Of a stretch of DNA of 64,000 bases, positions 1 to 64,000 are shown piece by piece. The notes under the pieces are model-generated. The model was not told the origin of the DNA. It ran no database searches and was given only the letters and a program-made list of their open reading frames with translations. Source of the stretch: a virus. Its lineage: Duplodnaviria > Caudoviricetes. The DNA is taken from positions 32,001 through 96,000 of IMG/VR virus record IMGVR_UViG_3300032038_000016, one strand, 5' to 3'. The position numbers and the translations under genes are program-made. Within the stretch, counting starts at the first letter, position 1. Each line of letters starts with the position of its first letter.

Positions 1-621
1 AATGACACCGAGTATGAATTCTCAGTGCTGTTGAAATATGAAGATGGGACTGAGCATTATGTGCCGGTTATTATTGGAATCGATAGAGAGGAATTCGATG
101 ACCTGATAGCCTGCACACCTCGGTATTTTGATAATCCCAATTACCCAAAATTCATCAGCCTTCGTTATTTTGATAATATTGAAACCCGCATGTTAAGTGT
201 AGCGTATATGGATTTCACAGCATTTGTTAAATCTATTACGTCATATATCCAATTATATACACACGATTTCAGCGAAATCTTCAATACCAGAATATTTGAC
301 ACTGTTTATTTGGGACATTCTCCATTGACATTTGGGGATATTGCTTATGCTAAACACAACGATTATGCATTAAAATCGTTGGTTGAATATCTCAATGTGA
401 TTTGGGAAAAGTGTGACAGAAAAAGAAAATATGTCGGTGTTGAGACAATCTGGCTGATCGATCAGATCCATGAGAATGACAACACCGATTGTTTCAAGTA
501 TCTTAGTGATGAATTGCGTGATAAACTGATTGACTTTTATGTGGATGCAAATCCTGAAATTGTTGTCTACTTAATTGAGACAGCACCGCACACCGACCCA
601 TTAGAGAGATTCAAATTATAA
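1..621 (+). CDS. hypothetical protein (5' truncated by window)
   Basis: Frame is open from position 1 to TAA at 621; no recognisable motif. Confidence 0.7.
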   Translation, partial: NDTEYEFSVLLKYEDGTEHYVPVIIGIDREEFDDLIACTPRYFDNPNYPKFISLRYFDNIETRMLSVAYMDFTAFVKSITSYIQLYTHDFSEIFNTRIFDTVYLGHSPLTFGDIAYAKHNDYALKSLVEYLNVIWEKCDRKRKYVGVETIWLIDQIHENDNTDCFKYLSDELRDKLIDFYVDANPEIVVYLIETAPHTDPLERFKL

Positions 622-633
622 GGAGATGAGATA

Positions 634-1083
634 ATGAAAATCGATTTAAACTTCTTTGACGATTTGATGGAGTCGAGTATGATGCTTCATGATATGCCTG
701 ATACGGTTGTGGCTGATAACCACAACTGTGTTACGACATACACACATCATATCGTATACAATGAGGAAGTCATCAAGGTGAAGATTATTAACCGTATCAA
801 GATGGGTTTGAACTTGATAACAGCACATCCTGACAATATTCTTGCGGACAGTATGCCGGATGAAGACACACAGGTGGAATGCATTTCCAAGTATGGCGTG
901 GTCAAAAGTAATGGAATGGATTATATGGTTTTTATGTGCGGATATCTCACCGTGTTATTTGGTAAGGAGAACATCCCACAGAAAGTTGCTGATTCATTCT
1001 ATTGTATCGAAAAACCAATGACAGAAATCATCATGGATGGAACAGATGACCGAATGAAACAGAAAATGAACGAAATGAAATAA
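634..1083 (+). CDS. hypothetical protein
   Basis: 149-aa ORF preceded by AAGGAG RBS. Confidence 0.75.
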   Translation: MKIDLNFFDDLMESSMMLHDMPDTVVADNHNCVTTYTHHIVYNEEVIKVKIINRIKMGLNLITAHPDNILADSMPDEDTQVECISKYGVVKSNGMDYMVFMCGYLTVLFGKENIPQKVADSFYCIEKPMTEIIMDGTDDRMKQKMNEMK

Positions 1084-1100
1084 TTGCGGATATTTACTCC

Positions 1101-1125
1101 TTTCAAATATATATAATTAATATGA
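1101..1125 (+). promoter_or_regulatory. putative phage early promoter (TCAnATATATAwwATTnAnnTG)
   Basis: TTTCAAATATATATAATTAATATGA is 23/25 identical to the minus-strand copy at 55697-55721; both precede small non-structural genes. Confidence 0.6.
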
Positions 1126-1167
1126 TATAGAAATATATTAATTTATATATAGAAAGGAGTGATTCGT

Positions 1168-1677
1168 ATGCAAGAACTTTATATCAAACTTAGTAAAGAT
1201 CAGATAGTCTTTAAGTATGAGCACTGGGGTTTCACACCATATGAAATCCTCGATGAACATCAGGAGATCAAAGAACTCCGTGACAGAAATCTTACACTCA
1301 TTTATCAAGCACCATTATTCGTGACTAGTCCATATGCTCCTCTAGTAGAAGGTGGTTTGACTTCCATCTCTGAGAATGTGATTCTTATTAATCCCAGAGA
1401 TTTTAGAAGTAAATACTTTCTGGAGTTCTGTTTGTTACATGAATTTGGACATATCACAAGTGGCAGCGGTGATGAGAAAGTTGCCGATAAGTTTGCAGAA
1501 CAACAACTGTTACAGAAATATGACAGAATCAAAACAGATGTTATCATCGGCGAATGGATGCTGGAATACTATCAGTACGACTACGACACTGATGATTTCA
1601 AACAGCATATACCAACTGTTTACAAACATAGGGAGAAAATCATGCGTGATTATCTGAAGAAAAGAATCGCTCCGTAA
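1168..1677 (+). CDS. ImmA/IrrE-like zinc metallopeptidase
   Basis: LLHEFGHI (HExxH) followed by E-x-x-A-D-x-F-A; ATG at 1168 follows AAAGGAG RBS. Confidence 0.65.
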   Translation: MQELYIKLSKDQIVFKYEHWGFTPYEILDEHQEIKELRDRNLTLIYQAPLFVTSPYAPLVEGGLTSISENVILINPRDFRSKYFLEFCLLHEFGHITSGSGDEKVADKFAEQQLLQKYDRIKTDVIIGEWMLEYYQYDYDTDDFKQHIPTVYKHREKIMRDYLKKRIAP

Positions 1678-1693
1678 AGGGCGATTCTTTTTT
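1661..1693 (+). terminator. rho-independent terminator
   Basis: AAAGAATCGC...GCGATTCTTT stem followed by a T-run. Confidence 0.8.
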
Positions 1694-1732
1694 GTACCGT
1701 CTATTACATATTTTTTGAAAGGAATGATTTGT

Positions 1733-2140
1733 ATGCAAGTTTTGAATTCTTGGTTTGATACAAAGTCTTTTATTGCACATTCAATTGGTCAAATCCACAA
1801 TTATTTTTTGTTTGTTTTTCATGATATTAAAGCACTTGACCAAACAGCATCGAAATTTGATCACATATCCAATGTCTATTTTACAAATGATTATCAATAT
1901 CTTAATCTGAATAATTGGGACATCGTAACTGGATATCATTTGAAATTAACAGTCCATAAAGAGGAGAATATGAAATTCGTGACAACAATCCATGTGACAT
2001 CAATTGATCATGATACAGAAACAGAGATTATCAAGGAATACAAACATGATCAATTTGCAAATATTGAATTTGTGATATTTGATTTGATGTATCTATGTGA
2101 AACGAATACCATCGAAGGACTCATTGACAAATTAAGATGA
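1733..2140 (+). CDS. hypothetical protein
   Basis: ORF with GAAAGGA RBS; ATG at 1733 preferred over TTG at 1715. Confidence 0.7.
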   Translation: MQVLNSWFDTKSFIAHSIGQIHNYFLFVFHDIKALDQTASKFDHISNVYFTNDYQYLNLNNWDIVTGYHLKLTVHKEENMKFVTTIHVTSIDHDTETEIIKEYKHDQFANIEFVIFDLMYLCETNTIEGLIDKLR

Positions 2141-2145
2141 ATGGA

Positions 2146-2163
2146 GAGCCCCATATGGGGCTC
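2146..2163. terminator. palindromic hairpin at convergent junction (bidirectional terminator)
   Basis: GAGCCCC-ATAT-GGGGCTC between convergent genes. Confidence 0.65.
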
Positions 2164-2191
2164 CTATTAATATTAATCATTTTATAAATAT

Positions 2192-3379
2192 TTATTTCTT
2201 TTTATATTGAATCATTGCCTTGGATGGTGCTGGTGATATCGTGCATGAAAATGTGTTACTACCGATATTCGTTGGAATTTTTTGTGAGAGTGGTAATACT
2301 TCTTCTTCTGGCGTATCGAGGACATACCAAACTGTCACGGGGGTTCCGGCGGAGTATTGGGTGGCGAGGTAGGTTTTGAAATCGTCGTCAAATAATCTTG
2401 TTCCAAAATATAACTTCTGTAGATCGAGTCTGATGAACGCATAACCAAATCTGTATGCATCAGCTGGAATCGTGGGCGTGCTCATAAAATGTGTGCAAAC
2501 TACTTGTAGTGTTGCCGATATCGTTGTAAGTTGGACATTCACGGTGTTAGTCATACTATCCGGCGTCACTCGTTCTTCCCCTGTAAGCACCAGCTTCTTA
2601 ATCCTTCTCACAACCACACCACGATTGTAATCGACATAATCCGCATAGTCGTCAATCTTGTGAAGAGGTTCAGAACCAATATAGACGGGAGTAGTAACAG
2701 TGTTCGTTCCGTTTGTCACCACCACCGGAATTTTGTAGCCGTAGGGAATATAATCACTTCTGACAGAGTCACCCTCAACAAGCATCAGTTCGCTTAGCCA
2801 CTTATTTACAACGGAAAGATTTGACTGAAAAACAATATATTTTGCATTTTCACTTGTTTTAAAAGTATAGTGTGATTGATCTTCGCCACGCATGATAAGA
2901 ATGCTTGGTATTTGGGGGTATCTGTTTTGTTTGGTTGGAACATCATCTGATTGTATTTCGAGAATTCGAAAAATCTTATATGTTCCCTCGGTGGAAAGTG
3001 TGTATTGCGTGTTTGGCTTAACTTGAATCCTAACACTTCTGGAATCACTAGCGTAAAACCAGTTTCCATTACTTAGTATCCAAGCACTATATACTACCGC
3101 CGTATCTTTATCAAATAGATTCTCCGTCTGTTCCCCGCACCCCTGAACCTCAACCGGAGTTTCCGGAGTAGGAGTTCCATCTTGAATTGTGTTTCCATAA
3201 ATGCGATAATTTCGTAATTTGTTACTCGATGTGAAGCATTCTATTGGAAACGGTCCTTCTAATGTCTTCCAATTTTTAAAAACCAGATTCCCAGATCTAT
3301 CATAGATTCTTTCAATATCTTTACCATTCGCATCTTTAATTAATACAACATTTTTACTAATTATAGGATCGATAATCAT
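2192..3379 (-). CDS. tail fibre/receptor-binding-like structural protein
   Basis: YGNTIQDGTPTPETPVEV...NLFD and carbohydrate-binding-like beta-rich region resembling Firmicute phage tail proteins; end of a fibre gene cluster. Confidence 0.5.
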   Translation of the reverse strand: MIIDPIISKNVVLIKDANGKDIERIYDRSGNLVFKNWKTLEGPFPIECFTSSNKLRNYRIYGNTIQDGTPTPETPVEVQGCGEQTENLFDKDTAVVYSAWILSNGNWFYASDSRSVRIQVKPNTQYTLSTEGTYKIFRILEIQSDDVPTKQNRYPQIPSILIMRGEDQSHYTFKTSENAKYIVFQSNLSVVNKWLSELMLVEGDSVRSDYIPYGYKIPVVVTNGTNTVTTPVYIGSEPLHKIDDYADYVDYNRGVVVRRIKKLVLTGEERVTPDSMTNTVNVQLTTISATLQVVCTHFMSTPTIPADAYRFGYAFIRLDLQKLYFGTRLFDDDFKTYLATQYSAGTPVTVWYVLDTPEEEVLPLSQKIPTNIGSNTFSCTISPAPSKAMIQYKKK

Positions 3380-4344
3380 TATGCATCATCCTCCTCATAA
3401 ATACAATAAAAATCGTATTCATTAGTCGATGTTAATTGCTGATATTCGCTTTGTGTTCCAGTCCAAATTGTTTTCATTTTGGACACGTCGACACCGGTTT
3501 GTGCATTGTTGACGTAAATTAATCCATTCCAATCAACAGCAAATGCATTGGAACGATTTGAATCATCCGTTCCATTTCCTATAATAAAAGCATATTGGCC
3601 AGCTTCATCTTTAATATTGTTTCGTCCTTGAACATGTTGTGTAGATGATGATGCGGTTGTACCAATTCCTTCAGCATGAGAATAATCACCTGATGCAGTT
3701 GTACTAAGTCCCTCGGCATGAGAATCCAAGCCTGATGCGGTTGTACCAATTCCTTCAGCATGAGAACACTCTCCTGATGCAGTTGTACTAAATCCTTCAG
3801 CATGAGAATAATCACCTGATGCAATTGTACCTTGTCCCTCGGCATGAGAACACTCTCCTGATGCAGTTGTCCTAAGTCCCTCGGCATGAGAATAATCACC
3901 TGATGCGGTTGTACCAGCTCCTTCGGCATGAGAATAATCACCTGATGCGGTTGTATTTTGTCCCTCGGCATGAGAATAACGTCCTGATGCGGTTGTACCA
4001 GCTCCTTCGGCATGAGAACACTCTCCTGATGCAGTTGTACTAAGTCCCTCGGCATGAGAATCCAAGCCTGATGCTTTATTGGCGGTATAATTATTAAATA
4101 TTTCAGCACCATCACCAGCGGTGACAGTTGAACCATTTATTGTATATTCAGTCCCTGTGACATTTTTACCAACTGCTGTTGCATTTTCCTCTATTCCAGA
4201 TAGTTTTGTTTTTTCAGCAGTTGTATAATCCTCTGTCGATAATCCTTTTCCAGTAATCTTATCAACCTTGATATCAAGGTTGATAAGAATTTTCTGAATA
4301 AGTTCTGATGCGTTTATGTATGACACAAAATTTTCTTTTGCCAT
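3379..4344 (-). CDS. tail fibre/adhesin with YadA-head-like SHAEG repeats
   Basis: KVDKITGKGLSTEDYTTAEKTKLSGIE fibre motif plus ten 14-aa SHAEGxxTTASGxx repeats, then IIGNGT..RSNA. Confidence 0.75.
   Translation of the reverse strand: MAKENFVSYINASELIQKILINLDIKVDKITGKGLSTEDYTTAEKTKLSGIEENATAVGKNVTGTEYTINGSTVTAGDGAEIFNNYTANKASGLDSHAEGLSTTASGECSHAEGAGTTASGRYSHAEGQNTTASGDYSHAEGAGTTASGDYSHAEGLRTTASGECSHAEGQGTIASGDYSHAEGFSTTASGECSHAEGIGTTASGLDSHAEGLSTTASGDYSHAEGIGTTASSSTQHVQGRNNIKDEAGQYAFIIGNGTDDSNRSNAFAVDWNGLIYVNNAQTGVDVSKMKTIWTGTQSEYQQLTSTNEYDFYCIYEEDDA
3650..4075 (-). repeat. 10 x 42-nt imperfect tandem coding repeat (SHAEG)
   Basis: Recurrent gcatgagaa...cctgatgc(a/g)gttgt units at 42-nt period. 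Confidence 0.9.
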
Positions 4345-4361
4345 AATTTACACACCCCTCA

Positions 4362-4922
4362 TCATTCGAGAAGAGCAGTTAATGTTGTCATTTGCTCAGT
4401 TGTAAGTGGTTCCGGTGTTGCCTCATCAATCAAATCAATAATAGTAACAGCGTCGGCATCACTCGCATTCCAATCTCCAGCAGCATGACTTTTATTGAAC
4501 TCATATAATGTATTATTATATTTGACAATATCACCAGTTTCATAAGTTTTTTTCTTATCGAAATCATCAACTGAGATCATATCGGAAATCTTTTCGATTT
4601 CAGCATAAATTGCATCGACATCAACAAAAGAACTAATGACATCGAATTTCATGGAGGGTGATTGATCTGTTCCGACATTTACAATTACGACGTTGGTTCC
4701 AGCTGGATACTTCTTACCAGCACCTTCTACGAAATTCGCAGTTGTAGTAAATTCATCGGTTACATTATACACATAACCAGTCATTGCCTTGGTCGGACTT
4801 GCTGGAAGACTTGCAAAAGCTGAATTTCCTTTGACAACATAAGCACCGTTCAGGGCCTTCAGTTTATTACCGATATTTGTCATAAGTTGTTGCGCGTCTG
4901 CATAAGATACAAAATTAGCCAT
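4362..4922 (-). CDS. fibre/decoration-like protein with C-terminal CBM5/12-like motif
   Basis: GYVYNVTDEFTTT..FVEGAG..YPAGTNV and DFDKKKTYETGDIVKYNNTLY; AGGAG RBS before ATG at 4922. Confidence 0.5.
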   Translation of the reverse strand: MANFVSYADAQQLMTNIGNKLKALNGAYVVKGNSAFASLPASPTKAMTGYVYNVTDEFTTTANFVEGAGKKYPAGTNVVIVNVGTDQSPSMKFDVISSFVDVDAIYAEIEKISDMISVDDFDKKKTYETGDIVKYNNTLYEFNKSHAAGDWNASDADAVTIIDLIDEATPEPLTTEQMTTLTALLE

Positions 4923-4984
4923 AATTAACATCTCCTAAATAATATTTTTTTGTTTGGCTTTAAATTGTGAATTTATTAAAGTTA

Positions 4985-5386
4985 TCATGACTTTAATAAG
5001 TTATTGAGTTGTTCATCTGTCAAATTCACAATGCCAATTTCAGCAATAGTTTTATTTCCAGTTAACGTAACACCATTAATTTTTGGCTTATTTGTTAATT
5101 CATTATAGTCAAACGTTCCAGAACCGGAACTAGATTGACCACTACCGCTAGATGATGACCCATCATCATACTCCGGAAAATACTCTTTAATGTTATTCAT
5201 CGTTATAAGTTTTTTCGTTCCAGCTGCGAAAATTAAAAGATTGGCATAGTGCCGTAATATGAGAAAATCGGCTAATGACAGATCATATCCCAGTACAGGT
5301 GATTGCTTAGAGACAGGTGACGGAACCCATTCATGTGCATGATACTTTGATCGTGCATAAATATCAACAGTTGTCATGTATTTCAA
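4985..5386 (-). CDS. fibre-associated protein
   Basis: C-terminal DYNELTNKPKINGVTLTGNKT motif common in phage fibre proteins. Confidence 0.5.
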   Translation of the reverse strand: MKYMTTVDIYARSKYHAHEWVPSPVSKQSPVLGYDLSLADFLILRHYANLLIFAAGTKKLITMNNIKEYFPEYDDGSSSSGSGQSSSGSGTFDYNELTNKPKINGVTLTGNKTIAEIGIVNLTDEQLNNLLKS

Positions 5387-5401
5387 CTCCTTTATGAAAT
5401 T

Positions 5402-5414
5402 TTATAAAAGCGTG
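5402..5414 (-). promoter_or_regulatory. putative late promoter (CACG-N6-TAA)
   Basis: One-base variant of AACG-N6-TAA, upstream of the fibre cluster. Confidence 0.35.
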
Positions 5415-5468
5415 CCGATTAATAAAATACACGAAGTTAATTTTATTATCTTAGAAATGAAGATAGTT

Positions 5469-5734
5469 ATGAGCACATCAAAACATTTAACAATGTGGAG
5501 ATTAATGCGGACTTTTCGACATATACAAATCACACGGATAACTTAGTATCACAAGAAAGTATTCGAACATCATTGGGTAAGATTCAGAAATGGAAGAATG
5601 ATTTTCATTCCGTTGTATGGGATGGAGATGCAGATACAGTTGGTGGATTTACGGTTGAAACAAATGTTTCAAGTGACTGGGTTGATTTATTAAAAGAAAT
5701 AATGTGGGGGTTAACCCCCACATTATTTGATTAA
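5469..5734 (+). pseudogene. frameshifted/truncated tail-fibre fragment
   Basis: ATG AGC ACA TCA at 5469 joins the 5495 ORF only via a -1 shift in the AAAA run. The product has fibre motifs (SLGKIQKW; GDADTVGGFTV) and runs into a terminator hairpin. Confidence 0.45.
5697..5728. terminator. perfect palindrome at convergent junction
   Basis: AAATAATGTGGGGG-TTAA-CCCCCACATTATTT. Confidence 0.7.
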
Positions 5735-7077
5735 GTAGTCATCATAGTTTGTTGCTGATTTTGATTTGCCGTTGGTTGCACATGAATTTGTCCTCTGGCA
5801 ACAGCTCTTCTTTGTGGTGGCATATTGGCATCTTCTGGATGTGCAGTAATCCATTTTTGCCAAGCATCCCATTTTAATTTCCATATATCATATTTATTAA
5901 TATCTTCAACGATTTTGAATATCGTATCATTTGTGAATAATATACAAGATTTAATTGTATTGGAAATTGTTTGAATAAAGGATAATAGAATAGAAACTGT
6001 TTTCTTTTCCATATTCTTTCCAATAAAATTTATGTTATTATATTTTGACGTATCTGTGATTTCTTTGTATTTTTGCATGTATGCTTGGATGTCTGCGATT
6101 GCTCGCATGGTTATTTTCATTGCATTACTTGGTGCTGTTTTGTCTTGTATCTTAAAGAAACCAAATCCCTGTTCACGTTCAATTCCCATCAGAATTCCTT
6201 CTTTTGCAGATTGACTCCATCCATTGTTATGAATAACTTGATCTTGTTCAATAGTAGTTTGCAATTGTTGTAATAGCTTATCAATATCGCCATGGTGAAC
6301 ACCTTTTGCAGATTTATCATATAATAAATTAAGAAGTGCCAATACATTGTCTAGCATTCGATGTGTTGAGTAATCGAATTCCGAAGATCTCTCGAAGAAT
6401 GTGTGTAAAAATACATTGACTTGTTCCATAATCCTTTGAGTGTCATCTTGTGGATTTGATATCGCACTTGTTAATTTTGGAATCTTGATATCTGTCAATT
6501 GTTTGCTCTCATCTAGATTTAGCCACATACTTTGGAAGTCACCTGGGTTTTCGGGTTTGACTACTGGCACATTATTTTCTGCAGTAGCAGGTTGTGATGT
6601 ATTTTGTTGCTGTGTACCAGTAGTTGTTTGTTGCGTATTAGTAGTCGCTTGTTGTTGCTGTTGTGCTTGTTGTTGCTGTTGTGCTTGTTGTTGCTGAACT
6701 TGTGATTGAGCCTTTTCAAAGAACTTCATTAACAAGTTACAAATTACTTTAATGATATTGGCGATTGTTGTCATGTATTTAAGCATGATAGTTGCATCAG
6801 GATTATTAGTTGTTTGCATTTGCTGATTTTGGTTCATAGTTGGAGCTGCATTGTTTTGTGCTGTATTTGTTGTGGTTTGTTGTTGTGATGGTGCTGATGA
6901 TTGCTTCACTTGTGATGATTGTTGCATCGCTGGTTGTGACGCAGCTGTTCCATCTTCTAATATCAATGCATAATAGTCAGACGTATCTGCTTCTTTTAAT
7001 AAGTATCTAGTTTGTTCCAATAATACTTCTGTAGAAGAAACTGCACATAGAAAATCTAATTCATTCAAATCAATCAT
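5731..7077 (-). CDS. putative internal head protein, shared-leader family, Gln-rich
   Basis: Leader ..SSTEVLLEQTRYLLKE..ALILE|DG, poly-Q/T linkers, amphipathic helix TIANIIKVICNLLMKFF. Confidence 0.55.
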   Translation of the reverse strand: MIDLNELDFLCAVSSTEVLLEQTRYLLKEADTSDYYALILEDGTAASQPAMQQSSQVKQSSAPSQQQTTTNTAQNNAAPTMNQNQQMQTTNNPDATIMLKYMTTIANIIKVICNLLMKFFEKAQSQVQQQQAQQQQQAQQQQQATTNTQQTTTGTQQQNTSQPATAENNVPVVKPENPGDFQSMWLNLDESKQLTDIKIPKLTSAISNPQDDTQRIMEQVNVFLHTFFERSSEFDYSTHRMLDNVLALLNLLYDKSAKGVHHGDIDKLLQQLQTTIEQDQVIHNNGWSQSAKEGILMGIEREQGFGFFKIQDKTAPSNAMKITMRAIADIQAYMQKYKEITDTSKYNNINFIGKNMEKKTVSILLSFIQTISNTIKSCILFTNDTIFKIVEDINKYDIWKLKWDAWQKWITAHPEDANMPPQRRAVARGQIHVQPTANQNQQQTMMTT

Positions 7078-8695
7078 GTTTTTCACCACCATCATTAATC
7101 ACATTTGTAATTTTCGTGTCATCACCATTTGTTCTTTTGTATTCTTCAATTTTCTTTGTTGCTCGTTTTTCCATCTTTTCATTAGAAGAGGAATCACGTT
7201 GACCAAGTCCATAGTCAATACAAACCCAACAATTACGATCGGATGACCACATGATGTTTCCATCATTAAAATCGGTTACAACTAATCTTAATTCAGGATG
7301 ACGAGCGGTAAAGTCTTTGAATTGATTCTTAACAGTTGTTAGCATTTGTGGGGTTGGATGTTTTCCTGCGCGATCCACAATACGCTCCATATCAATCACA
7401 GCACAATCTTTTCCATATTTCCCAACAATCGCAGCAGAAGCTTTGATCATATCTTCTTCCTTGGAACGTTGTAAGAATTCTGACATACGAACTTCATTCT
7501 TGTTGGATGTTAGACCACGTCCACTAAAAGCGATTTTTGTAATGATCTTCTTATCTCGTGGGAATAATACCATACGTGTCTGACCCATTGGGACTTTTTC
7601 GAAATCAGTTTTATCACCACGAATCTCCACATTGGCAATGAGCCATGTGTTATATGCGACAAACTTTGGAGGAACACCAGCATCAATACACATCTCCACA
7701 AACTTTGCCAAGTCATTTTTATTAGTAATGGAATTGACATATTGTGCTTTGATCATGTATACCTTACCAATCTCATTAGATAAACCATTTAACCCATGTT
7801 GACAAGTCTCCAATTCACGAACCAATTGATTCATTGCATCAATTGTTTCTCCATCCATATGAGAAATGACATGATTTGCATTTTGAAAATGATCCATCAT
7901 ATTGGTTAACTTGTTAATTGTTGCGGAGAATGTTGTGAATTCTTTCATGCTAATTTTTGTTCCACCAGCATTTAGTTCCGCACCAAGCTTGTGCGATTTC
8001 GCAATTGCTTTTTTAATATCATCACGAAGCTGTTTCTGATTGATTTCCTGTTTGTCAACCAGATCAACAGCTTGTTCAACAATTCTTCCCAAGTTTTCCA
8101 AAGCATCAGGATGTTTGATGTAATATACCATGTTCTTATAGACGATGGTATTGTCTTCTAATCCATGTACACCATGTGAATTGGATACATGTTTTAATTT
8201 TCCTTCATCATCCTTTTCGTAATTAACCCCGATTAATCCAATATACAGACTATCATCTTCTGTAATTTCTTTGATGAATATTGGTGTTGCGGATAACACC
8301 ACATTCTCTTTACCTTTGAATGGCGTCTTTAAATTACTTTCTGCTTCTGCCATTCGTTTCGGTAAATTCTTTTTTGGGACAACTTGTGATGCAACTTCAT
8401 TCGGTGTCTTGGAAGAACCCTTTGGCTTTTCCTTACGTTTGAAATTAAACATGCCTTTCAACAAGTTTGATGCATGATCAGCAACTCCATTCATGGCTTT
8501 TGTTGTTTTCTTTAATAATTGCCATGTACGAATACCGATATCTCCCTCTTGCACAATCTCATCATAAGAATGATGCATCAAATATTGTTCAATTAACAAA
8601 TATTCTTTGTGATTTTGCTCGAGCAATGTATTGATCACATTCTGTTGAGAATCATACATTGCTTCATCTAATTCTTCAAAAATGTAATCAATCAT
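7070..8695 (-). CDS. shared-leader protein with C-terminal protein-kinase-like domain
   Basis: GQTR Gly-loop remnant, ITKIA (Lys), NKNE (Glu), DMERI hinge, TDFNDGN catalytic loop, CIDYG; leader ends EIVQE|G. Confidence 0.75.
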   Translation of the reverse strand: MIDYIFEELDEAMYDSQQNVINTLLEQNHKEYLLIEQYLMHHSYDEIVQEGDIGIRTWQLLKKTTKAMNGVADHASNLLKGMFNFKRKEKPKGSSKTPNEVASQVVPKKNLPKRMAEAESNLKTPFKGKENVVLSATPIFIKEITEDDSLYIGLIGVNYEKDDEGKLKHVSNSHGVHGLEDNTIVYKNMVYYIKHPDALENLGRIVEQAVDLVDKQEINQKQLRDDIKKAIAKSHKLGAELNAGGTKISMKEFTTFSATINKLTNMMDHFQNANHVISHMDGETIDAMNQLVRELETCQHGLNGLSNEIGKVYMIKAQYVNSITNKNDLAKFVEMCIDAGVPPKFVAYNTWLIANVEIRGDKTDFEKVPMGQTRMVLFPRDKKIITKIAFSGRGLTSNKNEVRMSEFLQRSKEEDMIKASAAIVGKYGKDCAVIDMERIVDRAGKHPTPQMLTTVKNQFKDFTARHPELRLVVTDFNDGNIMWSSDRNCWVCIDYGLGQRDSSSNEKMEKRATKKIEEYKRTNGDDTKITNVINDGGEKHD

Positions 8696-10407
8696 TGGCC
8701 CACCTTCTTTTCGTTGTCATCATCATTTTTCTTTTTATTTGTCACAACATCACGAGATTCAAGGTTTTCATCTAATTTGGATGCTTTCTTTTCACTCTTC
8801 TTGGATTGTTTATCTAACTTTTCTTGAGTTGCAGAATTGCGTTTACCCAGGCCATAGTCGATACAAACCCATCTGTTTTTATCAGAAGACCACATAACAT
8901 TCCCATCATTAAAGTCGGAGATCACTAATCTTAATTCTGGATGACGTTTTGTGAAATCGGCATACTTCTGTTTTATTTCATTCAGAATCAATAAGTCGGG
9001 ATGTTTTCCGACACGATCCACAACACGTTCCATTGCAACAATTGCATCTTCATAATAGGAATTTGTAATCATTGCGGAAATGTCAATCATCTCTTGTTCT
9101 TTAGAGCGTTTTAAGAATTCTGCAAAACGAATCTCATTCTTGTTTGATGTGATACCAATACCACTAATCGCAATCTTTAAGATTTCTTTCTTATTATCAA
9201 TTGGGAAGAAAATACAACGAGTCTGTCCTGCAACCGGTTTGTATGTTGCTGCACTTCCACGAATCTGTTCATTTGCAATTAACCATGTATTGTATGCAAT
9301 ATACTTTGGTGGAATGCCATTCTGCACACATTCATACACAAACTTGGATAATACGTCACGATCATCAATAGAGTTCATATATTTCAAATCAATCAAATGC
9401 ACATTTTGCATTGCGTTTGTTAATGACGTTAAACCAAATTGAATATGTTCTGTGATGGATACGAGATTATTTAATGAATCAATCACACGAGAATCTACAT
9501 CATCCAAATTGTTATTACCATTCTGAGTAAAGTCTAGCATCTCTTCCAACTTATTAACTCTTGATTGGAATGCTGTTAATTCTTTCATTGTCATTTTTGT
9601 GTGTGATAAATCACGTAATGCATTTGTTTTTGCATCTGCTTTCTTCATTAATGTTCTAACTTTTTTGTGATAATCCATTGGATCCAAATCACCATTATTA
9701 TTCACAAATTTAAAACCTTGAACAATTAATTCTACAAACTCATCCATTTCACTTGGATTCTTTACAAAGAAAATTAATGCATTGGTATAAACAAATAATG
9801 ATGCGGTTGCTTTTACACCTTCGCCTTTATCTGCAATGGCATGTGCTTTTCCTTTATCATCTTTTACATAGTTAACACCCATCAAATCAATCATAAAGGA
9901 ATCATCATCATTAAATTCTTCAATCAAATATGCAGAATTGATTAATTCGATTTCTGATTGTGTTTCTTTTCCTTTGAATGGTAACTTCACACGTGCTTCT
10001 GATTCTGCTAACTTCTTATTTGGATCAAGCTTTTTACGTAATGCTTCATGTGCAATCGCAGAGGCACTTTTCTTTGCACCACTTTTTCGAAACTTACCAC
10101 TCATTCCTTGCATGACATCTTTTACATGTCCTAACAATGTTTTGATAACGGTAATATTTCTTTTGGATAAGGAACGCAATCTCATGAACAGATTTCCACT
10201 TTTTCTTTTTACTGTGGATAAAGCTTTTCCAATTCCTTCTTGGTATAAAATGTCAACTGGTTCCCGATGATGCTTGATACAAAGATCCAAGTATTCCCAT
10301 TCCTTATAAGATTCCATCACCATCTGTTCCAGAATCTTTTGTTGGGAACGTAATTTTGTTTCTTCCAATTCATCAACTTTTTCCATGATTAAATCTTCAA
10401 TCTTCAT
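8692..10407 (-). CDS. shared-leader protein with C-terminal protein-kinase-like domain (paralog of 7070-8695)
   Basis: GQTR, ILKIA, NKNE, AMERV, SDFNDGN, CIDYG; leader ends ILYQE|G. Confidence 0.75.
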   Translation of the reverse strand: MKIEDLIMEKVDELEETKLRSQQKILEQMVMESYKEWEYLDLCIKHHREPVDILYQEGIGKALSTVKRKSGNLFMRLRSLSKRNITVIKTLLGHVKDVMQGMSGKFRKSGAKKSASAIAHEALRKKLDPNKKLAESEARVKLPFKGKETQSEIELINSAYLIEEFNDDDSFMIDLMGVNYVKDDKGKAHAIADKGEGVKATASLFVYTNALIFFVKNPSEMDEFVELIVQGFKFVNNNGDLDPMDYHKKVRTLMKKADAKTNALRDLSHTKMTMKELTAFQSRVNKLEEMLDFTQNGNNNLDDVDSRVIDSLNNLVSITEHIQFGLTSLTNAMQNVHLIDLKYMNSIDDRDVLSKFVYECVQNGIPPKYIAYNTWLIANEQIRGSAATYKPVAGQTRCIFFPIDNKKEILKIAISGIGITSNKNEIRFAEFLKRSKEQEMIDISAMITNSYYEDAIVAMERVVDRVGKHPDLLILNEIKQKYADFTKRHPELRLVISDFNDGNVMWSSDKNRWVCIDYGLGKRNSATQEKLDKQSKKSEKKASKLDENLESRDVVTNKKKNDDDNEKKVGQ

Positions 10408-10413
10408 GTCTCA

Positions 10414-12606
10414 TCACCTCTTCTTTTTCATATGATAAGATTCCGTTACAAGAATGCCATTATTCAGAATCAAGTTTTGAACATGTTTATCCAAATCACC
10501 AGATTCACCCGGATCGAATGTTGTTTTATTATAATCATCCTTGATATTCGTCTTTTCAATATTGGAATAATTTTTAACGATCCATTCACAATATTTCTTT
10601 TGTTCGGGTGAAATCTTTTCTTTGCCACTTAAAATTTTTTTTGCAATTTGATATGCAGCATAATTGCGTTCACCAAATGTTGGATATGATGATAACGTAA
10701 ACTGTCTTAATTCTTTTTCCAATTCACTTAAGTATTTTAATTTATCTTCTGAAATATCATTTGCGGTAAATTCACGTTTGTTATAGCCGTATGTGAAAGA
10801 TAATGGTAAATTGTACATACCAGCAAACATATCACAATAGTATTCTTCTTTGTTTGCCCGATTCAAATAATCAGCGTAAGCTTGAGCTAATGCGGCATCC
10901 GCTTTATTTGGTAATAATTTGATCATGGGTAATCCGATGACTGAACCAACACCGGTACAACATAATGCAGAAGCCAAACGATTTAGCATTCTCGAACCTT
11001 TAGGATTCTTGAGATATTTATTACCCTTCTTAACAGAATCGGGTATCTTCTTTTCATATTCTTTCAAAGCCTTCTCATATTGAATGATCAAAGCCTCTAC
11101 TTGGCGATCTGCTTCACTCAATGATTTAGACTCTAATGCAGATTCTACTTTATCTAATTCTTGTTTATTATTTGCTAATGCGGAAATGTAACAAAGTTTC
11201 TTTACTAACTTTTTCTTTTCCATACGATTCAAGTCTTTACCATCAACAGATACTGTGTCGGAAAACATTTCAAAGATCTTACGTCTTTCTTCCGCATTTT
11301 CTGTTGACAATGCCATTGTCATTGCAGAAGTAGAAGTGTAGATAAACATATTTGTTCGACAACGAATTGCATTGACAATGTTATGGAATATTTCATGACA
11401 AAGTGATGCGCACATGAATTGACCAAACAGATCTTTATCGGTGTTCTTTTGCATCTCTTCGTCAATCGCATTATTCACACATACAATTGTAATTGGTAAT
11501 CCATTTAACTGGAAACCTTTTGATTTTGATACATAGATTTTGTCAACGTGATGATGATCAAATGTGTATGTAAACAAAGCATTTGTATTTTCTGTTGAAT
11601 CTTTAAAATGAATTGCTAATTTACAATCGAATTGTTTTTCCAAACAATTGATTCCCTCTTTGTAATGAGGAGATGAAACAAACTTAGTTAAATTCATTTC
11701 ACCTTTACCAGCTTCTTTTTGTTCATCACGAGCTTTGTTAAAGCATTGAATTGCTTTTGTAATGTATGTATTATCAAACTTCATATGCTTGACATCTTCT
11801 GGATTTACCTTCGCTTTTTGATCTTCAATTTCTTCTTCTAATGTAAATGATTCTGTTGGACGAACAAAATCAAATCCTTGTTCTTGTAATAATTCATATC
11901 CAAGAAAATCAGTATCATGATAATGTGACATTAAATCAATATGAAATGCACTTTCTTGAATATCAGAAGAAACATCTGTTGGAGTTGGTTCATTAGAATT
12001 CATGGTCTTTTCATCGATATTAGCATCTGTTTTTAACTCAATATCATCTTCTTCATTGAAGTATCCATTCTTCTTTCTTGTCATCGCTTCTGGATTATAC
12101 ATCGGAACCTTCATGGCATTTTTTAATTCATCTGCTTTGAGATGTGCTTCCTTTGTATTTGCCATATCCATTAATCCAGAATCATATACAAGAATTTCGT
12201 CTCCATTAGAATCTAAGTATCGGCCAATGACTTTCCCTTTGGCGGGGTTTGCATTTGTTGCGATATGATGTTCTTCTCTTCCTAATTTTGTTTCTATATC
12301 ATGTCTCTCATCTAATTTATCATTAATACGTTGAGAGATATGATCCAACACACCACCGATGGAACAAACAATTGCTTTCGTGTTCGGACGGACATCTGGT
12401 GGTGACATAATTTTATCATCGACTACCTTTAATGATGTTAATCCAGGTTGTGCCATGATATGTGTTGGGGCAATACCATACATTGCCCCAACACATTCTA
12501 ATGCAGTGATCATATCTGGTGATTCCGATACAATCTTTTTGATTTTGGATTTTGCTGTTTCATTAAAGGAATCGATATCAATTGTATCTACTTGATATTG
12601 TTCCAT
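10414..12606 (-). CDS. putative virion protein with zincin metallopeptidase motif
   Basis: LCHEIFH (HExxH) plus distal EEYYCDMFA; several x-x-E|S/T putative maturation sites. Confidence 0.6.
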   Translation of the reverse strand: MEQYQVDTIDIDSFNETAKSKIKKIVSESPDMITALECVGAMYGIAPTHIMAQPGLTSLKVVDDKIMSPPDVRPNTKAIVCSIGGVLDHISQRINDKLDERHDIETKLGREEHHIATNANPAKGKVIGRYLDSNGDEILVYDSGLMDMANTKEAHLKADELKNAMKVPMYNPEAMTRKKNGYFNEEDDIELKTDANIDEKTMNSNEPTPTDVSSDIQESAFHIDLMSHYHDTDFLGYELLQEQGFDFVRPTESFTLEEEIEDQKAKVNPEDVKHMKFDNTYITKAIQCFNKARDEQKEAGKGEMNLTKFVSSPHYKEGINCLEKQFDCKLAIHFKDSTENTNALFTYTFDHHHVDKIYVSKSKGFQLNGLPITIVCVNNAIDEEMQKNTDKDLFGQFMCASLCHEIFHNIVNAIRCRTNMFIYTSTSAMTMALSTENAEERRKIFEMFSDTVSVDGKDLNRMEKKKLVKKLCYISALANNKQELDKVESALESKSLSEADRQVEALIIQYEKALKEYEKKIPDSVKKGNKYLKNPKGSRMLNRLASALCCTGVGSVIGLPMIKLLPNKADAALAQAYADYLNRANKEEYYCDMFAGMYNLPLSFTYGYNKREFTANDISEDKLKYLSELEKELRQFTLSSYPTFGERNYAAYQIAKKILSGKEKISPEQKKYCEWIVKNYSNIEKTNIKDDYNKTTFDPGESGDLDKHVQNLILNNGILVTESYHMKKKR

Positions 12607-12632
12607 TCATAACACACCTTTCTGGTGAATTT

Positions 12633-15600
12633 TTATGCCTCAGCTAAAATAGTATGACCTACTGGAATATTCATCCCAGTTGATGGCTGCTTTGACTTAG
12701 ATGTTTTTTCTAATGTTGGTTCTTTCTTTTCCTTTGTGGTGGGTTGTTTAGAAACCCTTTCTTCCTTTGTGTGATGTTGACCCTTGAATACTGTGATTGT
12801 ATCACGATAAAGATTATAACTTACCATGTAGAATTTGTTTTGCAATGCATTTGTAAAAGCCGATGTGTATTCATTAGATATTTCCATAACCGATTTCAGT
12901 AATGCTTGTGCTTGTGCTAATTTTCTTTGCGTTATGGTATTTTCTGTTAATGGATCCCAATTTGGTGCTATTCCACCATTGTATTCATATGAGGTATATT
13001 GCTCCAGATCTCGTGTATCATTTATCATTCTTGATGATATGTGATTGATTTCTTCTTTTAATAGTGCAATGGATTTATTTAAATCCTCTGATACAAGTTT
13101 AGATATAATTTCAAGAGCTTTTCCTGAATCCAACAAATTATCTACTAATTCATCCCATAATTCAACGGATAATTCTTTTGCCGGTTCTGGTTTGTCAGTT
13201 GTTCCATATAAGAAATAATTTGATAATAGTTTTGCATTATTAGTAAGATTCTCTTTGTCAGCAATATTTCTGGCAGTTATTTCTTCAGCTGTTTCAACAT
13301 TTTCTGCTGTTTTTGCAGTAATTTCTTTTGCCATTGCCTGTAATTTAGACATTGCAGTGTTTTCTCGATAATCATTAGCATCACCCTGGAATACCTTAAT
13401 CCATCGATCCGGTGCTAATAATGCACCAGTGCTTACATCATTTGGTGATCCTGATGATCTGTTAGTGACTTCAACACCGGCTGCATGCAATGCCGCGATA
13501 ACGATTGATGAACACACATAACTGTTTCTAACATCTTTTGGTGCCCCTTTTGTATCTAATTTTTTATCAGTTTTGAAGAATGATTTTGCAATTTCTGCCC
13601 ATGAGTATTTAACTTTTTCAACATTTGCCCGAAGATCATGTAAAAATTTATTCAATTTTTCATATGATTCTTGAGTTAACCATGCTCCATATACAATAAT
13701 TGAAGATTGTTGAACTGGTTCATTTTCTTCTGATCCGTAATAATCAGGTGCTAATTTTCTACCATGTTTTGGTCCGCCTTCTGCTGTAATTACAACTTCA
13801 TGCGGTGCATTTTTTGGTCTTTTTGTGATATTATCATTTTTCGTAACCATTGCTGGTATTGCATCTTTTGCAATATTAGAAAATGGAGTAATTGAATAAC
13901 ATAATTCCAATTTCGGATCCAAGGATATTACACAATGAGAAACAGAACTACCGGTCGCCATCAAAATTCCTTTTGTGACTTTTGATTCTTTTTCTGTTAT
14001 ATCATGATTGTGTAAAATTACAAACACTGGGTGTTTGTCGGATGTGTCAAAAGATTCTGTGAATATTGTTTGATTTTCTATTTTTCGCGAAAAATATTCA
14101 GCAATAGCTTCATTATTTTCACCTTGATTCGTTTTATTGTCTTCCGGTTTTGATGTTGGTAATAACTCCTTCTGTTTATTTTCATCAGGTTTCGGTTTTG
14201 GACTTGTTGATTTGTCACCACTAAGTTTGCCAATAACTTCGTCTGGATAATACATTTTTTTCAATTCAAATGTTGTTGGTACATCATTAGTATTTCCACT
14301 ATCTATGCAATGTTTTATTATATCAAACATTTTCTTTTTGGTAATATTCTTGACTTGCAATTTGAATCTCGGCCAACCAACAATTGTTGGTTTAAATTTA
14401 CCAGCTTTGATTGCTTCACTAATTTGGTGATTTAATTCGGAATTCTTTTTAACAAATTCAATTTCTTGTTTATGATTCTTTGCGAACGAAATACCAAGTT
14501 TGGATAATGTATTCTGAATCCATGAAATGAACTTATTAATCATTCTCTTGATCCATTCGATGAGTTTCTTAATGTGCTCTTTAATTGTTTTTGCTTTACC
14601 AGAAGAAACACTCGGCTTTTCTTTCTTTTCCTTTGAACTATTACTATCAGAAGCTTCCATAACAAATGTATGGAATTCTTCAATTTCAAACGGTGTAAAG
14701 AAAGATTCGGTATACATATAACCAGGAGCATCTACATCATCCATATTATCAGATGCAATGATTGTCATATGATTTGTATATAATTTAATCATAGCGCGAG
14801 TCATAATCTCACCCAATACAGCAAGAATATCACGAACCATTTCCCAGTTATTCATTCCACATGCACCATATGATTCACAAATGCTTTTCATTAAATGTGC
14901 AATCTTGATGATATGTTCACTCAATTCTTCTTTTGTTGTAAGATCCTTTTCGGTGAACATACGGTACAACATTTCGAGTGTTTGTTGAATGGGATGACGA
15001 TGATCATTTCCTACCGCATCTTCACCACGATAATCTCCATCGATAAATGTGTTACCATAAGCAATCTTATCCAACCAATTCACATCGGTATGGAAATCAG
15101 TTTCATGAAGTTTATTGTTCAATTCGTCATAATTCATTTCGATACCACAGTGACCATTCATGAACATCTTGCAAATCATCATACCATCCAATCCATTGAT
15201 TACTTCGGAAGGATGTCCATAACGATACAACATTTGGGCAATTGGTGAACGAGTATCTGTTGTGATAAACTCAATTGCGGACACAGTATCCTTGAAATGT
15301 GGATGCATATCTTGCAATACAATATTTCTCATATTGATATCGAATGGGAGTTTTGATGTACATCTCATGGTGTTTGTTTTTAATAAGCAACATTCTGTGA
15401 CAACATTTCCACCCTTTTCCAAACGTTTTGATTTAGAACGTTCAGCAAAAGCTCTCATTCTCTCCATTACATCTTCTTCATCATATTCATCATATGTACC
15501 AGAGTAAACATGTTCAAACATATTCATCTTTGTCATGACAGACTTTTCAAAATCTCCAGGAGCTGGATAATTCTTTTCAGTAACATTAATGTTTGCATGT

Positions 15601-16823
15601 TTCAGAATCTCATTGACAAATGTGGAACAAATTTGATGTGATGATTTACGATTAACTGGTTTATCATCATTAAACAATTGACGAATCACAGAACCGATGG
15701 AATATTTTGTTTTTGGTGCATTCTTAATTTCATCTGCATATTTCTTCATTAACTTATATTGATCTTCTGTGACATATGCACCGTATACTGTGAATTCAAC
15801 ACCTTTGTGATGATCATTTCCCATATCATCCATACGGAAACCATTATCACTTTTTGTGTCTTCATTTAATGGATTTGACATACCGAATGAATACACTTTT
15901 CTTAATGAAGGATCAAATGATAATCCAGCATGAGAGAATCTACTCATGGTATGTTTCTTCACTTGCTTAGAAACCCATTCAGTGCCTTCTGTTAATACAA
16001 TATAAATATCATGTGATTTTGTTAAATCAACAGATTCTGTGACAACATCATCATCCACATTTTCATCCGGAATCAAATTGTTTGTATCATACTTTGATTT
16101 CCCATCCATTAACCTGGTATCAAATGTTGACTTGGGGACACAGAAAAAGATCATGTTACTCATGATAACTGTATTCATCATGATTGTAAACAAAATGAAT
16201 TCTTCAATGTATGTTTGAATGACTTTCTGTTCAAGATATGGCATTGATGCAAATTCTGTTTGATTCATCAAATTTGGTAAACCTTCGATGATCTTCTGGA
16301 TGTTTGTTGAGAAATGCATATCTGCGATTGTTTTATAATCATCTTTAATTGCCTTGGCTCTTTGTTGCATTTCGTACTTGGATACAACAGTTGTATGATA
16401 GAAATCATTTTCACATAACACAAGCAAATCTTTCAATGTCATGTTGTCTGTGGTATAGTTGTATAATCCATAAATAGAGGAATGCTCAATAGGAACACAA
16501 CTGTGATCAATCATGAATTGCTTTACAGACATTACAGAGAATTTCTCTAAGTCAGCAATCTGTGGATGAATCATGTGACTGTGCAATACCTTGATTAGGT
16601 TTGATGTGTATGTTGCAATATCGGATGGAGTGATATAACGAAATTTGTATAAGTTGTTGCAAATACCATAATCTTCTTTGCATTCATTTTTCCCAGCATT
16701 GATACTTGTTAATTCTTTAAACACACGATCGTATGCTTTCAAAGCAAGTGTCACTTCATTTGGAAATTCGTGACTAAATGCAAACTCTCGCTTTGGAATA
16801 TCAGTTGGCTTTTTTGTTTGCAT
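12633..16823 (-). CDS. large putative virion protein with two permuted papain-like (YiiX/YaeF, NlpC/P60-related) domains
   Basis: Domain 1: FSHAGLS...KYS...ICSTFV. Domain 2: VSHCVIS...KYS...VCSSIV. Both have His before Cys. Confidence 0.65.
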   Translation of the reverse strand: MQTKKPTDIPKREFAFSHEFPNEVTLALKAYDRVFKELTSINAGKNECKEDYGICNNLYKFRYITPSDIATYTSNLIKVLHSHMIHPQIADLEKFSVMSVKQFMIDHSCVPIEHSSIYGLYNYTTDNMTLKDLLVLCENDFYHTTVVSKYEMQQRAKAIKDDYKTIADMHFSTNIQKIIEGLPNLMNQTEFASMPYLEQKVIQTYIEEFILFTIMMNTVIMSNMIFFCVPKSTFDTRLMDGKSKYDTNNLIPDENVDDDVVTESVDLTKSHDIYIVLTEGTEWVSKQVKKHTMSRFSHAGLSFDPSLRKVYSFGMSNPLNEDTKSDNGFRMDDMGNDHHKGVEFTVYGAYVTEDQYKLMKKYADEIKNAPKTKYSIGSVIRQLFNDDKPVNRKSSHQICSTFVNEILKHANINVTEKNYPAPGDFEKSVMTKMNMFEHVYSGTYDEYDEEDVMERMRAFAERSKSKRLEKGGNVVTECCLLKTNTMRCTSKLPFDINMRNIVLQDMHPHFKDTVSAIEFITTDTRSPIAQMLYRYGHPSEVINGLDGMMICKMFMNGHCGIEMNYDELNNKLHETDFHTDVNWLDKIAYGNTFIDGDYRGEDAVGNDHRHPIQQTLEMLYRMFTEKDLTTKEELSEHIIKIAHLMKSICESYGACGMNNWEMVRDILAVLGEIMTRAMIKLYTNHMTIIASDNMDDVDAPGYMYTESFFTPFEIEEFHTFVMEASDSNSSKEKKEKPSVSSGKAKTIKEHIKKLIEWIKRMINKFISWIQNTLSKLGISFAKNHKQEIEFVKKNSELNHQISEAIKAGKFKPTIVGWPRFKLQVKNITKKKMFDIIKHCIDSGNTNDVPTTFELKKMYYPDEVIGKLSGDKSTSPKPKPDENKQKELLPTSKPEDNKTNQGENNEAIAEYFSRKIENQTIFTESFDTSDKHPVFVILHNHDITEKESKVTKGILMATGSSVSHCVISLDPKLELCYSITPFSNIAKDAIPAMVTKNDNITKRPKNAPHEVVITAEGGPKHGRKLAPDYYGSEENEPVQQSSIIVYGAWLTQESYEKLNKFLHDLRANVEKVKYSWAEIAKSFFKTDKKLDTKGAPKDVRNSYVCSSIVIAALHAAGVEVTNRSSGSPNDVSTGALLAPDRWIKVFQGDANDYRENTAMSKLQAMAKEITAKTAENVETAEEITARNIADKENLTNNAKLLSNYFLYGTTDKPEPAKELSVELWDELVDNLLDSGKALEIISKLVSEDLNKSIALLKEEINHISSRMINDTRDLEQYTSYEYNGGIAPNWDPLTENTITQRKLAQAQALLKSVMEISNEYTSAFTNALQNKFYMVSYNLYRDTITVFKGQHHTKEERVSKQPTTKEKKEPTLEKTSKSKQPSTGMNIPVGHTILAEA

Positions 16824-16881
16824 AATATATTCTCCTTTGCATTATAATTTTTATCTATATAAAAATAGTATATAGACAAAG

Positions 16882-16894
16882 TTAACATCTCGTT
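16882..16894 (-). promoter_or_regulatory. putative late promoter AACG-N6-TAA
   Basis: AACGAGATGTTAA heading the leftward 16823-5731 operon. Confidence 0.5.
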
Positions 16895-16914
16895 TGGTGG
16901 CCATACGGCCACCA
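16895..16914. other. GC hairpin between divergent promoters
   Basis: TGGTGGCC-ATAC-GGCCACCA. Confidence 0.6.
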
Positions 16915-16962
16915 TCCATTATCTTAATTTTCATATTAAATATGTTCCGTGTTTAATCCAGC

Positions 16963-16975
16963 AACGAAAAGCTAA
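16963..16975 (+). promoter_or_regulatory. putative late promoter AACG-N6-TAA
   Basis: AACGAAAAGCTAA heading the rightward head operon. Confidence 0.5.
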
Positions 16976-17010
16976 AACCTTTCATGATGAAGAAGGGTGG
17001 TGATTTGCAT

Positions 17011-17754
17011 ATGCGCAACACACGATGTCTTTTTTGTAACAGAATCTTTGATGACAAACATGCATATTGTCATCACATCGCATACAAACATAATGATCAA
17101 ATTCCGGAAGAAAATGAACCATTAGAATTTGCATATTCATTGTTGGTTCATAAACCAATTGGAAGATTGTGTTTGATGTGTCGGAAAAACCTTGTTCACT
17201 TTAATAAAGAGACATTGAAGTATGAGAGGTTGTGTGAAAATCCCGCATGTAAAGAAGCATATGTGCACCAAATGAAACAACGTATGGTGAATGTTTATGG
17301 AAAAGAACATCTGTTGAATGATGCAGATATGCAGCGTAAGATGATCTTTAACCATCCACAAGCTCGTGATTATGTTTGGGATTCAACGCACAAATTCAGA
17401 GTCATTGGTTCATATGAATCCAATTTCTTAGATGAGTTAAAAAGCTTGGACTGGAGTCCGGATGATGTCATCGCTCCATCTCCAAACAATTATTGGTACA
17501 AGTGGAAAGATGGGTCGACCCATCTTTACATTCCTGATTTTTTTATTCCGTCATTATCATTGGAAGTTGAAATCAAGGAAAGTGATAACACACATCCACG
17601 TATGGAACATTCTCGAGAAATTGAATATTTAAAAGATGCACGAATGGCTGTTGAAATGAAAAAGACCAGTATCAACTACATTAAGATTGTCGATAAGAAA
17701 TATGAAGAATTCTTAGAGACATATGTTCAGTCTGATACAAATAAACCTGAGTAA
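17011..17754 (+). CDS. Zn-finger plus PD-(D/E)xK nuclease (TnsA/head-completion-like)
   Basis: CLFC..H..H and CLMC..C..C; GSYE..F, YIPDFF, EVEIK motifs. Confidence 0.65.
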   Translation: MRNTRCLFCNRIFDDKHAYCHHIAYKHNDQIPEENEPLEFAYSLLVHKPIGRLCLMCRKNLVHFNKETLKYERLCENPACKEAYVHQMKQRMVNVYGKEHLLNDADMQRKMIFNHPQARDYVWDSTHKFRVIGSYESNFLDELKSLDWSPDDVIAPSPNNYWYKWKDGSTHLYIPDFFIPSLSLEVEIKESDNTHPRMEHSREIEYLKDARMAVEMKKTSINYIKIVDKKYEEFLETYVQSDTNKPE

Positions 17755-17769
17755 AGGAGAGATATCACA

Positions 17770-20310
17770 ATGAATAAGTTAAAAGCCGATATCATGCTAC
17801 AGCAGCAAGGATCATATTATCAAGAAGAAGATATTGATGATGTTGAAAACAAAGATATCGATATCAAGCCGAAGAGAAAGAAAAAGAGAAGTAAGAAAGT
17901 TTCTTTTAATGATGAATGTGGTGATGGTGCAAATATTGGAACTAAAGAAGAGTGTGGTGATACTGACATTAGCTCTGTTCAAGAAACATCAAAACCTCGT
18001 AGAAAGAAGAAACCCAAGAAGGATATTACAATTGATACAGAAATTGATGATGTTGAGGAATCAGCTGTTCAAGCAACCAATAGAATGTCCATGAATGTTG
18101 GATCCAACAATATCACATTCGCAGGAAAAGATAATGAATGTGGACCAATCAAATATCATCTTTCGGATGGTGATGATGCAATGGCATCTCAAGATGTTGA
18201 TACAGATATTGACACTACCACAGAAGGATTTGGTTCTGGTTTAAAAGAAACTGTGAAACAGCCATTCAAGCAAGGTAAGAAAATTCTCAAAAGACAAATG
18301 GATTATGTCGGTGATGCAATTGATGTTTTTAAAGATGATCTGAAAGACATCAAGGATGATGGTATCAAGGGTGTATTGAATTTACCAGTTAGGCATTATA
18401 AGAGAGCTGTTGATACTGTGCAAAAGCACGATATCAAAAGAGCACATGATATCATGGATAACATGCAAGAATGGGAAGACGCATTTACATCAGACGGAAA
18501 AGTTGACAAGGCTGGCAAGAAAGTAAAGCGTGATTTAAAGAAAGCCGCAAGAAAGGCTTCTGATAAGATCGAAGATATGACAGAAGCAGCGGAAGTTGGT
18601 GTGGAAGATCAAACATCTGAATTTGATACTGAATGTGGTGATGGTTGTAATACAACAGGATTTAAAAAAGAATGCGGTGATTCTAAGGTTGGTTTCGATC
18701 AAGAATCAGCAAAACCTCGTAAAAAGAAAAAGAAGATTCCAAAAATTACTGAAGATGATATTGATTTCGAAGATGAAGCATCCGTTGAAGCAACCAATCG
18801 AATGTCAGCATCAGCGGGTTCTTCTAATATTACAACAACTGGATCTGGCAATAAAATTGAATCAATTGATTATACAAATGAAGATGTTGATCCGACTACT
18901 GAAACAACAGAGGGTGATGCATACAAGCCAGGTTATCACGACGAATATGCTGTGTATTTGATTAATCAAATTGATGAAGAACGATTACATTCCGAAAGAC
19001 AAGCATTAACGTCTATGATTGAATCCATTTATAAGGAATACGCAATGAGTGGGTTTGAAATGTCCGAAGATGCATTTATGGAAATGGATTCTGACGAAAA
19101 TGAAACAGAAGATGAATATTACCAAGAACGATTCTTCGGTGGAACAGGTAAGCAAGTAGAAGGTTTGGCTAAACCATTTGTCAAGGGTGCTAAGAAATTG
19201 AATGATATGCGTCATGGTGTTGGCAAGCCTGGTATCATCAGAAATGTGATTCATCGTACAAGTAAGGATTTGAAGAAGGGTGGTATTCTGTATAAATTAC
19301 TTACATGGCCATTCTTAGTTGTCAAGAATCTTGTACAAACAATTTATCACAAAGCAAAGTCATTTATTCAATACAAAGGGTTGTTATTAGGCATTGAAGT
19401 TAAGGTGAATCGTGAAATCTCTAAGATCAAGAAACGTGGTCGTGATTTACCAAAAATGGCTGTTGCAGGTGGTATTGGTTATGTAGCAACAGCAGCAGCT
19501 TCTATTGCAAAGGGTGAAGGTCTGCCATTAAATCCTATTGATTTCATCACAAGTGAAGGTGCTAAGATGATTAATGAGCTTGGTCGTGATACCATGATTC
19601 GCGCATTAACTTCTAAATTAGCAGATGCAATCGAGGATTCTCCAGAAGCAATCCGTGCTGTGTTAGCAAAGAAAAATGCAGTAAAAGGTAAGTTAACACC
19701 CGAAGCTGGTAAAAATTCCCCACCCATTATTACAATGAACAACAGCAAGATTACTGTTGAGAATTTGATTAACATGAAGGGTGTTGAGCAGTTGTTAAAT
19801 GATATTGACAACTGGGCTGATTTGGCAGAAACAACAGTTGTGAATGCAAAAGCTGGAGATGAAGCTACAATTAGAAGTTGTCTCACCAAAGCAAAGGATC
19901 TGGAATCCAGATATCTGAAAGATGGAAAACTTGACTTATCTGCAATCTTCAATAAGAAATCTGGGGCTGTTAAGATCTCCGAATTTTACGATGAATTATC
20001 TTCCAAACTGACAGAAAAGGCTCATGTCCTCGAGAAGGGATTAAATAAGTTGACCGAACTTGAGGGATCAATTAAGGAAGGTAACATTAGTATTACAGAA
20101 GATACACAAAAGACATTATCCGAGATTAATGTAGCATTACAACACGCATGCAATGCATTTGTAGAAGCAATCGAATCAATCGAAGATCTTGGTAAGTATG
20201 TCATGAGTACAATGGAAACTTATCTTGATTGCTTAAAGGAAACTTCCAGTTCCATGGTAAAGGGTAAGAACTCAAAAGCTCCTACTACTGCTACTGAGGA
20301 TGAAGAATGA
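17770..20310 (+). CDS. putative internal head/core protein with duplicated N-terminal module and internal shared leader
   Basis: Two copies of ECGDG..ECGD..QE..KPR.KKK..ATNRMS; internal IDEERLHSERQAL..IYKE..YYQE|R. Confidence 0.6.
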   Translation: MNKLKADIMLQQQGSYYQEEDIDDVENKDIDIKPKRKKKRSKKVSFNDECGDGANIGTKEECGDTDISSVQETSKPRRKKKPKKDITIDTEIDDVEESAVQATNRMSMNVGSNNITFAGKDNECGPIKYHLSDGDDAMASQDVDTDIDTTTEGFGSGLKETVKQPFKQGKKILKRQMDYVGDAIDVFKDDLKDIKDDGIKGVLNLPVRHYKRAVDTVQKHDIKRAHDIMDNMQEWEDAFTSDGKVDKAGKKVKRDLKKAARKASDKIEDMTEAAEVGVEDQTSEFDTECGDGCNTTGFKKECGDSKVGFDQESAKPRKKKKKIPKITEDDIDFEDEASVEATNRMSASAGSSNITTTGSGNKIESIDYTNEDVDPTTETTEGDAYKPGYHDEYAVYLINQIDEERLHSERQALTSMIESIYKEYAMSGFEMSEDAFMEMDSDENETEDEYYQERFFGGTGKQVEGLAKPFVKGAKKLNDMRHGVGKPGIIRNVIHRTSKDLKKGGILYKLLTWPFLVVKNLVQTIYHKAKSFIQYKGLLLGIEVKVNREISKIKKRGRDLPKMAVAGGIGYVATAAASIAKGEGLPLNPIDFITSEGAKMINELGRDTMIRALTSKLADAIEDSPEAIRAVLAKKNAVKGKLTPEAGKNSPPIITMNNSKITVENLINMKGVEQLLNDIDNWADLAETTVVNAKAGDEATIRSCLTKAKDLESRYLKDGKLDLSAIFNKKSGAVKISEFYDELSSKLTEKAHVLEKGLNKLTELEGSIKEGNISITEDTQKTLSEINVALQHACNAFVEAIESIEDLGKYVMSTMETYLDCLKETSSSMVKGKNSKAPTTATEDEE

Positions 20311-20340
20311 TAGTTTGTATTGTTATTGTAGGAGGTGGTC

Positions 20341-20844
20341 ATGATGCTTGATGTAAAAGGAATCACGTTAGCTGAGGTAAACAAGAGGTACCATCCGTTG
20401 TATCAAATATTGGGATATGATGTGTTAATGGATAATGATGAATTTGGTAAACCAAGAGTGATTTCAACATATGAAATGTGTGTCAATATCATCATTACAT
20501 TATTATTGATGAAACCTGGACAATATCCATCCATTCCAGATTTGGGGATTTATATTGAGCAATATCTGTTTGAATATTCTGATGATGAAAAGCTTTTGAA
20601 TAAAATAGTGAATCAAATCTATGATCAATGTAATCGTATTCAAATGACTGGAATTGAAATTAATGTCTTTTTCAATAAGCTTGAACCTTCACGACATGAA
20701 TTGTGCGTGGAGATTCGTGCCACGGATTTCTTAATACATGGACAAGATAAACCACCAATTGCAATTATTGGTATTTCACATGATAAACTGAATCAGCTGT
20801 ATATTCAACGATATACAGCTGATCAATTACAAGTAACGAAATAA
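20341..20844 (+). CDS. baseplate wedge subunit, gp25-like
   Basis: IITLLLMKPGQYPSIPDLGIYIEQYLFE matches the gp25/GPW pattern (LL-T-PGE..P-FG..L-F-E). Confidence 0.65.
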   Translation: MMLDVKGITLAEVNKRYHPLYQILGYDVLMDNDEFGKPRVISTYEMCVNIIITLLLMKPGQYPSIPDLGIYIEQYLFEYSDDEKLLNKIVNQIYDQCNRIQMTGIEINVFFNKLEPSRHELCVEIRATDFLIHGQDKPPIAIIGISHDKLNQLYIQRYTADQLQVTK

Positions 20845-20865
20845 ACGAGGAAGATGGTGATAAAA

Positions 20866-21747
20866 ATGTATGAAGCTGATATCCTATCAAAGATTGACGA
20901 ATTGGAATTGACCAATTTAGAAGCAAAAATCCAAACATATGATGCTGTGGGCGACCAATTGCTTAAGGAATATTACATGTATTCTTCAGGAGTTGTTCAA
21001 GAAGGTGCAGTAACAAATGGTGTTAGAGATGATGGTAGAGTTCCTACATTAAATAAGATTGCAAACTGGTTTGGTAGAATGGTTACACAAATTGCATCAT
21101 GGTTAGCTAAAAGACATATTGACCGAACTTTGAAAAAAATCTATGAATCTGATCGTTATTCTGATAATGATATTTTCGAAGGATTGTTTGTTGATAACGA
21201 TTGGTATCGTGATAACGTAATCAATGCTAGAACATATCTGAATGAACAGATTCAAAGGTACATGGTTAACGAAGCGGGTGGATCTAGAGATCCTGGATTA
21301 AATAATGTCTTTAGAGATCGCAGAGCTTTCACATCTGCGGTTCGTGGTGTTGACAAACTTCGCTCTGAATTACATGAATCCCTGTCGGATATTCGACATA
21401 TTACAGCGATTAATGATAACACCCATCACGTCAAAGACAAAAGAAAACAAGATGTGTTTAACTTCATGAGATCTGTTGCAGAAGATAATGAACATCTAAC
21501 TGATATGGTTAGAGCAATGCGTAGATCCATTCCGTATGTAAAAGAAGTTGCAGATCGATTAAGTGCAAATGATTTAAATTTGAAAAAGAACAATGAAGCT
21601 GTCAAAGATCAGTATGTAAAATTTGTATCAGATACAACGCGATGTGCGTTGATGCTTGCACAGATTCAAGCAGTCATTTGTGATCGAATCAGACATACGA
21701 TTGGTCGTGTCCATAACAATGGAGAGGGCGGTGACGAACCAGCATGA
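20866..21747 (+). CDS. putative internal head protein, shared-leader family
   Basis: IDELEL..DQLLKEYY..VVQE|GA then LNKIANWFGRMVTQIASWL. Confidence 0.6.
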   Translation: MYEADILSKIDELELTNLEAKIQTYDAVGDQLLKEYYMYSSGVVQEGAVTNGVRDDGRVPTLNKIANWFGRMVTQIASWLAKRHIDRTLKKIYESDRYSDNDIFEGLFVDNDWYRDNVINARTYLNEQIQRYMVNEAGGSRDPGLNNVFRDRRAFTSAVRGVDKLRSELHESLSDIRHITAINDNTHHVKDKRKQDVFNFMRSVAEDNEHLTDMVRAMRRSIPYVKEVADRLSANDLNLKKNNEAVKDQYVKFVSDTTRCALMLAQIQAVICDRIRHTIGRVHNNGEGGDEPA

Positions 21748-22805
21748 TTAATGTAGAATCAATGGTTGATCGTTCTCAAGTAGAAGTATTACTTGCATTA
21801 GGTGATAACTTATTAAAAGAACAAGCTTATGTAGAATCTTTCTACAATGAAGCCGCAAGTGAAGTTGGTTTATTTCAAAAGGCATTAGATTTTATTTCAA
21901 GAACCATTACAAAATTTCTTGCATGGTTACGTAAAAAGAAATTGGACAGATGTAAAGAACGATTGACAAAGCTCAAAGATAATGTAAAAGTTAATGACCA
22001 ATTTGCTGATCCAAAAACGATGTACACATATTTTTATCCAGACAATTGGTTTGGTCCCGAGGTAATGAAACCTTGTCGTGAATTACATGAATTATCATTT
22101 GCAAAAATAATTGCAAGTGGTCAAGTAAAAGATATTCATAAGATTTTGGTGAATCGTGATATGCCAAAATTAGAGCATATTTGTCGAATATTAAAAGAAG
22201 CTGTTAGTAAAGTCAACAAGTTTTCTGTTCCAGCAGGACCTGTTAATGTGAGTCACGAGGGAAAAGGTAGTATTGAAACAGCCATTAAGTTCATTGATCA
22301 TTGTTCCACGACGGTTTATCAAGATTTACAAAAGTCATTAGCTTCTATTAAGGTTATTAAAGATTATGAGAAAGGGAAGAATCTTCAAGATAGCAAAGCT
22401 GTTTCTGATTCTTGGACACACGCCATGACACTTCTTGCACAAGCATATTTGAATGAGATGGCAATTGCAATTGATGTTGAGAAGACACTCACAGCAGGTG
22501 CTACTGTTCGCAGAATTTCTTCCATGGGTAAACAAAAAGTTTATAATGAATTGGAATTGAATGATTTATACACCGCGATTAATGAAATCTTTAATAATGA
22601 TATTAATCCAGCATCCAAAGCAGTTTATGCCAATACAGTTAAGATGGGTGAAAATGCCATTCGTGTTGATATTGTATATTCAGCAAAAGATGGAACAAAT
22701 AAAGTTGTGTCATTAAATGCAAAGAAATTAGCAGATGCAACATCACGTTTCATCAATAAGGGTGGAGTACAAGGTCGCCCCATCACTAAGGGGATGTTGA
22801 AATGA
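21744..22805 (+). CDS. putative internal head protein, shared-leader family
   Basis: SQVEVLLALGDNLLKEQ..FYNE|AA then LFQKALDFISRTITKFLAWL. Confidence 0.6.
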   Translation: MINVESMVDRSQVEVLLALGDNLLKEQAYVESFYNEAASEVGLFQKALDFISRTITKFLAWLRKKKLDRCKERLTKLKDNVKVNDQFADPKTMYTYFYPDNWFGPEVMKPCRELHELSFAKIIASGQVKDIHKILVNRDMPKLEHICRILKEAVSKVNKFSVPAGPVNVSHEGKGSIETAIKFIDHCSTTVYQDLQKSLASIKVIKDYEKGKNLQDSKAVSDSWTHAMTLLAQAYLNEMAIAIDVEKTLTAGATVRRISSMGKQKVYNELELNDLYTAINEIFNNDINPASKAVYANTVKMGENAIRVDIVYSAKDGTNKVVSLNAKKLADATSRFINKGGVQGRPITKGMLK

Positions 22806-23542
22806 CACCAAAACGAAAAAAGATTCAAGACAAAGTAATTGAAGTTATGTCATTAATGGATCCCACACAGATCAATGCAAAGAAATATGCATCCATGTTC
22901 AATGGCATGTCAGATCAACAATTTTCAAAATGGATTACGGATTTCTTGAAAGATGAGAAATCCAATTTCCGTTTGGATATTGAAGAATTCGGCAGTAATG
23001 GTTCCCGTGTATTAAAATTTGAAAATGTAACGAAAGCTGCTGAAGCATTACAAGTTCCATTGTTTGAGTATGTTTACATGCCACATATCTCAGCAAATCC
23101 AAAAAATCCGATTCGTACAAAACAAAAAGTATTGGTTGGGTATTTGAATATTAAGCGTGTACAGCAATTTGTTACGAAGAAGACTGGATTAACAATGTCC
23201 GATTCCAACCGTGATGAAATTACTGGACGTCTCAAAGGTAAATCCAAAGGTGGTGTCAGTACAGCAATTGAAAATGAGGTATTGGCCGGCATGGGAGCCG
23301 ACCAAGTTATGTCCGAATTCCTTGGGTCTCGTGCTGATAACGTACAAGAATATGACGCGATGTTACAATCAATCGCTGAGCGAGGGAATGTCAAATTAGA
23401 AGATATCAAAACCAGCACATTTGACAAGCCATCATTATTATTAGCGGATACATATTTAATGTGTATGGGTTTAAAGACAGATCTTGTGTCTGAAGCATAT
23501 TATTCCATTGATAAGATTCGTGCAGCGATGGGTCGTGAATAA
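22802..23542 (+). CDS. phage multisubunit RNA polymerase beta subunit, C-terminal fragment (split, virion-RNAP-like)
   Basis: VLVGYLNIKRVQQFVTKK..RDEITGRLKGKSKGG..AIENEVLAGMGA aligns by eye to the RpoB C-terminus (VGYMY.LKL.H.V.DK...TQQP..GKA..GG..GEME..AL.AYGA). Confidence 0.75.
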   Translation: MTPKRKKIQDKVIEVMSLMDPTQINAKKYASMFNGMSDQQFSKWITDFLKDEKSNFRLDIEEFGSNGSRVLKFENVTKAAEALQVPLFEYVYMPHISANPKNPIRTKQKVLVGYLNIKRVQQFVTKKTGLTMSDSNRDEITGRLKGKSKGGVSTAIENEVLAGMGADQVMSEFLGSRADNVQEYDAMLQSIAERGNVKLEDIKTSTFDKPSLLLADTYLMCMGLKTDLVSEAYYSIDKIRAAMGRE

Positions 23543-23556
23543 TATAGAAGAAAGGA

Positions 23557-24075
23557 ATGAATGATATGAAAGTTAATGTAAATGGTAGAGGTGTAATTCC
23601 GGGTGTCGGTGTTCTCGCACCACAAAGAGGAATTGATTTAACACAACAACAAGTCAGAAGAATTCTGAATTATCGTCAGTTCACAGTCAGTGTTGCTGAA
23701 ACTGGTAAGTTGATCACAAAGACAAATATTGCGACAGTATTTGACACAGATCCAATTGAAAAATTCAAGAAGGAATACGAAGAGAAGACGACAAAAGTAG
23801 CTCCAGCAGTCAAAGTAGTTGTCGAAAAACCAGTTGAAGAAAAGAAGGAAGAAGTTGTAAAAGAAGAATATGTTGCACCAGTAATTGAAATTATTGATGA
23901 TTCTTTTACAGTTGAAAAGCCAGTTGAAGAGAGACATGCTCAGATCATTGGTAATAATCCAGATATGGAATTTGAATATGAAGACGAAGTGGAAACAAAC
24001 GCTGAAGAATCTAATGATGATGATGTAGCAGATCGTCCGAATAAGAAAAAGAAGAAAAGAAACAGACATTGGTGA
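23557..24075 (+). CDS. hypothetical protein (acidic, basic C-terminal tail)
   Basis: ORF with RBS in the operon. Confidence 0.7.
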   Translation: MNDMKVNVNGRGVIPGVGVLAPQRGIDLTQQQVRRILNYRQFTVSVAETGKLITKTNIATVFDTDPIEKFKKEYEEKTTKVAPAVKVVVEKPVEEKKEEVVKEEYVAPVIEIIDDSFTVEKPVEERHAQIIGNNPDMEFEYEDEVETNAEESNDDDVADRPNKKKKKRNRHW

Positions 24076-24087
24076 GAGGTGATCCAT

Positions 24088-25281
24088 ATGTACATTATGG
24101 AACAAGAACTCACCGAATATGACATCATGTCATGGTTTCAAGAAGCAGTGGCAGATCCAGATTCTCCATTACGGAAAAAGATTATTGATCCGATTGTGCA
24201 GGTGTTAGAAACACCTGCTGGTCGGAAAGAATATATTAAATATGGAACCGAGTTTCTTGATTCTAATGCGGAAATGTTGGCAAAAGAATTCCCAACAAAA
24301 CGTGTATCTTATCCAAGAATGTATGTTGATCGAATATTGGATTTGTTTGGTTTCACCAGTCAACAATTGAAAGCTGATTTTAAAGAATTGGCAAAAGAGG
24401 TTAATGATAAAACGGATTTCAAAACATTAACATCCACGCCAACAAACATCATTCATGCGATTGCATTATTTTATTCCGATGCAGTACAGCATGCACAATT
24501 ACGTGAATCAGCAAAACAACAACTTGGTTTAACCACATACGGTTTGGTGTTCAATCACCAATTTCCAGATGCAGAACCGGATGTTGCGACGATGACGTAT
24601 ACTTACATGCATTTGGACAATTCATGGGGATTGGTTAAGAGTGAGAATGTTATGAATTGGATCGGTCAAACAACCGAAACATCATTCGCATTTTGGAGAT
24701 CAAAATTATCATTGAATATGAGTACGAAAACACTGATTGATTTCTTGAATCGTGTTCGTTCATCATTCCAACAGAATATGCGTACATTAGCCCGTCGCTA
24801 TTATCAAGATATTGCTGATAAGAATCGTGTTGGTGATGATTTAATTGGTGATGAAGATCATGTTGCAACATCAAATACTACAACATTACGAAACAATCTT
24901 GTTCGTTTAATTACAACAGGTGATCGTGATTATAAGACAAAAAGCAACTTGTATAAAGCTACCGCAGAGCAAAAGAATGTTCGTGTGGATGATTTATATG
25001 AATTGGCACAACGTGTTGAAACAAAAGATATTGCGAACATTATTGATTTAATCTTTTATGTGTTTATTGTAAAAGAAAATCATACCGTTGATGAGATCAA
25101 TACATCAGCATATATTTCTAGAATCACCAAAATGCCAACTGCGATTGATCGTGCAATTGCGGGGAAACCTGTGATTGATCCATTTGTGAAAAAATATAAA
25201 TGTACCGATTTATTGGCAAAGGCATACATTTGCTTATTAGCAACATTTATCATTATGAAAATTAATCAAGTGAAGAAGTGA
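24088..25281 (+). CDS. hypothetical virion-associated protein
   Basis: Long ORF; GAGGTG RBS; N-terminal WFQE|A putative maturation site. Confidence 0.6.
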   Translation: MYIMEQELTEYDIMSWFQEAVADPDSPLRKKIIDPIVQVLETPAGRKEYIKYGTEFLDSNAEMLAKEFPTKRVSYPRMYVDRILDLFGFTSQQLKADFKELAKEVNDKTDFKTLTSTPTNIIHAIALFYSDAVQHAQLRESAKQQLGLTTYGLVFNHQFPDAEPDVATMTYTYMHLDNSWGLVKSENVMNWIGQTTETSFAFWRSKLSLNMSTKTLIDFLNRVRSSFQQNMRTLARRYYQDIADKNRVGDDLIGDEDHVATSNTTTLRNNLVRLITTGDRDYKTKSNLYKATAEQKNVRVDDLYELAQRVETKDIANIIDLIFYVFIVKENHTVDEINTSAYISRITKMPTAIDRAIAGKPVIDPFVKKYKCTDLLAKAYICLLATFIIMKINQVKK

Positions 25282-25291
25282 GGTGACGACG

Positions 25292-26395
25292 ATGATTGAT
25301 GATACAGTGTTTAAATCCGAAATAAATGTTTTACTAAAAATGGGTGAATACTATAGTAAGCAAATTGTTATGGAATCCGAATTAGTTACACCTGTCCCAA
25401 CATCGGTAGATTCTGTTTCAAAGTGGAATCAATTCGTCAATTGGGTGACGAGATGTATTAAAACAATTCTTGCTAAGATTAGTAAAAAACGACTGGAGAA
25501 ACAAATTAATGATTTGACGTCGAAAAGTTTAAATGGTAAAGAATATCGTATCGATGCATCAACACTTCGAACACTTAATAATTTGATTGGCATTGGTGGA
25601 CGAATGCATGTGAATCCATACGGATATCAATATGATTTCAAGAATCCATCATTTGATAAAAATGATGGGAAATTGTATCAACAACGTGCGGATTATTTAA
25701 CACAACATCGTTTCAAACCAATCGAAAGGTCTGGAACACTTCGAACATTATCTGCTGACGAACTTCGAAAATATCTTGATGCTATTAAAGATAATAGCAT
25801 CAAAATTGCCAATCGACTTGTTGGAATTCAATCACATATCGATGAAACAAAAAAGCAATTATCTGATGAAGATCGTAAGAATGAGGCATTCCAGCAATAT
25901 GTTAGAATGTTGACATTTGAATTATCCAATGATTTAAAGATTGTACAATTTATCAATGGCTTTTTGGATGCTGCAAAATTATTTTCCAAAAAGGCATCAG
26001 ATGATGGTGTGATCGAAATTGATGGTAATGAATCCACAGAAGATGATAATAAAACAACTGATGACACCAATAATGATGCATCATCAAAATCAGATAATTC
26101 ATTTCCGCCAAAAATAAAATATGAAATTAAGAATGCAATTGTGAAAAAAGCAGTTGACGGATTTGTATTTAAAAAGCATACAAAATGTGAAGCTGTTTAT
26201 GCAAAATTACAATCTGATGGAGACACGCTACTTGTTCAATATGATTTAAACGAGGGAACTGATAATGATCTTCATGAGTATCGATTCTCTGTTAATAAAT
26301 ATAAAAATGAATTCCCATGGAGTATGGTATTAAAAGCCATGGGAATTGATAAAGTAATGAAACAAATCAAGGGTGGCGTTGTTATTAGACGATAG
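25292..26395 (+). CDS. putative internal head protein, shared-leader family
   Basis: IDDTVFKSEINVLLKMGEYYSKQIVME|S then VSKWNQFVNWVTR. Confidence 0.65.
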   Translation: MIDDTVFKSEINVLLKMGEYYSKQIVMESELVTPVPTSVDSVSKWNQFVNWVTRCIKTILAKISKKRLEKQINDLTSKSLNGKEYRIDASTLRTLNNLIGIGGRMHVNPYGYQYDFKNPSFDKNDGKLYQQRADYLTQHRFKPIERSGTLRTLSADELRKYLDAIKDNSIKIANRLVGIQSHIDETKKQLSDEDRKNEAFQQYVRMLTFELSNDLKIVQFINGFLDAAKLFSKKASDDGVIEIDGNESTEDDNKTTDDTNNDASSKSDNSFPPKIKYEIKNAIVKKAVDGFVFKKHTKCEAVYAKLQSDGDTLLVQYDLNEGTDNDLHEYRFSVNKYKNEFPWSMVLKAMGIDKVMKQIKGGVVIRR

Positions 26396-26412
26396 AAAGG
26401 AGTGATTCATAA

Positions 26413-27615
26413 ATGGATATTATGATATTAGAATATATCGATGATATTGAACATGGTTCTTTGATCAGCGAATATGAAGTAATTCAATCATTATGTGATT
26501 CATATATCAAGCAGATCCATATGAATCAATTTGTTTTGGAAGACGGAGAATCCAAACCAGATGATGGTAAAAAGAAAGATTCCGATAAAGGAAGTACAAG
26601 TAAGCCACCGTCATTCTTAGAAAAAGCAATTAATTTTGTAAAAAGACTTATAGTGAAAATAAGAACAATGATTGGTATGAAACGAGTTGGTGCTTTTCAA
26701 AATATTTACAAAAGAAATTGGGATATGTTTGAAAATAAATATCAAGAGACAATGTATAAAAATATTGATAACCTTGTCTATGTCAAGAGAAAAGAGATAG
26801 TGCATGATGATGGTGTTGAGAAAGAATTAGAATATGATACCGCTGTATATCCAATAAAAGATATCATCGCCATCAAACCAAAATGGATAGAAAATATATA
26901 TAATACACTTGATTCATTTATTAATAACTGCAGTAAATCATTATCCGCTGGAGAAGCAAGTTCATCAAGATTATTATTAACATATTATCATGATATTAAA
27001 TATGATACTCTTGTGAAAAAAATTGAAAGTTACGAATCTAAGATTAATGAAAAATATGAAGAACTTGGTAAACTTGAAAAAGATATGCGTGATAATAGTG
27101 AAAATCCAGAAGTATTGGTTCCGAGATATAAATCTATTCTGGAAAAAATAAACATGCCTGATGCGATAGAGCAAAAGACTAATGAAGAACATGTGTTCGG
27201 TGTTTTTTTTGCTAGAGAGGGTAGCAAACATTTTTCAAAAATAAGGATGATGTATTATTATATCAATGATGCAGAAAAAAGTATAAAAGATGCAAAAGCC
27301 GTAGAAAAACTTTATGGTGAAGAAAAAAATAATGACAACTTATCATTTTTTGCAAAATACATAACAAAATTTATGATTCTCATGCATAAATTTACATTAA
27401 TATTCGTTAAAGTTTTATCAGTATCAGCTTTAGAATTAAAGCATTTATGTAGAAAAATAGGAATAAAGGATATTGGTAAAATAAATACATTTTATGATCC
27501 AAACACACTTGAGGATCATCAATCAAAATATACCGTGGATGACACATACCATACCACTAGAAAAGATCTAAAATCACAAAATGTTAGCAAAAATGAAATC
27601 AGAGCATTCACATAA
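26413..27615 (+). CDS. putative internal head protein, shared-leader family
   Basis: IDDIEHGSLISEYEVIQSLCDSYIKQ..FVLE|DG then FLEKAINFVKRLIVKI. Confidence 0.65.
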   Translation: MDIMILEYIDDIEHGSLISEYEVIQSLCDSYIKQIHMNQFVLEDGESKPDDGKKKDSDKGSTSKPPSFLEKAINFVKRLIVKIRTMIGMKRVGAFQNIYKRNWDMFENKYQETMYKNIDNLVYVKRKEIVHDDGVEKELEYDTAVYPIKDIIAIKPKWIENIYNTLDSFINNCSKSLSAGEASSSRLLLTYYHDIKYDTLVKKIESYESKINEKYEELGKLEKDMRDNSENPEVLVPRYKSILEKINMPDAIEQKTNEEHVFGVFFAREGSKHFSKIRMMYYYINDAEKSIKDAKAVEKLYGEEKNNDNLSFFAKYITKFMILMHKFTLIFVKVLSVSALELKHLCRKIGIKDIGKINTFYDPNTLEDHQSKYTVDDTYHTTRKDLKSQNVSKNEIRAFT

Positions 27616-27634
27616 ATAAAAAGGATGATGAAAC

Positions 27635-28735
27635 ATGAATTATTTGGACATACTTGATTGCCAAACATACGTTTCTGAAGCTGACGTATACATCTCACAA
27701 ATTGAATTGTTACAGAAGCAACTCATCATGGAGCAAGAAACTTCTGATGAAGAGTCTAAACCCCAGAACAGTGATAACCAATCAACAGACATTGGAACAG
27801 CTCCAGATCCAGTTAGTAAATGGCAACAATTTGTCAATTGGATTACTCGTTTGATTATGAAATTACGAACCTTCTTTTTGAGTAAAAAGGTTGAAAAGAG
27901 AATTGGTAAACTTAAAGATGCTCATAGATATTTATCAGACAATGATAAAGACACATATACTGTTCCAGCATATGTAGAGGTGTATTGGAAAGCTGTTAGT
28001 GAAATAATATGGTTGGATGAATTTAGTGTATCAAAGGGAAAAGAATATCAAAAGCATGCAGCTAAAGTCGAAAAAGATATGGCTTTTGTAAAAAAATACA
28101 GCAGTATTCTCACAGGAGAAAACGATAAGACAATTAATATTAATAAACGACAATTCGCACTTGCGCTTACGAATATTGAAAAATTATTCAATAATGCTAA
28201 GGAATATATCAGTAAAGCAAATTCTTCTATTAAATCATTAAAAGGGTCATTATCTGAAGAAGATCGCAAAAGTCCAGCATTTCAGCAATATGTAAATTGC
28301 TTAACAAAAGGCATCCAAATGTATTTCTATTATATGAAATTCATTAATAAAACATTACTTTGGATCATGGACGATGAAAATATTTTCACAGCAACTCTTG
28401 ATGGAAAATATTCACATGATGCAGGTGGTGGAATCTCTGGACTGTATGACGCTGTTGCAATCTCTGCGATTAAAGCGAAAATCTCTCGTGAACAGGTCAA
28501 ATCATACAAAACAATTTATGTGTTCTTGAAGGATAATGACATGCTTGTTGCATTTTCAAATGCAAAAGATGCAAATGATACCGACAATATGAAAGTTGTT
28601 AATTTAACACTTGCCTCTCATTATGATTATAACACATTACCGGATCAGGCAATTAAGCAATTGAAAAACCGTGATATTTTTGCTCTTGATAGTGATAAAG
28701 ATCGAGAGAAAATTATTAGCAGAATGCCGAAATAA
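27635..28735 (+). CDS. putative internal head protein, shared-leader family (paralog of 25292-26395)
   Basis: VSEADVYISQIELLQKQLIME|QE; VSKWQQFVNWITR; LSEEDRKSPAFQQYV. Confidence 0.65.
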   Translation: MNYLDILDCQTYVSEADVYISQIELLQKQLIMEQETSDEESKPQNSDNQSTDIGTAPDPVSKWQQFVNWITRLIMKLRTFFLSKKVEKRIGKLKDAHRYLSDNDKDTYTVPAYVEVYWKAVSEIIWLDEFSVSKGKEYQKHAAKVEKDMAFVKKYSSILTGENDKTININKRQFALALTNIEKLFNNAKEYISKANSSIKSLKGSLSEEDRKSPAFQQYVNCLTKGIQMYFYYMKFINKTLLWIMDDENIFTATLDGKYSHDAGGGISGLYDAVAISAIKAKISREQVKSYKTIYVFLKDNDMLVAFSNAKDANDTDNMKVVNLTLASHYDYNTLPDQAIKQLKNRDIFALDSDKDREKIISRMPK

Positions 28736-28757
28736 CATAGAACAGGAGTTGATTAAG

Positions 28758-29600
28758 ATGAAATCTACTCAAACTGGTGCAACAAAATACAACACGGCTT
28801 GTTTTATTCAAGAAGCACCACAATCATCAGAAATGAGCCATAATGGTTTTGAAGTGAAGAAGTCATCAACAGGACAACCTTTCTGTATCTTCGAAGCAAC
28901 ACTTCAAACATTCAATTGTTACAATAGAATGGGTCGTCGTTATGATGCTCAAAATGTATGCTCTGTGATTGATAACGATGAGCGTATTCAAACATTATTA
29001 AGGCAGAATAAATGGAGAGGAGAATTAAATCATCCCAATCCAGATATCAAGGGTCAACAATATTCCGATATTCGTATGACCATTCCAGAACCGTTAAACT
29101 CTTCGCACTTTATTTCTCACAACCGTCTCGAAGGAGATAAGTACAAAGGAAGAATCACAACACATCCCGGCACAAAAGCCGGTATTTGTGCATCATCCGA
29201 AGTAATCGATTTGGGAATTGTTCCATCATTCTCCGTTCGTTTATTGGGCAATATGATTCCGGGTGCTCCTCATAATCAACCCAACATGAGAGTGACAAAA
29301 GTCATCACATGGGATATGGTAGACTTCCCATCCCATCGTGGTGCAGATGCAGATATTGATGCAAAGATCATGGAATCCGCAGATGTGTTTTTCTTAAAAG
29401 AATTGGCAAATTATTGTGCTGAAGAATCGGAAACATTGTCAGTTGTTTGTGAGTCATTCCAGATTTCTCCAGATGAAATTACAGGAATTAAGAATGGTAA
29501 TATTGTGGTTGAACAAGTAGATTCTTCTAAGATATTCATTCCTCTCCCTAATGATATTCGTAGAGAAGCAATGTCTATTTTGAGAGAAAGGAATTGGTAA
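28758..29600 (+). CDS. prohead core protease (T4 gp21-like)
   Basis: NRMGRRY, GELNHP, SSHFI, PSFSVRLLG, ITWDMVDFPSH motifs; ATG at 28758 after AGGAG. Confidence 0.85.
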   Translation: MKSTQTGATKYNTACFIQEAPQSSEMSHNGFEVKKSSTGQPFCIFEATLQTFNCYNRMGRRYDAQNVCSVIDNDERIQTLLRQNKWRGELNHPNPDIKGQQYSDIRMTIPEPLNSSHFISHNRLEGDKYKGRITTHPGTKAGICASSEVIDLGIVPSFSVRLLGNMIPGAPHNQPNMRVTKVITWDMVDFPSHRGADADIDAKIMESADVFFLKELANYCAEESETLSVVCESFQISPDEITGIKNGNIVVEQVDSSKIFIPLPNDIRREAMSILRERNW

Positions 29601-29603
29601 TTT

Positions 29604-32462
29604 ATGAAGAAGATTGAGTTTAAAGTTGATCCAGTATACTTTGAGAATATTGAAAAAGCGATTACTTCATTAAACGATTTCTTCAAATCCAATTTTAAAC
29701 AAAAGAATTTTCCCATTGATGATGACGATGATGATATGGAGCTTGAACCTTGTTTGAGCTCCATCATTCGTTGGATTAATTATGTTGATCCATCATGGAT
29801 TGATAATACTTCCAAAATGGAAGAAACGTTAGACAATATCCACGATCGTGCCGGAAAAATGGGAAAGTATGATGATTCATTTGCGGATGGATCTGATCGT
29901 GATACAGATGAAGATGCAAATATCAATGATTTAAATGCATATATTGGATTCCAAGTATTGCAATATATTACAAAGAATCAAAAAGAATTTGGTAGTTTAC
30001 TGGAAGGAATTCATACATTGGAATTATTCTTCAATCCATCAAAATACAAAGACGCATTGAATACATTTACACAACCAATTGAATTATCCGATGTTGCTGA
30101 TTCATTGGGTGATGATGTATATACAGTATTCGATATCAAAACATATGTCAATGGTATTTTCCATTCTTCGGAAATTGAAATTCCATCTGGGATGAATCAA
30201 CAGAAGGAAATACAACGTATTGAAAATCGTATTGATATTCCGGATTATGAAATTATTACAACAGATGAAGATGATGAGACATACCAAGAACAAGCAGAAA
30301 TTAATTTCTTCTCCATGGTAAATCCAAACCATATTCGATATCATCAGAATCGTTTCCAACCTTCGCAACAATTTGTGAAAGTCATTAAGCAATTAATTAC
30401 TGGATTACGGAAATGCAATACACCGGAAGATGTTCGTAATTATTTGAATGACAAAAATAATCACGTGAATCCGGATGATTATACATCAATGGTATTACCA
30501 TCGATCTTAGCACGTGTATTTGCTGATAAGAAAATGTTTGAGAATCGATTGTTTGATGAAAAGAATCTGAAGAAGTATACAGACTCATATGATTCAATTA
30601 TGAAACAGAATGACGGAGCAAAACGTTTTAAAGATTATGATTTATTATCCACTTTCAAATCAGATAAAGATGGAACGATTCAATTCTTGGAAGACTTTCT
30701 TTCATTACGATTGGTTTCTGATCAAAATGCTGCAATTACGAATCATACATTGTTGGTGATTTTCAATATCTTCGATTCTCGAATCTATTTGGATATTCTG
30801 TATAATATATTACCCCAATCCGAAAAGAAGGGTGAATATGAAACTGAAGATGGTTTTGTAAAAGCTGTTCGTGCAAGAATCAATGAGAATTCTAAGAAAG
30901 CAACGCCATATTCTAATGATAAACCAATTGATCAAGCAGCTGATAAAACCGTCAAGACATCACAAGAAATCACGGAATACGTTTCATTATTATTCAAATC
31001 TATGGGTGATATTTCATTGGAAGAACTTCCATATTATGAAAACTTAATCACAGAAGCTGTACATATGGAGATTAACACAATTGGTGATAAAGCATATAAT
31101 GTTGGAGTATCTGAATCTGATATTGAACATTATATCGGTGAAGCAGCATTAGCTCCTTATAAGAAAAAGAATTTTGCCATCTCAGGAAAAGTCCCCACAT
31201 ATATGCAAGATCGTATTGATGGATATGGTGATGACAAGCCACAAACATCTGTTGAGGATGTGGATTTGCCAGAGGGAGTTCCCACAAATGATATTGGTGA
31301 CTTAATTGATTCTATTGATGAACGTGTGGATACTGTCGAAGATAATGAAGAAAAAGATCCAGATTTGTCATATGGATTTGGTAATGATGCTGATGTAACA
31401 CCAACCGATTCTAATGATAAGAAACAAGATGGACATGTTGTTTACAACATCACATACAACTATCACAATTCCAACAATACAACGACAACAACAGACTCAC
31501 ATAATACGACAACCACAACAAGAACAACGAGAGATTCTCATGATAAACATGATTCCCATAATATCCATGCAAGATACGATAATGATTTTTCTGTTAATAA
31601 AACATCTGGTGGAGAAGCAAAGAACACTTATAATCCACAAAAGAAGACCAAAGCTAAAGTAAGGTCAAACAATTATAATAATGACACATCTTCCTTGAAT
31701 ACCAAGGATGATACTAGAGATACACCAGAATCAGATACCAACTTTTCCACCGGTAAATCTGTTCAAGAAGTATTTGCTATGTTACAATCCAAAGAGCCCC
31801 TATTTAATGAGGGTGCGTCAGAAATTGCTGGTTCTATGATTGGTTCATTTGGTGCAGACATGGGTCTGCTACCAGATACAAATCCTGAACCGAAAGTTCC
31901 ACTTAATGTGAGACTTCAAGATGTTGATCGAAAGATGCTTGGAAAGCAAGAAGAAATGCGTAAAAATTTACAAGCAGTCGATCATACTGTGAGAGCTGCG
32001 AAGATGCCGTTTGATCGCGCAAAAGCTTGGATCACAGATATGGTTGATGGTTTGATCAAACGTGACGAAGACAAAGTAAAATATGAATTATTAGAAGATA
32101 AGAATTATCGTACTGCTGTCAAGAAAGCATTCCGTATTGCATGTGATCTTGGGTTATATTCTGCAGCATTCATGATATCCCCATTTATCGGATGTCTTGC
32201 AATCGGCAATGGTGCAATCCGTTATGGAGATAGAACCCGTATGAAGAAAGAAATACAGAATGAATTTGTTACGGAGATTCAAATCCTCGACAAAAAAATT
32301 AGTAAAGCAAGAGCAGATCATAAAGACAAAGAAATGTACGAATTGATGCGTATTCGCCAAAAGATGGTTGAGAAAGCTGCGAATATCACCAAGGATCCTA
32401 TTGCAAAAGTAAAACAAGTTAACAATATTCAGACGAATGGTTATGCATGGGATTATGATTAA
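29604..32462 (+). CDS. large head-associated protein
   Basis: Lies between protease and capsid genes; several x-x-E|A/G/Q sites; C-terminal hydrophobic segment and coiled coil. Confidence 0.55.
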   Translation: MKKIEFKVDPVYFENIEKAITSLNDFFKSNFKQKNFPIDDDDDDMELEPCLSSIIRWINYVDPSWIDNTSKMEETLDNIHDRAGKMGKYDDSFADGSDRDTDEDANINDLNAYIGFQVLQYITKNQKEFGSLLEGIHTLELFFNPSKYKDALNTFTQPIELSDVADSLGDDVYTVFDIKTYVNGIFHSSEIEIPSGMNQQKEIQRIENRIDIPDYEIITTDEDDETYQEQAEINFFSMVNPNHIRYHQNRFQPSQQFVKVIKQLITGLRKCNTPEDVRNYLNDKNNHVNPDDYTSMVLPSILARVFADKKMFENRLFDEKNLKKYTDSYDSIMKQNDGAKRFKDYDLLSTFKSDKDGTIQFLEDFLSLRLVSDQNAAITNHTLLVIFNIFDSRIYLDILYNILPQSEKKGEYETEDGFVKAVRARINENSKKATPYSNDKPIDQAADKTVKTSQEITEYVSLLFKSMGDISLEELPYYENLITEAVHMEINTIGDKAYNVGVSESDIEHYIGEAALAPYKKKNFAISGKVPTYMQDRIDGYGDDKPQTSVEDVDLPEGVPTNDIGDLIDSIDERVDTVEDNEEKDPDLSYGFGNDADVTPTDSNDKKQDGHVVYNITYNYHNSNNTTTTTDSHNTTTTTRTTRDSHDKHDSHNIHARYDNDFSVNKTSGGEAKNTYNPQKKTKAKVRSNNYNNDTSSLNTKDDTRDTPESDTNFSTGKSVQEVFAMLQSKEPLFNEGASEIAGSMIGSFGADMGLLPDTNPEPKVPLNVRLQDVDRKMLGKQEEMRKNLQAVDHTVRAAKMPFDRAKAWITDMVDGLIKRDEDKVKYELLEDKNYRTAVKKAFRIACDLGLYSAAFMISPFIGCLAIGNGAIRYGDRTRMKKEIQNEFVTEIQILDKKISKARADHKDKEMYELMRIRQKMVEKAANITKDPIAKVKQVNNIQTNGYAWDYD

Positions 32463-32473
32463 CGAACACGGAG

Positions 32474-33094
32474 GTGATCAATCAAGTGGATAATAATCTA
32501 TTTCTAATGGTTATGGAAGCAGGTGGTACAACACCAACACCAGAACCAGCTCCATTTGATGCCGGTGCTGACGCTGGAGCATCACCTTTTGATGCCGGAC
32601 CGCCTCCTGATATTGGAGAACCCCCACCATTGGACTTGAATGACGATGGTATGGGTGGTGATATGTCGGATCTAGGTATGGGTGATGGTACTGGTGGTGA
32701 CGGCACAGGTGATGGATCCGGTGATCAAGATCAACAAGAAGAAGGCACACAAAACGGTGGAGAAAAATTATCTGAAAAAGCAAATAGTATCTTGAATCAG
32801 AGACTATATCAACAGATGATGGATCGAAACCAAGAGATCGAAGACATCATGGAATCGATCAACAGAATTGTCCCATTATTATCTTATGAGACAATTAAAG
32901 CGAATGATCAGAATATGAATCGCTTAAAGAATGCACATGAAAAAGGTAAGAGTTATTTGATCGAGAAATTCATCGATGCAAAATATGGTGAAAATTTAAT
33001 CTTCTACCAAAAGCTTGATGCATTATACACATTGCTATTAGAGCAAATCAACAATAATCTGAAAAAGGTTAAAAATTCAAATGAAATGAATTAA
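32474..33094 (+). CDS. putative scaffold/prohead core protein
   Basis: Immediately upstream of the capsid gene; VME|AG site, acidic Gly/Asp/Pro tract, helical C-terminus. Confidence 0.45.
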   Translation: MINQVDNNLFLMVMEAGGTTPTPEPAPFDAGADAGASPFDAGPPPDIGEPPPLDLNDDGMGGDMSDLGMGDGTGGDGTGDGSGDQDQQEEGTQNGGEKLSEKANSILNQRLYQQMMDRNQEIEDIMESINRIVPLLSYETIKANDQNMNRLKNAHEKGKSYLIEKFIDAKYGENLIFYQKLDALYTLLLEQINNNLKKVKNSNEMN

Positions 33095-33123
33095 ATATAT
33101 TTAGAAAGTGAGATGTATTTGTT

Positions 33124-35331
33124 ATGGCATTTAGTCGTTCTGCCGCTTCACACGGCTCATGGTTCCAAGAACAAGCTAACATGATTAATACTGCAACTGC
33201 TTCAGAATTGGAAAGCTTGACTGATGGATTTGACCGTCGATTCCAGGATACTGTACAGACTCTGAAGAGCACCTATAATACAAACGTTATGAAGGATGCT
33301 AAGAGAATGATGGAAAATCCAGCAATTATGGAAGAATACAAGTCCATGATGCTAGATCCCATTATTCAGGAAATGCAAGAAATTGCTGACAATACTGATT
33401 CCGAAGTTGAAAAGGTTCATCTAGAGCAGGTAATGGATCAGCTCGATAAAGCTTGGGATGCATCCCAGCAGTCCTTCCTCATTCAGGAAAGCTACAACGT
33501 TTCCAACTATCTACCTCTTGCTACACTAGACTTCCCTGCACTTGTTAAGCAGTATATCAGATTCCTTGGTAAGGAACTCATTCCTGTACAGACTGCTTCT
33601 TCTACCAATATTGAACAGCGTATCTTCGTAAAGTATCTCGTTGATAATAATACTGGTGAAGAGTATGAAACACCTGCAATCTTCTTCCAAGAAGATCCTG
33701 ATAATCCTGGTAAGAAGCTTTGGAAGAAGCTTTGGAATGCAGGTAAGGGTTATCGTATTAATGATACCGAACCGATCATGATGACAGAATTCCAGACTGC
33801 TCCTAACAAGAAGCTGGATATGTTTACAAAGCTTCTTGATGATAATGGTAAGCCTATGACTCTTGATAGAGCAACTAACATGAGAGCTCGTCTGTCTTAT
33901 GATTTCAATATTCAGTATGTTCAGATTGCTGCTAAGCCTGAATCTACGACTACTACTTATGTGGCAACTTCTCTAACTACTGCACCAACTGGTTGGCCTA
34001 CTGGTTATTACACCGATGCAACTGGTACAACTGCAGCTCCTAATACATTCGCTGCTGGTACTTATTACAAGAAGAATGTTACCACAATTCCTGCAAGAGG
34101 TGCTAAGAAGGTAAAGCTTCCTGGTGCTGGTATTGCAATTGATATCCAGTCTGGTGGTACATTCCTGAATGGTGGTATTACCGAGAGCATGAAGCTTGCT
34201 GTTGTTGGTGCTGATGCTACCGATGCTAAGACATTCAACATTCCTACTGGTGAAGTTGTTACTGGTGTTTCCGATAGACTTTCTGGTATTGTTGATTTCG
34301 TCAAGGGTACTGTAACCGCATCTTCTTGTGGTGAAATCGAAGGTATCTACATCAATGGTAGAATGTCTAATGAAACCAACATGAGAACAATCGGTTTCCG
34401 TGAGTATCCGGAAATTCGTAAGTTCTTGATCAGTGATGGTTGCAGATTCCAGCTTCCGTTCACAGTTGAAGACTTTGCTGAAGCTAACGCTTCTCTGAAC
34501 TTCAACCTCTATAACAGACTGGTTCAGGAACTTGTTACTGCACAAGAAATGTTTGAAGATGAATCCATTCTGGAATTCCTTGATGAAGAATTCGACAAGT
34601 ATGATGGTTATGATTCTGATGTATTTGCATTGGATTCTTATACTCATACTGAATATGTTGACCTTGATCCTTGCTCCATCTCTAAGAACTTTGCAGGTGA
34701 TCCTTGGGAATACAGAACCAATGCAATTCATAATGCAATTGCTTCTTTGATCTATGAGCTTTGTGATCGTGGTAAGCTGGAGAACCTTGGCTTTGTTATT
34801 TATGCAAACCCGAAGGCTACCCGTCTCCTCAGTAAGTTTGTGACATGGACTGTTTCTAAGAGCACAGAAATCGGTGGTGTTCAGATGAACCATGCATTCG
34901 GTGTTGTAACTGATACTGAAATTCCGATTCGTGTTGTTGCTTCTAACAGAGTTCCTGCATATACAACCATTCCTGCATCTATGATTCCTACTTATGCAGC
35001 AATGGAAGATCTGACAGATGAAGATGTATCTCGCGAATACTTCTTCCATATTGTTGCTTATCCGATGGATAAGTTCCATATCTCCTACAAGCATCTCAGA
35101 TTTGCTCGTCACTTGACCAACTCTCCTGAGAATGCTGGTTATGCAGATATCCACAATCCTGGTGGTCAGGCTGTACTCGTAACAACTTCTTCTCAGTATA
35201 AGACTATCGCAATCCAGGGTATTCAGGGTAGAGTTATTTGTAAGAACTCCCAGCTCGTTCCGGATGCTATGGCTGGTCTGGTTACTACTACAACTGCAGA
35301 TACTACTACAGATCCCACTACAAATCCATGA
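33124..35331 (+). CDS. major capsid protein (gp23-like HK97 fold)
   Basis: Propeptide ending FLIQE|S; LDFPALVKQY..ELIPVQT and FTVEDFAEANA..ELVTAQEMFEDESILEFL resemble gp23 motifs; strong high-expression codon bias; follows the protease gene. Confidence 0.8.
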   Translation: MAFSRSAASHGSWFQEQANMINTATASELESLTDGFDRRFQDTVQTLKSTYNTNVMKDAKRMMENPAIMEEYKSMMLDPIIQEMQEIADNTDSEVEKVHLEQVMDQLDKAWDASQQSFLIQESYNVSNYLPLATLDFPALVKQYIRFLGKELIPVQTASSTNIEQRIFVKYLVDNNTGEEYETPAIFFQEDPDNPGKKLWKKLWNAGKGYRINDTEPIMMTEFQTAPNKKLDMFTKLLDDNGKPMTLDRATNMRARLSYDFNIQYVQIAAKPESTTTTYVATSLTTAPTGWPTGYYTDATGTTAAPNTFAAGTYYKKNVTTIPARGAKKVKLPGAGIAIDIQSGGTFLNGGITESMKLAVVGADATDAKTFNIPTGEVVTGVSDRLSGIVDFVKGTVTASSCGEIEGIYINGRMSNETNMRTIGFREYPEIRKFLISDGCRFQLPFTVEDFAEANASLNFNLYNRLVQELVTAQEMFEDESILEFLDEEFDKYDGYDSDVFALDSYTHTEYVDLDPCSISKNFAGDPWEYRTNAIHNAIASLIYELCDRGKLENLGFVIYANPKATRLLSKFVTWTVSKSTEIGGVQMNHAFGVVTDTEIPIRVVASNRVPAYTTIPASMIPTYAAMEDLTDEDVSREYFFHIVAYPMDKFHISYKHLRFARHLTNSPENAGYADIHNPGGQAVLVTTSSQYKTIAIQGIQGRVICKNSQLVPDAMAGLVTTTTADTTTDPTTNP

Positions 35332-35365
35332 TGGATTAATATTCCTCCATATTTTAATAATGTAT

Positions 35366-35395
35366 TTGATTGCGGGGGATATCCCCCGCAATCAA
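35366..35395. terminator. perfect palindrome, bidirectional terminator after the capsid gene
   Basis: TTGATTGCGGGGG-ATAT-CCCCCGCAATCAA. Confidence 0.75.
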
Positions 35396-35399
35396 TACT

Positions 35400-35873
35400 T
35401 TAATTATTTCGAATAAAAGATTCAATCACACTTAATGTTTTCTTCACAATATACGTGACATCGATATCTGGATATGTTTCTGCTGTTTTACTTGCGATAT
35501 TAATGACAGAATCTCTACGAGATATTTTCATATCTGATGATAATAGAATTTCAATAGATATTAAATCATTAATGGTTGCTTCGATCTGAGCTGCTTGTGT
35601 TGGATCTGGTAAATGTTTCTGTTGATGGTGGCTGTTATAATCAGTTATCAATATCTCAAAACCTTCGTGTAACTGCTTAGTTTCCTTGACAATATCAGAT
35701 GATTGATCATACATTCGATCAAATAATCGATGAATACGATACATGATTAATGAATGTTGTGTGTATAATTCAAACATTTTACGAATGTGATGAATCGTGA
35801 TGATATTAAAAATAAGCATAATGATGATTCCAATCATAATCAAAATGGAATTTGTGTCAAATGTAATTTGCAT
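35400..35873 (-). CDS. membrane-anchored hypothetical protein
   Basis: N-terminal hydrophobic helix ILIMIGIIIMLIFNIITI; AAAGGAG RBS. Confidence 0.65.
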   Translation of the reverse strand: MQITFDTNSILIMIGIIIMLIFNIITIHHIRKMFELYTQHSLIMYRIHRLFDRMYDQSSDIVKETKQLHEGFEILITDYNSHHQQKHLPDPTQAAQIEATINDLISIEILLSSDMKISRRDSVINIASKTAETYPDIDVTYIVKKTLSVIESFIRNN

Positions 35874-35961
35874 AAAAATCTCTCCTTTAATAAAAATATG
35901 GGTAGTTATCGATTACGTTGCAAATTAAAAGTAATTGATGAAGAAATAATTAGTTAAGGCG

Positions 35962-37353
35962 GTGGTCAATTTGGAAAATATGACAACAGTTCTCGTTAAG
36001 CAAGCACTTCATTCGTGTGACGGTAATCTATTGAAAGATGTTGTGAACATCGAACATCCTCGTGAGAATTATAAGAATTATATAATTCATGAATATGCTG
36101 GTGATGTTCCGAGATTATGCGGAAATGAACGTTCAATTGAATTATTACTTCCACGAGACATGAGTGTTGTAATGGAAAATGCAGTCGTGGATGCGATTGA
36201 ATCTGGTACATTGTTTGACGATAAAAAAGATATTGATAATACGGTGAAGTATATTCACATGACACATCTACCACATACTGGGATGATGCATTTGAATTTA
36301 CCAGAACCACATGAAACAATTCATGCAATTGGTACGGTAGTTGGTGCGATGGGACCGGATGGTCATTTTGGTCATGCTGATTCTGACATTAAGAATGGTG
36401 CAAATTACGCACGTGATTTGACGGATCATTATAATGACAAAGATTCAAGTATTTCTGATTTGACGAAAGACTACTTGAATGTCAAGGATAAGAATGATGA
36501 AGACAGCATTCCAAAAGACATGAAATATTCATTGTCAAAAGTTCATGATGAATTAGATGATGTCAAAAAGGTAAAACCAGAAGACACTGTCGATGAAGAT
36601 GATTATGAAGAAATCGGTTTAGATCATGAAGAAGATGATGATTACGACGATGATGAAGAAGACGACGACGAATGTGAAGAATGTGATGATGACGAATGTG
36701 ATGATGATGAAGACGATGAAAAAGATTCTGAATCAGATGAAGACGATGAAGATGATGACGAAGACGACGAAGAAGATTCTGATGATGAAGATGACGAAGA
36801 TGACGATGTAGATTTCAAAGATGAAGGTGCGATTGAAAATTATATCGCAAAGAAAATCGTGAAGAAAGCAGTTAAGAAAACAATCAAAAAAGGTACAAAG
36901 AAAGCTGTTAAGAAAGGTGCTAAAAAATCAATTAAGAAAGCAAGACGCCGTCATCATGAAAAAAATAATGATGATAAATATGGCTCAGCATATCATGAAT
37001 ATGCAATGTATCAAGAGACTGGTGCAATGCTGATTAAACCAAAGAAGCTAAAACCAATTCCTCGAGATGTGGTGGCATACATAATTACCAGAACGAATGA
37101 AATTCGAGATAGTAATGATCAAGCGATGTTATCTGGATATACTTGTTCTAAATTAGAATTAGTTGATTTCTATTTAAACTGTATTGATACTCATGACTAT
37201 CGATACATCGTTCCCCATAATAGGCAATACCTTGTTCAAATGCAGAATGATTTGAATCGTTGTTTACAACAAATTCTTCGTGTGAAACCTGTCAATCGTT
37301 TGGATCGTGTTTGGCGATTGAATGTAACTTATCCAGAAGGGTTTGGTGGTTAA
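35962..37353 (+). CDS. putative head protein with long Asp/Glu tract and Lys-rich tract
   Basis: Roughly 75-residue D/E stretch, KKAVKKTIKKGTKK.. segment, MYQE|TG site before the C-terminal domain. Confidence 0.6.
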   Translation: MVNLENMTTVLVKQALHSCDGNLLKDVVNIEHPRENYKNYIIHEYAGDVPRLCGNERSIELLLPRDMSVVMENAVVDAIESGTLFDDKKDIDNTVKYIHMTHLPHTGMMHLNLPEPHETIHAIGTVVGAMGPDGHFGHADSDIKNGANYARDLTDHYNDKDSSISDLTKDYLNVKDKNDEDSIPKDMKYSLSKVHDELDDVKKVKPEDTVDEDDYEEIGLDHEEDDDYDDDEEDDDECEECDDDECDDDEDDEKDSESDEDDEDDDEDDEEDSDDEDDEDDDVDFKDEGAIENYIAKKIVKKAVKKTIKKGTKKAVKKGAKKSIKKARRRHHEKNNDDKYGSAYHEYAMYQETGAMLIKPKKLKPIPRDVVAYIITRTNEIRDSNDQAMLSGYTCSKLELVDFYLNCIDTHDYRYIVPHNRQYLVQMQNDLNRCLQQILRVKPVNRLDRVWRLNVTYPEGFGG

Positions 37354-37354
37354 T

Positions 37355-37906
37355 ATGTCAGAAATTAAAGATTACATATTAAAACAGAAGGACTTGTTTA
37401 CAGATGTTCAGAAAACAAAAACTAATGGATTAGCATCTTCATCTCGTATTGGAAAGCATTCCATATTGAATTATCCAAAACTTGTTGAGGACATGATTAA
37501 ATATCTTGCGGGATTTAAAGATTACAAAATGAAGAGTGAGAAGTCATTCAAGCACAAAGTTTTGAGTTCTACCTATTCATTTTATAACGACATGTTTACA
37601 TTGGACAAATATCGGAAAACAATTTCATTATCTGAATTTTCAGAATTAAATTACAAATTCATTGAGAAGACAAAAGAATTGCAATCTGTTCTTTCAGATC
37701 TGTCTAAGAGTGTTGATAATGAGGTTCGAAATATTGTAGAGGTTTCCGAAAAGCAATATAAAAAAATTGGTAAAGTAAATCGTGATGATATGCTAACATA
37801 CATGTGGTTGGTTGGTAATGTTCCAATTAGCCAACAATTAAAAGCATATTATAATGATCCACAAACACCAGTTATGCATAAAGCAAATACAAAAATTAAG
37901 GAGTGA
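37355..37906 (+). CDS. hypothetical protein
   Basis: ORF coupled within the operon. Confidence 0.65.
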   Translation: MSEIKDYILKQKDLFTDVQKTKTNGLASSSRIGKHSILNYPKLVEDMIKYLAGFKDYKMKSEKSFKHKVLSSTYSFYNDMFTLDKYRKTISLSEFSELNYKFIEKTKELQSVLSDLSKSVDNEVRNIVEVSEKQYKKIGKVNRDDMLTYMWLVGNVPISQQLKAYYNDPQTPVMHKANTKIKE

Positions 37907-37913
37907 TTGTATT

Positions 37914-39611
37914 ATGTTTACAGAGATCGATGATATTCAGTTAAAAAGTGAATTGAACACGACAATTAGTCTCGTCAATCTGTATCAAAAGCAGTTAACA
38001 TTATTGGAATATTTTGATGATAGCGTTGAAATTTCTGAAAATGATGTATTCACAGAAGCAACTGAAGCAGCAATTCAAAAGAATGATACGGCAATACAGA
38101 AGCAGGATGGACAATGGTCCAAAACCAAAACCGGTGACAATAATGATACTGCTGTGGATGATAATGCTGGTAAATCCACAGGTGGTTTTCTTAGTAATCT
38201 CGGCAATAAGATTTGGACTGCGATTAAAAAATTCTTTAATATGATTAGAGGATTTTTCAGAAGGCTTTTCAAAAAAGATAACGCTCAAAGAGTCGGTGAA
38301 GCAGCACTTACTGTCGGTAACTTTTTCGAGAATGCATCTGATGAAGAAATTCAAGAAGTTATTGACACAATGGAAAAAGGCAAAGAAGGTGAAGTAGGAG
38401 TTTCTGAAGGAACTGATTCTGAAGGAACTGATAATGAAGCACCTGTCACGGAAATGTTTGTTTATGAAGCGTCAAACGAAGTTACGAAAATGCCAAAAAA
38501 TACACCAGCAGATGATTTAGCATATTTGAAGAAAGCGTTATATGCTATGAAAACACAGAAGGGTTTCTTTGTATCAAGAATTCATAAAAGAGATTATCCG
38601 AGATATGCAAAACAAATGATTGCTTTATTGGAAGATTATGCAAAGAGAATTAATGATTCACAAGGTAATGAATTAGTTGATATGGAGCATCTAATCAACA
38701 TGTCAAGAACTACAAAAGCAAAAATGAAGTTCTGCGCAGCAAATCTTGCAGCAGCTACAACATGGCATTCTAATATTGGCGGATCATTAGTTTCATATAA
38801 AGGATATGAAGCATTTTATAAAAGCATCATGGAAATCAATGCAGCTTTAAGTAAGTCAATTGGTGATCTAGAAAAAGCAATGGCTAATGCCGAAAAGAAT
38901 ATCAAAGCATGGGAGAAGAAAATTAATAGTTCTAATAATTCACAATACGGACGTGGTTTCACAAGAAATAAGTATCCAAGGATGGCTAAGAATCTACATG
39001 CTTTATATACCGATCTATCTGATATTATGAAATATTTAGCAACAACGGTTAGCAATACAGTTGCTAAAACAATGACTGCTGAAGTAAACTTCATTCTCAC
39101 ATTGAGAGGTGTGGTTGTTAAGGTCAACAAAACATCTTCAGGTTCAAGAAAGAAAAAGAATGACGGTCAGCAACAACAGCAACAGCAACAACAGCAAACC
39201 CAAAACCCACCACCAAAGGGAAAATCAAAGTCAAATAAATATGTGATGGCAACAGATAATGTTGGTCTTAATAGTGATGGGGAGATAAGTGATAAGTTCA
39301 TGGGTCCAGAAATTAGTAAACAATTAGAGACTGTATGTGGTGGAAAAGTCAAATTTGCTGATATGGATAAATACTATGTAGAATTATTCACAAAGGCAAA
39401 GGGATACCCAGCCGAGTTAACTAGTCTATCGGGATTCAATAGTAATAAGGCTTATACAATTGCTGTGACAGCAAATAAATGCGGGAAATTCCTAGTTGTG
39501 CAATCTGGCAAAGTTAACAATGACTCAATGATTAAAAAGGCATACAATAAGAAACTTAACAACTTCGAATTCAATATGAATACAGGAGCAACGAATCCAA
39601 AACTAGATTAG
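37914..39611 (+). CDS. putative internal head protein, shared-leader family
   Basis: IDDIQLKSELNTTISLVNLYQKQ..VFTE|A then FLSNLGNKIWTAIKKFFNMIRGFFRRLF; ATG at 37914 after AAGGAG. Confidence 0.65.
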   Translation: MFTEIDDIQLKSELNTTISLVNLYQKQLTLLEYFDDSVEISENDVFTEATEAAIQKNDTAIQKQDGQWSKTKTGDNNDTAVDDNAGKSTGGFLSNLGNKIWTAIKKFFNMIRGFFRRLFKKDNAQRVGEAALTVGNFFENASDEEIQEVIDTMEKGKEGEVGVSEGTDSEGTDNEAPVTEMFVYEASNEVTKMPKNTPADDLAYLKKALYAMKTQKGFFVSRIHKRDYPRYAKQMIALLEDYAKRINDSQGNELVDMEHLINMSRTTKAKMKFCAANLAAATTWHSNIGGSLVSYKGYEAFYKSIMEINAALSKSIGDLEKAMANAEKNIKAWEKKINSSNNSQYGRGFTRNKYPRMAKNLHALYTDLSDIMKYLATTVSNTVAKTMTAEVNFILTLRGVVVKVNKTSSGSRKKKNDGQQQQQQQQQQTQNPPPKGKSKSNKYVMATDNVGLNSDGEISDKFMGPEISKQLETVCGGKVKFADMDKYYVELFTKAKGYPAELTSLSGFNSNKAYTIAVTANKCGKFLVVQSGKVNNDSMIKKAYNKKLNNFEFNMNTGATNPKLD

Positions 39612-39633
39612 TATCATAAAGGGTGTGATATCA

Positions 39634-41259
39634 ATGAATCAATATTTACTTGATAGAATAGATGACAACGCCATTATCAATGAATTTAATACAGCGATTG
39701 TTTTATTGGAATATTATCAAAAATATATTCGTATGGACAATTATTATCAAGAAGATGGCATGGAAATTCAACAGTCCGAAGGGACTTTGACAATGGATGG
39801 TCTTCGTGATAAAGTAAAAGGAAAATTGGATAATCAACCGAAGAAAGTTGGTTTCTTTGAAAAGATCAAAAATGCAATTAAAAAAGCAATTGATGCAGTT
39901 AAGAAATTCTTTGCAAAAATATTCAACAAGGATACAGAAAAAGAAAAAGTTGAAGCATCAAATGCAATTAACGAAATGAAACAATCAAATGTATCCGAAG
40001 AAACTTTTGTTGAAGAATTAGAAGAAGCCATTGGTGATGATGTGGAAGAAACTGTTGATACAGCTGAACCGGAACCACAAGAAACCCCACCAAGTAATAC
40101 ACCACAGACGGTAGATAATACAGCAGATAATACGACAGATGATTCGGAAGAAACTCCGCCTAAACAATCATACGAAACACCTGAATTATCGATTGAAAAA
40201 CCAGCTGTTACAAAAGGGAAAGTAAAAATCCCAAAAGAAAAAAGACAAGCTGTTGAAACACTTTGTTTGGAATGGTACAAAACTGGTCAGTGTCCAAGTA
40301 GAATTTCAGCAACAGTCGTTAACTTAATTGATCAGTTTGCTACTGCGATTGCCAAGCTTGTAAATACTTTGCAAACTGCTGATGTTACAAATCTTACAAA
40401 TCCAGAACAATTGTTAGCTGGTGTTAATAGAATTTCACAGCAATTGCATTCTGAATTACAAAAGGATCTCGAATTGAATAATCGAGGTTTATCTAAGCAA
40501 GAAGCAAACAGTGCTTTTGTTGATGCAAGAACATCGAAGAAAGCCGCACAAAAATTAAATAAATCGATTGAGTTATTAGAAGACACAATCATGAAAATAT
40601 CAGTAGAAGATCCCCAAAAAGAAAAGCTGTTTTCTCAAATATTTGCTGGTATGAAAGGTCCAATTGCAACAGCTATGAGTGCTGCAAAAATGATTAAAGA
40701 AACAGAAGATCTTGTTGCATTATCAGAAAGATCAATAAAAGTTGTTCTTGGTAATATATTTGGTAAAACGAGATTTGATAGACTTCATGGTGCTAGATTA
40801 AAAGGTAAAAAGAAAGCAAAGAATTTGGCAAATCGTGTAGATGATGAAAATCAACAAGACTTGCTTAACAGAAATCAGAAATACGTTGCTGGTAGAATTG
40901 ATAATAAGGAACAGCAATTGTTTAGAGATCTGGATGATCAAGTAAGAGATGTCCGTAAAAAGGGTGGTAAACCAAAAAGAGATATTGATACATCTACAAT
41001 ACCCACTGTCGACAATAATGGATTGGTTACGCATTCTGAAGAAATTCCGGCAGATGAAATACCAGATGAATTAAGAACTGCTGCTGAAAATCCAGATAAT
41101 GGTATTGATTTTGATGATCTTGCTGCCCAGTATGATCAAAAACCAAAATCATTTTTAGGTAAGGCAGCCGATGGTGCTCGTAGAGCTGGTCAGAAAATTA
41201 AGGACGTAATGACTCGAGATATTACACTTCCTAGAAGAAAAGCAAGTGCTGAAGGATGA
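39634..41259 (+). CDS. putative internal head protein, shared-leader family
   Basis: IDDNAIINEFNTAIVLLEYYQKY..YYQE|DG then GFFEKIKNAIKKAIDAVKKFFAKIF. Confidence 0.65.
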   Translation: MNQYLLDRIDDNAIINEFNTAIVLLEYYQKYIRMDNYYQEDGMEIQQSEGTLTMDGLRDKVKGKLDNQPKKVGFFEKIKNAIKKAIDAVKKFFAKIFNKDTEKEKVEASNAINEMKQSNVSEETFVEELEEAIGDDVEETVDTAEPEPQETPPSNTPQTVDNTADNTTDDSEETPPKQSYETPELSIEKPAVTKGKVKIPKEKRQAVETLCLEWYKTGQCPSRISATVVNLIDQFATAIAKLVNTLQTADVTNLTNPEQLLAGVNRISQQLHSELQKDLELNNRGLSKQEANSAFVDARTSKKAAQKLNKSIELLEDTIMKISVEDPQKEKLFSQIFAGMKGPIATAMSAAKMIKETEDLVALSERSIKVVLGNIFGKTRFDRLHGARLKGKKKAKNLANRVDDENQQDLLNRNQKYVAGRIDNKEQQLFRDLDDQVRDVRKKGGKPKRDIDTSTIPTVDNNGLVTHSEEIPADEIPDELRTAAENPDNGIDFDDLAAQYDQKPKSFLGKAADGARRAGQKIKDVMTRDITLPRRKASAEG

Positions 41260-41268
41260 TGATTTTTT

Positions 41269-42027
41269 ATGAATATCACAGAAGTAATTAATGATATTAA
41301 ATTTACATTGGGATTGAATACCATTGCATTACCATTCCAAGATTCTACAGAAAATGTGATTGCTGAAATTATGAAAACATCCATTCGAACATTCTCTCGT
41401 TTCAAGCCACTCATCAAAGAAGGATACGAGGAGCGAAAGCTCCTCCGTTCTCCTTCGGAAGAGGCGAAAAAGAATTGTATTTATTACTTACCCGGATCAC
41501 TAACAACAACTCCTGTACAATATGCGGATGCATATCCTCAATCTGCAATTACACAGGATGGTGAAGTGACAACGAATTCATTCACAGTTGGTTCACCATT
41601 TGTTGGATTTGGTTCTTATTATCCGCAAGACATTTTGAATGCGACAAATACCGGTGCTGCAATTAATAAGTATGCTGGAATCACTGGTTCTGTTCCTACA
41701 TCAAAATGGTTGGGATATAATAAAATACAATTCTTCAATTTCCCTGAGAATATTATTGTTCGATTTGTTGTAAAATGTGATCATGATTTATCTGGAGAAA
41801 CAATTCCAGAATCATGTGTAGAATCGTTTATGGAATTAGCAATGTTGGATGTTCAACGTACATTGTATAATCAATTAAAGAATATGAATAATGTTGGTTC
41901 AGCATTTAAAGAAATCAATTTAAAGATTGATGATTGGAGTAATGCAGAATCATCACGAAAAGAATTAGTTGAAAAATGGACAAATACGTTTCATTATGAT
42001 GATTTGGATTTGGTTCAATTTTTCTAA
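41269..42027 (+). CDS. putative neck/head-tail adaptor protein
   Basis: Size, context and pattern (INDIKFTLG..; FMELAMLDVQRTLY..LK..NL..DDW..AE..R.EL) resemble T4 gp13-like neck proteins; judged by eye only. Confidence 0.45.
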   Translation: MNITEVINDIKFTLGLNTIALPFQDSTENVIAEIMKTSIRTFSRFKPLIKEGYEERKLLRSPSEEAKKNCIYYLPGSLTTTPVQYADAYPQSAITQDGEVTTNSFTVGSPFVGFGSYYPQDILNATNTGAAINKYAGITGSVPTSKWLGYNKIQFFNFPENIIVRFVVKCDHDLSGETIPESCVESFMELAMLDVQRTLYNQLKNMNNVGSAFKEINLKIDDWSNAESSRKELVEKWTNTFHYDDLDLVQFF

Positions 42028-42035
42028 GAGAGGAG

Positions 42036-43853
42036 ATGTTGAGTATGATTAACGATTCGATCGAATTAATAAATGATATTGATGATTATAATCTCGAATT
42101 TGAATATTGTATAACTCGTAATTTATTAGATTATTATGAAAAAATGCTGTATATGGAATTTTATTTAAGAACATCAGTATCTACATCTTCTGTTATATTA
42201 GAATCAGATGTGCCTGAAAATGATTCATCTAAAAAACAAGGGTTTCTTTCAAAGATATGGAATGGAATTAAAAAGATTATTGATATTATTATCAATTCAA
42301 TAAAAAAGGTCATAACAAATATTAAAAAACATTTTTCAAAAGTAGAAAGAGTCAATAGAGTATTGAAATCTGCATCCAAAGAAGATCTTTCAGAAATTGA
42401 GCAATTATTTAAAAAATATGGAAATGAAAATACATCATCTGGAGATGATTCTCAGGGTCAAGATGTCACAACAGAATCAGCCACAACACTACTCACTACT
42501 GCAAAAAATATTGGAAAAGCTTATTCAAAAATGAACTCAGCTAAAACTATTCCTGGAAAAATATCTGCTGCTACAAACGTGTTTGGACCACAAATTGCTA
42601 ATGAGCTGGCTAAAAAAGCAACTACCTCAACTGTAGCAACTGCTGCTGCAGCAGCTGGTGGTCATGCTATTACAACATCTGTTACAGCAGCGTTGACAAC
42701 ATTCGCTGGCGCAAGCGTTGCTGCTTCCACAACCGGTTTATTAGCAACAATTAATGCACCAACTTTGATTGCGACAAGTATTATTAGCTTGGCTATATCT
42801 GGTACTAATAAATTCATTAATTCAACTGAAAAAGGAAAAGAAAAATATAGAAAAGAACATACAAATTTACCAACAATGGATCAAATTTTATATACTGGAG
42901 CCTTTTTGTCAAAAAATATGAATTCGATTAATACACAGGTTGCATCATTATCAACTTCTTCAACATTAAGAACTGGATCTATTACTTCGCTTATTTCGGC
43001 AGATGTCAAACGAACATTAAATGATATTGAAAAAATTAAAAATTATGCTTGGAAATCGACTAATGCAAATGAACCGGTTGTATTAGAAACTATGCGGAGA
43101 GTGTCGTTATTTCATGAAAGAATTTTAAAATTAAGAGAACAAGGATCTAGAATCAAAGAGAGATCTAAGGGAACAGACAACCTTGTTTCATCGTTTGATA
43201 CATTCGAAGATGCCGCTATTTTTACAGATTCATACACTGTATTTTCTTCTATTCAAGGTAATGAATTAAATAATATGCTACAAGATTTGGATAATAAAAT
43301 GGAAGAATTTAAATTATCATTTGAAAATAACCCTATATTCCAAAATTTGTATAATATGGCAGGGGATGAATACACTGATACTACAGAAATGGGAATTATT
43401 AAAACACGCGATGCAAAGAAGCAAGATGCGATAAATAAAAAACAGAATGACCAATATTTGAAGGAATCAGACAGAAAATTTGAAATTACAATTAAAAATG
43501 ATCTTGTACCAATAAGAGCATTTGTTGATGCAGTTGCTAAATATATATTTGGTGTAAAAGAGGCATATGATGTCACATTAGAGGTGTGTCAGGCTCTTGC
43601 TATTACCAGTCGAAAAGTATTGCGATTTATTAATAACAATTCTGCGCTTGCTGATGTTGCAAATGAAAATAAACGAGTTAATCGCTCAAGAGAAAACGTA
43701 TTTAGCAAACTTGGTAATCAATATCTAACTGGTAAAGGATCAACAAAATATTCCAGAGATGATGGTAGATATAATGATGAAAACCATCAGAAGTATACTT
43801 CAGATAATCTCACAACAGCGCTTGACAATGGAAATACTGTTATTCCACAATAA
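42036..43853 (+). CDS. putative internal head/ejection protein, shared-leader family
   Basis: IDDYNLEFEY..LLDYYEKM..VILE|SD, GFLSKIWNGIKKIIDII; long Ala/Thr hydrophobic segment. Confidence 0.65.
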   Translation: MLSMINDSIELINDIDDYNLEFEYCITRNLLDYYEKMLYMEFYLRTSVSTSSVILESDVPENDSSKKQGFLSKIWNGIKKIIDIIINSIKKVITNIKKHFSKVERVNRVLKSASKEDLSEIEQLFKKYGNENTSSGDDSQGQDVTTESATTLLTTAKNIGKAYSKMNSAKTIPGKISAATNVFGPQIANELAKKATTSTVATAAAAAGGHAITTSVTAALTTFAGASVAASTTGLLATINAPTLIATSIISLAISGTNKFINSTEKGKEKYRKEHTNLPTMDQILYTGAFLSKNMNSINTQVASLSTSSTLRTGSITSLISADVKRTLNDIEKIKNYAWKSTNANEPVVLETMRRVSLFHERILKLREQGSRIKERSKGTDNLVSSFDTFEDAAIFTDSYTVFSSIQGNELNNMLQDLDNKMEEFKLSFENNPIFQNLYNMAGDEYTDTTEMGIIKTRDAKKQDAINKKQNDQYLKESDRKFEITIKNDLVPIRAFVDAVAKYIFGVKEAYDVTLEVCQALAITSRKVLRFINNNSALADVANENKRVNRSRENVFSKLGNQYLTGKGSTKYSRDDGRYNDENHQKYTSDNLTTALDNGNTVIPQ

Positions 43854-43868
43854 TGTCATATTAATATC

Positions 43869-43897
43869 AAATTGGGTGGGCAATGCCCACCCAATTT
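43869..43897 (+). terminator. palindromic terminator hairpin
   Basis: AAATTGGGTGGGC-AAT-GCCCACCCAATTT. Confidence 0.65.
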
Positions 43898-43951
43898 TAA
43901 ATTAATATCTGTTATTGTTCAGATATATACTCAAAGGAGGTGTAATGACAA

Positions 43952-46900
43952 ATGCCAAATGATAAGAAGAAAAGAAATATATTAGCTCAAACTGCGTGGA
44001 TTGCGAAAGAAGCTGGTAAAGAATCATTTCTTAATGATTATACATCCAACATTTCACAATTGGCACAAGACACCAAGATGATTAGTGAAACATTGATGGC
44101 TGGTAAAACAAAAGTCAGAGATGTGTTTACCGATATGAAACAGAATGGTGGTAAGAAATTCGCTGATTGGTTCTTCGATCGTGGTGATGAGTTCTCAGAT
44201 GGTGATTTGTCAACAGACAGCGATTCTGATTTTGACGCTGGTTTTGATATTGATAACGGTGGTGAAGATTCTGGTCCACCATCACAAATCCTTGATGCAG
44301 ATTCCATGAAAGGAATTGCACGTGGACAAGTCAGTGCCATGTACAATATTGCAGGCAAACAAGCAGAAGCAGCCATGATGAATGCTTCTCAAATTACATC
44401 TGAAATTAATGGAAGAGCTAGTGAGATTATTACATCAATCAATAATCTAAATAAATCAGTTATTTCCATTTCTGAAAAATTAGATTCATTATTGAAATTA
44501 CAATCAGCTGTTGCAGAAGCAAACGCTGAACAAACATCACAATTGTCCGAAGGTGGAGGTAAACAGAGAGGAATTTATAATGAACAAGGAAAGGTAACAC
44601 TTGGATCATTCTTTAATTATCAAAAGCAAAGAGTATCCGACATGAGTGACACTGTTAAAATGTTCTTGGATCCAGCTCAATGGTCACCGGCAACAGTATT
44701 ATCCTCACTCATAGATATGACCGGAGTCAAAGATAAAAAGATATTTGGTAAATCAAATGGTGAAGGTGAGCATAAAGATGATAACAAAGTTTCATACAAT
44801 GAAATGATGAAGACCATCAATGATACATTGGATGTTACTTTGGAAAAGTATTTAACCAAAGCAACTGAACCACCTGCTTGGTTGAAGAAGATACCCGGAT
44901 TTGATTTATTTGGCGGATTTATTGAAGATTTGTTTCGAGGTGATCGTGGTGATGCAAGACGTCAAGCAAACGATCGTCAATCGTATATTACCGATACCTA
45001 TAACACGAAAGAAGCAAAGTTTGATGGTATTGTTCGTCAATCGATTGTTGAAATCATTCCCGGATATTTACAACAAATCGTCGGTGCTTTAACTGGTGAA
45101 GATTTCCATGTTGATCGTCATGGTCATTTATCCAACAAAAAAGAATCTGATGTGGAAAAAATGCAATCATTTGATACATCGGTGTATTCTCGTTCTGCAT
45201 TGGATAGTGATGATCGATCAGATTTCTTGAAAGGTTTAAAAGCTGAAACATATACGGTTGCGAATAAAGATGGTGGTACACAAACAAAGAAGAATCCATA
45301 TATTGAAAAGATGACTGCTTCAGCAACTGATGCTGCAATGCAATCATTTATGTTTTGGGCAATTCAATACTTCACTGAAGAACATCCTCGAATGGAAGTA
45401 ATTCATGGATTAAAAACACCGGAATTCTGGCAATATATCAGCAAAAACATGTCGGCGAATATTGATATTCCAGGATGGAATAAAGACGTAATTAAATTTT
45501 ATATTGCACAATTGCGATATCAAATTACGAATAATGATAAATCAAATGTTCATACAGCTCGTATCATTCGCCAAGCATGTGAAGCCGAAACAAAGGCCAA
45601 AGAATCATTTTATGCAAATGCTGCAGCAAAAGGACAAATTGAGAATGTTCCAGACTTAACCCCTCAGAACATTTCAAAGTTATTGGCTTCTAAACAAGAT
45701 TTACAAATTGAGACATCAAACTTCAATGAAGAACGTCAAAAAGCTATTGAAGATATTAATGCAAAAACGGAAGAGAGATTGAAGAATGGTGCAATCGATG
45801 AAACAGTTGGTGATCGGAAATTTCATATTGATCAAAGTGCACCAAGAATTGGTGCATTAAAAGAAAAATATGAAAAAGAATTAGCAGAATATAAACAAGC
45901 ATTGTTGGATAGTATGGAATCATCCATGACAGGAGCCGATGGAAAGAAATTAAACTTCTCCGAATGGCAAAAGCAATTGGAGAAGAAAGGCCAAGAAGAC
46001 ACTTCCAAAATGGATACGATGTCCGGAATATTATCCAAAGATGCACCAATTCCAAAATTCCATGCAAATGTAATAGGTAGATTGGATACGATCATTGATC
46101 TTCTTGGTAGTAGTAAAAAAGGTAAATCTAAAGTATATACGAAGTATCGTCAAGCTCGTGATGCAGAACTTGCTGCAGAAGAAGCTGCAAGAAAAGAAGC
46201 TGAAAATGCAACAACAATCGATACAGGCAATAATGATAATACCAATAATGATAATACCAATGACAACAATGGTGGTGATAACAAAGGTGGAAATAAAGAA
46301 GATGATAGTGGTGGGGATGATGATGAACCCCCTCCTATTGTTAGAGAGGATCCTGGTTTTGCAAAAGAAATGAAATCCACAATCTCCCAATTCGACATCA
46401 AGGGAGGTTTAAAAGAAATTATTTCAGCACCATTTGCTGCAGTATCATCATTATTCGAGAAAGCAAAAAAGAAGATCACAAAATCTCCCGAAGATCAATC
46501 ATCAAATGGCAATAGTAATGATGAGGATAAAGAAGAAGAAAAGAAAGAGAAACAAGAGAAAGAACAAGCAGAAGATGCTGCTGTTGTACAAGCTGCGTCA
46601 AGTGTCAGTACCAATCTTTCACAAGATGGAGAATCTGATTCTAAAGAAAAATCATTGATTTCTAGCGCATTGGATCATATTAAAAATCCCGGATTGAAAA
46701 AGATTGTAAAATCCATTCATGCTAAAGGTGCAGATGCAATCACAGAAGCTCAAGAAAAAGCCGATAAGAAAGGTGGAATTATTGGTAAGCTTTTTGGTAG
46801 TGGTGGACTCCTCGCAATTGCTGGCAAAAAATTAATGGATTTTGTAAAGAATTTTATTGCAAAGCCATTCATTAATATTGTCGGAAAACCATTCTTACAA

Positions 46901-49900
46901 TTCTTGAAAGACGGCATCAGTCATGGTTTCAAAAATGTGAAAGAAGGATTTTCCGAATTATTTAACATTAAAAAGAAAGATCCAGAGCAAGTCAAAAAAG
47001 AAACAGATGAAGAAAAGACAAGAAAAACAATTCAAGATATTATACCAGCATGGTTGGGAAGTATAAAAGAAGCAATTGAGAATATTGGTAAACCAAAACC
47101 CGAACAACCTACTGGTGGGACAAACAACACACAAGAAAATACTGAATCAGATGGTCAAAACCAAGAAACCTGGTATGATAAACTCAAAGCAAAAGCATCT
47201 GGTGTCAAAACAAAAATTGGTGAGAAACTTTTTGGAACAGAGAATAATCGAACAAAATTAGGTGGCTTCGTTGATAACGTTAAAAAAAATCCGGTGATTG
47301 GAGCAATTGGAAAAATACTTGGGCCACTTGGTAAAATAGCCTTGGGTGTTGGCCAAATTATTGCATCGGTTGTAATGGGATTTGCAGCAGTAAAGTCTTT
47401 CTCTAAATTTGTAACAAACGTTTTGACCAAGAGTCTAAAGGGACTCGAGAAAGGTGTTTCCAAGATTCTAAATGCTGTAAAACCAATTGTCACAATTATT
47501 GGTAATTTCATATCGAAGATTTCAGATTTTGCATCAAAAATTGTTGATTCACTATCTGGTATTTTAGGAACATTAATGGGTGTTGTTGGACGTGTATTAA
47601 CGACAATATTGGATTCGTTAACACCATTCTTTGATGCAATATTGACAGTACTAGATACTGTAGTTGATATCGTAACACCAATTCTTGATATTATTATTGA
47701 AGCATTGAGTCCGATATTAGACACATTAGGTGAATTTCTTTCTTCTGTCGGCGATATCATGAAGGACGTATTAGCACCATTTGTAGAAATTATTGGAGAA
47801 CTACTCGTTCCTGTTTTAAAACTTGTTGCACCATATTTTGAACTTGTAACATCCGTATTGTCAACTGTTGCTAAATTCATATCAGGGACATTGAAAACAA
47901 CTGTTGTTCCAATTTTGAAAACAATTGCAAATGCTGTTGGCTTGGTTGCTGATGGAATTAAGAGGATTATTGGATTTGGTAAGAAAATATTAGGCGGACT
48001 CATCAGCGGTATTGGACGACTCATGAAGGGTGTTGGTACACTAACTTTCAATAAGAACCTCAAGCAAAAAGGTGATGAGTTAATCAAAGCTGGTGGTGAT
48101 AAAGTCCAAGAAGGCCAAGAAAAGATGAATGCTGCTGATGAATCGTTTGGTAAGCGCATAGAAAAGCAGAAGGAGATCGATAGGTCCTCAATTCTTAATA
48201 AAGAAAAACAACATGAAGTTGGTAATGCTGCTGCTAAAGAAATAGGTAATTTAGCGGGAAAGGCTATCAACACAATACCTATTGTAAATGTTACAAACGC
48301 TGTAATGGATACTGATATTGGTGGTGCAATTGGAAAAACAGGAGCTAATGTTGTTAATGCAGGCCGAGATCTCTATTATGGTTCAAAAATTCCTGATGTT
48401 GATCCAACAAAGGTAACAGGATCTGGTGATGAAGCTATTGAATATCAATCTGGTGTATTGGAAGAAATTCGTGACTATGTTGCGGTTGTTCCTGAAATGT
48501 TAACGACTGGATTCAAGATATTTAAACCCATTATTCAATTAATTGCAACTGGTATTAAAGCAATTGCAGCTCCTATCACAATTATTGCAAAAATCATATC
48601 CGTGATCGCTGCTCCATATGCTAAGTTATTTAGTAAGATTGGTAATTTGTTATTTGGTAAAAATGATGATGAACAAAGTGGTGACGGTATTCATCAAACA
48701 GAAACAATGCCAAAGAATGGAGCAATACCAAAGATCGATAATTCTAAGATTGGTGAAATCAATATCGATGTACGTGGTTCTGGTGATACTGATATCTCTA
48801 GTGATACACAAGAATTGATCAATGTATTTAAACCAGTATCTGATGATGTACTTGATGTATTAATCGATATTCGAAATGCATTGGTTGGCGGTATCGGTGG
48901 AGGCACTAGTGGTGACGGATCCGGTAAAGGAAAATCATCATTACCTGGTGGATTGATTGATAGTCGTACCGGTTCCATGTATTCCGATAGTATGACTGGT
49001 GCTGGATTTGGTGCATCACAAGGTTCGAACATTGCACTTGCATCAACACCTGGATCCACAAGTGAATTCCAAGATAATACAGAAGGTACTTATGGTGAAA
49101 AGATTCTGAATACTGGTGGATTGAATGGTGTCATCAGTAACATTCGTGACAATTCTGTTTCAGTATTAAAGTCTGTTAAGGAAGATCGCTTGGGTATATT
49201 CCCTGTACTATCTGCATCATTATCTCCAATCTCTGCAACATTGATGAGTTTCTTCTCAGCATTTGTAAAAGTTTATCTACCAACATTTGCATCATTGGTA
49301 AATGATATCGCAATGCCGTTGCTCAAACAATTTGTCAAATATCATGATGATTATACCGATTTCCAATATAAGATTCAATTGCCGATGTTATCATCCGTAC
49401 GTGTTAACATGGTTCCTAAGATTCAATCTCTATTAGCACAGCTGGAGGTATTGCTTGGTGCAATGCAATCTGGTATGGGACAAATCTTAGCTGGACAAGG
49501 AATGATCTTAATTGCATTGAATCAACCAGCAATGGGTGAAACATTATTCAAAGCAGCAGGTGGTTTGGCAGCAGCTGGGTTAAATGTAATGATGTCTGGT
49601 GTTACTGCACAAGCAAATCTTGTATCAAAGCAATTGGATAATACTAACCAACCTATTTCTGAATTGTATGAGCCTCAAGGTACTCCAGAAAATAATGGTG
49701 AAGAAGAACCATCTGAAGAACCAACTCCTGAAAATACACCACAAACCGAACCTTCCAATCCTACTAATCCAACTCCAACTCCTGAACCAACTCCGCAAGA
49801 TGAACCACAAACTGAACCATCTAATCCTACTAATCCAACTCCATCAAATCCTGATGGTACAAGTCCTGATACAACACCTTCACCTTCACCTTCACCTAGT

Positions 49901-52900
49901 CCTTCTTCGGAACCAGAACCAGAGCCATCGCCGAGTCCTACCCCAACTCCTAATACTAATCCTAATACTAATCCTGGACAATCTCCTACCCCAACTCCTA
50001 ATACTAATCCTAATACTAATCCTGGACAATCTCCTACCCCAACTCCTAATACTAATCCTAATACTAATCCTGGACAATCTCCACAAATTGAACCAACTCC
50101 TACTCCTACACCAATTCCTGAACCTGGCACAAAACCTGATACAACACCTCAGCCACCCCCACCCGTTATTGATACAAATAGTGTTGGTTATCATCCATTA
50201 ACAGATGTAACTGGTGGTGGTGATTCACAAGGATCCTATGGTGGATTCATGAATATGGGTAAACGTGGATGTGGTCCATTAGCATTAGCTGATGCATTGG
50301 TTCGTCGTGGTAGCGGTAATGTCGATACACGTGCATTAACAAAATCAATGGCTGCTTCCGGTGCATATTCACAAACTCGTGGAACAAGTGTTGGTGGATT
50401 CATCAACTATGCAAGATCCATGGGTGTGGGATATCAAATTGGTGGTGTGACGAATAATTCGTTACGTCGTGCATCTCCAAATAATCCAATCACTCTCGTT
50501 GGTAGTGGCGGAGGATTTGGTACCAGAAATGGTAATAATCACTACATCAACGTGATTGGTACAGACGGTGCAGGTGGTGCATATGTATCTAACCCAATGA
50601 CTGGGCGGATTGAACGTCGTTCTGTTGGTGATTTAACTGCTGGATCAATTATGGGATTATATGGATCTGGTGATGTTGAGCCATATGACATTTATGATTT
50701 ATATGGTAATGGACCAACAACAGCCACATCTGCTATACAAGTTCAAACAAATTATGGATCTCCATCTCCGTATGGAACAAGCACAACAGTTGATGGTACG
50801 AGATATAGCTCATCTAATGCGACATACAATAGAATTAGTTCAAATCTTGCTTCACAAATCATTGCCTATGTTCCAAGTAGTACTCAAGAGGCGATTAATA
50901 CAGCATATAAGTTATGGGCTGCAAATAATAAAGATCACGTACAAACATACAATACAGCTGCAAAATGGTTAGCGAAACAAATACAAGACGGTGGTACAAC
51001 GGGATTATATTGGCCGATATTCACAGATGAAGAAAAAGCAGCAGTAAATGGCGCCGTTCTTAAAGCAATTTACGATACAAAGTTCAAATATGGCAATGTC
51101 ACATCAACAGAAACTGGAGAATCTGCCGGTACATTATCAGGTAGCACAAGTGGTGGATTAACTCAGAAAGAGGCAGCAAAGAGACTTGCTGAATTGAAAG
51201 TAAGTAATCCAGATCTATACAACCAACTTGTTGAAGCATACAATATGCAAGTAGCAAATGGTAAACTAAGTCCTGATTCACAACCAATGGATTGGTGGGT
51301 TGCTCATAATAGTGGGCAATTTGATCCCGAAAAGGGCAACTTTGAAACATTGGTAAAACTGTTATCAAGTTCCATAATAAGTAGCTATAATAAACCCGGT
51401 GGTTCATCAGGTAGTGAAGATGGAACCTCTGCAGATGGAACATCATATGCATCTAGTGGTGTTAGTGCTGGCTATAGCGGTGCTGGAATAGGATATGGTG
51501 TGCCTGGATTTACCGTCATTGGTGTCACAAACGGTGCTTCGGGAACATACAAAACGCAATATAGCGGTAAAGATGATGAACGTTATGTTGCTGAAAATGT
51601 TGATCCTGAATCATTAAAGAAAGAAGCAGGTAATCCATATCGTGCATTTGCAGAATCAATGAAGAAACTTCAGAATGTATTCAATAACATTTTGAATATC
51701 TTCACAGGTGGTAATAATAACAAAGTTCGTGACGTATTAGAAGAAGAAGCAAATAAGGAAAGTGAACAAACTTCTCGTGAGTATCTGGGTAATGAAGCAT
51801 ATGAAGAATATGAACCAGTGGCATACAAACTTTACCAAGATGAACATCCTCAAAATGCAAATGAATCTGATGAAAATTATGCAAAACGTTTACAAGGTGG
51901 CTGGACTGATGCTGTGAGACGGAAATACATGAAACGTGTTTCCAAGAATGATTTGAAGAAGACCAATGGTTTATATCAAACTTCCATGATTGATGCTGCT
52001 AATGGTGTATCATCATCTACATGGGGTGATTATGATAAAGAGCAAGGTCTTTGGACCAATAGCGCATTAGGCGGTATTAACTACAACGGTGTTGCAACTG
52101 TGAATGGTGGTATCGGTTCATTAATGATCAACTCTGGTGTTGGTGGTTCATCATATGCCGGAGGAGGAACTGGTGCTTTGTCAGGTGGAGCTACTGGTAC
52201 TGCTGCTAATGGCGGTACAATGGCATCTGGTGATGGAGCCATCATGGATACGAGTAGTTACACACAAGAAATTACAGATGTCAATATTCAAGCTGGAGCA
52301 ACCGGAATGCTACAGTCTCCAGTACATGAATTCTTCTCAAAAACTGGTGGTGCTGCTGTTGAATATGCAAGTAGCGGCGATCAAAACTGGTATGTTTATA
52401 GAGGTGGACCATTAGCCAATAATAAAGGTGAAGGTACAACATCAGATGTGCACAAAGGTATCGATATTTGGACAATTCCAAAAGACAAACGTGAAGGTGG
52501 CGCAGAACTGCATGCTATCACAGGAGGAACCGTTGTTGATGCTCGTGGTGGCGGTAAACGTGAAAGTGATAGTTCCAATAATGGTGGTTGGGGTAATACT
52601 GTTGCTTGGACAGATAGTGCTGGATATAAACATAGATATGCTCATATGTATGAAGATCCATCTGTTAAAGTTGGTGACACAATTGCACCTGGTCAATTAC
52701 TTGGTCATATGGGTGATACCGGTTATTCACGTGGATCTCATTTGCATTATCAAGTTGAAACAGCTTCAGGCCAACCTGTGAATCCATTAACATACTTCGA
52801 ATATCGTGCTCCATCACAACCGTTAACATCAAATAATTCTTCGTATGATTCAACATCAACTGTTGATGCAGATGAAGAGGGAAGAAATGCACTAGGTGCA

Positions 52901-55072
52901 GGTTCTGATTTGGAACAGAATCCAAATTCTGATTATTGGGCACCGTATGTTTGGAACTTCTTAAAGAGTGAAGGTTTCTCGGATGCTGGTGCTGCTGGTG
53001 TTATGGGTAACTTCTATCGAGAGAGTTTGATGATTCCTTATTTGGCCGAAGGAAAGGGTTATTCACCGCCATATCAAGGATCATGGGATTACACATTAAA
53101 AGCCGATGCAGGTGGTAGCTTCGTTGGCGATAGTGTCGGTTATGGTCTAGCGCAATGGACAAACAGCTCAAGAAAACAAACATTACTGAATAATGCAAAA
53201 TCAAACAATGTCTCAGTTGGTTCGTTAACAGCTCAATTTGCAACATTGAGAGAAGAATTAGCTGGTTCTGAAAAGGCTGCAGCATCCGTTAAAAACGATA
53301 CAGATCCTGTTACGGCTGCGAGAAATTGGCAGAAGTTATTTGAAAGAGCCGGTGTTGTTGCACAAGAAGATCGTGATAATGCAGCAAAGAAATACTTTGA
53401 ACAATTTAATGGTACAATGGGAACTGCTGCTAACGGTACTGGAGGACTGATGACTGGTGGCGGAGCAATGCCAATGCTTGGTAACGGATATCAATTCAAG
53501 AATGATGAATATCTTGATATATGGGATGACACAGCAATGTTGCAAACTCCTGAAAAACGTGGATTTGGTAGAGCTACTAGAAATGGTGGATTTATCAATT
53601 ATGCAACAGCTGCTGCTGGTGGCATCAAGAACAACTTCCAAGTTGATACAGACTTCTCACAAGCTACATTAGGTATCGTACAAGCTGGTGGATTATCCGG
53701 TGGAGGTGGTGCTGGCGGATACGGTGCTAGTGGCGCATTAGGCGGAACTGGTGTTACAGTATCTGGAAACGGTGGACAATTTGTCAATAGTTTAACAGCA
53801 GTCAATGTTGCTGCCAAATCTCAATTACAACGTACTTACGACGATAGTCATAGTTGGACAAAACTGAATTTGAATGGAAAAACATTATCAGGTAAAGTAG
53901 ACTGTACAGGTATGATCGAATTTGCATTAGATGATATGGGTTTGGAAAACTCATACAATTCAAATGCATTCGTTAGTGCTGCTGCATCAAATCAATATCC
54001 AATTAAAGACAAAAGTGGAAATCAATCAACCGCATTTATATCCATGCCATTCAATAAAGAATCAGTACAACTTGGTGATATTCTCGTTCGTAATGGACAT
54101 GGTGAAGTTGCTGCTGGTGTGTATAATGGTAAGATTTATGGTTGGAACTGGGGAAATGATGATGATATCGTTTATTCAGAAGATGTTTCCGAGAAGATTG
54201 CTGCTGGTGCAGATCCATTACAAGCATTTGTTGAAAATGGTCGTCCCACACTTGGTTCTCATACATATATCATACGTCCGAATGGTGGTGGCGGTGGTGG
54301 TACATCATCAACACAAACAACAGATGAAGAAGCATCATCATTATCTGCAGCATTGGGTGTAACTGGTTCAGGTGATTATGATGAATCGATTCCAGCAATT
54401 GATACAAATAAACTTATAGGATTCACAGGAAGTACTATTAGTCCAGAAGGTTCTTATGAAGAATATTATGAGCAGCAAGCATATGAATTGTACATGAGAG
54501 AGCATCCACAGAATAGTGGTGAATCTGATGAAAACTATGAGAAACGTTTACAAGCTGGATGGACTGACGATGTAAAACGGAAGTACATGAAACGTGTTTC
54601 CAAGGATGACTTGAAGAATAGAAACAGTTCATTTATGCAATATGCACAAATCACAAAACCAGATCATCCATCAATATTTGGAGACTATGATAAATCAACT
54701 GGAACATGGGATGATGCATTATTCAAACCTACTACCAATAAGACATCAATCATCAAAGCAGATAGAACAATTAACAACACCATCACAAATGTAGATGATC
54801 CAAAACCACAAGTTGTAAATAACACGACATATCAGATTCAGAAATCTGATAAGACAGATAATGAAAGAATGGAACGTTTGATGAACCATACATTCAATGT
54901 ATCTGCAAAACGTGTAGAAGATTTGTTAGAAAAGATCATTGACAAAATGGATACTATGACAGGAAAAAAAGAACCGGATATCACAGACGTATTGGGTTTG
55001 AACAATAACAATCAAAACCCATTCCCGAATGACGATATTCCGATGCAAATTCAAAGACTTTCAAAAGGATAA
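43952..55072 (+). CDS. tape measure protein / tail-associated lysin with C39-like, M23, phage-tail lysozyme and NlpC/P60-like domains
   Basis: Amphipathic TMP repeats; GCGPLA..NHYINV..SNP (C39-like); HKGID..YAHM..HLHY (M23); GAAGVMGNFYRES..GYGLAQWT..FER (tail lysozyme); DCTGM..GDILVRNGHGEV (NlpC/P60). Confidence 0.85.
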   Translation: MPNDKKKRNILAQTAWIAKEAGKESFLNDYTSNISQLAQDTKMISETLMAGKTKVRDVFTDMKQNGGKKFADWFFDRGDEFSDGDLSTDSDSDFDAGFDIDNGGEDSGPPSQILDADSMKGIARGQVSAMYNIAGKQAEAAMMNASQITSEINGRASEIITSINNLNKSVISISEKLDSLLKLQSAVAEANAEQTSQLSEGGGKQRGIYNEQGKVTLGSFFNYQKQRVSDMSDTVKMFLDPAQWSPATVLSSLIDMTGVKDKKIFGKSNGEGEHKDDNKVSYNEMMKTINDTLDVTLEKYLTKATEPPAWLKKIPGFDLFGGFIEDLFRGDRGDARRQANDRQSYITDTYNTKEAKFDGIVRQSIVEIIPGYLQQIVGALTGEDFHVDRHGHLSNKKESDVEKMQSFDTSVYSRSALDSDDRSDFLKGLKAETYTVANKDGGTQTKKNPYIEKMTASATDAAMQSFMFWAIQYFTEEHPRMEVIHGLKTPEFWQYISKNMSANIDIPGWNKDVIKFYIAQLRYQITNNDKSNVHTARIIRQACEAETKAKESFYANAAAKGQIENVPDLTPQNISKLLASKQDLQIETSNFNEERQKAIEDINAKTEERLKNGAIDETVGDRKFHIDQSAPRIGALKEKYEKELAEYKQALLDSMESSMTGADGKKLNFSEWQKQLEKKGQEDTSKMDTMSGILSKDAPIPKFHANVIGRLDTIIDLLGSSKKGKSKVYTKYRQARDAELAAEEAARKEAENATTIDTGNNDNTNNDNTNDNNGGDNKGGNKEDDSGGDDDEPPPIVREDPGFAKEMKSTISQFDIKGGLKEIISAPFAAVSSLFEKAKKKITKSPEDQSSNGNSNDEDKEEEKKEKQEKEQAEDAAVVQAASSVSTNLSQDGESDSKEKSLISSALDHIKNPGLKKIVKSIHAKGADAITEAQEKADKKGGIIGKLFGSGGLLAIAGKKLMDFVKNFIAKPFINIVGKPFLQFLKDGISHGFKNVKEGFSELFNIKKKDPEQVKKETDEEKTRKTIQDIIPAWLGSIKEAIENIGKPKPEQPTGGTNNTQENTESDGQNQETWYDKLKAKASGVKTKIGEKLFGTENNRTKLGGFVDNVKKNPVIGAIGKILGPLGKIALGVGQIIASVVMGFAAVKSFSKFVTNVLTKSLKGLEKGVSKILNAVKPIVTIIGNFISKISDFASKIVDSLSGILGTLMGVVGRVLTTILDSLTPFFDAILTVLDTVVDIVTPILDIIIEALSPILDTLGEFLSSVGDIMKDVLAPFVEIIGELLVPVLKLVAPYFELVTSVLSTVAKFISGTLKTTVVPILKTIANAVGLVADGIKRIIGFGKKILGGLISGIGRLMKGVGTLTFNKNLKQKGDELIKAGGDKVQEGQEKMNAADESFGKRIEKQKEIDRSSILNKEKQHEVGNAAAKEIGNLAGKAINTIPIVNVTNAVMDTDIGGAIGKTGANVVNAGRDLYYGSKIPDVDPTKVTGSGDEAIEYQSGVLEEIRDYVAVVPEMLTTGFKIFKPIIQLIATGIKAIAAPITIIAKIISVIAAPYAKLFSKIGNLLFGKNDDEQSGDGIHQTETMPKNGAIPKIDNSKIGEINIDVRGSGDTDISSDTQELINVFKPVSDDVLDVLIDIRNALVGGIGGGTSGDGSGKGKSSLPGGLIDSRTGSMYSDSMTGAGFGASQGSNIALASTPGSTSEFQDNTEGTYGEKILNTGGLNGVISNIRDNSVSVLKSVKEDRLGIFPVLSASLSPISATLMSFFSAFVKVYLPTFASLVNDIAMPLLKQFVKYHDDYTDFQYKIQLPMLSSVRVNMVPKIQSLLAQLEVLLGAMQSGMGQILAGQGMILIALNQPAMGETLFKAAGGLAAAGLNVMMSGVTAQANLVSKQLDNTNQPISELYEPQGTPENNGEEEPSEEPTPENTPQTEPSNPTNPTPTPEPTPQDEPQTEPSNPTNPTPSNPDGTSPDTTPSPSPSPSPSSEPEPEPSPSPTPTPNTNPNTNPGQSPTPTPNTNPNTNPGQSPTPTPNTNPNTNPGQSPQIEPTPTPTPIPEPGTKPDTTPQPPPPVIDTNSVGYHPLTDVTGGGDSQGSYGGFMNMGKRGCGPLALADALVRRGSGNVDTRALTKSMAASGAYSQTRGTSVGGFINYARSMGVGYQIGGVTNNSLRRASPNNPITLVGSGGGFGTRNGNNHYINVIGTDGAGGAYVSNPMTGRIERRSVGDLTAGSIMGLYGSGDVEPYDIYDLYGNGPTTATSAIQVQTNYGSPSPYGTSTTVDGTRYSSSNATYNRISSNLASQIIAYVPSSTQEAINTAYKLWAANNKDHVQTYNTAAKWLAKQIQDGGTTGLYWPIFTDEEKAAVNGAVLKAIYDTKFKYGNVTSTETGESAGTLSGSTSGGLTQKEAAKRLAELKVSNPDLYNQLVEAYNMQVANGKLSPDSQPMDWWVAHNSGQFDPEKGNFETLVKLLSSSIISSYNKPGGSSGSEDGTSADGTSYASSGVSAGYSGAGIGYGVPGFTVIGVTNGASGTYKTQYSGKDDERYVAENVDPESLKKEAGNPYRAFAESMKKLQNVFNNILNIFTGGNNNKVRDVLEEEANKESEQTSREYLGNEAYEEYEPVAYKLYQDEHPQNANESDENYAKRLQGGWTDAVRRKYMKRVSKNDLKKTNGLYQTSMIDAANGVSSSTWGDYDKEQGLWTNSALGGINYNGVATVNGGIGSLMINSGVGGSSYAGGGTGALSGGATGTAANGGTMASGDGAIMDTSSYTQEITDVNIQAGATGMLQSPVHEFFSKTGGAAVEYASSGDQNWYVYRGGPLANNKGEGTTSDVHKGIDIWTIPKDKREGGAELHAITGGTVVDARGGGKRESDSSNNGGWGNTVAWTDSAGYKHRYAHMYEDPSVKVGDTIAPGQLLGHMGDTGYSRGSHLHYQVETASGQPVNPLTYFEYRAPSQPLTSNNSSYDSTSTVDADEEGRNALGAGSDLEQNPNSDYWAPYVWNFLKSEGFSDAGAAGVMGNFYRESLMIPYLAEGKGYSPPYQGSWDYTLKADAGGSFVGDSVGYGLAQWTNSSRKQTLLNNAKSNNVSVGSLTAQFATLREELAGSEKAAASVKNDTDPVTAARNWQKLFERAGVVAQEDRDNAAKKYFEQFNGTMGTAANGTGGLMTGGGAMPMLGNGYQFKNDEYLDIWDDTAMLQTPEKRGFGRATRNGGFINYATAAAGGIKNNFQVDTDFSQATLGIVQAGGLSGGGGAGGYGASGALGGTGVTVSGNGGQFVNSLTAVNVAAKSQLQRTYDDSHSWTKLNLNGKTLSGKVDCTGMIEFALDDMGLENSYNSNAFVSAAASNQYPIKDKSGNQSTAFISMPFNKESVQLGDILVRNGHGEVAAGVYNGKIYGWNWGNDDDIVYSEDVSEKIAAGADPLQAFVENGRPTLGSHTYIIRPNGGGGGGTSSTQTTDEEASSLSAALGVTGSGDYDESIPAIDTNKLIGFTGSTISPEGSYEEYYEQQAYELYMREHPQNSGESDENYEKRLQAGWTDDVKRKYMKRVSKDDLKNRNSSFMQYAQITKPDHPSIFGDYDKSTGTWDDALFKPTTNKTSIIKADRTINNTITNVDDPKPQVVNNTTYQIQKSDKTDNERMERLMNHTFNVSAKRVEDLLEKIIDKMDTMTGKKEPDITDVLGLNNNNQNPFPNDDIPMQIQRLSKG
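49937..50080 (+). repeat. 3 x 48-nt perfect tandem repeat (PTPTPNTNPNTNPGQS) in Pro-rich linker
   Basis: Directly visible in the sequence. Confidence 0.9.
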
Positions 55073-55141
55073 AAAAGAAAAAAAAATATAAGACAGGCGA
55101 GGGAGAGGTATGTATCACCAATCTCCCTCATTCCGCCGGTC
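55071..55141 (-). terminator. long hairpin plus U-tract terminator (also ends the TMP transcript)
   Basis: GACAGGCG AGGGAGA GGT..ACC..TCTCCCT..CGCC GGTC stem next to an A-run on the + strand. Confidence 0.6.
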
Positions 55142-55149
55142 ATAATGTT

Positions 55150-55175
55150 GAGCAGTTTATAGACCTGCTCAGGTC
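55150..55175 (-). ncRNA. candidate compact H-type pseudoknot (3' UTR)
   Basis: GAC-CU-GAGCAG-GUC-UAUAAA-CUGCUC: S1 GAC/GUC, S2 GAGCAG/CUGCUC. Confidence 0.45.
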
Positions 55176-55195
55176 TGTTCCAGAATCGTGTTGGC

Positions 55196-55570
55196 TTACT
55201 TTACTTCGTTATAGATGCTAACCAATTCGTTGCCGATGGTTGCATAGTCAGAGTAAGTAACGTTTGTGCTGTGGTGATGTCCTGTGAGAACTTCCAACAT
55301 GTCACGGAGCTGCTTAGCCTCAGAGCCGTAGCCCTTAAAAGCTTTGCGAACTACATCCTGACCGAGGTCCCATGTGTCCATACCAAGTGTAGCGGCTCCC
55401 TCGACCATGTGCATGAGCATCACAAATGTCTGAGCATCCAGCGTAACACTAGATACCTCAACATTGCTCAGCAGACCATTCTTGTGGAACAGTCCATGGG
55501 AGTTAGCCTTTGTCAGCTCAACGCCGATTGCCTTGCCGTTTCTGTTTCTGAGAATTGTTACATGTGTCAT
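55196..55570 (-). CDS. hypothetical early protein
   Basis: ATG at 55570 after GAAAGGA; higher GC and host-like codon usage. Confidence 0.7.
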   Translation of the reverse strand: MTHVTILRNRNGKAIGVELTKANSHGLFHKNGLLSNVEVSSVTLDAQTFVMLMHMVEGAATLGMDTWDLGQDVVRKAFKGYGSEAKQLRDMLEVLTGHHHSTNVTYSDYATIGNELVSIYNEVK

Positions 55571-55623
55571 AATATTCCTTTCCCCTTTGAGCAATGCTCG
55601 CAGGCTACCATATGACGAGGTAG

Positions 55624-55652
55624 GTCGAGTTTCAAGCCGTCGACTCTAGGCT
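55624..55652 (-). ncRNA. candidate compact H-type pseudoknot (5' UTR)
   Basis: AGCC-UAGA-GUCGA-C-GGCU-UGAAAC-UCGAC: S1 AGCC/GGCU, S2 GUCGA/UCGAC. Confidence 0.4.
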
Positions 55653-55696
55653 AAATATAATATTTGATACAGATTGAAGTATTTCATTCTCTCTGT

Positions 55697-55721
55697 TCAT
55701 ATAAATTATATATATATGAAA
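55697..55721 (-). promoter_or_regulatory. putative phage early promoter
   Basis: TTTCATATATATATAATTTATATGA, 23/25 identical to 1101-1125. Confidence 0.6.
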
Positions 55722-55739
55722 AAATAAAAAAAATAGAAG

Positions 55740-55758
55740 CCCGCCCCAATGGGGCGGG
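55740..55758 (-). terminator. rho-independent terminator
   Basis: CCCGCCCC-ATT-GGGGCGGG followed by a T-rich tract on the minus strand. Confidence 0.75.
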
Positions 55759-55778
55759 ATACTCTTTAACATATTAAA

Positions 55779-56219
55779 TTACTTCTTGAATGCCTTGTTG
55801 TTACTCTTGATACGATATTCGTCATGTGCTTCTGTCACGGACTCGTAAGTCTCACCCTTGTGGGGGCCCATCTGGATTGTACCTGTGGATACGGATTCAT
55901 CCTTGTGGATCAGCTTCAATGTTGCGGGAGCAGTCTTGTCATCAACCGCAGGCAAATTAATTGCACGACCTGTCTCAGCCATATACTTAGCAATTGCATC
56001 GGGCATCTGTTCAGCCAAAGGTGTTACGTCAAAATCAGTAATTTCGTCAATGATGGCAAGCTCTGCTTCACAGCTGGGATAGTTAGCCTTCTTGATACCT
56101 GCCTTGAGTGTCTGGCGGAATGCCTGCTGGATCTCGGGGGTTGTACCACCCTGGTTGTTCACAGCCTTGTTGCCCCATTCGCACATAGCGGCGAGGGAAT
56201 GTGTACGTTCAGTAATCAT
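55779..56219 (-). CDS. highly expressed small protein, possibly a divergent HU/IHF-like DNA-binding protein
   Basis: AGGAGG RBS, strong codon bias; C-terminal half (AIAKYMAETGRAINLP..TLKL..GPHKGETY..AHDEYRIK) loosely follows the HU helix/beta-arm pattern. Confidence 0.4.
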   Translation of the reverse strand: MITERTHSLAAMCEWGNKAVNNQGGTTPEIQQAFRQTLKAGIKKANYPSCEAELAIIDEITDFDVTPLAEQMPDAIAKYMAETGRAINLPAVDDKTAPATLKLIHKDESVSTGTIQMGPHKGETYESVTEAHDEYRIKSNNKAFKK

Positions 56220-56279
56220 TGGAAAGTCCTCCTAATTAAATAGATTTTATTTATACAACACACCATACGGGATGTCATA

Positions 56280-56301
56280 CACTTGAATATTATATATGTG
56301 A
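56280..56301 (-). promoter_or_regulatory. putative phage early promoter
   Basis: TCACATATATAATATTCAAGTG fits TCAnATATATAwwATTnAnnTG. Confidence 0.5.
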
Positions 56302-56314
56302 TTTAATAAAATAA

Positions 56315-56506
56315 TCACATTGAGATTGCACATTCTTGAATACCAATTGATGCAACTAAATCTTCTTCATGCATCTCTGATCCAGTCAGTAAGTTAATCA
56401 CAATCATTCCTTTGCGGATAAACTTTAATACATCTTCTGTTGAAGCATTCATAAAGTCCGCAATATGATTGTGTGACTGATCAAGAATCTGTACGTTGTA
56501 ATTCAT
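56315..56506 (-). CDS. small hypothetical protein
   Basis: AAGAGGTG RBS before ATG at 56506. Confidence 0.6.
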   Translation of the reverse strand: MNYNVQILDQSHNHIADFMNASTEDVLKFIRKGMIVINLLTGSEMHEEDLVASIGIQECAISM

Positions 56507-56573
56507 AGTAATCACCTCTTTTATTGTTTACTAGTACTGATTGTATCTCTCATGTTACTGTACATGTGGATAT

Positions 56574-56975
56574 TTATTCCAAATATGGTGTAAAGAATCC
56601 GACGATCATCCCATGTGTAATCGCCAGACTATCGATTGGAATCGGAACAATCTCTAAGATGACATAATCATTATCAATCGCATAATAATGTTCATGAACG
56701 AATTGTGTCAATTTACTCCACATATTTGAGAATAAGTTTGGGTCTGTTTTTAAATCTAACATTTCTTGGAATGGATCTTGTAACAATAAGAAGTTTGTTA
56801 ATTGCTGTTCTTCCATATCAAACCATGGGAACTTTGATTGAAAAGATCTCATTAAATATAATGTAAACATATCCAGCAATTGTCGATTCAGATCACGATT
56901 TGTTTTTCGATAACATTCATAATACTGATACAGCATTAATGAACACATCTTCATTATCTCATGTGATTGTATCAT
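56574..56975 (-). CDS. hypothetical protein
   Basis: GGGAGG RBS before ATG at 56975. Confidence 0.65.
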   Translation of the reverse strand: MIQSHEIMKMCSLMLYQYYECYRKTNRDLNRQLLDMFTLYLMRSFQSKFPWFDMEEQQLTNFLLLQDPFQEMLDLKTDPNLFSNMWSKLTQFVHEHYYAIDNDYVILEIVPIPIDSLAITHGMIVGFFTPYLE

Positions 56976-56990
56976 AGTATCAACCTCCCT

Positions 56991-57012
56991 CAATTAAACA
57001 ATATGTATGTGA
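56991..57012 (-). promoter_or_regulatory. putative phage early promoter (2 mismatches)
   Basis: TCACATACATATTGTTTAATTG, directly after a terminator. Confidence 0.45.
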
Positions 57013-57027
57013 GAGAATGTAAAAAGA

Positions 57028-57047
57028 AGTGGGCCAATTGGCCCACT
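57028..57047 (-). terminator. rho-independent terminator
   Basis: AGTGGGCC-AATT-GGCCCACT followed by TCTTTTT on the minus strand. Confidence 0.75.
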
Positions 57048-57070
57048 CCTCTACTATATTAACAACCGTA

Positions 57071-58207
57071 TTAGAAATCCAAATCACCAGTATCCACAGG
57101 TGTGGGCTTTGGTGATGATGAACTACCACCACTATTATCACCATCATCAGAATCCGAAGATGATGGTTTGGGTGATGGCTTTGGTTTACCCTTTTCTTCT
57201 TGTTGTTGTTTACGTTCTGCTTCTCTTTGTGATTTCTTTTCCAAACGAATCTGATCTCTTTTCGCTTCTTCCTCAGCCATTGCACGAGAATCATAATGCT
57301 TGAGTTGTGCTTGAAGATTCTTCATTTGAATATTGTATTTCTTAATATTCTTTTGATATCTCATATCAATCAAGCTACTCTTTCTGCCGGGAGCTGCTTT
57401 GTACTCTTCGTATGCCTTCTTAGTTTCTTCGTACAAATCACAAGCATTCTTAAATTGTCTAACACGTTTGTCATAGTTTTCTGTTAATGTATGATTAATG
57501 TATGAAATGGGATTCAATATTTTTCGAACGCCAAAGATTTTACCGAATACATCACGGAAGAATGCAGTAATCGGAATGATTTCATGTGCTTGTACAAATG
57601 CTGAGAATGCAGTTAATGCAGAACCAATACCAGACAACAACGCACCTTCTTGCGTCATTCTAGTAGATCCATGATAATTACGAATTGCGTTGTTATATGC
57701 AGCTTCCATATTACCATTAAACGCACGAAGGAATGCACGATTGTGTTCATTGGGCGTTGTCTTATCGGGAACATAGATAATACCATCCGGTGTTGCTTCT
57801 GTTGATGCGTATACCCTACCCATCTCACCAACTAACAAACGATATCCAGATGTAAATATAGCAGTAAATGTGATATTTTTTTCATTGGGTTTTTTAATGA
57901 ATTCCGAAACCATCTTCTTGTACAATGGCTTATGCAATGCATTAAACATATCTTGGAATTCCTTTGCTTCATTCTTTGGGAAACCCTTTAATGTTGATAA
58001 TTCAGCAATTTGCTTTTCTAATATATCATAGACTGGGGATTTTGTAATATCCCCAGCCATTTTGTATTCATCAGAACTTTTTTTCCCATAAATATCATCT
58101 AGCATCTTCGTCATAGCATAAAGCTCTTTTTCGATCGCGCTATCTGATGTCTCCATCTTGTCTTTTCTCTCTGTTATTTTATTTACAGAATATGGCATAT
58201 TAATCAC
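57071..58207 (-). CDS. putative virion protein
   Basis: MTQE|GA site followed by a hydrophobic helix and coiled coil. Confidence 0.55.
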   Translation of the reverse strand: MINMPYSVNKITERKDKMETSDSAIEKELYAMTKMLDDIYGKKSSDEYKMAGDITKSPVYDILEKQIAELSTLKGFPKNEAKEFQDMFNALHKPLYKKMVSEFIKKPNEKNITFTAIFTSGYRLLVGEMGRVYASTEATPDGIIYVPDKTTPNEHNRAFLRAFNGNMEAAYNNAIRNYHGSTRMTQEGALLSGIGSALTAFSAFVQAHEIIPITAFFRDVFGKIFGVRKILNPISYINHTLTENYDKRVRQFKNACDLYEETKKAYEEYKAAPGRKSSLIDMRYQKNIKKYNIQMKNLQAQLKHYDSRAMAEEEAKRDQIRLEKKSQREAERKQQQEEKGKPKPSPKPSSSDSDDGDNSGGSSSSPKPTPVDTGDLDF

Positions 58208-58218
58208 CTCATATCAAA

Positions 58219-60609
58219 TCAATTTAATAACTTAAACAGATCACGTGTCTTAGAGCCAGCTGTTGACAATTCTGCTAATTGCTTTTCAACAGAATTTAAT
58301 GAATGAATTTCCCAATCATTATGTAAATCCGGAATAAAGATCTTGATAGATTCAGCATCTTGATCAATTACAACGAATGAAATGAGGAATAATTCATTAC
58401 ATAATCTCTTTGCTAATGATGGTTTTAATACATCAAGCTTTGTTGCAGATTTGATATTCTCTACGTCACCATTTGTGATCATAATTGTTGCATTTGGAAT
58501 TAAACCAGTTGTCTGATTACCTGATACTGCACCTGCAACATTTGCATCACCCTTTTCATGTGCAAGCTGATATAGACGACGATACCATTTACGTTTTGGA
58601 TCACGAGAGTCAATTGCTGTTTGTTTCTTTTCCTTCACTTGGAATACAATGTCTCTCAAGAATCTTAATTCTCCAGCCTTCCACTTAACATGACGAGAGA
58701 TCGCATTCATTTCCTTTAATGGAAATTTTACAACATCAGGCAATGTTTCGGGATCAATCAAACGACAATGTGTATGAACACCGATAATGAATTCCACCGG
58801 TTTATCAGATACAGCACCACTTGGATCTGTCACTCTCATCTGAAGCTTCATCAAAAGAGGTTTCATAGAATTCATCTTACGCATATCCTCTTCTTTCAGT
58901 ATCTCAGGAGCGCGATTCATCATCTTCAGAGCATGTTCTTCTTTACGATCACGCTCTTGTTTATCGTAATCCCTATACTTCTTTTCCGCCAACTTTGCAT
59001 CAGCAATTGCTTTACCAGTATCTGCACGAAGCTTTATACGACGATTTGCAACTTCCTTACCATAATCTGTTGAAGTATCTGTATTTGCTAAATCCATCAA
59101 TTTCTTAGCAGCATCAAGTCTGGCAATTTCAGCGTCATGTAATCTCTTTTGTGCTTCTGGACTATTTGAATCATTTTCACGACGAAGCTTGATGACTTCT
59201 TCTGTTGTTTTCTGTAAATCTGCTACTAACTTTGCTGCTTCACGATTATCTTTGTTTCTTTGTAATAGTAATTGTTCTTCTTCACGTAATGCCTTAGCGT
59301 CTTCACGAGCATCAGCATTTCTTTTCAAATCTAATTCTTCATCAGCACGACGATCAGCTTTTCTTTCACGATCATCACGATTTCTTGCATGCGTAATCTC
59401 ATCACGAATTTTCTGAATACGCGCATCTTGTTCATCATGAGCTTTGTCAAGTCTTGCTAATTCATCATCTAATAACTGAATAGATTTCTCTTCTTTTTCA
59501 AGTTGAGCATCGGACATCAATGCTTTTCTAATATACTCTTCCTTTTCAGCATCAGACATATGTTGAATATCTTGGGTAAACTGTGCATTCAATGACTTTC
59601 GTAATGAATCGCTGATAGTTTCATCTTGAGAAAATTGTGCTGATAATTCACCAGAATTTGTTTTTGAATTGTCTGTTCTTGATGATGTTGATGATTCATG
59701 TGAAGTGTCATGCCGTTTACCTAATTTATCATGGGTTCGTGTAATCACATCAGTTCCACCGGCACCACCAGCACCACCTACTCCACCTGCGCCACCAGCA
59801 CCACCTCCTGTTCTTACAGATCTTGAATGGTTATGCTGTACACCAGTATCAGTTTTCCTATCTGAGTCTGATGAAGACTTAGATGTTGTGTCGGTCTTAG
59901 TTTGTGATAATCTTTCTGAGATGGAACCACTCGTGCGTGTCGATTCATCACTTCCAGTTTCTCTAGAAGCACCAGCTGATAGTCTTTCAGTTTTTTTGTC
60001 ATAAAAGTCATCAGTCTCATTTTCCAATCGATCTCTTAAAGCATTTCTTCGTGCTGATCCACTTTCTTGGAAGAAGTGATCGAATTCAGACAATGGTTCA
60101 TAATCAACACATTCCAGAATTTCTTTTGCATCTGCATCAGAACAATTCAGCATATCAAATTCAAAGATACCTTGTTCATTAATAATCTTATTATGACAAG
60201 CGTCATGAGCATATGACATATCCGTGTATTCAACATATCGCGTTGTGTTAGTTTGGAACTTTGATAAGAATCCACCATGCTTCACACTCTTTGCATCAAC
60301 GATTGGATCTTGTGAAATTGCCATTTGAACATATGCCGCATACAGTTGTTCCAATAACATATTTGTTGCTGTTGCATAATCTAATGGGACACTCTTGGAA
60401 CAGAATACTGGAAATTCAAATGTATTTCGTGAAGCCATTCCGATTACAGATTTGGTGCTTTTACCCTTTTTATAGCCTTTTACAAAACGGCCGATTGTAG
60501 TATCATGCAAGTCTTTTATATTACCGACGGCTTTCGAGGCAGTATCATAGTCTTCTTCGGAAGTACCACCATTCCGATCAAGCCAATCTTGGTATTCACT
60601 TCTTGCCAT
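58219..60609 (-). CDS. putative virion structural protein with central low-complexity/coiled-coil insert
   Basis: Globular N- and C-terminal parts; FFQE|SG site precedes an S/T/G-rich and coiled-coil region. Confidence 0.55.
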   Translation of the reverse strand: MARSEYQDWLDRNGGTSEEDYDTASKAVGNIKDLHDTTIGRFVKGYKKGKSTKSVIGMASRNTFEFPVFCSKSVPLDYATATNMLLEQLYAAYVQMAISQDPIVDAKSVKHGGFLSKFQTNTTRYVEYTDMSYAHDACHNKIINEQGIFEFDMLNCSDADAKEILECVDYEPLSEFDHFFQESGSARRNALRDRLENETDDFYDKKTERLSAGASRETGSDESTRTSGSISERLSQTKTDTTSKSSSDSDRKTDTGVQHNHSRSVRTGGGAGGAGGVGGAGGAGGTDVITRTHDKLGKRHDTSHESSTSSRTDNSKTNSGELSAQFSQDETISDSLRKSLNAQFTQDIQHMSDAEKEEYIRKALMSDAQLEKEEKSIQLLDDELARLDKAHDEQDARIQKIRDEITHARNRDDRERKADRRADEELDLKRNADAREDAKALREEEQLLLQRNKDNREAAKLVADLQKTTEEVIKLRRENDSNSPEAQKRLHDAEIARLDAAKKLMDLANTDTSTDYGKEVANRRIKLRADTGKAIADAKLAEKKYRDYDKQERDRKEEHALKMMNRAPEILKEEDMRKMNSMKPLLMKLQMRVTDPSGAVSDKPVEFIIGVHTHCRLIDPETLPDVVKFPLKEMNAISRHVKWKAGELRFLRDIVFQVKEKKQTAIDSRDPKRKWYRRLYQLAHEKGDANVAGAVSGNQTTGLIPNATIMITNGDVENIKSATKLDVLKPSLAKRLCNELFLISFVVIDQDAESIKIFIPDLHNDWEIHSLNSVEKQLAELSTAGSKTRDLFKLLN

Positions 60610-60660
60610 GATTCATCATCTCCTTAAATTAATAAATTAATATACATTTCATCAATGCAT

Positions 60661-60673
60661 TTATGAAGGCGTT
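60661..60673 (-). promoter_or_regulatory. putative late promoter AACG-N6-TAA
   Basis: AACGCCTTCATAA between a hairpin and the 60609 start. Confidence 0.5.
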
Positions 60674-60681
60674 CATGATAA

Positions 60682-60699
60682 GGGGCCCGTAAAGGCCCC
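60682..60699 (-). terminator. hairpin terminator
   Basis: GGGGCC-CGTAAA-GGCCCC after the rusA-like stop. Confidence 0.55.
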
Positions 60700-60705
60700 A
60701 TCATA

Positions 60706-61290
60706 TCATTCTTTCGGAATTAATTTCATTATCTTCCTAATGCATTCTGGGATGTTATTCATATATGTGATTGTTAATTCATAACGTGGTGTGGTGGAAT
60801 AATACTTGTCACATGACATGGAAAATACCAATGCGTCATCACTCAAGATACCACGATGTCCACGTTTCTTATTCGGTTGAATTTGATCCATCGCACTCTT
60901 GGCATAGTTGTCAACATCCCCTGTATGAGTCCATGGACGAAGTATTTTCATTTCTGCTAACAACTTTTGTGACTTTGAAAACGATGTTGGTGTCTTTGCA
61001 TAGATATCGATTTGCATCTTACATGGTGTTTCAATAAATAAATCACCAAGAGTTGGTAATACATGCTTCTGGAAGAATGCTGCATTTTTGTATGCTCCTG
61101 GGACGTAAACTCGATATCCCGATAAACGTGGACGTTGTGATGGTTTTGGTTCATTATTGATTAATATCTTAACCGTAGACCAAGTGATGTGCTTTGTATA
61201 TCCAATCACAGTTGCAACATTATTCAATATCGATTCTGAATATTCCTCTCGCATTTTCAATTCATTTTCATGATTGATGTCTGTTGACAT
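60706..61290 (-). CDS. rusA: RusA-like Holliday junction resolvase
   Basis: PKPSQRPR, GDVDNYAKSAMD, ILSDDALV, KYYS motifs. Confidence 0.75.
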   Translation of the reverse strand: MSTDINHENELKMREEYSESILNNVATVIGYTKHITWSTVKILINNEPKPSQRPRLSGYRVYVPGAYKNAAFFQKHVLPTLGDLFIETPCKMQIDIYAKTPTSFSKSQKLLAEMKILRPWTHTGDVDNYAKSAMDQIQPNKKRGHRGILSDDALVFSMSCDKYYSTTPRYELTITYMNNIPECIRKIMKLIPKE

Positions 61291-61303
61291 ATCATCACCA
61301 CCA

Positions 61304-62749
61304 TTAATTTGCATAAATACGATAATTAATTAAAATCTCCCAGTTCTTAGAAATCGGAATGGAATTAAAAGTATAATACGTAATGAGTTTGATACGCTGT
61401 GCTTCATCTAATGTCAATCCATCCGTCTCTGAAGATTCTAAATAATGGACAAATTTATCTTCAACATATTGCAATGTATCATTCTGATTATAGAACGCTT
61501 GGGCTTGAATACAATCTTCAGCAGCTAATTGATTCTTCAGATATTCATAATCCAATGTAAATTTCACACGGTTATCATCCAATTCTTCCATTATCAATCC
61601 TAAAGTACTACTACCGGAACTACTAATTGTTTCATCTTCTGGTTTATCATAGATAATACAGCCATTACCGATTGTTCCATTTGGAATCTCAGGAAGAATC
61701 GCCCACATATTACCAATATGAGGGGATACAGCAACTGACAAATCATTCAATGCTTCTTTGATTTGTTTAATCAAATAAATTGCAATTGTATTTTCTGCTT
61801 CGGTTGATTTGATATCTCCCTTGTTCTTATATATGATCATTAACAATCTTTGGATTGTCTTCTCGTATAATGTTTCTACCATTGATCTAGTCCCTTGGAC
61901 TGTATCGAAAGCAACCAAACCCAATTCATTAATCATTGCTGTTGCGGTACCAGCCTTCTCAAAATAAGCATGACAATCGGTATCACTCAAAGAAAGTTTA
62001 CATTCAACATATGTTTCAATACGATCTGTCTTTGGAACACCGGCAATTGCATTTGGTCCAAGATCCATCGGAGTTACTGGGTCAACATAATTCCAGCGTT
62101 GACCATCCACCCACCAACTATGATAAATATGTGGTGTGGAATCAAATTTTTTGATATATGCGGATTTGGACATAATAGATGCTTCGGATGTATCATTACC
62201 GAAATACAACCCAAGATACTTACCAGCATCTGTCATAGAACCATCCAAGGATTGTTGGAATGGAATGGGATGACGTAATGAAATATAATGATATGCCGTA
62301 TTCTTAGTTGTGACATTATCTTCACCAGCACCACCGATTCCAATCATGAATCCTTGACAAATATGATTCACAGCAATATCATCTTCCATGATGGTATAAC
62401 CATTAATACTACGCAGATCTGTTTCTGATTGTCCAGCCGGATTAACACCAATAAACAATTTCTCATTCAAATCAGGAATTGCTAATGTTGTATCACGTGT
62501 CAAATCATCTGTTACTTTACCATGCGATGAATCTAAAAACAATCCAAACATCTTCATGAGAATCCATTGATAACCGGAAATGGGAATGATGTTTGTATGT
62601 GTTCCACAATCAATCTCTTCCCCTGTGATTTTGTTATGACGTTTGATATTAATAACACCACGTAACATGGGTCCTGTAATTGGTGGAATGTCATTACTTT
62701 TATCTTCAAATCGCATATCATCCGTCATAAGATATTCTTTATTTTCCAA
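61304..62749 (-). CDS. baseplate/tail structural protein
   Basis: HTNIIPISG, FMIGIGG, INELGL motifs typical of phage baseplate/tail-collar proteins; AAGGAG RBS before TTG. Confidence 0.45.
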   Translation of the reverse strand: MENKEYLMTDDMRFEDKSNDIPPITGPMLRGVINIKRHNKITGEEIDCGTHTNIIPISGYQWILMKMFGLFLDSSHGKVTDDLTRDTTLAIPDLNEKLFIGVNPAGQSETDLRSINGYTIMEDDIAVNHICQGFMIGIGGAGEDNVTTKNTAYHYISLRHPIPFQQSLDGSMTDAGKYLGLYFGNDTSEASIMSKSAYIKKFDSTPHIYHSWWVDGQRWNYVDPVTPMDLGPNAIAGVPKTDRIETYVECKLSLSDTDCHAYFEKAGTATAMINELGLVAFDTVQGTRSMVETLYEKTIQRLLMIIYKNKGDIKSTEAENTIAIYLIKQIKEALNDLSVAVSPHIGNMWAILPEIPNGTIGNGCIIYDKPEDETISSSGSSTLGLIMEELDDNRVKFTLDYEYLKNQLAAEDCIQAQAFYNQNDTLQYVEDKFVHYLESSETDGLTLDEAQRIKLITYYTFNSIPISKNWEILINYRIYAN

Positions 62750-62768
62750 TTGATATCACTCCTTATCA

Positions 62769-64000
62769 TTAGAAATTATTATTTGCATACGTATTACATT
62801 TTTGAGAAAAGGTGATGTCAATCTTATTATTTACATCACTAGCTAATTCAACACGTCCAACCCAGACAGTTGGAGAATAAGATTCTTTGTATTCATTTTC
62901 ATGATCATATTCATCCAAATTGTCTTTGATGTATTGATAATAATCAGAAATCTTCATCAGCACAGGAGCATCCAAATCACTGCTGTATTCATTAAATTCC
63001 TGGCCATATACGATTGCTTGGCCTTCTTGTGCTTCTCCAACACGCCAACCTTGGTGATCTAATATATTATTATTATATGATTGATCACTCCAAATGCATC
63101 GAATTTTCATACGTTTGATCATTGGAATTACTTGATTGAATCCTGTGTCTCGATAACCGAAATCACTTAATGAAATATTGTTATCCGAGATGGATGAGTT
63201 AGAATGACGAATACTTTTATCAACAATTCTACTAATTTCGGTTGGATCAAAATATTCAATTTCTTCAACAACAAACATCGCATAAACATGACCAATTGGT
63301 GTTGAAGTAAGACCATCTTCTGAATCGACCATTGTGTTGTAAGCGTGCCTTTGTCCATCTTCATATGGCCAATAATATGGATCAATTGTCGGTAATAAGA
63401 ATTGATCACCGACTACTTTTCCTTTGATACTGATATGATATTTTCCATCTGAATCAACAGTAAATGGTTTGAATGGATCATTGGTTGATGCGTTCTCGTC
63501 AATTAACACATCATTTGTATCATCCCAAATTCTTTCATCAGAATATAATAAATCAGAACCTGTAACATGTCCTTTCAACAAATTGGTTGAATATCTTAAA
63601 ACAGTTACAAATGCATGATCAGTGAATGATATGAGATTACCAACTTTCAACATCGGTGGTGTTTTTGTGAAACCAGAATCGGATCTATCAACAAATAATG
63701 GTGGTTTGGAATCTTCCGTATACATTTCATCATCTGTTCTGGATGTTTTACTGGAAGAAGATGGCATATCTGTATGATATGATGATCCACCAAAATTCTT
63801 TAATAGATTCAAATATTTCGCACGTAATGGGAAATTCAATTCTGTAATTAAATCATCACATGTTTTTAGTGCTGATTGTTTTACCAGTCGAACAGTATCA
63901 CTTGTTCCAATCTTACGTGACATTCGATACATACAGAACGAATAGCAAGATTGTACAACGTTTCTGTTACATTTGATCAATTCCTTTTCATATTTGAATT
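62769..64000 (-). CDS. C-terminal part of a large, probably structural protein (5' end outside window)
   Basis: Frame stays open to the window edge (..FKYEKELIKCNRN..). Confidence 0.6.
   Translation of the reverse strand, partial: FKYEKELIKCNRNVVQSCYSFCMYRMSRKIGTSDTVRLVKQSALKTCDDLITELNFPLRAKYLNLLKNFGGSSYHTDMPSSSSKTSRTDDEMYTEDSKPPLFVDRSDSGFTKTPPMLKVGNLISFTDHAFVTVLRYSTNLLKGHVTGSDLLYSDERIWDDTNDVLIDENASTNDPFKPFTVDSDGKYHISIKGKVVGDQFLLPTIDPYYWPYEDGQRHAYNTMVDSEDGLTSTPIGHVYAMFVVEEIEYFDPTEISRIVDKSIRHSNSSISDNNISLSDFGYRDTGFNQVIPMIKRMKIRCIWSDQSYNNNILDHQGWRVGEAQEGQAIVYGQEFNEYSSDLDAPVLMKISDYYQYIKDNLDEYDHENEYKESYSPTVWVGRVELASDVNNKIDITFSQKCNTYANNNF

Follow-up and report, generated by a model that had tools for sequence, protein, structure and literature searches.

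An acidic N-terminal leader with glutamate sites in fixed register on diverse jumbo-phage proteins: a candidate capsid-targeting propeptide

Leader genes and their neighbours in the window

The window analysed here is a stretch of 64,000 nucleotides (positions 32,001 to 96,000 of IMG/VR record IMGVR_UViG_3300032038_000016) from a 130.7-kb contig of an uncultivated giant tailed phage. Twelve of its open reading frames carry a common leader motif, each at the place given by a first-pass annotation made from the sequence, and these genes are interleaved with genes for a prohead protease, a scaffold-like protein, the capsid protein and virion RNA polymerase (RNAP) subunits. The leader proteins, with the leader core, the predicted cleavage sites and the amphipathic helix of each, and the head genes among them are as follows.

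5731..7077, minus strand: leader protein 1, Gln-rich cargo; core 6988-7074, predicted site after E47 (longest ORF), amphipathic helix 6712-6765; weakest member
7070..8695, minus strand: leader protein 2; core 8600-8686, predicted sites after E36 and E50; C-terminal domain (about residues 320-525) protein-kinase-like
8692..10407, minus strand: leader protein 3, kinase-like, paralog of 7070-8695; core 10297-10383, predicted site after E57
17770..20310, plus strand: 846-residue protein with an internal leader copy; core 18955-19041 (residues 396-424), predicted site after E453
20866..21747, plus strand: leader protein 5; core 20887-20973, predicted site after E50 (longest ORF)
21744..22805, plus strand: leader protein 6, remote paralog of 20866-21747; core 21744-21824, predicted site after E36, amphipathic helix 21879-21932
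24079..25281, plus strand: 400-residue head-block protein; short N-terminal W-F-Q-E peptide in common with the capsid protein, site ending at E22
25292..26395, plus strand: leader protein 7; core 25283-25366, predicted site after E31 (longest ORF), amphipathic helix 25433-25486
26413..27615, plus strand: leader protein 8; core 26431-26517, predicted site after E43, amphipathic helix 26608-26661
27635..28735, plus strand: leader protein 9, paralog of 25292-26395; core 27638-27724, predicted site after E33, amphipathic helix 27812-27865
28758..29600, plus strand: prohead protease, Pfam Peptidase_S80, phiKZ gp175 family; H92, S159 and H193 invariant in 30 sequences
32474..33094, plus strand: acidic protein, scaffold-like by its position just before the capsid gene; invariant hydrophobic-V-M-E followed by Ala near the N-terminus
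33124..35331, plus strand: major capsid protein; invariant motif sites ending at E16, E71, E101 and E122
37914..39611, plus strand: leader protein 10; core 37911-37997, predicted site after E68 (longest ORF), strongest amphipathic helix 38220-38273
39634..41259, plus strand: leader protein 11; core 39643-39729, amphipathic helix 39859-39912
42036..43853, plus strand: leader protein 12, hydrophobic Ala/Thr-rich stretch in the cargo; core 42063-42149, predicted sites after E41 and E56, amphipathic helix near 42300-42353

The starts first assigned to five of these genes (7077, 20866, 25292, 37914 and 39634) have a better Shine-Dalgarno-like fit than those of the longest reading frames. The protein at 17770..20310, in which the leader copy is internal, has a further site of the form hydrophobic-hydrophobic-Q-E ending at E19, and a two-fold repeat makes up its N-terminal half. 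Beyond the window, a thirteenth leader protein is encoded on the same contig (G000 5797-7035, plus strand).

The protease scores 32.8 bits against Peptidase_S80, for a cut-off of 23.4, and also matches PHROG head-maturation-protease families; a PDB sequence search returned only a chance match (E 0.64). It carries the Glu motif itself, near its own N-terminus and at E232, before the C-terminal 48 or so residues. In the capsid protein E16 and E122 are invariant in 30 orthologs, and the invariant sites suggest a propeptide of about 122 residues; the SPN3US capsid protein is processed at residue 130 and the SPN3US protease is processed C-terminally (PMC5694885, PMC10052503). The virion RNAP subunits and the S80 protease place the phage in the same supergroup as phiKZ, 201phi2-1 and SPN3US, and the leader proteins are probably internal head proteins, likely for ejection, of a jumbo phage of the phiKZ/AR9 supergroup. 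A megablast search with 24 kb found no match among GenBank phages. The Pfam family phiKZ_IP (PF12699) reaches at best 16.9 bits on the contig, for a cut-off of 27, and matches one of the 68 library representatives described below (E 8.8e-4).

Consensus, glutamate sites and extent of the leader module

Anchored on a single Lys, the leader core aligns without gaps: Ser at K-14 is followed by E-x2-V-x3-L-x3-Y-x-K-[EQ], and an I-D-D-like triplet lies 7 or 10 residues N-terminal of the Ser. This common core is an acidic helix of 29 residues in which the Lys is invariant and the Tyr near-invariant; leader net charge averages -9.5, compared with -1.6 in controls. Behind the acidic helix come one or two hydrophobic-hydrophobic-x-Glu sites in fixed register and then a disordered linker, and in most members the module closes with a basic amphipathic helix.

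The significance of the motif was assessed with leave-one-out HMMs built on the first 80 residues, with the 331 non-member ORFs of at least 60 residues on the contig as controls. Each left-out member scored above all 331, and 11 of the 12 were matched by at most 3 of 10,290 shuffles; the weakest (5731-7095, 6.0 bits) was equalled by 42 of the 10,290. In a library of 1.84 billion proteins the leader matches 684 cluster representatives (50% identity clusters) at E<=1e-3 and 90 at E<=1e-10, and it is N-terminal in 148 of the best 150 matches. Of 75 non-redundant copies collected from the contig and from 51 related jumbo-phage loci, 73 are likewise N-terminal. There are about 10-13 copies per genome. 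Searched with the leader profile, the closest phages in culture (Bacillus Goe21, Yersinia phiR1-37 and Staphylococcus SA1; complete genomes) and one distant viral contig gave nothing at E<=1. Since the leader cores average only 42% nucleotide identity (23% at the amino-acid level), a DNA repeat is rejected as the cause of the similarity, which lies at the protein level. A double-glycine bacteriocin-type leader or secretion signal was also rejected: there is no Gly-Gly site, and the genes lie within the head-gene block.

Every x-x-E string that the first-pass annotation had quoted as a cleavage site is present in the sequences. Between K+3 and K+30 the pattern hydrophobic-hydrophobic-x-E is enriched 7.8-fold (0.0595 against 0.0076 per residue), and at least one such site occurs in 56 of 57 non-redundant members and in all 123 near-full-length library proteins (68 cargo clusters) in which site geometry was measured. 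Among these 123, site 1 lies at K+6 in 93 and site 2 at K+21/22 in 114, and the last predicted site lies a median of 57 residues from the N-terminus (range 43-74). At both predicted sites a Glu in P1 is near-invariant, with hydrophobic residues in P3 and P4; the last site has Gln in P2 in 87 of the proteins and Gly (54) or Ala (46) in P1'. Site 1 falls inside the modelled leader helix and so may be structural rather than a cleavage site. Together with the tandem arrangement of many leader genes, this is what would be expected if the module were a stable, uncleaved domain of diverged paralogs, such as a permanent portal or inner-capsid anchor, with the Glu motifs serving in helix packing. We consider this very improbable, as the last site lies at the helix end or in the disordered linker of the models, a small P1' residue is strongly preferred (Gly or Ala in 100 of 123), and the motif is invariant where relatives process their capsid protein and protease.

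To count as a basic amphipathic helix, an 18-mer had to reach a hydrophobic moment >0.6 and a charge >=+3 and to lie no more than 110 residues beyond the leader. Such a helix was present in 69% of the 75 members and in 6.7% of 357 controls, which bears out its earlier description as a recurrent feature. In an alignment of 68 cargo-distinct proteins, conservation is limited to the first 95 or so columns. The idea of a portable tag has to be qualified: the conserved unit is the whole module of about 95 residues, amphipathic helix included, and many of the genes form arrays resembling tandem duplications. With the helix conserved alongside it, the leader may be only part of the functional unit.

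An AlphaFold2 model of the module of 39634-41259, taken from the Met at 39634, has a leader helix at residues 2-40 (pLDDT 93-98) that ends exactly at the predicted P1 Glu and is followed by a disordered linker. Packing between the leader helix and the basic helix is not confidently modelled (pTM 0.39). Complex prediction of the leader with the N-terminal 130 residues of the capsid protein and with the scaffold-like protein scored 0.00, which favours neither side. The leader might instead act within its own chain, masking or chaperoning a basic and possibly membrane-active helix so that the precursor stays soluble and does no harm until the protease activates it in the head, while something else provides targeting. 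The opposite charges (about -9.5 for the leader and +4 for the helix), the joint occurrence of the two in 69-79% of members and the strongly hydrophobic segments of some cargos are compatible with such a mask. We nevertheless judge it improbable, given the lack of confident two-helix packing, the 20-30% of members that keep the leader without a clear basic helix, and the invariant Lys and Tyr and fixed site register, which suggest a common external partner.

Cargo proteins

The downstream parts of the window proteins had been described as unrelated apart from two paralog pairs. They do fall into at least nine unrelated groups, but there are three pairs (7070/8692, 25283/27635 and, weakly, 20854/21744), and the 123 library proteins form 68 cargo clusters. 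The tandem arrays and the three pairs imply that part of the spread of the leader is plain duplication. Leader identity between orthologs is 32-61%, alike for fast-evolving (16-38%) and slow-evolving (67-74%) cargos. Across the three genomes compared, no cargo was clearly seen to have gained or lost its leader, and the search for leaderless homologs of cargos in them found only one 102-residue domain shared with a 1644-residue protein.

Most cargos are helical, of low complexity or unannotated, and some have strongly hydrophobic, transmembrane-like segments. Pfam and PHROGs gave almost nothing on the 12 window proteins and the 68 library representatives except phrog_4301 on the kinase-like domain, and an ESM Atlas search with the cargo of 42036-43853 gave no usable match. 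In the kinase-like cargo (7070-8695 and 8692-10407), K387, E401, D475, N480 and D494-Y-G, candidates for the beta3 Lys, alphaC Glu, D-x4-N and D-[FY]-G of a bilobal kinase fold, are invariant in 36 homologs. All the best matches in a fold search are kinases (RIO/Bud32, Foldseek probability 0.9-1.0, E ~3e-3), and alignment to YabT with VIA-align gives a Z-score of 6.4, only middling, with an rmsd of 3.5 Å over 136 residues. A PDB sequence search with the kinase-like protein found no match, and a search for short leaderless forms of the domain yielded fragments only.

The nature of the cargos bears on whether the family is structural rather than a set of addressed effectors. The leader helices could themselves form an assembly core, as a heteromeric coiled-coil bundle, prohead scaffold or 'inner body'. 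The leader is one long amphipathic helix whose hydrophobic residues have heptad-like spacing, modelled confidently without an intramolecular partner (pTM 0.39); this would suit such a role, as would the 10-13 or so copies per genome and the predominance of helical, low-complexity or unannotated cargos; moreover, a T4 gp22-like scaffold is unconfirmed in giant phages (PMC5694885). We regard this as unlikely, because a separate scaffold-like gene precedes the capsid gene and the kinase-like and transmembrane-like cargos resemble effectors or conduit proteins.

Known loading systems and a proposed role for the leader

Giant phages pack tens of megadaltons of selected proteins in their heads. In the SPN3US literature the role of the long propeptides is still open. 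The reading we favour, and hold to be probable, is that the leader is a capsid-targeting propeptide on internal or ejection proteins that is removed by the protease. The first-pass annotation had proposed a cleavable capsid-loading leader on injected proteins. The computable features fit this proposal (N-terminal position, Glu sites in fixed register, an S80 gene in the block, the motif in head proteins and diverse cargos); packaging, cleavage, the binding of the leader to a partner and ejection are inferred.

[quoted passage not shown] By sequence, the leader appears similar in being an N-terminal peptide common to unrelated proteins and ending at hydrophobic-x-Glu; removal by an assemblin-type prohead protease after assembly and injection of the cargo with the DNA are proposed here by analogy. 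The leader lacks sequence similarity to the T4 CTS, which has 10-20 residues, whereas the leader has 43-74, with a helix of about 39 residues, an invariant Lys, two fixed-register sites and a basic helix; the T4 protease is gp21, and the enzyme here is of S80 type. With their hydrophobic P3 and P4, the leader sites are nearer to the T4 L/I-x-E motif than to the published S80 motifs (S/A/G-x-E in phiKZ and A-x-E in SPN3US), whose small P3 they lack. In phiKZ, 201phi2-1 and SPN3US, many head-internal proteins carry a propeptide at the N-terminus that is cleaved behind Glu, frequently in more than one place, and paralog arrays vary in size (PMC5694885, PMC10052503); the SPN3US propeptides were judged 'likely' to act like the T4 CTS (PMC5694885). 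Those propeptides are mostly longer (111-254 residues), and neither paper gives a consensus common to different propeptide families (PMC5694885, PMC10052503), in contrast to the single leader consensus over at least 68 cargo clusters. Judged on these comparisons, the leader resembles the T4 CTS and the phiKZ and SPN3US propeptides, yet is a new, well-defined family.

Other loading systems offer further parallels. In encapsulins and bacterial microcompartments, a short conserved peptide or amphipathic helix on diverse cargos directs them into a protein shell; the encapsulin shell has the HK97 fold, and the tags of encapsulin cargos sit at the C-terminus and make direct contact with the shell protein. 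Neither kind of tag is removed by a protease, and the likeness to the leader is one of analogy only. Diverse effectors carried as payloads by extracellular contractile injection systems (PVC/eCIS) depend on roughly 50 N-terminal residues to be loaded into a phage-derived delivery particle. Those payloads go into a tail tube, whereas the capsid is the proposed destination of the leader proteins; the eCIS signal has no ordered structure and lacks a defined protease step. Packing signals of eCIS payloads are among the topics of PMC11297309.

In the mechanism we propose, the acidic amphipathic helix of about 39 residues, with its invariant Lys and near-invariant Tyr, would dock the precursors into the assembling prohead core. 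After closure of the shell, the S80 prohead protease would cut behind the Glu residues at K+6 and K+21/22, and the leader fragments would leave the capsid. The mature protein, now beginning with a short flexible stretch and the basic amphipathic helix, would be retained inside and delivered with the DNA. In a bolder version, which we think possible but rather unlikely, leader and helix would together be a mobile loading cassette whose coiled-coil leaders co-assemble into the scaffold or core of the giant-phage head.

With hundreds of natural cargos, the leader family would provide the propeptides of giant-phage heads with their first compact and alignable consensus. Its compactness, invariant Lys, fixed-register sites and many cargos make leader binding, protease recognition and the delivered proteins directly testable. 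If the tag is sufficient for loading, it would offer a natural design for placing proteins in phage capsids; and if the leader is a self-scaffolding cassette, the cargo would build its own scaffold, and any protein with a leader of about 60 residues would be packaged, trimmed and delivered.

The leader as an N-terminal module of a jumbo phage clade

The window covers positions 32001-96000 of a viral contig of 130,667 bp, with ~35% GC and ~48% completeness (CheckV). It contains the genes for a major capsid protein and a head-maturation protease (PHROGs; Pfam Peptidase_S80 at 32.8 bits, cut-off 23.4), and parts of a virion RNA polymerase of phiKZ type are encoded in the region. These recognizable head genes, together with the distance to the closest cultured phages (Yersinia phiR1-37, Bacillus Goe21 and Staphylococcus jumbo phages; 21-38% identity), place the phage in the phiKZ/AR9 supergroup of jumbo phages, as an uncultivated member. 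The same capsid protein is found, identical, on a 267-kb contig, and 32 IMG/VR contigs, the longest of 295 kb, encode capsid proteins 53-77% identical.

The first-pass annotation described a shared leader in twelve ORFs; all twelve carry it, and the start codons chosen there are backed by Shine-Dalgarno-like sequences. Once anchored on one Lys, the leader core aligns without gaps. A Ser sits 14 residues upstream of this Lys, and 7 or 10 residues ahead of the Ser comes an I-D-D-like triplet. The Lys is invariant in all alignments made, as is the Tyr two residues before it in an alignment of 68 proteins. Leave-one-out HMM tests, run over the first 80 residues of each protein, placed every left-out member above all 331 other contig ORFs, and 11 of the 12 were equalled by at most three of 10,290 shuffles; ORF 5731-7095 was the sole weak member. 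Identity between the cores is 42% for nucleotides and 23% for amino acids, placing the resemblance at the protein level. A thirteenth leader protein lies beyond the window (contig 5797-7035), amid virion-protein genes.

A motif scan of the contig and 51 related loci gave 75 non-redundant matching ORFs, 73 of which carry the motif inside the first 60 residues; only the 846-aa protein at 17770 and the ortholog of that protein have it further in. Copy numbers are 9-10 in each of two complete relatives and 13 in the half-complete focal contig. A 57-position leader profile run against 1.84 billion cluster representatives matched 684 proteins at E<=1e-3, of which 90 reached E<=1e-10. Among the best 150 library proteins, 148 have a match beginning at residue 1-26, the exceptions being one apparent mis-called start and one low-scoring repeat protein. 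A profile search of the nearest cultured phage genomes (phiR1-37, Goe21, SA1) did not find the leader. The leader is a conserved N-terminal module across a whole clade.

Glu sites and the candidate cleavage motif

Hydrophobic-hydrophobic-x-Glu is enriched 7.8-fold within the 28 residues following the Lys. Measured on 123 near-full-length library proteins, the first such site ends six residues after the Lys in 93, and the second 21 or 22 residues after it in 114. The last site has Gln at P2 in 87 and Gly or Ala at P1' in 54 and 46, respectively, and its Glu lies a median of 57 residues (range 43-74) from the N-terminus.

The leader is strongly acidic, and a basic amphipathic helix follows it in 69-79% of members, compared with 6.7% of controls. 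AlphaFold2 models show the leader as a single long helix. In the module of the protein at 39634 this helix spans residues 2-40 (pLDDT 93-98) and terminates exactly at the predicted P1 Glu, followed by a disordered linker and a second helix; confident packing of the leader on this second helix was not found (pTM 0.39). A masking role of the acidic leader toward the basic helix appears quite improbable.

The same motif occurs in other head proteins of the clade:

28758-29600, plus strand: protease; motif invariant near the N-terminus and at E232, ahead of the C-terminal ~48 residues
32474-33094, plus strand: scaffold-like protein; motif invariant near the N-terminus
33124-35331, plus strand: major capsid protein; motif invariant at E16 and E122, with related sites at E71 and E101 (30 orthologs)
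24079-25281, plus strand: 400-aa protein; motif invariant

The longest protease ORF, from 28671, is probably over-extended, given the Shine-Dalgarno-like sequence belonging to the Met at 28758. Processing in SPN3US removes 130 residues from the capsid protein and a C-terminal peptide from the protease; the propeptides have several cut sites, and their role is described as 'likely' that of the phage T4 capsid-targeting sequence (CTS), a point stated as unresolved (PMC5694885, PMC10052503). Here the motif positions suggest a capsid propeptide of ~122 residues, cut into pieces as in SPN3US, and self-processing of the protease. The parallel in position supports hydrophobic-hydrophobic-x-Glu as the probable cleavage motif of the clade, although it differs from the published phiKZ and SPN3US motifs, which have a small P3 residue. 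We consider it very unlikely that the leader is an uncleaved anchoring domain.

A separate observation is a 463-aa protein (35962-37353, plus strand) with a ~90-residue, nearly pure Asp/Glu run and then a Lys-rich stretch; its role might be that of an internal head protein or of a DNA mimic.

Diversity of the cargos

Beyond the module, the first-pass annotation counted two paralog pairs among otherwise unrelated cargos. Profile-profile comparison raises the pairs to three and bears out the unrelatedness of the rest, so that the window has nine or more unrelated groups. BLAST sorts the 123 library proteins into 68 clusters, and in an alignment with one representative of each, conservation is confined to the first ~95 columns. 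Pfam and PHROGs recognized nearly no cargo; several cargos of relatives have strongly hydrophobic, transmembrane-like segments. Leader identity between orthologs is 32-61% for both poorly (16-38%) and well (67-74%) conserved cargos, in keeping with a separate constraint on the module.

One pair is kinase-like, and a domain of another recurs in a relative:

7070-10407, minus strand: tandem leader paralogs 7070 and 8692; leader plus C-terminal minimal protein-kinase-like domain
179635-184569 of a complete relative (G001), minus strand: leaderless 1644-aa protein; ~100-residue domain with 29% identity to window 27635-28735 (E 8e-7)

The kinase-like domain has Lys, Glu, D-x4-N and D-Y-G invariant in 36 homologs, and every top fold match is a kinase, with middling scores. 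A third leader-bearing paralog lies elsewhere in G001 (120849-122498). In the window, the minus-strand block of the kinase-like genes also holds two large leaderless proteins of 730 and 1396 aa (10414-16823). The domain recurring in the 1644-aa protein comprises ~100 residues of the 25292/27635 cargo pair.

In the 846-aa protein (17770-20310, plus strand), the N-terminal 390 residues, ahead of the internal leader, form a two-fold repeat that bears E-C-G-D-G-like motifs and runs of Lys and is shared by relatives; cleavage may split this protein in two. Another leader-bearing family has a hydrophobic segment (2005-3408 of related locus L004; library proteins P0002-P0013, P0096, P0177), and P0002 has a precomputed Pfam SseC-like match. 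Its members end in a conserved N-N-H-W-Y-[RK], ahead of which most have a V-Q-E site together with an acidic stretch, and this tail may be a C-terminal propeptide.

A capsid-targeting propeptide as the favored reading

The best-supported model, which we judge reasonably probable, is that the leader would be a propeptide that targets internal or ejection proteins to the capsid and is then removed by the protease. Co-assembly of the leaders to form the prohead core itself seems unlikely; this reading and the acidic mask could both be compatible with targeting. The concept of such a targeting propeptide is already known from the T4 CTS and phiKZ-type propeptides, and a description of this leader family was not found in the literature searched. 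The family is unusually well defined: a single consensus spans hundreds of cargos, the Lys is invariant and the two sites keep a fixed register.
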